32,984 nucleotides of DNA from Seison nebaliae. Its lineage: Eukaryota. The position numbers and the translations under genes are program-made. The notes beneath the pieces are model-generated. The model saw only the letters and a list, made by a program, of their open reading frames with translations, was not told where the DNA came from and ran no database searches. The stretch is taken from the NCBI GenBank assembly GCA_023231475.1, contig JALJEE010003233.1, forward strand, positions 1 through 32,984, in the 5' to 3' direction. Shown here in pieces: positions 1-32,984 of the stretch. The first letter of the stretch is position 1. Each line of letters begins with the position of its first letter.

Positions 1-446
1 GGGGGTTTTCGATGGTGACGATTTCAAAAAATCAAACCACGATTTAAAATAATTTACGGTTGATCCGGAAATGCAAAAACACAACTTTTAGAAAATGCTC
101 AATAATTATGTCATAGTTTAATTTTTTTTTTTAATTTTAAATTTTTCTAATGTAATTATACATGCTCTACAAGATAGGCATAAAAGATTTTTTTGATTGA
201 GAAGGATAAAACTTTTAAACGATATTTTCGAAACATGCCGGAGAGAGAAAAATGAACTCTTATGCAAAATGCCCTGTTTATGCATGAAATATTAAAAATT
301 TTTCAAATTTTTTTGCACTATGTTTAAGAGCTTGAATAGGGCTATTTTGTGATATCCACCTTTACAAAAGATACTTCATAGAACAGAAGTTATGACCAGT
401 TTTATAAAACCGTAAAAGTGTCCGATTATTTTAAATTCCTACTGTA
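1..446. mobile_element. Probable terminus of a Tc1/mariner-type DNA transposon or derived MITE (other end outside window)
   Basis: The segment ends ...GTGTCCGATTATTTTAAATTCCTACTG-TA (444 + TA 445-446), i.e. TA|CAGTAGG... on the minus strand, the typical Tc1/mariner TIR start with a TA target duplication. Non-coding. The partner TIR is not visible. Confidence 0.45.
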
Positions 447-564
447 TAATATATGAATATAATTAATAATAAAAATGAATTCGAAAGTATTAGTCATTTA
501 AAAATACGAGCAAATAATGCAATTCGCCGCTATCATTCGAACAAGACAATAGATAATAGAATAT

Positions 565-903
565 GTGTATATGAGGAAAAAAATATGTAGAAGAGACGTA
601 CGTTCGTTAATCTATGAAAACACTTGTTGTAAGTTCAATACGGACATGCTCCAAATGAGTAGTAAGAAATTCTGGAAAGATATTCGAATGTTAACGAATC
701 CAGAAATTCTATTCCTGTCGATATTGGAGAATTTAATAATTTTTTGGAGAAGACAATTTTGAGCTCTCACGAAGTTCCTTATAATTTGAATTCTGAAAAG
801 TGACAGTAACGACCCTGGCGACGTAAATTCGTACCGTGCGATATCTATTTACAGTGGAATGATTAAACGGATCGAAGTAGACAAATGCATATTGATTTCG
901 TGA
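565..903 (+). pseudogene. Degraded non-LTR retrotransposon (LINE) ORF2 remnant
   Basis: 790-900 translates ILKSDSNDPGDVNSYRAISIYSGMIKRIE, matching the LINE RT motif 'K..D...YRPISL.S...K.LE', and is flanked by stops (787-789, 901-903). The upstream ORF 565-762 carries 'SSKKFWKDIR', typical of the EN-RT linker of LINEs. Confidence 0.65.
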
Positions 904-1257
904 GTTCATCCTCTCGTTTTCATCAGTGTGTACCTTAAATTCTGCCACGACCCTGATAGAAAAAAATCAGCCAAGTGCTTTGAGGATTCTTCTCGAGAGC
1001 TACGTTTGAATTGTCCCTGTATGGGAATTTAAAGATTTCTTTTTTCATCTTTTTTTATATATTTTTTATTATTATAGATGTAAATCCCTATAGGGTAATT
1101 GATAAATAAATAGTAAAAAATCACGACATTGGTCGTTGGAAATTAGTTCACAACATCTTGGAATATGATTTTTAAGATTGACTGTAACCAAGTACTCGAA
1201 GGAGAATTGATCTATCAGTTCTCTTGCATTAAATAACCTAGTAGGCTTCGGAAGAGA

Positions 1258-1332
1258 CGTCACCCATTTAGTTCTATTTCGGTGAATTCGTCACCCATTT
1301 CGTTCTATTTCGGTGAATTCGTCACCCATTTA
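1258..1332. repeat. Tandem repeat, 31-bp unit x ~2.4 (CGTCACCCATTTmGTTCTATTTCGGTGAATT)
   Basis: Directly visible, with units starting at 1258, 1289 and 1320. It is the reverse complement of the array at 1945-2215. Confidence 0.9.
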
Positions 1333-1472
1333 TAAAAATATTTTTGTAGATTTTTTCATGTTTATGGAAATAAATAAACTGGGTTTCAAAAATTTAGAAC
1401 CTATCGAAATACATGTAATAAATTTTAAATAAGCGTGTCATATCTTTAGAAACTTATGGAAAAAACATCTTT

Positions 1473-1676
1473 TTAGCAACAAACTGAACCTTTGTTTTTC
1501 AAGACATCAACTATTCGTCGTGGAAATGAATTAATTAAATTATCATTAAAGTTTTGTTCGATTTTATCCCAACAATACGTCACCCTGGTTTTTAATTCTT
1601 CCACTGTTTGAAATTGCTTAATTTCAGCATAGACATCCCTGCTGAGTCTTCCCCATAATATTTCGATTACATTCAC
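1473..1676 (-). pseudogene. Tc1/Tc3-family (DD34E-type) transposase C-terminal fragment
   Basis: NVIEILWGRLSRDVYAEIKQFQTVEELKTRVTYCWDKI...NLINSFPRRIVDVLKNKG resembles the Tc3/Tc1 C-terminus (NPIENLW...VY...L...W..I....L..SM..R). The upstream DD portion is absent. Confidence 0.8.
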
Positions 1677-1944
1677 TATTTACATATATTCGATTTTAAA
1701 ATTTTATAATAACTAGAAACCATCAAGAAATACTTTTTAAAGCCAACATTTGTTACTATGCAACTAAATTTAAGGCAAATTTTATACCATCGCTAATAGG
1801 TAGAATTATTTCCTCATCAGATCAGAATTATCATTTCATCAGCTTTCCAATAAATCGTTAAATTAAAATGTTATTAAATATAAATCTTTATTATTTTTTC
1901 CATTACTTATATTGACTGCGATAAAAATTTGAACGATTATAATT

Positions 1945-2215
1945 ATGGGTGACGAATTCACCGAAATACGACTAAATGGGTGACGAATTAACCGAAATAC
2001 AGCTAAATGGGCGACGAATTCACGACGAAATATGAGTAAAGGGGTGACAAATTCACCGTTTAGCAAAAAATACGCAAAATTTAACGTTAAATTTTTTTCT
2101 TGGGTGAAGAAATCACCGAAATACTCTAAAAGGGGTGACGAAATCACTATTTTATGGGTGACGAAACCACCGGTTTTCACTTAAAAATTATAGGGTGACG
2201 AAATCACCGTGTACC
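1945..2215. repeat. Degenerate array of GGGTGACGAA(T/A)TCACC cores ending ...CACCGTGTACC; probable subterminal repeats of a Foldback/Mutator-like element
   Basis: About eight copies of the core. The first ones are spaced ~31 bp and are inverted relative to 1258-1332. The element class is inferred from architecture only. Confidence 0.75.
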
Positions 2216-2997
2216 AATAGTTGATTGAATGAGATAACGCGAATCAAATATTTGTCTTTCTTTTTTTTTGACATCAAATCTTTTATGATGATGATCTGTT
2301 TCATTTCATTCAGTTTAGAAGAACGCTAATATGTATTAGAATGTTACCATAAAGTGAGAAGCGTTTAAATTTATGAATAAAACATTTTTCTCCATTTCGA
2401 CTATTCCTCATTAATCTCATAGATTACCATGCCATATTGTCTGATTTCGTCCATTAGAGATTATAAGTTTAAAAATGTTTTATACGTCGAACCATGTTGT
2501 AATAATTGATTGATAATACTTAATATTCTTGTTATTTTCATTATCATAATCGCTGTTATATGTTGTAACTGATTATCAATAAAAATCATCTTTTCTCCTT
2601 TGAATTCGTAATCCAATTCATTTATTCTCCTCATCATCTCTTTACTCCTAATCATCTTTTAATATTTCACATCATTTTTCTCAATTCATTTCTTCTTTTT
2701 TTTTTGCTTTGAATGACAGAAGATACAGATAGGCAATTGAGATTATCTTTGGTGGATCTTCTTATCAATGTCAATCTTTTTCTTTCATTCATTCAGTCAT
2801 TCGTTCCTCGCCTATCCCTTCTCTCATTTCAAATTTCTCCTTATTTCTCTTCTTCTTTATTTCAAACAACGTCATTTAATATTCATCCTATAGCCATTCT
2901 ATAATTGTCAAACGATTTTCTGTTTCTTTTCAATTCAATAATCTGAAAATTCAATAATTTATTCATATTCTCTACTTTCACTGTCACTCAATTCTCA

Positions 2998-3922
2998 ATG
3001 ATGGCCGCTAAAAGAAAAAGTCAACATCCATTCCGTATTGTGGAACAAATACCGAAAAGAAGTTCATTCTCCGAGAAAATGACTGATTTGATGTCACAAA
3101 AACGAACGACCGATGAACAAAATAGAACTGCTTCTTCAACTGGGAATGAACAAGAAACAAATCATGATAATAATAAGAGGAACTTGTTGACTAAGTTGAA
3201 CGAGGAAGATTTGTTGAAACTAACGAGTCTCAACAAAGAAAATAGTTGTCAACTGGAAAATCTTAAATCGAACAACGATTTCTTTTTAAATAATGAAAAT
3301 ATTCAAAAAATGTTTTCAAAAGACTTTCAAAAATTTTTCCTATTCCAATCAATCTTATTAAAATTATCTGAAAATAAAAACCAAATTCATCATCTCAAAT
3401 CAGCGAGTGACGTAGAAACTGGTGGAAATCCAATTTGTAAAAAAAAGCCAAGATTATGTAGTTCACCTGAAAGTTAATAATTTTCATTTTCATTTTTCTC
3501 ATATCTCTTTAATATTAGCAGATGAACGAAAAAATTCTACTTCAGACAAGAACGATAATACAAAAATTGAATTGGAATTCAAATGTCTACCATGTGGAAT
3601 CTCATTTAAAGCGAAACAAACACTGGAAGTGCATCAAAAATATTATTGTGCTTTCCATCCTTCCAATCATGTGAGTAATGATTATTCTTCGAAGAATATC
3701 GATAGAAATAGTAATAGTTCCCCTGCGAAAAATAATGAACAGAAAAAAGTAACTGAACGTAAAGATTCAAATGCTCCACGCCAACAAGTGGATCAGATAA
3801 ATGCAACTTTGATCGCAGTTAGACGTCAATTGAATCTATTGAATGAAAACTCAAAAAATCTCGAAATAACATTGAATAATTTATCAAAACAACTCCAAAA
3901 TATTTTTTCCAGTTCAACTTAA
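2998..3922 (+). CDS. Single FOG/U-shaped-type C2HC zinc-finger protein (~290 aa, 2 exons)
   Basis: Exons 2998-3472 and 3519-3922, joined by a 46-nt intron (GTTAAT...TAG, 3473-3518, NAGNAG alternative at 3521). Finger CLPCGISFKAKQTLEVHQKYYC has the FOG-type CX2C...HX4C 'HQKYYC' signature. Heptad-like C-terminus. Confidence 0.7.
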
Positions 3923-3975
3923 TTTATTATTTCAATTTATTTTAATGTATAAAAATTTTTGGAAAATATTCCCGC

Positions 3976-5508
3976 TTATTGCCAACAAGCACCATAGCTC
4001 ATAAGCACAATGTGTGCAGTGGGACTTCGACATATTGCTTCATATAAGTGACAATAGGAATTGTACGTTTTATGGTTACTACCACATACTGGAAAGAATA
4101 TTGCAGGACAATGGTAATCACAACTGTTTTTGGTAGTAGTTGCTGTAATTCCTGGAAAGATTCAAGAATCATGTTCTAGGAAATTAGTTTTAGAAAATCC
4201 TAACCTATTCCACTGATTGTTGAAGTTAATGGTTTTCCGTTTTTGGTTGTTGATCCCAAAAATTTCTTTGTACTGGTTTTAATCATTTTCATTGTGCTTC
4301 GATATGTAGGCGTTACTGTCCATGTGATTCCGGTATAATTCTTAATTGTACTTGGGATATAAGGTCTCTTAGTAATACCATCTTTATGAAAGAGTTATCA
4401 AATGAAAATAAGAAACTGTTAACGAGAATTTTGGCAGGGACCACTGTGTAAAATCTTTAAATCGGGTACCGAACATTGTTTTTCAGTATATCTGCAGTAA
4501 TTTGGATATGTATGTCCATCATTGGCACATTGAGGATCATTGTAATTTGAACAATTAAGTTGAGTGCAATTATTATTTAAAACTATATAAGTAAGTAATT
4601 AATTGAATGAGTTCTAGTTCCAATAATTTTAACGTCTTCGACACTCTCCTTCGTGTAATAAATGAATTTTTGAGTCGTAACATTGAGCTGTAAGCAATTC
4701 ACATTTATTACCATATGTCTTATCATCGCTACCACAAACTGGATGATAAATTTCTGTGCAATCTAAATGGCAATCAATTCTAGGAATTGTTCTCTATTGG
4801 AAAGCGTTAATAATTAAGGAATTTTTACGAAATATATAACTTTCGTATAACATTTACCATCGTACAATTTATATAATCCAGGTTGTCCACATGCAGTATT
4901 CTTTAAAATACATTCGTTAGTGTATGTATGTCCGTCACTTGCACAGACGGGTTCATAGACATCGTGGCAGAAAATTTCTTCACACACTTCTTGAGGTTCA
5001 TATGGATCTGTCACATAAAAGGAAGAAGCATAAAAAATAAATATTCATAAGAATAACTACTGTTGCAAGGTAATTTGTGCACCATATACAAAGAAGAATT
5101 TTGACATTGAGCTTTAAATAATTCACAGCGAGAACCAAACGTCTTTCCATTACTTCCACAAACCGGATAATAATATTGAGGACAATGAATTTGGCTACAA
5201 TTATATGCTCCCAGTTTCCTATTTCTGCCTTCAATACATTCTTCGTGACGAATGATTTTCAAATCATTATTTTCCATTTTGGCCTTTACAAAGAAACATA
5301 AATTCTTATAAGTATTTCCATCATTTCCACATACGTGGTGAGTTGTATTAGGACATTTGGTATTTATACCAATAAGGTTCTTCAGTCCATGATTCATATG
5401 AAGTGCTCCATTTTTTCCATGGAGTCCATGCTGTTGTGGCTTTTCAGCATTAACATTGCAGATCAATGCGATTGAACAAAAAACGGATAGTAAAACTAAG
5501 TTTTTCAT
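3976..5508 (-). CDS. Secreted multi-domain Kazal-type serine protease inhibitor (6 Kazal domains, Thr-rich linker)
   Basis: Signal peptide [21 protein letters not shown]; six 'PVCGSD/NGKTY.N.C'-like units. Introns 5057(or 5060)-5008, 4840-4794, 4633-4583, 4423-4382 and 4204-4152 keep the frame open to TAA at 3978-3976. Confidence 0.9.
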
Positions 5509-5901
5509 TTTTTTTATTGAAAAATTAAAGATTTAAGAAATAGTTTTCGGTATATATAAATGCCTAAGAGTTTCAATTATGTAAATAAGGCATTTTACTG
5601 TTGTTCCACAAACAATCATCATTCATTTGGTCATTTCTAAAAATCTATTGACATTCTTTTTAAATTAATCTGTCTACGCATCAACAATGGAGAAGAACCA
5701 AGGAAATTTTTCATGAATCAAGGATATAAGAAAAAAGTTAAATAAACATCTAAATACTTATTACCTTATTTTACACATCATAATATTATCATGTTATTTT
5801 CGGGGGAGTTGTCGAATGAAAATTTTAATTATAATTAGACAAAATGTTTGTATAGTTCAGTAGAACTGAAAAACAAGATATAAAATTAAAATTAAAAAAA
5901 A

Positions 5902-7107
5902 TTATTTGCCGATAGTTTGCTTAATCCAATCGATATAGTTCTTTACACGAACATACACTCCCGTTCCATCACAGTTCGATGTTCCCCACGATACGATACC
6001 GTATAACTTCCAAGAAGTTTCTGAATCTACCATTTTTGCATTTTATTGAATTATAAGAATTTATAATGTAACTTTTTTGATAAACGAATGGACCACCGGA
6101 ATCACCTTGACATGCATCTCTAACTTGTTGATTTTTTTTGACGACTAATAATTTTTAATAGAAATGTTTAAGAGAAGACAAGACCTGGAACACCAGCACA
6201 AATCATGTTTTCAGTTATTTGTAATTTGCACTTGTCTTTTCCTTTGGTTGGAACTGCAACTTGTTGTAGTTTTCCTAAATCACCCGACAATGATGTTCCC
6301 ATAGTTTTACCCCATCCTGTCACTATACCCCAACTACCATCTGATAAATCATCATCTGGCAGACAAACAATATTCACTTCCTTATCCAATGTAGCAGGTC
6401 TATCTAATTGTACTAGTGCTAAATCGTGGTTATGTTTTTCGGGGGACGTTCTCGATTTTATATTGTATTTTTCATGCGTTATAATTTTCTTTATTTCAAA
6501 AACTTGTCTATGTTTTTCATCTTTCTTCATTTTCTGGTGCACTCCAAGCATTACTTTCCAGCGAGATTTAGGAATAGAAAACCTAAAAATATAAAATTAT
6601 TAATTGAAAATTTATTATTTCTAAGATAAAGATAATAAAAATAGAAACTCTTTAAAACAATGTGCTGCAGTCAATATCCATTGAGGAGCAATTAATGCTC
6701 CTCCACATTGATAATAACTGAAACTGGTAACACTTCCACGCAACCAAGTTTGCCATGGCCAAGAATGAGGTTTCGCTTCTCGTCCACCAACAACACGACC
6801 AGACCAAGTGGATGGTTTTATTTCAGGTTTCCCACAATTTCCATAATTTGGTGACGTGATTCTGCTTTTCTCAACATTTTCACAAAGTTTCCCACTAAAT
6901 CCATCAGGACATTCACATTTTATAAACAAATAACATTTCCCTCCATTGTGACATGGTTTAAACCAATGACAAACAGCTGGAATTATAGAACCAAAAGAAT
7001 AGAAAGTAAAAGAAATTCATAATAAAAGTTAAACATTCGATATCCCCAATTACTTGTGATAGAATTACCAACAGTAATAATGGTGACGAATAAATGAAAA
7101 AAATCAT
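5902..7107 (-). CDS. Secreted EGF-domain trypsin-like (S1A) serine protease
   Basis: Signal peptide, EGF (CHNGGKC...CECPDGFSGKLCE), activation site R|VVGG, triad motifs TAAHC, HDLAL and DACQGDSGGP (Asp189, trypsin-like). Introns 7034-6977, 6648-6583, 6184-6145, 6072-6027; stop 5904-5902. Confidence 0.92.
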
Positions 7108-7317
7108 TTCTTAATTTTTTCTTGTTTTTCTTTTGTTTTCCTTACAAATTTCTCTTATGAAATAACTAATAAAGAATAATTTGCATAATTATAATTTACG
7201 GTTACAAAGTTCATAAATAAGATAAAAAATGTATTTTTTATTCAAAAATAAATTAAATTAATATGAGTAGGAAGTTCTTTGTATTAAGATGGTTTGGCAT
7301 CAACCCGATTATTCAAA

Positions 7318-10300
7318 CTAGGTAAATGGAACACCAACACATATAAATTGTTTATCTTCCTTTTCAGGCAATTTCAATGTAATCGTATTTATTTTAGGTA
7401 CCTTGGGTATTTGAATATCATCCAATTCGGAGACTACTTCTGTCGAAAATGAATCGAACGTAAGTTCAAAATCAAGATCTTCCTCTGTATCATCTTCTTT
7501 TTTACTGCTTTCCATAGTAAGACGAGATTTCCTTGAAATTGATGGTTGTTTCACTTTCGATTGTTTTTCTTTCGGAATATATTCAGGAACATTATCTCGA
7601 CAAAAATTAAGAAATTTATGTTGTTCGTCTTTAAACTGTTTAATGTATTCGGCAAATTCCTCTTCAAATCGCTGAGCCTCTTTACTCCAATCCTCTTTCA
7701 AACTTGTCTGTTTACCAAACTTAATCGCAGAACCGGGACTCCCACCTTTTATTAAGAAATCTAGAAAATTTTAATACAACAAATTGTTCGACATATTATA
7801 AAAGTTTTCTATATAACGATCCACAAAATTTATTCCATTGTTAATTGTATCTTCAACATTTGTAATCGAATAATTTGTGATTGCTGATCGCACACCAGCA
7901 ATTGTCCAAAACAATTGTGCATTATACAATTTATCAAGATTGCACGTTTTCTCTCTAAGAATGAATGATAAAGTTTGAAATACTTCTAATTCATATAACC
8001 TTATTCCATCATCATACATTCCACGATCTTCTAATTGAGGATTTAAATGTGCACTGTTCATTAATACCAAAACTTTAGTTTCTATGTTTATCATATTCAT
8101 GAAATTTATTCAAATTTTCGTTTATAAACTAAGAAATAACTTTGCAGATTACATGTAATGATACTTTCATAAGAATAATATCTCCACAACTTATTGAACA
8201 GGAAAAGGAAGATGAATGATGTTTCCGTGAATATTTTGGTTAGATCTCTTATACTGTAACAATATAATTTATTAGTTCTTCAAACAATTTGAAATTTAAC
8301 CCAGGTAAAATCTTATAGAATCCAGTGTCCTTCGATTCATACTGCCTTAGACTAGACAAAAATTCCTTCATTTGACCATTAATCGGAGCAGACGTGTCTT
8401 TTTGATAACTTCTATCAAAACCACCAAGCGGATCCACTATCCATCCCAATTTTTCGTCTGCTCTTTGCTAAAAAGATTTTAAGAATTATCATTAAAAGAA
8501 ATATATAAATAAAAGAAACGACGTCTTTCGAATTTTTCTTTATCGTCATAGTAGACTTTAAAAATTAAATTTAAAATTTGGAGATAAATTAATTGTTGAA
8601 CTTCATCCTCTTGTTTTGAGTCAGGAATCTTGGGGAATGTTTGGAATCGGTTTAATAAAGTGAATAGAGAGAGATCTCTTGATATGCCTACAATTGTCGG
8701 TTTTAGGAAGGTGTTGATATTCTCAAGAGGCCATTCCATAGTTTCCTTATCCACGAGAAGTATCAAATTGACATCTATAAATATTGTTATGAATAAAAAA
8801 GATTATTATTAAATAAACTATTTTCGTAGCTATCCGGTTGTTTTATTAGAATTGGAGGATCTTTGAACAATGGTAATAATCGTTCGATTTTTTCCTTAAT
8901 ATTTAAAGAAATGGAATAGGTTATTTCTACTGAAGGAGGAGGTCTCTCATTCGCTTGCTTTTCTTTTACTTCTTTCCATTCGTAATTGGGAATTCCATTA
9001 ACAAATGTAGGAACTTCAGGATAATCACCACTGTGCATCCGATCATATTCTGCCGCCAGATCTTGGAAAAGAGCTTTATGCTCTAACGAATTTGAGGGAT
9101 CACCTTTCTTTTTCGTTTCTTTTGTGAAACAGAAAGCGAATTTATCATGCAATGGAGGATCACCAAGTGCTTCATTCAATTGATGTTGAACTTCATTGAA
9201 GGCAAAACTAAAATAATTATTCATTTGACCAACAATATTCTGATAATCTGCTTCGAAATTTATGAATTGTTCTTCCAATATTATTTTATTTAACTGGAAT
9301 ATAGAAAGAAATTGTAATTAGAGAAAATAGGAATTATTAACTAACTTTTGATTCTTCTGTTTCATTCAACATTCTGATAGTATCTTCATTCAATTTCTTC
9401 TTCAAATGAAATGTCCCTAATGCTTTTTTCCAAACTTCAATTTTAGAATTTATCTCTTGTCGTTCATTTGTGGAATACATAACCTTTCGAAATGCACAAA
9501 ATGATTCTTTTAAAAAATATAATACTATTATTGAGTTATACGATTTGTAATTTAACTTTCTTCATTCGAATTTGAAGATGTGTTGAAAGGAGGACGATGA
9601 TAAATTCCAAAAAATAGATAACGATTGTCATGAGAATGTTGAATCTGTAGAATTGTTGCATTATATTTCTTATAGAGATGGGGGAGTAATTTAAGATCCT
9701 TCAAATTTAATGTCGATATTCTCCACAACTAGAAAAAGATTCATAAAAGAATAATCAAAAAATTTTTAATTCGAACTCTTGAATTCAATCTCGCATCTTC
9801 AAGGAATCTTTCTAAACCGTTATGTGTGTTAACCGGAGTAAATTCAACGTTGACGTATCGTCCATAAAATTCACCTGAATAGCCGAATGATATCAAATGT
9901 AAATCCATTCCCATAATCGAATGGAGAATTCGATGGTTGATTGTCGAATAGAGACTTTTCTTCGGTTCATCGAATATTTCATGTAACAATTGCATTTTAT
10001 CCAAACTAACGATTAAAGCTTGATAAATGCTCATGTAGAGTACGGCTAATTTGGGATACTTTTTAAAATGACTTAACAGATGCATTAAATCATAACATAT
10101 CATTTTCATCAAACATTTATCTTCTGGTAATTCCACTACACCTTTCAAATCCACCACCATTTTAACGAAGCATTTCGTTAGACATTCGAATGCAATTAAA
10201 TAAAAGATATGTTTCTGATTCATTGCTATTCTTAACAAACTGGATGAATCATATCCTTTCACACTACTATCAGACAACACTTTTTTTATCGACACCATAC

Positions 10301-13300
10301 TCGTCAGATCATTATCTAATCTTAGTGTATCTGATTGTATGATGAAGGAGACCATCAAATCATAAGAATAAAACATTAAAGTGGCATTTTCAGTGGGTGA
10401 GTCGGGATTGAAATCGATTCCCATAAAATTGTGTTCCTTCAACCACGTTTTAGCATCTTCAAAGAATTTCTCATCAAATTCATTCTTTGATGTAATAATC
10501 GCTGCAATTCGAAAAAATTTTCCACAAATGTAAATAAATTCTCTTTGACATAAACGATTATTGGGAAATAATTTCAATTGTTTCTCATACGATACCAGTT
10601 CACTGAATGTTTTTGTCAAAAAAATTTCCAACCAATTATTCCATAAACGCAAGAAATGATAATCATTCGCTATATCGTTCGTATATTCTTTTAGAACGAT
10701 ATCAATCTTCCGAATATTTCGATTCATATAATTATATTTCGCATTAATATATTGCTCATATTCATACATTTCCAATAAATGTAAAATGTAAAGATAGCGA
10801 ATGAAAAGATATAATCGAAGAGTTGGTGTCGTTACTGAGAAGAACATATTAGCGCCAACATCATCCCAATGATATTCAGTTTTATCAGAAACATTTAAAA
10901 TATTTTGACTTCCTACCGTCAAATTCATGGTAGTCGTATCTAAATAATTACCAAGATTCCTAATCAATTGTTGAAATAATTGATTGGCAACTAATAAATT
11001 CGATTTAATATCCGTCTCAACATCCGAAGTCTTCGCCATAAACTTCAACAAACTCAGATGATTCAATACAGTTTTTATGTAGAACTTTATCTCTTTCACT
11101 TCCCAGAACCATTTAGTGGCCGTACGATAATAGTTTATCGCTTGTTGTAAATTATCATATGAATTTATGGAATGCATATCATCTCCTTTAATTCCCAATG
11201 CAAATATGAGATCAGCTAATTTCAATTTCAATTTCATTTTCATCGAATATAACCGATAGACAACAGAAAAATTTTTGGGATGAGTACTCGGATTAAATGA
11301 GAATTTCTTCATTTCAACAATATTATCTCCCCACAAGTCGTCGTCAGTTTTCTTTAATTGTAAGAAGAATGCCAAATCTTTTAAACATTCCAGATATTCT
11401 TCATCATTTCCTAAATTGAGAGATAGATTTTCATCTTCAGTCAGAACATCTTCAGTCTCTGTTGTTGGAGATTGTGTTTGTAAATTTGATTCTTTTTTTG
11501 GATTCATATTCTTCTGTATTAAATTTTTTACCGTTTCAATTGCGGATAATGTTATACTTCTCGCACCCAATAATGCTTTAGTATTTGAATGAATACTTGC
11601 TGTTCCATCAATCAATAGATTGACTGTCTCAAACCACAACACATCAGGTAAATTCGAATTTTCTAAATTTTTCAAAGCAATTTCCATTCCTTCTTCAACT
11701 CTCTGTTCTTGCTCAATGGCGATTTTCGAAAGAATAACATTGAAATGAACTGTCGAAATGATATTTTTCAAATTAATTGAATGTACCAAAACTCGTGATG
11801 CAATACTGCGACAAATACCCACTTTCCGTTCTGGCAAATATTCAATGATATCTCGAATAATCGTTGACCATAATCGATATTCGATAATTTTTTTAATTGA
11901 TTCTCTTGTAAATTTTTGATTAGAACTTCCTTTATTTGTTAAACGACTCAACTGTTCTTCCTTCAATGGATGTTCGCCATCCCAGATATCAGAAATGGAT
12001 GTTAATTCGATAGAATTTCTAATTTCATTTGACCATTCGATTATAAAATTACTTAAATTATTTTCAATCAAATTTCGATATGTTACGATTTTTCTCGTGT
12101 CGTTAATTCTCAAAAGAATTTTGAAGATGTTTAACATTGAACGTAAACGCAAAAGAATATTATTCGCGTGAAATGAATCAATTATATGATATTGTAAATA
12201 AACGACAGGTAACGAGAATAATTCGAATTCCATTTTTGGCATTATATCTAACAACAAATCGAGATAATAAATTGTATGTAAACTATTACCGAAATTTTCA
12301 GAAGAAAATGGGAAAATACCATCTCCTTCAATATCGTCGTCAATATTTTCGAATGATGGTGAATAAAAATTGTAAGATATCCAGAATTGTAAACTGATTA
12401 AAGAGGAGATTGTATAGTCTTTCTTCTTCCCACCAGAGTCCTTTCTATTTGATCGTTGTCTCTTTCCTCTTCGACTACCACCTGCATCTTTATCTGGCGT
12501 TTTCGTTAACGCCATTCGCCAAATATAAGCAATGATAACAATGGAAGTAACGATTGCTTCGGTACATAATACAAATTTCCCACATGAATAATAATATTGG
12601 GCTAAGAAAATTTTGGTGCGTAAAAAACAGTCCAAATATTTACATGTTTTGGGTAACTTCTTTATGCTGACGATACTCTTCTGCCAAATCGATAACTTGT
12701 CAGCATTAGCAAATAATTGAACGAATTGTTTCTGATAATCATCCGATTCAAATGAACGATTAAGTGGTGAATGAATTAGAGAAGATGTCAACATAATTCC
12801 ACAAAAATGTTGAAGATCATCACCAAATGAATTTGCATGAAGATATTGCATCAATTCTATAATTATTTCAAAACGAGTCAATCGATTTTGTAGTTCACTT
12901 TGTGAACGATTTCGAATAGCTAATTCTAATGTTTCCGAATCACCATTTTCAAGTGGCACATTACGTAGACATTCGTTCGCTTGTTTTGTCGATATATCGT
13001 CGATCGAATAGAAAATTTTTTGCCAAACTGTACTCAAATGAGAATGTACTCCATCCAATATTTGAACAGCATTCTTCACTGCACATAAATGGTCAAAATG
13101 ATTTCGGGACGCAACTGCCACTGTGATCCACATGAGAGCTATATATTCGATGGATTGTTCACGTAAATTGTGCATATCGAATTGAACACCCTGCCCCAAT
13201 TTTGATTTGGAAATAATGAGAAATTTTGTTAATTCTAATCGATGAGATCTGGGAACGGTTGGTAAAGCATCCTGAAGTAAATCTAAAGATTTCTGCCATA

Positions 13301-16300
13301 AACATCGTTGTTGATAAACTCGAAGAATTGCTACATAATATATGACTCTTAAAGTAAGATCATCGAATGCATCTTTATTATCAAACAATCCTTTCGAATT
13401 TGCATTCGTTTTAATATTCGACATCATTCCACTCATCTTCGAATTTTCTAAAGTTACCAAATATCCGTTAGGAAACTTCACATGATTTTCTTTTAATATC
13501 TCAGAAATCTTCTCATAATAATCTAATAACAAATATCGTTTGTTTGACGGAATGATATTGACGACACTATTCCAGAAACATCTTGCTCCATTAATCACTA
13601 AATCATAATTTGATGCTTCTAAACCATATCGAATGCTTTTGAGCAATGCATTAAATCCCAATTGTGTTTGTCTATTAATTTCATTAGTTTGAAATAATGA
13701 TTCAGAATTGTCCGATTTCTTTAATGCATCCAAACCTCCCAATAACGGTATCGCTAAATAAAAATGAACAATTGAGAAATTGATTAACGGATTTTGACTG
13801 TCTTCCCTTTGATGTTTAATTGCTCTCTTGTATGATTGGTCATTGCTCAAATTGATTGCCATTTGTGCAGCTAAAAACATCATTTGTAACGGATTGAGAT
13901 TCTTTGATTCTTTTATCACTTTTGCAATTTCATCAACTGCGTTCAATCCTTTCAAAACAGCCGGATTCTCTGTGAAGGGTGTATAAACTCCAATATTCAT
14001 TAATATCAATGTCGACGTTTGACAGATGAGAATGAGATCTTGAAAATAAACATCTGGCGCATATTCATACCAGTGACTGGATGATGTTTGATAATTAAGA
14101 AATATCTTTTTTAAAAAAAATTATTTTTTAAATTTTACATAATCAATACTGACTTCAGCAAATGAAGGAATTTGACTGAAATCAAATTTTCGTTTTTCCA
14201 TAAATCTCGACTTCTCCAAATATCGACAATACAATGCAACCGAATATTGGCTCAAGTCATCATATATCTTTAATTTGCTAAGAAATTCTTTGCACGAATC
14301 AGTCATACCCGCTTCAAATTGATTATGTTTCGATACGTCAGTAGCATTCGAAGAACTACGATGAAATTTCCCGGTCCGAGACGATGTAACACGAGATTTT
14401 AAAGTCTTCGTTGATTCAGTCACATCTCGGATGTCGGAGGAAGTGGTCGATTTATGTTCCATTGGACTAGTCTATAATTGAATATATTTCACCTCGCTAA
14501 TATACATTCCATAATATACTACTAACAATTGATTGATAAATGGGATAAAGAGTTGATTGACGAAGTTGATGCCATAATAATTTCACTTTTATCGGTTGTT
14601 GCAATTCAATTTTGAGGATAACCCAATATTTGATGAGTGGCATACGATAATTATAATCCAATACATGGTGTGGCAATTTATCACTTTCTAATATCAATAA
14701 AACTTCTTCACAAATCTTTAATATATATATCGTCAAAATTACAGAAAAAAAATGGTAACTGTTAATGCTAATTTTAAATCAGTTAATCTTTCTTTTGATA
14801 CATTCTTCATCGCTTCATTCTTATCCATTTTCATTTGAATACCACTCGGTTTCACTTCTATAATAAAGTCAAGATTTATTAATAAATCTTCTCTTTAAAA
14901 AAAATCGAACTGACAAGTTGAGTTTCGAAAATTTGATATAATTCCACTGTATCATAATCAATAATTTTCCATCTGGCAAACGTACATTTGATGACCATCC
15001 TTGCTAAACATACGTAATGTTCAACATTCGTACCGAATCCGTTGTAATAAATAATGTAGAAACAAGTGAGTAAAGTATCGTTCAATTTGGATAAATGACG
15101 AAAAATATATTCTTGACCCAACGAACTATTTTCCACTAATCTCTCCTTGACTGAGATGTCAAATGAACGGAATAAATGATAATAATAATTCCAAGTATAC
15201 GTCAACGCATTAATATTCAACCAATTCTCATCTAATAACAACGCGATCTGCATAGCTCGATTAAAATGCATAACAGCCGCATTGCCCAACCATTCCAACC
15301 AGTATTTATATGCGAACCATTGAGTAAGATTCTTCTCATATGATCGATTGAGTTGATGAATTTTACTTTCGACTGTTAATTTTTGAGCAACCCCAATATC
15401 AATATTTATTGATAATTGTGAAGCTGGTTTCTCTACAGCAGCCATTAGAACTTCAGCATTTTGTTTCATCGTTTCATTAGTGATATAGTTCAATGGTTTC
15501 AATTCTAAATACAATACCATGAATAAAATATTTCATTTGAGTTTTATAAAGAAAATTTAAAACTTTGTAATTTGATTAAATGAATCAATGATTCACCTCT
15601 TAACAAATGCATTTCGCCAAGGCTACGCAATATTCGTCGTTTATCTTCCTTTACAATTTTTGCATCTTTTAATACCGCTAAATATTTGGCTAATTCCAAT
15701 GGAAAATCTTTATCGACCAGAGTTCCTCTATCCAAAAACAATTTAATATATTTGTCAAATAAATTTTCAATCAAATAGAAGAAACCTTGCATCTTCTTCA
15801 GTAGGTGTTGATTCTTTCACATTCGCCCATTGAAATAAACAACTGATTGGCAACTGAACAATATTGAAATGAGGTTTACGAATATATTCTTCATATAATT
15901 TAATATGTTTATCTATTTTCGATGTTAAATCGACATCGTTATAATTCAATGATACTGGATTTTCTACCATTCCATCAGTTTCATCAACTATCGGATTTTC
16001 CAACATTATTGTATCATCATATAATAAACAATATAATGTACTTATTCGAACGATTTCCCATTCATCTCGTCTTCGAGCGGATTGTGCAATATCAGCCCAA
16101 GCATAAAAATCTTCAGCTAATTCACCTAATTGTGATTGAGTACCAAATACAAAAAATTTTATGAAATCATTAGAATCATCTTTCTTTCCTGTCTTATCCG
16201 TTGTGATGTCGGTCGTTATAGTTGATGGAGATGGTTCATCTTCCAGATCTTTCTCCGTTTTGTCAATTTTCAAGATTTTTTGAAATTCCATTCCCACATA

Positions 16301-18662
16301 ATGTTGAGCTTTCATTACTGTTTTCATATATTCATTAACTATCCGATACACATCTGGCAAATTCGTCTCATCAATTTTAGTTATCGATTTTAAAAGACGA
16401 GTCACCGAATTTTCTGATTTCCACATCATCTCTACGTTAGCCGCTCCCAAAAGATTACAACATTTCATTAACAAGTTCTTCGCCATTCCCATTTGTCTCG
16501 AATCATCGGTAGTACGTAAATTTTCCAGGACAGTTCTAGCAATATCTCGATCGTGTGAGAAATATTCAACCCGATCCGTAACATAACACATTCGTTTTCC
16601 CATCATTCGTATATATGTCGTATGCTCGTGATGTACATCATGGAACCATGCCTACTAATAGAAATTTAATTTTAATTTAAAATTTACAAACTCCATGTAC
16701 ATGTTTAATTCCTGCATTGATAGCGTCTTCATCATATAAAATTTTTGCACATTCTATATGTAATTTACATCTCAATTTTCGATTGTTACTGAAAATTATA
16801 ATTTAATTAATATTTAATTCATTAACATTCTTATCGGAACCTTTTTATCGTTTTCAAAGTTTCAGTAACAGAAACTAATGATTTCTTCAATTTCTTCCTT
16901 ACACCTTTCTGTAATAACGGTTGGACAGTATTCCATACTAAAGAACAACCGGTTTCTAAAATTCCATAAATTTCATTCATTTCGAGAATATATAAATGAT
17001 ATTTGTCATTCCCAAACTTATCCATCACATCAGCAATATATTGAGTCAACTTCTCAATGACATTCACTCGAGTATTTATCATGTCATCACTATAAGTTCG
17101 TTGATATTTACCGATTTTTTTCATTAACATAAGTGTTTTAAGATAATGAAGATGATGTTGATTGAAATCGTTGAGTTTCTAAAAAAAATAAAATTTTCTA
17201 CAAATATTTTGGAAGAAATGAAACTTCTCTAATATATGTTAAATGATCAACAATCTTCTTCATTAGAGAATAATGATGTCCATTGAATAAGAAGTAAGCT
17301 AATTCAATCATAATTCTTGCGGTTTCATCATTCGTTTCCATTGGTGGTAAATCAATCTTCATGTTTGGTACTTCAACTGCAAAATCATTTACTGGCAATT
17401 CAATCAAATCTCTATCAGTTGCTGTTAATTGATAATTCAGATTGAATGCTGGAGCTTCAGTTACAATAATAAATTAATTTATGATGAAATAATATACCTA
17501 ATAAACACCTGATGTAATTGTTTCAATACCTTTCGGCAATAATGCTTCAATAATCCATTGAGCATGAAAAATTTTCATGCTGTCCGATATCTTCATGTGC
17601 GTTAATATGACAATGCATGCATAAATATAATCGAATGGAGTCTCCGTCAATTTCTTGAGGAATACATTTAACGAAAAAATTTCACTTGTCACCTGATGAA
17701 AAATAATATTTTATTATTTTATTAATTACTAACAACAATAGAAATTATTCGTCGTCGAATATTAGTCGATTGAACACTATTTTGTGTTCGATTTAGAAAG
17801 ATGTCGATTAATTGTGAGATTTCATTCGTATCATTCCCTTCCCGATTCGTAAAATAACAATATTCATCAATTTTCCCTTCAATTTCCAAACTAAAAAAGT
17901 TTTTCTAAAAATCATTAATGAATTAAAATATTTGACCTGCTAGCAAAATTATATAAATGTGATGGACAATTCTTTATTTCAAGAAATTTCTTTTGGAATT
18001 GTTTGAGAGTATTCACTGTGAAACGTTTAGTTCCATCATAGAAATTGGTTTTCCATGAATCCCAAAACAAAATGAAAGATCTGAATATAATGTCTTTATT
18101 TCTGTCCATATTCGTGGAATTAAATTATTATAATATTATTCAAAAAGAGATATAACTTTGCGGTAACATTTTCAATATTAATCGCTTTCGTTAAATATTT
18201 TGATATTTCAGTTAATCTCTCCTAAAAACGACGAAGAATATTAATGGAAATCACAAAAATTAAAAACAATCGGTTTTATCGCTGTTATTAAACTGATTGC
18301 TATCAGTTCATATTGGACGAGATATCCACGATGTAATGAAATATCTCCATTTCGGTTCCCACTGAAATATATATCTAAACATTGTTGAGCTGCTTTTAAA
18401 TTGTTAAACTATCAAAATTTCATAAATTATTCTGAATTTTCACAATGAAACTTTTACTGCTAATTCCGCTGCATCAATCAATATATCTGGAGTGAATATA
18501 ACCGCCTGATTTTCAACACCAATAAGAAGCAATGCAAATGCTTCGTCGAATATTTTATTATCTAATGATAACGTCAAATTAAGCAAATTATTAGGGTAGA
18601 GAACAGAAGAAACCTTCTGTGTTTTCTGCTTCTTTCAATTTTGTTTTTATTCTGGAAAACAT
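7318..18662 (-). CDS. CFAP46: Cilia- and flagella-associated protein 46 (TPR-like central-pair protein), 26 exons, roughly 3,300 aa
   Basis: The spliced N-terminus MFSRIKTKLKEAE...FTPDILIDAAELAVK...CLDIYF, the segment WNTVQPLLQKGVRKKLKKSL...LRCKLHIECAKILYDED and the C-terminal WIVDP...TCNLQ...CVGVP align with CFAP46 as I recall it. 25 short GT-AG introns join the ORF fragments in frame; one central exon spans 14105-9777. Confidence 0.85.
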
Positions 18663-18704
18663 CTCTAATTTTATAATTTAATGATGATGCTTAAATGATT
18701 GAGA

Positions 18705-18719
18705 ATAACCCTTAGTAAC
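18705..18719. promoter_or_regulatory. Candidate RFX X-box upstream of CFAP46
   Basis: ATAACC-CTT-AGTAAC matches GTNRCC-N0-3-RGYAAC with one mismatch. It lies 43 bp upstream of the ATG of a ciliary gene. Confidence 0.5.
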
Positions 18720-19011
18720 AAAATTTATTTTATCACGTTCTAAAAAGAAAATGTTTCAAATTTTAAAATTTTAAAAATTAAGTTTACCATTATTCGTTTT
18801 CCATTCAATATTGAAAAAGTATTATTGATTTTCAAATTATGTAATAGTAAGACATTGTTATAAAACTAAAAATTTTCTCTTAACATGACGTGTTTTAAAA
18901 GCTTAAATAATAAAATAGCTTAAGAAAAACTGTATATTGACTACGTGAAAAATTGAATAGAAGTAAATTTTATTTTAGATCGAAATTGACTTCTATTTTT
19001 CATTTAACAAA

Positions 19012-19645
19012 ATGGATTCTCTAAATAGCGAAAATAGCCATTCTGGTACAGGAGGAGAAAGTTATTCTTTTAATTTTCATGTTCGATAATTGATGAAATT
19101 TCAAAAATTAAATAAAAATAGTTTTGGGATATATCGAAAGTTATGGCTGGTTCATTATTGGCGGTGTAGCGTTAATGTATTATGTTTGGCATCGATACAA
19201 GGATCAAATTGACAATCGAATAAATTCGATCAAAGCTGCAACTAGTGCTGGTATTAGGAAGAAAGATGATGACACCAGTTCCTTATTATTCATTTGATAA
19301 ATGTTTTTTTTATTTTATTTGAAAGAACAAGATAAGACGGAAGAACGAATACGTGCCGCTCGTCAAAAGTTACAAGAGAAACATGATGAACAATCGTTGA
19401 TGAGGAAATTGAAGAAGCAAGAAGCTGAACGACAAAAGAAGTTGTTGGAAATTGAAAAGCATGAACAACTGAAGAAAGGATTAAGTGTGAAAAAAGATGG
19501 AGATCTTACACTGGAAGATTTGGGACTTGGTACTAAAACGGAAAGACCAACAAAAAGTAAGAATGACGATTATAATCCTTTGATGGGTGATGGTGCAGCT
19601 TGTTCCCGAATGAAATTTCGTCCTGCAGCTGGTGGATGAGGTTAA
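19012..19645 (+). CDS. SELENOS: Selenoprotein S (VIMP) with Sec encoded by UGA at 19637-19639
   Basis: Exons 19012-19060, 19122-19277, 19326-19645. Motifs: ESYGWFII transmembrane segment, 'RAARQKLQEKHD' p97-binding helix, YNPLMGDGAACS. Ends GGT GGA TGA GGT TAA = GGUG*, the SelS C-terminus. A SECIS follows. Confidence 0.92.
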
Positions 19646-19677
19646 TTCTTCTCTGTTCCATCTCACCAAATCGTCCA

Positions 19678-19759
19678 TTCGTTGCCCATGACGAATATTA
19701 TAAAAAATCGTTCAAATAACGAAAATAATATTCCGAAGTAAACATATGCACAATACGAA
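19678..19759 (+). promoter_or_regulatory. Type II SECIS element in the SELENOS 3' UTR
   Basis: Core AUGA (19688-19691) and GA (19735-19736). Helix II GAATATTAT (19693-19701) / ATAATATTC (19725-19733). Unpaired A run at 19702-19707. Apical ministem TCGTT/AACGA. Basal helix TTCGT..TGC / GCA..ACGAA. Confidence 0.88.
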
Positions 19760-20485
19760 GTCAACCAGAAAACATAAAGAATGAATTAAATTGAGGAATA
19801 AATTTTATAATTGTTTTTTCAATAATTCATCTTTGTAAAATTAAAAAATGTTTCAAGAATAATTTCTTAAATGAAACGTCGTGACATATTTGAATTTTTC
19901 TTATGTAATTAAGTGATGTGAAAACTTCAATTTGATATTAGTTTTACATAATTGATAAAAAGTGACAATCAAGAAAATGGAGAAGTTGATTCGTTTGAAT
20001 GTTAAGTTGAACTGATCGTGGAAATTAAATTTCCCATCGTAAGAGTGATGATTTTACTCATCAAAATGTTAGTGTGTTCATGATCCCATTAATTTCATTT
20101 ATATACACGACATCACTTTCTGCAATGTACGATGAACGGGAAGTGTCTACTCTTTCATATAAAGAAATGTAAAAAGAACAAAAGAAAATTTTCTGTTTTT
20201 TTATTTTACGTTTGAATTTCTTTGATTACATGAGCAAAATATGCAAGGTGAATGCACGGATAAATGTTTGCTTTCGATTTAAAACTATTTTATTTTCTCT
20301 CTATCACAATAGGAATAGAAATTGAATCATATTCATTTCTTATTCTCTTGAAAAGAATTTAAACGAACTACCATCTCATCGGAAAACTTTTATTATTCTA
20401 ACTCCAAAGAAAAAATCAAAAGTCACATTAAAACTATATTGTAGTCGGCACAACAAATTGAAGAAATTGTTTTAGAAAGTTTGAA

Positions 20486-21822
20486 ATGAATCAATTTGAT
20501 CATTGGAGAGAGGTCGCACCTTTATCTTGCGGTGCTAATGCCACAGTGAACACAGGGTTTTATTTTACGAATGTTATTGGGAGTAATTTATCTTTAAACT
20601 TTTCAGAAGTTTCCGTCATTATGCAATACTTTCTGGTGTTACGACGGCTGATGATGATGTCAGTCAATCATTTTGGTGGTGGTGTTCTGGTGTCGATTTT
20701 TCTGTAGCAGGAACTGGTGGACGAAAATGTAGAAATTATATTCCTTCCTGGTCCATGTTATTAGAAACGATTATTATTTCACTTTTCTCAATAATCTTCG
20801 AATTATATCTTCCTTATACGTACATCTATGGAAAACGGAAGAGAAAAAATCATCAGAATAATATTGGATCTACATCTGCATCAAAAGATGTGGAACAAGA
20901 TAAGACGAATAAAAGAAAAGAATCGAAACGTGATCGAATGTCAGTTTCATTGGACGAATTTATTTCGGGGAAAAGTTTTGAAGAGAATTTACAACCAACT
21001 GAACCGAATTCTACACCAACTGTTGCATTTCTTCGAACTTTTTGTTGTATATTTCATGCTCTGGTGTGGGGTTTGGAACTCTCATACAAATTATCAACAA
21101 GACAAATGATCTGGATTCTCAATCCATGTCACGTTATCACATTTACACAATTGTCATTGTTGTTGTTGTTACCATGGAAAAGTAATCCAGAAGGAGCAAA
21201 TTCGAAGACATCAGTTAGATTAACGATGAATACTTCCAGTCTGACTTCAATTCATAAGATTTACAGGAATTCCAAAATTCAATTTCTTCTCATTTTCCTT
21301 CATACACATACCTGTTCAATGAATGGACCTCTATTGGCATTATTGTTTCCCATATTAAATACGAGATATCTCCCCGGCGAACAAGGAGTTTATTGGCTTC
21401 AGCATTTTCTTATTCTATTCGTTCCTTTCGTTCTCGTTCTCCTTCTTGATTATGATGGAAATGATTTGGTTGAAGGTGAATTTGAAAAGGAAGAGAAAGC
21501 TATTCCTTTCATTTATGGAACTGAATTCCGTTGTTCATTAGTATTTGGATTGGGTGTACAACGAATTTATAATCTACTTATACTTCAACCGATTGCTTTT
21601 GTGACAGGAGTCAATTTGAATAATATTATGTGTCCTGCTATCTCTGACCCTTTTAGCAATACATGTCACTATCGTTATTTCGTTCATTGTCATCAGACAC
21701 TTCTCGTTTTCGTTTTATCATACATCTATGCATATCTATTGGAATGGTGGATATATTTATACTACGCGAACACACGATATATTCAACGGGCGCATACTTT
21801 ATTCACAAAGAAGTATTCCTAA
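20486..21822 (+). CDS. TMEM164: Transmembrane protein 164 homologue
   Basis: Intron 20557-20606 links the ATG at 20486 to an exon with WCSGVDFSVAGTGGRKC, LELSYKLSTRQMIWILNPCHV, MNGPLLALLFP, YWLQH and VNLNNIMCPAISDPF, all characteristic of TMEM164. The start codon is less certain. Confidence 0.88.
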
Positions 21823-22090
21823 TATTTCCTCTCCAACTCTCTTTACAATTTATAATTTTCACAGATCTATATATTATTTTCTCTCTTCATCGTTCATTTC
21901 AGTGTTTTACAGGAATTTCGTATAATCTCTAAAATTTAGTAAATTCTCTTCCTCTTATTAGAAGATTTATTTTGTTTAATGATAAAATCATTTATCTTAT
22001 TACAACGAACAGTTAAATAAACAATTGCTCATGAAATTACAAATGCCTTTGGCCAATTAGAATTATTTCTTATTTACAACAAAAATTAAA

Positions 22091-23113
22091 ATGACGTCAT
22101 CTCTAATTAGTTTTACATCAATTATCATCATCTTCTTATTTCATCCGTCGACATCCGTCAATTTCTTGTTTAGTACAAACCCGTTGAATATCAACAATTA
22201 TGATTTCTCTAAAATATCCGTATTAGCGACGACTTATGTTAATCGAACTGTTATCGATATTGTTCATAAGAATAAGAAGAAAATCGTTCCGTTGACTGGA
22301 CTACCAAAAAATTTGACGGATATCGATGAGAGACATATTTGGATAAGAAATAAATTGGATATGATATTGGAAAATCGTTTCGATGGAATCAATATAGATT
22401 ATGAATCAGCGATAAAATTCAATTCATCCGATTATTTTGGAATGAATGAATATATCAAAGAGATTTATTTAGTTTTTAAAACAGCCAAATCCTCTTTACA
22501 AATTACCATTGATGTTGCTTGGAATTCACATTGTATTGATGATCGTTGTTATGATTATGAATTACTGTATAAATTCAGTGATTATCTCATTGTTATGGCA
22601 TATGATGAACAATCAGAAATGTTCACCCGTTATTGTATAGCTTCACCAAATTCTAATGTTAATTATATGGTGAGTGGTATTTATTCATATATATATAACA
22701 ATATTCCTAAAGATCATTTAATCATTGCATTGCCTTGGTATGGCTATATTTATAATTGTACGCATTTCATCGATAATCTTTGTCAAATCAAATCAACTCA
22801 TTGGAAAAATGTAACATGTTCTGATGCTGCTGGTACGGAAATTAATTATTCATTCATCATTAATAATATCCTTAAAAAAAATAGGACAATTGTTCAATTT
22901 GATATTGTGTCTCAAACTCCGTTTTTCAACCGATTTAAAACTTCTCAAAATATGCAACAAATTTGGTTCGATAACGAGAATAGTTTATCAATAAAGATTG
23001 ATCTTATTCAAAAGATGAAATTAGCAGGTGTTGGAGTGTGGGAAATTGATGCTGTTGATTACCAAGATCCAGAGACAACGAACGATATGTGGAGTACATT
23101 ACCTAAACTTTAA
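22091..23113 (+). CDS. CTBS: Di-N-acetylchitobiase (GH18), intronless
   Basis: Signal peptide; FDGINIDYE catalytic motif; QITIDVAW..CIDDRCYDY, VMAYDEQS, LPWYGY, CSDAAG, QIWFDN. Confidence 0.9.
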   Translation: MTSSLISFTSIIIIFLFHPSTSVNFLFSTNPLNINNYDFSKISVLATTYVNRTVIDIVHKNKKKIVPLTGLPKNLTDIDERHIWIRNKLDMILENRFDGINIDYESAIKFNSSDYFGMNEYIKEIYLVFKTAKSSLQITIDVAWNSHCIDDRCYDYELLYKFSDYLIVMAYDEQSEMFTRYCIASPNSNVNYMVSGIYSYIYNNIPKDHLIIALPWYGYIYNCTHFIDNLCQIKSTHWKNVTCSDAAGTEINYSFIINNILKKNRTIVQFDIVSQTPFFNRFKTSQNMQQIWFDNENSLSIKIDLIQKMKLAGVGVWEIDAVDYQDPETTNDMWSTLPKL

Positions 23114-23282
23114 TTCGATAATCGAGAAAAAATCATTAATAAAATATTTGATGTTCTACCAAATTTTTTTTGTATTATTTCTTATTGATAATTCATATTA
23201 ATAAAATTCCAAAATTGAATATTCGAATTTTTAATGTCGAAGCCGCACAGGATCACCATCGTGAAAATAAGTCTCTTTCAAA

Positions 23283-24114
23283 ATGACAAAAGAAGAACCT
23301 ACAGATATTGTTAGTCAAACAACCGACGATGTCGTATTATCGAATCCCAATAAACGACTTATTGTAATTTTAGAACAAGCCAATTTGGAAACAGTGAAAG
23401 TTTCTCGTTTTCATTAAAAATCTTTATAAAAAATTTTCAAATCAGAATGGTCGATCATATGAATTATTAAATGCTGATCGACATCAACATATTATAAGGA
23501 AACATAAATTGAATTTATCCGATTGTCGACCAGATATTACTCACCAAGTTCATTTTCGTCAGAATTTTTTTTATAAGTTTTTCATATTAAATTTCAGTGT
23601 TTATTGATGTTAATGGATAGTCCATTGAATCGTTCGGGTCATTTACAAGTGTTTGTTCACACGAAGAAAGGTGTTCTCATCGAAATAAATCCACAAACGA
23701 GGATACCACGTACATTCGATAGATTTTGTGGATTGATTGTGCAATTACTGGATGAACTTTGTATTCGTGCTAATGAAACATCTCAGAAATTATTAAAAGT
23801 TTGTCTTATTTCCCTTAATGAAACTTTATGTATTTATTTGATAGATCATTAAAAATCCAGTAACTGATTATTTGCCGAGTGGATGTAAAAAATATGTGAT
23901 GTCGTGTCATGCGGAAAAGCAGATTCATGCTCGAGAATTAGTACCTAAAGATCCAAATGAGATAATTGCAGTGATAATAGGTGCAATTGCCAAAGGATCA
24001 ATTGGTGTGGATTATGGGGAAGGAGAATATTCAATCTGTTCTTATCCTTTATCTGCAGCTTTAGCATGCACCAAAATTTGTACAGCATTTGAAGATGAAT
24101 GGAATATAAAATAA
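23283..24114 (+). CDS. EMG1: rRNA small-subunit pseudouridine methyltransferase NEP1
   Basis: RLIVILEQANLETVK|NGRSYELLN, RPDITHQ|CLLMLMDSPLNRSG, RIPRTFDRFCGL, LLK|IIKNPV, YPLSAALAC. Introns 23400-23445, 23548-23597, 23799-23844. Confidence 0.96.
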
Positions 24115-24583
24115 GAATATAAAATAAATCTCTCTCATAAAAAGAAAAATATCATTTGTAAAATTTTCATTCATTTCATTTTACGCGAAAATAAACATAA
24201 TATTTTTCCCTTATCTTTTTTTGGAGCTTGTTTATTGATGAGAGTTTTGAACGAAAAAAATTATTCGCAAAAGAATTTGAGAGAATTGGAAAAAACTGAC
24301 ATACACCAAAATAAATGAGAGACAATTGAATGAATTCTTTTTTCTTCGTTCAATGAAAAGAATGTTTTAAGATACATTTTGCCCATTGGGAAATGGGAAA
24401 TTGAAAATTTATTTATTCAAACATACCCATCAATATTCATAGTCGAAACTCATTCAATAATCTTTCTTACCTAGAAATTTCATTCTTTCTTTCTCCAAAT
24501 TGTTTCCGAAAGAAAAAATGAAATTCATTTAAATTCAACTTTTGGCAGTGTGTTGATTTGAGGAATAATTTGGAAGGAAAAAA

Positions 24584-25850
24584 ATGACTGATAGTGGAAA
24601 TAAACGTCGCGAAATTTATAAATTTAATGCATCTTGGCCCATCTACGCTGTGAATTGGACATATCGATCAGATTCATTATTCCGAGTGATTATTGGATCA
24701 TTTCTTGAAGAATATACGAATAAAGTTCTCTCCAATAATTCTTCTGACAATTCAAGAATGAATAATATTTTCTATTAAAATAATTTTAGATACAAATTGT
24801 GAGTTTGAATGAAGATGTCGGAACGTTTCAAGTTGAGGCGACTGTTGATCATCCGGTACATATTTGATTGATAATTATTCGATTATGAAATTTATTTATT
24901 TTAGTATCCCGCTACAAAAGTAATATGGATTCCTGATCAAGTTCCTTCTTATTCTATCAAACTTTTTCCATTTAATTTTGAAATTTGAAGAATGATGAAT
25001 ATTGTTCTCTCTTTGCAACGACCGGTGACTATTTAAGATTGTGGCAAGTGTCATCTAATGGAAGTGATGCGAAACAAATATCTTTGTTGAACAATGTTTA
25101 AATTTATTTTTTTTTAAAAATATTCTTTTATTCTTTTAACAGAATAAAAATTCCGATTATTGTTCTCCATTAACATCTTTCGATTGGTGTGAAAAAGATT
25201 GTAGAATTCTTGCAACGGCATCTATTGATACGACGGTGACAATTTGGGATTTGTTGGTGGAAAAGAAGATTGGAGAGATAAAGGAGAATCGGAAAAATAT
25301 TTCATCTGCATCGTTGAAAACTCAATTGATTGCTCATGACAATGAAGTGTTCGATGTGGCCTTTGCAAGAGGATCAGCTGCTTCTTCAGATGTTTTTGCA
25401 TCAGTTGGAGCTGATGGTTCGTTAAGAATGTTCGATCAAAGAAATCTACAACATTCCACTATCGTTTTTGAAGAACCAAAAAATACACCATTATTACGAT
25501 TATCTTGGAATGCAGTAGATGATCATTATATCGCAACAATTGCTCTTCGTAGTAGTGATGTTTTCATATTTGATATTCGCGTTCCTAGTACACCGGTAGC
25601 TCGTCTTACATCTCATGTGGCACCGGTAAATGCCGTTTGTTGGGCACCGCATTCCGCTTGTCATATCGTTACAGTTGGAGATGATTCATTGGCGTTAATT
25701 TGGGATGTATCTCGTGTACCGATTGTGAATGAAGATCCAATATTGGCTTATACTGCGTCGTCAGAAATTAGTGGAGTTGCTTGGAACGCTAAAGTTCCTG
25801 AATGGACAACGATTGTTCATGATTCGACACTGGAATTTTTACGTGTATAA
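24584..25850 (+). CDS. DCAF7: DDB1- and CUL4-associated factor 7 (WDR68/AN11 family WD40)
   Basis: GSFLEEYTNK|IQIV, DHP|YPATKVIWIPD, TGDYLRLW, LNN|NKNSDYCSPLTSFDW, KTQLIAHDNEVFD, FASVGADGSLRMFD. Introns 24725-24789, 24856-24904, 24941-24990, 25096-25142. Confidence 0.96.
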
Positions 25851-26278
25851 TTAAAAGTTAAGACAATCAAATTCTTGTGTGGAATTAGTAGAATATGTTA
25901 TAAAATTTATAATTTTCATTTTTCTCACTTTTATAGATCTGCTTTCTTTAAGAACGATCGTTGTAAAATTTGGTTTTTTATTTTTAATTTTCATTTCCAT
26001 CTTTATTAAATGTCTCGTAAATAAAATATTTTAATTCTTGTAATAATATTCTCTTTCAAATGAAATATTATTTTCGGTATTAAGAACAAATTTAGTTTTT
26101 CAACAAATTTAGAATTAAAAAATTTGTATCTAAAATTAACGTTTTTACTGGTAATAATTTGCGCTCATCAAATTTCGTATAAGAGACTGTTCAGAAGAAG
26201 AGAAAATATAAAAATTATTTTTACTAATTTGTAGATAGACTACACTTTTTATTGAAATAATCTGTTACACTTAAAATC

Positions 26279-26728
26279 ATGAGTCAAAGCGACGGAGAAA
26301 GTAATATGGATGTCAGTTTAGAAGAGAAAGAAGTACATCTCGATGGATTAACGTCCACTCGAGATACACAGGTGTCACTCTTCGATTTAGATGATTTATC
26401 ATCTCAAAGTGAAAATGTTGTTAAGGAGAAGAATCCTTATGTGAAACTGATATCTTCAGACGAACATGTTTTCTTTATTAAAAGAGAATATGCAATGATA
26501 TCAAAAACTATATCGGCGATGTTGTCTGGTCCAGGAGAATCGGAAGGAGATGATGAAAATGAGATAATGTTAGCTCAAATTCCATCACATATCTTATCGA
26601 AAGTTTGTCATTACTTTCTTTATCAAACATACTGGACGACGAACAATAATGAGTATCCCACCAAATTTAAAATTTCACCAGACACGGTTCTCGAATTGTT
26701 GATGGCATCCAATTATTTGGATTGCTGA
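26279..26728 (+). CDS. ELOC: Elongin C with an acidic N-terminal extension
   Basis: YVKLISSDEHVFFIKREYA..SKTISAMLSGPG...IPSHILSKVCHYF...LELLMASNYLDC. Possible 5'-UTR intron 26189-26234 (GTTCAG...TACTAATTTGTAG). Confidence 0.92.
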   Translation: MSQSDGESNMDVSLEEKEVHLDGLTSTRDTQVSLFDLDDLSSQSENVVKEKNPYVKLISSDEHVFFIKREYAMISKTISAMLSGPGESEGDDENEIMLAQIPSHILSKVCHYFLYQTYWTTNNNEYPTKFKISPDTVLELLMASNYLDC

Positions 26729-26933
26729 AGAAAGTGATAAATGATATGGGAGCGGTTAATGGACACCAACTACAACTCAATAAATTAAATGAAATTTTTT
26801 AGCGTTGAATTTAATGCGAAATTCCATTTATATGCATTTTTTTATTGTTCTTAAATAAATTTATTTAATCTACTAAAGTAAACAATATGATTCTACAGTG
26901 AATGAAAAAAAATTCATTGAACAACATTTTTCA

Positions 26934-28424
26934 ATGTATTTTATAAAAATCTATTCATTTTTATTGGGTTGTATAGTGATATATGAATTTCAAAAATATG
27001 TTTTACCATTTTTCTACATTCATCAAGTACGTGAAAATGAAGTCCGAATAAACAAATCATTAGAAAAAGTCGAGGTAGTAGATAGCAAGGTAGTAAAAAA
27101 GAAAAAAAATCGAAAAGGTAAAATAATTCCTCCACTCTTCCTCAATTTATCAATAACGAATGCATGGAAGAAATTAACACTTCAACCATTAAATAATATT
27201 ACACATATTACATTAAAGAAACATCTATTGGATTATTTGGAAGTGCGTTCAAAATGCCCATCAAATATATTTTTAAAATTAAACAATTCATCAACGAAAT
27301 TGAAATGTGAAAATTTTTGGCAGTTTAAAGGTTTCAATATTGCCATCTATTTTAATCCTTTCTTCCATGTTCTTCCTCTTATAGATAATCAATCAGTTTG
27401 GCGTGTTTCACCAAAAAGCGATGAGAATTATAGAACTTTCGTTTATAATGGAAGTTATACACCTCGACATTGCCAAGCATTGCAACGAGTAGCTCTTATT
27501 ATACCTTATAGAGATAGAGAGAAACATCTCGAAATATTCTTGCATCACATTCATCAATTTCTTCAGAAACAAAGTATTAATTACGTAATAGTTTTAGTAG
27601 AACAAGTTCATATTATTCCTTTGATTTATTTTCAGTATATTATTCAGATCGATCGTCATATGTTCAATCGAGGTAGTTTACTTAATGTCGGAGTAATAGA
27701 AGCCGTAAAAATGGATCCATCAATTAGTTGTATAATTTTTCATGATGTGGATCTTTTGCCGTTAAGATTATCCAATTTTTATAATTGTTTAGACCAACCT
27801 ATTCATATGTCATCGGCAATTGATGTTTTGCATTACAAGTTTCTCTAATTAATTCCATTCATCGTTTTAACCGTTCATTTAATCTCTTAGATTGCCATAT
27901 CAAACATTGTTGGGTGGTGTATCAAGTTTCCCGGTAAATGTTGTGTTTGCAGTTAATGGATTTGCCAACATTTATTGGGGATGGGGAGCTGAAGATGATG
28001 ATCTATCTCAAAGGTTCTACAAATAACTTAAATGTAGGTAATTAATGAAAAGAAACTATTTTTAGAGTTCACTATTATTATAGGCAGAATTTTCACAGAT
28101 TCAAATTTCGACATTATCATAATACTTACGATAGTGGAAGATATACGATGGCGATGCATAATCATTCGGATTATCAACAAAATGGGTTAAAATTATTCCT
28201 AGATAGACGATTACCATAATTTGTGTTGCAGGATGTTATATAGGAATTACCGTAAATTTTTGAAAAGCGGTTTAAATACTCTCACATACAATTCTTCTTG
28301 TACTGCGACGAAATTGTATATGCATATAAAAGTATCCATCAAAGAAGAGGATTGGCCATCTTATAAAAAATTAAGAAGTAAAAATCAATGGAAGAAAACT
28401 AATAAATCGAAACCACTAGTTTAA
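26934..28424 (+). CDS. GT7 beta-1,4-N-acetylgalactosaminyl/galactosyltransferase (BRE-4-like)
   Basis: N-terminal TM, VALIIPYRDREKHL, FNRGSLLNVG, FHDVDLLP, LPYQTLLGGV, YWGWGAEDDD. Introns 27606-27647, 27839-27890, 28014-28065, 28186-28231. Start uncertain; the first in-frame ATG is 26934. Confidence 0.9.
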
Positions 28425-28917
28425 TTAACTGTATTCACAACTGAAATTAATCTATCCTCTTGTCCATTCACAGAATTTGACGGAAGTACAAAAAAATAAA
28501 TTAATATCATTAACAAAAGATGATATAGTTCCACATCAAGTCGTTACGCAATAAATAATGAAGTCTTATAAATATAACGGGGCAACTACAAATATATCGA
28601 TATAGATGTTAAGAGGACGTACCCTTTCTTACTAATGTTAACTTAACCATAAACAGAATTTAAAAAAAAACTAGTTCATACCAAATGATTCAATTTCAAC
28701 AAATTACAAAAATGTTATAGAAAAAGATTCCCATAAATTTTCATTTTCTAATCAATATGTAAATTATTTATATTAATCTCAAAAGTTCATTGATATCATA
28801 CATGAGAAAAATTTGGACGAAAAGACGATTGAAATCGATTATTGTGGATACAGTTCGGCAAAAATATAGATAATAATTTTTTCCAGAATTTTCATTCAAA
28901 ATTTTTTTATAAATAAA

Positions 28918-29931
28918 TTACTCTTTCTTCTCTTCAACTTTTTTCTGTCCAAATATTTTGCTTGAGGTATATAGCAACGTACCGGTGAACACGGCTGCTG
29001 TAGATAACCAGTGAACGATTGTGAATGGATTTTGGAAGTACCAAATGGAGAATATTAAAGAGACGAATTTTCTCAATGTAATAATTAAGGTAACAGTCAA
29101 TGCGTGACATTCGATAGTTAAAGTAAAGACGGATGAAATACAAATATATTGGGTCACAATATTTCCCAATAATAACATCCAAGGCGATACAGTTGAAACA
29201 ATATTGGCCATTATTCGAATTTGAGGTATAAGATCAGGTAAAAGTAGAATAAAGGTAGGCAGTGGTAGTAAATGACAAAAGAATAATGCTTCTTCTGTAT
29301 ATTTCCCATATTTTGAATAAACTCTCTCCTGTTGTATACCCAAACGTGCCGACAATACCATGGCGATGATGAGAATTAATAATCCAAAACACCACCATAA
29401 ATAAGCGACAATTGACGCATTTTCAACTATTTCGTCTGTAGTATTTGTCAAATTTTGGGTTACCATCTTCAATTCTGAACTTTTTAAATTTGCGGAAGCA
29501 ATCGTAGCACTTGTTATTCCAACGGCAATCAATAGAACCGCCAAATATTCTTCTAATTTATATCGTCGATTTTGCATGACGACACCTAATATCATTGTAC
29601 AAATGAGCGATCCAGATCGGAAGATCATATGTAATGGCATAGCGATATCGAAACTCAATGCGTAATTGTTGAGAATACTAACAATTGTAAATAATAAAAC
29701 TATTTTCACATATTCCATTATTGGTATATGGGAAAAGAATATAGATTTCTGATTATTCTCTCGAAAAATGAGTCGTTTAGATAATCCGATTGAAGAAACG
29801 AATACAAATTGCGCCAGTGTCACTATATTGCCAACACCTTGTTGCATTTTCACTAAAGTTTCCAAAAAGTAAACATTGGTGCAACAACCGATATATACGA
29901 AGAGAATGGCAAGACAAGCTTTCAGATTCAT
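28918..29931 (-). CDS. SLC35B4: UDP-xylose/UDP-GlcNAc transporter, intronless
   Basis: GCCTNVYFLETL, GNIVTLAQF, IAMPLHMIFRSGSL, LSARLGIQQE, TLRKFVSLIFSIWYFQNPF; dilysine-like tail KKVEEKKE. ATG at 29931. Confidence 0.95.
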   Translation of the reverse strand: MNLKACLAILFVYIGCCTNVYFLETLVKMQQGVGNIVTLAQFVFVSSIGLSKRLIFRENNQKSIFFSHIPIMEYVKIVLLFTIVSILNNYALSFDIAMPLHMIFRSGSLICTMILGVVMQNRRYKLEEYLAVLLIAVGITSATIASANLKSSELKMVTQNLTNTTDEIVENASIVAYLWWCFGLLILIIAMVLSARLGIQQERVYSKYGKYTEEALFFCHLLPLPTFILLLPDLIPQIRIMANIVSTVSPWMLLLGNIVTQYICISSVFTLTIECHALTVTLIITLRKFVSLIFSIWYFQNPFTIVHWLSTAAVFTGTLLYTSSKIFGQKKVEEKKE

Positions 29932-30080
29932 TTGTAACGACAAATGACTATCAGTCTAATAATAATAAAAAGAATCTTCTATAGAAAAGAAATTAATTAA
30001 ATTAATTAGAGGAAATTGGATAATTTATAAGGAATAAAATGGGGAGGAAAAAATTGTCATTTTCACAAAATATATTTCAC

Positions 30081-30899
30081 TCATTTCAATTTAATCAGAT
30101 CTTTATCAATCGAAAACTTTTCACTTATAATTGGTATCAGAGTTTTACTGTAATCTCCTTGCAACGTCAATTCCTTATCACTTCCCACGGCACAACCACA
30201 GCTAAATTTCTGTGAGAAAGCCTTTTTCGCCGCACTCAATTTCACGTTATGTGTCGACAAATTTGAAATGGTTGTCAATCGCTTTCCTCGATTCATGGTC
30301 ACCGATATCAAGATCTCTTTCGGTTCTTCAGTTTTGGTAACAATTTTATTAGCTTTTCCACCTCTTGATTGATGGCCTGTAGATTTCTCTTTCGAATTGT
30401 TCATTAATCACAAACAATTCAAAAAGAAAAAATATCATTATGAGATATCGAAGGTTAATATTTCGAACGTAGTTTCAACGAGGGGAAAATAGAAGTTTAA
30501 ACGACATATTATTTCAAGTTGTATATGAAAAATTTTTCTTTTTCAATTGTTTGTGATTAATAAATAATTCTAAATTAATTAAGCAATTTTTATAAACTAA
30601 CCGTTCGATACTCGAGTAGCATTAGCGGAACTTACTTTCTCATCGAAATTAGATATACATGTTGTTGTTGCTCTTGTTGAAAGAATACCATCATCATCAT
30701 CATTATTATCATCCTCATCATTCAATTGGAGATCGTTCAGTCGATTAAGTGCTACCATATCATTGATATTCATTCGATTTCTACGAAGCCACATAACACA
30801 TTTACTGTAATTTGGACCATATTCACAATATTCGTAAGGCAATCCACATTGACCACAATATTCCACTTCTAACGCTTTTAATTCAGTGGTTGTGTCCAT
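30081..30899 (-). CDS. DENR: Density-regulated protein (translation reinitiation factor, SUI1 domain), 2 exons
   Basis: VEYCGQCGLPYEYCEYGP zinc site; SUI1-like RGKRLTTISNL...FSQKFSCGCAV...LQGD. Phase-1 intron from 30601 to 30389 (alternatively 30377). Confidence 0.9.
30403..30561. repeat. 29-bp inverted repeat (28/29 identical) with a 101-nt loop inside the DENR intron
   Basis: ATTAATCACAAACAATTCAAAAAGAAAAA (30403-30431) versus TTTTTCTTTTTCAATTGTTTGTGATTAAT (30533-30561). Confidence 0.92.
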
Positions 30900-30945
30900 T
30901 CTAAAAATTAAAGAAATATTCTAACAAAAATTAAAATGGAAAAAA

Positions 30946-31395
30946 TCAATCATCTGATAATTCATTTAAATACATTTGTTGATGTAGAAGTCGATATGAT
31001 TCGGAAAAGTTTTTTGCAGCTTTTGCCGCTTTTGCATTATGTCGAATCGTTTCAGTGGCCAATGGTGTCGTTCCCATAAATAATGGCATTTGTTTCATAT
31101 CTTTCATATTTAACATCGTTTCGAATTCATTCTTCAACTGATCGGCATCGATACGAGATAAATATCTATATGTTGCATCTGTATCGAACACTTTCCTCCA
31201 ATACATCGATAATGGCATTAGAGAACTAATATCAGGAAATAATAAAGGAAATTGAGTATTCCATTCGCGAATTCCATCATGACAAAAATATTCATTTTTT
31301 CCATTTAAACTTTTGTGTTCATCACCTTCTCCTATCTTCTCCACAATGAATTCCTCTTCATCTTCAATTATTTCTATATTATTATCAATCTCCAT
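30946..31395 (-). CDS. Hypothetical protein, 149 aa, acidic N-terminus; family not recognised
   Basis: Clean ATG-to-TGA ORF with protein-like composition that fills the space between SCLY and DENR. An acceptor-like AG lies 10 nt before the ATG. Confidence 0.65.
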   Translation of the reverse strand: MEIDNNIEIIEDEEEFIVEKIGEGDEHKSLNGKNEYFCHDGIREWNTQFPLLFPDISSLMPLSMYWRKVFDTDATYRYLSRIDADQLKNEFETMLNMKDMKQMPLFMGTTPLATETIRHNAKAAKAAKNFSESYRLLHQQMYLNELSDD

Positions 31396-31464
31396 GAAAT
31401 AGTATCTAATATAAAAATAAATAAATTTTTTTACATTTCAAAATAAGAATTTTCATGACTCAAA

Positions 31465-32649
31465 TTAAGATTTATCAATCTTAATTGACAAACGAAATGC
31501 ATCTAATAAATAATTAATATCTTCAATTGTTGTCGTATATCCGATTGATATTCTATAAGTATTATGACACAATTCTTCGGAAATTCCCATCAATTGTAGA
31601 CAGGTTCTATTCGAACAATTCTTCCCATCATGACAAGCGGAACCAGTTCCAATATCGATATTAAACTGTTCATGAAGAAGTTTACTGAAATCAATCGATG
31701 ACGTATAACCGTCAATAATCAAAGAGAAGAAACTAGTGTTAATTAATCGTTCACAATCTTTCCCATAAATTTTGATATTATTCGGAAATAAAGATAAAAT
31801 TTCTTTTTCGAAATAATTTCTCAATTCTTCTAATTTTAAATAATCTGATTTGGTCAATGATCGAACATATCCTGCCGCTCTTCCCAAACCAAAAATCATT
31901 GGAAGATTCTCCGTTCCTGATCGAAAATTATTTTGTTGTCCTCCCCCAAACGTAAACGGTTTTGATGGGAATCGCTTACCAACTACACAACCATTTCGTG
32001 GACCATAAAATTTGTGACCGGTTATCGTACAAATGTCACAACCCAACATTGCTAAATCGATATCCATTTTACCCACAGCTTGACTGATATCCGAATGAAA
32101 TAATGGTGGCGAAATATCAGGAAATTCGTCAGACCAGTTTTCTTTTATTATTTGGAATAATCGTTGAACAGGTTGAATAATTCCAGTTTCATTATGAGCC
32201 AACATCATCGAAACGACTTTGGTATTTTTTTCAATTTTTTTCGAAATATCTGACAAATCCGCAACACCATTCGGTTGAAGTTTTATGAAAGAAACTTTTA
32301 TATTATTTCTATTGACATAATTCATGATAGATGGATGTTCACCTTCAAATATGATACAATGATGATTGAGTGCTTCGGATAAAATCCAATTATTTCCTTC
32401 TGTTCCACCAGAAGTAAATATTATATCATATTCTAAATCTTCCACATTCATCAACTTTAGTAATTGATCTTTAGTTTCTCTCATCAAGTCTCTTTCGTGG
32501 TGAGCATAATGACTAGATGGATTCTTCCACGACATCTTCATCACATCCCGAATTCCTTCAATCACATCCTTTTGAACGGGTGTGGTAGCATTGAAATCGA
32601 AATATCTATTCTTTTTTTTCATTAATTCAGACGATTTATTCAAATCCAT
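31465..32649 (-). CDS. SCLY: Selenocysteine lyase-like PLP enzyme (class V aminotransferase fold), intronless
   Basis: YFDFNATTP, WKNPSS, DIIFTSGGTEGNN, MLAHNETG, GHKFYGPR (PLP Lys), FGGGQQNNFRSGTENLPMIFGLG, GSACH. These are closer to SCLY than to NFS1, and there is no mitochondrial presequence. Confidence 0.85.
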   Translation of the reverse strand: MDLNKSSELMKKKNRYFDFNATTPVQKDVIEGIRDVMKMSWKNPSSHYAHHERDLMRETKDQLLKLMNVEDLEYDIIFTSGGTEGNNWILSEALNHHCIIFEGEHPSIMNYVNRNNIKVSFIKLQPNGVADLSDISKKIEKNTKVVSMMLAHNETGIIQPVQRLFQIIKENWSDEFPDISPPLFHSDISQAVGKMDIDLAMLGCDICTITGHKFYGPRNGCVVGKRFPSKPFTFGGGQQNNFRSGTENLPMIFGLGRAAGYVRSLTKSDYLKLEELRNYFEKEILSLFPNNIKIYGKDCERLINTSFFSLIIDGYTSSIDFSKLLHEQFNIDIGTGSACHDGKNCSNRTCLQLMGISEELCHNTYRISIGYTTTIEDINYLLDAFRLSIKIDKS

Positions 32650-32984
32650 TGACAATCAGTATCAATCAAATATATACCAAAAAGTTGACTGATCAACATA
32701 GATTCTTTCTATATTGTACTGAAGGAAAATCGACACTTACGAGTAAGCTCATAAATTAAGTTACTCTTAAATTAGAAAATAATTCGCACAAAAATAAACA
32801 ATTATGTTATGAACTTGAAGTGGTTGGGCTCAGGATTTATTTAATTCAATTATAAAATAAAAAGATAATAAATGAAGTCAAGACGGAGTATCTTGACTAG
32901 CAATGGAAAGTAATTGACGAGAGTCGGAAACGTAGTTTGGCGGAAGTAAGACACGGAAGTGAGTTGGATGAGGTAAGGAATGAA

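Follow-up and report, generated by a model that had tools for sequence, protein, structure and literature searches.

Introns of Seison nebaliae, a marine rotifer, very probably follow a GTT donor consensus that is real and lineage-wide (probability about 0.9, judged from the DNA and proteins of one window). Within that window, the whole 32,984-nucleotide stretch analyzed here, position +3 is T in 45 of 51 donors, C in four, A in one, and G in one. A pyrimidine is found at 49/51 donors and a purine at 2/51. The animal consensus GTRAGT, with its purine at +3 and G at +5, is not followed: +5G occurs at 10/51 donors, and none reads GTAAG or GTGAG. An earlier sequence-only reading of this DNA had described much the same pattern in 50 introns (T 44–45, C 3, G 1, and A 1 at +3; +5G at about 10/50; no GTAAG or GTGAG donor). 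Its core claim of a rewired donor code, close to introns defined by length plus a minimal GTT signal, holds. A literature search found no prior report for Seison; the syndermatan annotation of Hagemann et al. 2024 may bear on priority.

The working set comprises 51 introns, located through DNA and protein evidence in ten genes that lie on both strands. All 51 have GT...AG ends. GC donors were permitted when the CFAP46, DCAF7, EMG1, and GT7 genes were mapped or aligned, and none was chosen. Lengths are 40–66 nt, plus one intron of 213 nt. The genes and their donors are as follows.

CFAP46-like, 7318..18662, minus strand: 3349 aa, 26 introns of 40–59 nt; donors GTT 22, GTC 3 (17936, 14153, 8522), GTG 1 (17508), GTA 0; exact mapping of NCBI protein P0121, Pfam TPR_CFAP46_N, single frame-compatible donor at 11/26 junctions.
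DCAF7, 24584..25850, plus strand: 24725 GTTCTC, 24856 GTACAT (the sole GTA donor in the set), 24941 GTTCCT, 25096 GTTTAA; donor-neutral spliced alignment with 3/3 homologues tried.
EMG1, 23283..24114, plus strand: 23400 GTTTCT, 23548 GTTCAT, 23799 GTTTGT; 4/4 homologues tried, NCBI model P0122.
GT7/B4GALT-type glycosyltransferase, 26934..28424, plus strand: 27606 GTTCAT, 27839 GTTTCT, 28014 GTTCTA, 28186 GTTAAA, recovered by 9/10, 10/10, 7/7, and 6/6 of the homologues reaching each; an additional in-frame intron of model P0242 at 27331 (GTTTCA) was left out of the count.
SELENOS-like, 19012..19645, plus strand: 19061 GTTATT, 19278 GTTCCT; frame enumeration, Pfam SelS.
EGF-trypsin protease, 5902..7107, minus strand: 7034 GTTTAA, 6648 GTTTCT, 6184 GTCTTG, 6072 GTTACA; frame enumeration, +3-blind scoring, Pfam.
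Multi-Kazal gene, 3976..5508, minus strand: 5057 GTTATT (alternative 5060 GTAGTT), 4840 GTTATA, 4633 GTTAAA, 4423 GTTAAC, 4204 GTTAGG.
Zinc-finger-like gene, 2998..3922, plus strand: intron 3473 GTTAAT, with frame-compatible GTA alternatives.
TMEM164, 20486..21822, plus strand: intron 20557 GTTTTA, single candidate.
DENR, 30081..30899, minus strand: one long intron of 213 nt, likely donor 30601 GTTAGT.

All twelve donors that the sequence-only reading had listed with positions lie where it put them, with the same letters, and the four GT7 donors it had given as letters were located at the sites above. For DENR, a perfect GTAAGT at 30635 would require a GAG acceptor, which is seen in 0/51 introns. 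A joint at 30430-30585 in run X2 was dropped as support for the DENR donor since the letters between were not read. Across 14000-32984, the contigs from runs X1 and X2 are unspliced, and none came from X6 or X7.

It is very improbable that the pattern is a local or annotation artefact, produced by composition, by a gene finder trained on GTT, or by a burst of related new introns. In favor of an artefact, the placements use DNA and protein sequence, and the single NCBI CFAP46 model supplies 26 of the 51. The NCBI DCAF7 model carries extra GTT introns at its 3′ end (25794, 25897) that remove conserved coding sequence, which indicates that the predictor favors GTT. However, GTN across the whole window has T at 0.40 and A at 0.25, and inside the intron bodies T and A are equally common (T 26, A 25, C 8, G 6), giving binomial p values of about 1e-12 for +3T and 8e-6 for the scarcity of A. 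AT bias is therefore ruled out as the cause, as the sequence-only reading had argued. Selection of GTT by the reader was rejected as well. A frame-compatible GTA or GTG donor within 45 nt is absent at 31/51 junctions, and the 21 junctions with a single candidate are 19 GTT and 2 GTC. A scorer that ignored +3 returned T 39, C 7, A 4, and G 1, with the same placement at 43/51; two of its four A choices (24920 and 27585) were overruled by homology, and at multi-Kazal 4633 and 4423 it chose GTC donors instead. Donor-blind alignments of homologues fix 11 donors, of which ten are GTT. The spread over ten genes and both strands also counts against an artefact. An introner origin was rejected because the introns are dissimilar (all-against-all blastn of the 51 gave a single 14-nt match) and three of the four DCAF7 positions are common to bdelloids.

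There is little information at positions +4 to +6, and the exon end is purine-rich. Position +4 is A in 22, T in 17, C in 11, and G in 1, with T below its 48% intron background. Among the hexamers, GTTTGT occurs at 2/51 donors, GTTAGT at 4/51, and GTTAAG at 0/51. Exonic −1 is A in 28 donors, G in 14, T in 5, and C in 4, and an A at −2 followed by a purine at −1 is seen at 29/51 donors versus 44/457 coding GTs. The sequence-only reading had nearly the same −1 counts (A 28, G 13) and these stand, but as a Seison novelty the −1A bias was rejected, since bdelloids show it too (A 17 and G 8 of 31). U12-type donors read RTATCCTT; this motif is absent from the 51 donors, and a U12 type was rejected. 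Human atypical donors include the shifted-register GTTAAGT, which also begins with GTT. Shifted-register U1 sites were rejected for Seison, where AAGT at +4 to +7 is not seen, GTTAAG does not occur, and GTTAGT accounts for only four donors. No branch-point motif exceeded the level of shuffles (31 versus 27).

Comparison with bdelloid rotifers, a sister-taxon check of the kind that the sequence-only reading had proposed, shows the Seison GTT code to be derived. Both have short introns (44–73 nt in bdelloids) and A-rich exon ends, they share intron positions, and each includes a GTT class, which in bdelloids is the minority. Among the 31 bdelloid donors (loci L147, L151, L152, and L180), 23 are GTA, seven GTT, and one GTG (Fisher p 2e-9 versus Seison). 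At the three shared DCAF7 positions, Seison has GTT in 3/3 and bdelloids GTA in 11/12, which means that old introns were converted. Every bdelloid GTT donor has +5G and +6T (7/7), whereas only 6/45 do in Seison (p 1e-5). In Seison, +3T is therefore no longer a weak site wanting rescue.

Few features of animal donors are as constant as the purine at +3. That the main class has changed in an intron-rich animal, at positions that are GTA in relatives, shows that donor code and spliceosome can shift together across a gene set. Roy and Bowser (bioRxiv 10.1101/2022.06.08.495308) link such changes mainly to intron-poor lineages. The Seison case makes it testable with public data whether +3 is read by U1, U6, or a protein. 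For annotation, it means that introns of this lineage will be put in the wrong place by standard donor models. The architecture resembles that of Entamoeba, in which +3U replaces the purine as a genome norm (in Seison 45/51, window only) and introns are AT-rich. The two differ in that Entamoeba has few introns and holds strictly to GUUUGU (88–90% of donors), whereas in Seison, an animal whose genes carry many introns, only +3 is fixed.

Our leading explanation, held tentatively and at a little under even odds, is a retuned U2-type spliceosome with a predicted change at U1 position 6. There, A would replace pseudouridine (ACUAAC) and pair with +3 U, and the U1 helix would span about −2 to +3. 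Donors lacking +3T would then depend on a perfect CAG at the exon end. The U6 ACAGA box would pair less stringently with +4 to +6, possibly in connection with loss of METTL16, and short length and AT-richness may assist intron definition. When U1 binds, +3 and −3 to −1 lie in one helix. An excess of CAG at non-T donors is expected on this basis, and it is observed at 3/6 versus 0/45 GTT donors (post hoc p 0.001; only six introns). With A6, the mean number of Watson–Crick pairs rises from 5.2 to 6.0, which follows directly from the +3 count. Entamoeba offers a precedent, with U1 ACAAAC reported beside its GUUUGU donors by Roy and Bowser; in Seison the U1 change is a prediction. Against this, canonical U1 is retained in most donor-shifted lineages (yeasts, Giardia, Trichomonas, Thecamonas, and Mamiellales). 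The fuller scenario, in which an altered U1 reads GUU, METTL16 and most dependence on the U6 ACAGA box have disappeared, and ancestral introns in the tens of thousands went from GTA to GTT and were retained, is possible but rather doubtful.

Rfam detected no snRNA in the window. A U1-like contig was obtained from each of runs X1, X2, and X3 (67 nt aligned, 12 differences, only one shown) with one of the U1 genes of other animals detected among MAG contaminants as bait. Because it runs through the 5′ end of the canonical query, it may itself be canonical. With a depth below that of the window (5.4 and 15.2 versus about 14 and 28) and a GC-rich upstream flank, it may come from another animal. 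If it is Seison's and canonical, the U1 reading fails. Seven U1-pattern matches in viral contigs were attributed to chance. No U6 motif matched in the viral contigs or five MAGs, and a U5 search gave no match.

With a canonical or weak U1, +3 could instead be selected at the hand-over to U6. The partner of +3U or +3C would be G44 if the ACAGA box is normal, or an A if the box has changed, and the A-rich exon end would be held by U5 loop 1. We regard this as unlikely. The near-exclusive pyrimidine at +3 is in keeping with it, as is the C:A ratio of 4:1 at non-T donors versus 8:25 in intron bodies (p 0.03), but T-to-C transitions alone could explain the C excess. GUUUGU is able to pair with ACAGA at +2 to +6 (Roy and Bowser), yet the main U6 pair, +5G, is rare, and CAG compensation suits U1 better. 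The A-rich exon ends suit the AG//GUNNN (U5 loop 1-type) class described in PMC11732430 and PMC10581693, which, with METTL16/SNRNP27K-linked shifts, shares a strong exon end and weak +4/+5 with Seison. In Seison, however, A outnumbers G at −1, and SNRNP27 is present. METTL16 is called "Missing" only in Seison among 25 syndermatans in a published BUSCO table (PMC12256650 supplement), a call in keeping with METTL16-linked shifts and counted in favor of the leading U1 explanation, the U6 hand-over, and a protein cause alike. As Seison lacks about 40% of BUSCOs and has long-branched proteins, the call may reflect non-detection. METTL16/SNRNP27K-linked shifts act at +4 (A to U) and METTL16 loss predicts +4U (PMC10581693); the Seison shift is at +3, and the expected +4U preference is not seen, which counts against the leading explanation.

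Less likely still, the snRNAs are canonical and +3U is dictated by an altered protein, which could be U1C, LUC7, Prp8, or a U-binding factor (for instance TIA1). In yeasts, donor shifts go with METTL16 and SNRNP27K and not with the sequence of the snRNAs (PMC10581693). The protein inventory that the sequence-only reading had suggested for altered contacts gave a divided answer. U5-40K and SPF45 are, like METTL16, missing in the BUSCO data; SNRNP27, Prp8, PRPF6, Prp3, Prp31, SMU1, MFAP1, ZMAT2, and KIN17 are called complete, which counts against a protein cause, and name-term searches of the table gave no match for U1-70K, U1C, or LUC7. Position +9, which is T in 37/51 donors, would fit such a protein. 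No protein change known to us keeps purines out of +3, which weighs against this reading.

We placed 51 introns in 10 genes of the window, with every junction set from DNA and protein evidence. Of these, 26 follow from mapping the NCBI CFAP46 protein exactly onto the DNA, and the other 25 from reading frame, domains and homologues. The translations of all 10 genes contain no internal stops. Contigs from the sequencing runs that match 14000-32984 are unspliced. We excluded the extra introns of the database model of GT7, a B4GALT-type glycosyltransferase gene, and two GTT introns in the NCBI DCAF7 model, since these two take out conserved coding sequence. Position +3 of the donors is T in 45 cases, C in 4, A in 1 and G in 1. 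The 12 donors that the sequence-only reading had placed at coordinates, in claiming that introns begin with GTT and not GTA or GTG, are all correct in the window sequence. Position +4 is A in 22, T in 17, C in 11 and G in 1. A G at +5 occurs in 10/51 donors and exceeds the 7% background (p 0.003). The information in the donors sits at -3 to -1 and +1 to +3, with little further in. Intron lengths are 40-66 nt, except for one of 213 nt in DENR. The acceptors are TAG (26), CAG (15) and AAG (10); no clear branch-point motif was found in the 51 introns, and the T tract is only weak.

The window is AT-rich (GC content 30.6%). Inside the bodies of the 51 introns, the third letter of GTN is T 26, A 25, C 8 and G 6 times. 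GTT and GTA are thus about equally common there, against T45 and A1 at the donors, and base composition does not account for the pattern, as had been argued from the sequence alone.

At 31 of the 51 junctions there is no frame-keeping GTA or GTG donor within 45 nt. A single donor is possible at 21 junctions, and it is GTT at 19 and GTC at 2. A scorer blind to +3 picked T39, C7, A4 and G1, disagreeing with our set at 8 of the 51 junctions. Spliced alignments, in which the donor model was GT/GC only, used small picks out of the 119, 119 and 149 homologues listed for DCAF7, EMG1 and GT7. The four DCAF7 introns of the set were recovered with 3/3 homologues tried and the three EMG1 introns with 4/4. 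The four GT7 donors were recovered by 9/10, 10/10, 7/7 and 6/6 of the homologues reaching each; the acceptor of the third intron is not constant across these alignments. The donors fixed by homology are GTT in 10/11, and the remaining one, at 24856, is GTA. Placement is ambiguous for the first Kazal intron, the zinc-finger intron and DENR. For DENR the alternative is a perfect GTAAGT 34 nt upstream, which requires a GAG acceptor; GAG acceptors number 0/51.

A scan with Rotaria DCAF7 gave 80 loci, five of them AT-rich with ~50-nt introns. One (L146) was left out because its DCAF7 is identical to that of L147. The remaining four bdelloid loci cluster with Rotaria with support of 99/100, from a bootstrap still short of full convergence. 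We counted 31 donors in these loci: 23 GTA, 7 GTT and 1 GTG. Nineteen of these are not independent, because all come from one gene, DCAF7, in the four loci; the other 12, from EF-Tu, RPS25 and RPL7 of L147, were placed using known protein motifs. One EF-Tu junction of L147 had no scripted candidate (GTAAGA by eye) and was omitted. Three of the four Seison DCAF7 introns lie at codon positions common to bdelloid introns, where Seison has GTT in 3/3 and the bdelloids GTA in 11/12. GTT donors carry +5G and +6T in 7/7 bdelloid cases and 6/45 Seison cases. The excess of A over G at -1, also claimed earlier, stands as a count (A28 vs G14 of 51) and is not special to Seison, since the bdelloid exon ends show it too (A17, G8 of 31). 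The only GTA donor of the window belongs to the DCAF7 intron that is absent from the four bdelloid loci (24856-24904, plus strand); this intron may differ in age from the others.

On this sequence evidence, the GTT donor feature is real and derived. It is likely to be the consensus genome-wide in Seison, judged from one 33-kb window with DNA and protein evidence. As far as we searched, it is unreported: no description of Seison donor sites was found in the non-subscription literature covered, nor in the available parts of the genome paper (PMC8351084, supplements included, by term) and of PMC10125929. The closest known case is Entamoeba.

Exonic CAG is found at 3/6 donors lacking +3T vs 0/45 with it, a post hoc comparison. 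This suggests a single helix that reads both +3 and the exon end, as with U1, and we therefore favour a Seison U1 with A at position 6. In the standard model, as outlined in the accessible text of PMC11732430 and with some of the numbering from general background, +3 is paired by U1 position 6 and the U6 ACAGA box next takes over +3 to +6, with U5 loop 1 anchoring the exon end. A changed U1 has a precedent in Entamoeba (bioRxiv 10.1101/2022.06.08.495308, text available), and it would be the single most likely reading of the mechanism. Against A at position 6 counts the canonical U1 kept in most shifted-donor lineages, according to the available parts of the same preprint and PMC10581693. With the U1 gene of another invertebrate as bait (80% likeness), we searched three organism-A runs and one other. 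Each organism-A run gave one U1-like contig of 67 nt with 12 differences to the bait, one of them visible. The contig spans the 5' end of the canonical query, its recognition letters not being readable from the match. Its depth is 0.4-0.55 of the window's (X1, X2), and its flank is GC-rich. It could be a canonical Seison U1, in which case A at position 6 is refuted, or come from another animal in the sample. Several GTDB bacterial MAGs (L131-L138, in G001-G005) hold animal contigs bearing U1, U2, 5S and histone arrays; one of them (G003, 17.8 Mb) has at least 11 U1 copies.

Among the matches listed from the PMC12256650 supplement, METTL16 and SPF45 are BUSCO missing in Seison alone of 25 syndermatans, and U5-40K is missing in one bdelloid as well as in Seison. 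Core factors such as Prp8 and SNRNP27 are scored complete for Seison. With ~40% of all BUSCOs scored as missing for Seison, these absences are a lead only. The Seison donors of the window lack the +4U signature of METTL16 loss (+4 T in 17/51).

Further features of the window are as follows.
1255-1330 and 1945-2215, both strands: short repeats with core GGTGACGAA in the gene-free left end (by eye)
9777-14105, minus strand: CFAP46 exon of ~4.3 kb amid 26 short introns; other exons mostly <900 nt
19631-19645, plus strand: end of the SELENOS-like gene, Gly-Gly-TGA-Gly-TAA
25794-25936, plus strand: DCAF7 end, where the NCBI protein model P0001 removes the conserved last 18 codons via two GTT donors, giving a different C-terminus
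25498-25582 (DCAF7) and 30342-30430 (DENR): matched by low-depth contigs (2-4), ~91-93% alike
32818-32984: start of a high-copy repeat, with depth ~740 in X1 and ~1600 in X2, vs 14 and 28

We take the end of the SELENOS-like gene to be a selenocysteine-codon pattern; an Rfam search of the window gave no SECIS hit. The 3' splicing of DCAF7 in P0001 is likely a prediction error. The low-depth DCAF7 and DENR contigs suggest that the runs include a second copy or lineage, diverged from the first.

Follow-up and report, generated by a model that had tools for sequence, protein, structure and literature searches.

Structured Introns and Hairpin Precursors Described to Date

In yeast, stems that form within introns bring the splice signals closer together and can mask cryptic 3' splice sites, as set out in the consulted sections of PMC12350175; stems with such effects are also established in fish (PMC4691745). 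Introns bounded by long inverted repeats are also known from Hypoxylon, where, according to excerpts of PMC9024468, the symmetry of the terminal repeats seemed dispensable, a point that counts against a splicing role for such a stem at the locus considered here. Seison nebaliae, a seisonid relative of rotifers, has a compact genome of about 46 Mb, and a second, GC-richer lineage has been described for it (both from the genome report PMC8351084, in excerpt). For the same genus, excerpted text gives hairpins of 75-175 nt (PMC12256650) and microRNA loops of 62 ± 30 nt (PMC12553114). No published report on the present locus or on Seison intron structure was found in the literature searched, which excludes most subscription papers, and the consulted part of PMC10125929 held nothing relevant. 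Elements of this type are already known; the novelty lies in the locus and in the evidence from two lineages for constraint on it.

DENR Gene and Its Long Intron

The window, the whole stretch of S. nebaliae DNA that was analyzed (contig JALJEE010003233.1, 32,984 nt), carries a DENR gene on its minus strand with the following parts:

30602..30899, minus strand: DENR coding exon 1, with the DENR_N domain (Pfam PF21023), ending in phase 1; NCBI model P0001 maps to it exactly
30377..30601, minus strand: DENR intron, 225 nt, with a GTT donor and a CAG acceptor (predicted junction)
30389..30391, minus strand: AAG (+213), an in-frame alternative acceptor at the stem foot, which would give a 213-nt intron
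30081..30376, minus strand: DENR coding exon 2 with the stop codon and the SUI1 domain (Pfam PF01253)

The reading frame is preserved by either acceptor (+213 or +225), with a product of 197 or 201 aa. The NCBI model takes the acceptor at 30377, which sets the intron at 225 nt, and the earlier observation that an intron of 213 or 225 nt is about four times as long as any other here is borne out, the 35 other gene-model introns all measuring 40-65 nt. With gene-model lengths averaging 50.4 ± 5.9 nt in these neighbors, the DENR intron is 4.5 times their mean. Its 3' end is purine-rich (11 of 14 positions, against 2-10 in 26 other introns). A search for DENR relatives returned three distant proteins only, and no rotifer locus. 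Downstream, a UAA-family transporter gene lies about 150 nt from DENR, and the NCBI model joins the two through a 170-nt intron (29948-30117) that skips the DENR stop; this fusion is likely an annotation artefact.

Inverted Repeat and Predicted Stem

The first-pass annotation had reported a 28/29-bp inverted repeat in this intron. Its arms, 30403-30431 and 30533-30561, do match at 28 of 29 positions and enclose 101 nt, but the true arms are longer: the full repeat, 30390-30431 and 30533-30574, has 42-nt arms of which 38 positions match (90%), including 10 of the outer 13 (P 0.0015 at p=0.33). Consequently, the ATTAAT words taken earlier for the arm ends sit within the 42-nt arms, which run on for 13 positions beyond. 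The elements of the predicted structure are:

30533..30574, minus strand: 5' arm, intron +28 to +69
30432..30532, minus strand: loop of 101 nt, with no structure beyond chance and no AG on the sense strand
30390..30431, minus strand: 3' arm, intron +171 to +212
30384..30431, minus strand: alternative local hairpin formed by the 3' arm and the bases just after it, -17.9 kcal/mol

The repeat is the top local inverted repeat of the window, with a score of 30 against 15 for the next and at most 14 in three block shuffles. The whole intron is predicted to fold at -48.1 kcal/mol (z -5.66), which none of 200 shuffles equaled, and the minimum-free-energy (MFE) stem has 36 pairs over 38 positions. At predicted equilibrium this long stem prevails in exon context at 10-37 °C, while the loop by itself is unstructured (z -0.2). 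The flank sums of 54 and 66 nt given previously are correct for the 29-bp core; with the full 42-bp stem the length outside is 28 or 40 nt, and with the 38-position MFE stem it is 36 or 48 nt. The base content of the arms is intron-like, at 14% and 21% GC against 19%. The local hairpin is strand-specific (z -2.9 on the sense strand, z -0.75 on the antisense strand) and is outcompeted by the long stem, with 0.0 expected pairs in context.

Each arm region (30384-30431 and 30533-30584) is also a rough palindrome around ATTAAT, giving four related tracts. The arm pattern had no match in metagenome contigs. Elsewhere in the window, at 1247-2185, inverted arrays of a 31-nt unit lie about 615 nt apart; these are foldback or MITE-like and unlike the DENR arms.

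Neighboring Introns and Candidate Splice Signals

The 35 introns used for comparison are gene-model inferences, assembled with UTR introns and the trypsin and Kazal genes left out. NCBI model P0002, a large gene at 7321-18662, contributes 26 introns, all of 40-59 nt, and nine further ones of 46-65 nt come from the SELENOS, WD40 and glycosyltransferase genes, being the nine retained among 14 script picks once five doubtful ones (37-46 nt) had been set aside. The range of 40-66 nt proposed earlier for the other introns therefore holds, with 40-65 nt in 35 of 35. In 34 of these 35, the acceptor is the first AG at least 38 nt from the donor.

The donors of the same introns (7761-18613 and 19061-28231) read GTT in 30 cases, GTC in three, and GTG and GTA in one each. 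The usual animal donor is GTRAG. Donors dominated by GTT may point to altered U1 or U6 pairing, and a literature search for GTT-type donors returned nothing for this group. A branch-motif signal is weak across the introns (p 0.01-0.12 over six tests). The selenoprotein S-like gene among these neighbors (19012-19639, plus strand) has a frame ending in TGA after GG; the TGA is possibly a selenocysteine codon, and no SECIS match at the Rfam gathering score was obtained for this gene.

Within the DENR intron, the candidate signals are:

30574..30582, minus strand: branch-like TTAAT motifs at +20 and +24 within the 5' flank, candidates not kept in the second lineage
30556..30560, minus strand: branch-like TTAAT in the 5' arm, paired, about 23 nt ahead of the decoy acceptor (candidate)
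30538..30540, minus strand: decoy acceptor AAG, +62 to +64, within the stem and paired in the model (candidate)
30403..30407, minus strand: branch-like TTAAT in the 3' arm, paired and lying 31 nt ahead of the acceptor end; retained by the second lineage (candidate)

Use of the decoy would yield a 64-nt intron and a DENR product truncated to 108 aa. Apart from GAG, the AG at +64 is the sole one between +38 and +210, and it lies inside the stem; from +65 to +210 the sense strand has no non-GAG AG (shuffle P 0.005, for a test picked after viewing the sequence). Of 72 intergenic windows of 101 nt, three lack such an AG, and the antisense strand of the loop has five. Two points count against the decoy: such an AG is commonly expected by chance, and its acceptor score of 1.8 is weak, with 31 of the 35 real acceptors scoring higher.

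Copy Number of the Repeat

Copy number and conservation were judged from contigs aligned to the window, in contig sets that may miss records and of which the best-matching ones may be the source of the window itself. In all three contig sets that hold the locus, one contig spans 30250-30678 unbroken and without difference, and depth across most of the loop equals that of the flanks, with no extra cover. Elsewhere, each run gave only two or three short arm matches of 19-42 nt at 80% likeness. These matches on other contigs (19+22, 36 and 42 nt), like a 23/29 arm match within the window, were considered as copies and judged to be chance in AT-rich DNA. The repeat thus looks single-copy in the aligned contigs, and an active MITE family is unlikely. 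The earlier suggestion of a MITE with ATTAAT/TTAA ends is not supported as an active family, as no close copies appear in the three contig sets and the arms extend past the supposed TTAA target. Although TTAA does flank 30408-30556, it belongs to the longer arms, and no target-site duplication of 2-5, 8 or 9 nt was found outside the 42-bp, MFE or 29-bp boundaries.

Constraint on the Arms in a Second Lineage

Diverged DENR contigs, which to judge from their sequence are of the second S. nebaliae lineage kind mentioned above, allow the intron to be compared; they have a depth of 3-4, against 14-27, and differences below depth 5 may be errors. In exon 2, differences affect 13 of 31 third codon positions and, among the fourfold sites, 8 of 13, in a comparison that leaves out a stretch by a clipped end, where two of the 20 differences are unlisted. 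Where the window has 154 letters, the second-lineage intron has 129 (25 nt fewer), and its loop, about 23 nt shorter, does not align. The 3' arm carries five changes in 41 nt: two are placed, at 30398 and 30399, and the other three, unlisted, probably lie within 30406-30430. Three runs, drawn from two studies at most, share these 3'-side differences. For the 5' arm, the loose end before 30585 of one contig, from one of four runs, shows by eye that the outer 22 nt are kept with three changes; the 5' flank beside this arm differs and is 2 nt shorter. No second-lineage piece aligned to the inner 20 nt of the 5' arm, which hints that these differ between the lineages.

Altogether, the arms show 8 changes in the 63 positions seen of 84, about one-third of the rate at third codon positions. 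Changes are rarer there than at third codon positions (13/31; Fisher p 0.003) and at fourfold sites (8/13; p 0.0005), and no more frequent than in coding sequence overall (16/92, p 0.5). By eye, 20 of the outer 22 bp are paired in each lineage. Among the five placed changes of the outer stem, no two-sided compensatory change was found between the two lineages; by eye, two of the changed pairs gain pairing, two lose it and one becomes G-U. On these alignments, the arm pattern is one of constraint without covariation.

The length outside the stem is 40 nt in the window and 38 nt in the second lineage. The intron ends are also well kept: the last 21 nt (30377-30397) have no listed change, and at most three fall around the first 17 nt (30585-30601). 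As read by eye, the second-lineage 5' flank could add a few base pairs to the stem, covering the AGs at +213 and +215.

Proposed Role of the Stem in Splicing

The reading adopted here, with moderate confidence and at about an even chance of being right, is that the predicted stem guards splicing: it would leave 40-48 nt outside and bury the +64 acceptor, whose use would truncate DENR. The stem would form ahead of splicing commitment, and its 36-42 predicted base pairs would leave 40-48 unpaired bases, the usual intron length here. If the spliceosome takes the first usable AG at least 38 nt from the donor, the decoy at +64 would be concealed by the stem, and the AG at +213, at a folded distance of 28-36 nt, would be passed over as too close, leaving +225. 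Because +225 lies at 40-48 folded nt, the first-AG rule applied to the folded RNA would pick the acceptor of the NCBI model. The AU-rich foot of the stem might then open for branch recognition. Such a stem would likely have originated by inverted duplication of ordinary intron DNA, and its arms may have been retained because loss of one would expose the decoy in an intron that is still long.

The length clamp suggested in the first-pass annotation fits, and it gains backing from the second lineage, in which both arms and a near-equal outside-stem length persist while the loop varies. Several observations count against the guarding role. Any insertion into a normal intron would also yield a normal outside length; with the 29-bp core, a folded-distance rule would pick +213; and the two strands fold alike (-48.1 and -47.2 kcal/mol). 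Moreover, the branch candidates that are kept are paired in the stem, and those that lie unpaired in the 5' flank have no counterpart in the second lineage. The NCBI model, too, can err, as its joining of DENR to the next gene shows.

Should the guarding role be true, the locus would be a clean animal case of intron length measured on folded RNA, and the narrow intron sizes of Seison would make the rule testable genome-wide from existing data. A bolder extension, which must be regarded as improbable, holds that the Seison spliceosome works as a hard ruler, with GUU donors and the first AG at least 38 nt away, and tolerates only those long introns that are folded shut. The DENR intron would then be a switch set by folding, its first 64 bases forming a full decoy intron that destroys the mRNA if the downstream arm does not pair in time. 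Under that extension, hairpin folding would set the level of a translation re-initiation factor.

Alternative Explanations

The strongest rival, which the earlier annotation did not raise, is a microRNA made from the arms; it is unlikely, though the chance is appreciable. The intron would then contain an unannotated long-loop precursor whose arms give a 22-nt duplex, at about +39/41 to +60/62 and +180 to +201/203, with the loop as the part excised by Dicer; since a branch-like motif lies within the duplex, Microprocessor and splicing would be in competition. A branch point within a microRNA hairpin has precedent (PMC3794580, in excerpt). Retained arms around a free loop are the usual shape of Seison microRNA hairpins in the excerpts of PMC12256650 and PMC12553114, and here too the arms are kept while the loop is unstructured and variable. 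A stem of the microRNA type, about 33-35 bp between single-stranded flanks, is present by prediction (36 pairs over 38 positions), close to the norm of about 33 bp, and 4 of the 29 listed Seison microRNA loops reach at least 100 nt. The CNNC motif is a feature of microRNA precursors, and one lies at +220, 17-19 nt past a plausible cut. On the other side, the DENR hairpin does not appear among the 29 Seison entries of table ST1B, a list from one small-RNA library, and four arm motifs were absent from the supplementary files searched. The best 22-mers of the arms contain 5-6 G+C, whereas by eye only 1 of the 29 listed matures is as poor; loops start with UUG in 17 of the 29, and the DENR UUG is, again by eye, out of register with the CNNC. 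Both arms have changed between the lineages, with one change near the 5p seed, at +41, and three unplaced ones probably within 30406-30430, and the Rfam miRNA matches are all sub-threshold and mostly on the local hairpin. Because the list of 29 rests on one library, it may have missed a weak or stage-specific microRNA. If the DENR hairpin is one, it would be the 30th gene of a microRNA set that is among the most reduced in animals, and it would overlap splice signals. The local hairpin was also considered as a 5'-tailed mirtron and rejected, as it stops 7 nt short of the acceptor end and is outcompeted by the long stem.

The remaining explanations are each less probable. The stem may be a functionless relic, which is quite doubtful: a lone MITE of some age or a duplication by template switching, slowly decaying, with arms alike by chance, by low mutation at A/T sites or by arm-to-arm conversion. 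Excision of the TTAA-flanked segment 30408-30556 would leave an intron of 60-72 nt, folding has no strand bias and no two-sided compensation is seen, and the rough palindrome in each arm is a symmetry at the DNA level; however, TTAA is a palindrome within longer arms, the three contig sets hold no near-identical copy, and the arms change at about one-third of the rate of third codon positions, with the loop and 5' flank unalignable. A regulated switch, likewise held to be doubtful, would consist of a race between splicing to +64, which would bring a frameshift, a stop and likely decay, and either 3'-arm pairing or formation of the local hairpin. It draws on the first 64 nt being a full normal-size intron, with a GTT donor, TTAAT about 23 nt before AAG and an ORF cut to 108 aa, on a second, sense-only pairing partner of the 3' arm, and on the two placed second-lineage changes of that arm, both of which by eye become G-U pairs in the local hairpin. 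Yet this hairpin carries no equilibrium weight at 10-37 °C, the decoy is weak and the inner donor at +187 scores -0.9; that donor score also led to the rejection of a cassette exon of 122 nt between introns of 64 and 39 nt.

It is very improbable that the loop encodes a snoRNA or another small RNA that the stem closes from outside. Housekeeping genes often carry snoRNAs in their long introns, and a short stretch of the loop resembles, by eye, the end of the second lineage's loop. The earlier report of no C or D box on the sense strand of the loop is upheld, no exact one being found on either strand; the sense strand has one C-like word with one mismatch, at the wrong end. An H/ACA RNA fares no better, with no ACA at the 3' end of the loop, a single ACA at loop position 11 and a loop z of -0.2, and the bases adjoining the 3' arm, the expected place of a box and guide site, differ between the lineages. 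In E-value mode, Rfam gave seven matches, all far below gathering (SNORD125 at 15.7 bits against 56), and ARAGORN found no tRNA. The small RNA proposed earlier for the loop thus finds no backing in its boxes, in Rfam (0 matches at the gathering score) or in the loop itself, which is unstructured and not conserved.

Comparison with Known Systems

Among described systems, the closest to a stem that guards splicing are the zipper and downstream stems of Saccharomyces cerevisiae, as presented in the consulted sections of PMC12350175. Like them, the DENR stem lies in a long intron, where it may shorten the distance and hide an acceptor, and a zipper-type stem of at least 6 bp in a long intron is present by prediction (36 pairs, z -5.66). 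In those sections the yeast stems fall wholly before or after a known branch point, whereas the DENR branch candidates lie before and inside the stem; the DENR stem, at 36-42 bp, also differs in belonging to an animal gene and in taking up almost the entire intron, and its function here is a predicted one. Fish introns with (AC)m-(GT)n tracts are similar in having complementary tracts at opposite intron ends that bridge the splice sites, but according to the excerpts of PMC4691745 these are dinucleotide repeats found in 10% of zebrafish genes, and the DENR tracts form a unique-sequence repeat that occurs once in the window. The long-loop microRNA hairpins of S. nebaliae itself (PMC12256650 and PMC12553114, in excerpt) share the species, a stem of about 35 bp and a long, variable loop; unlike the listed ones, the DENR arms are near-perfect, very AU-rich and both changed between lineages. 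Finally, the sister stwintrons of Hypoxylon resemble the DENR intron in their length of about 200 nt, their terminal inverted repeats of 45-55 nt and a branch element masked in the stem, and differ, as far as the consulted text of PMC9024468 describes them, in forming a multi-copy family with nested introns, whereas the DENR intron has no close copies.
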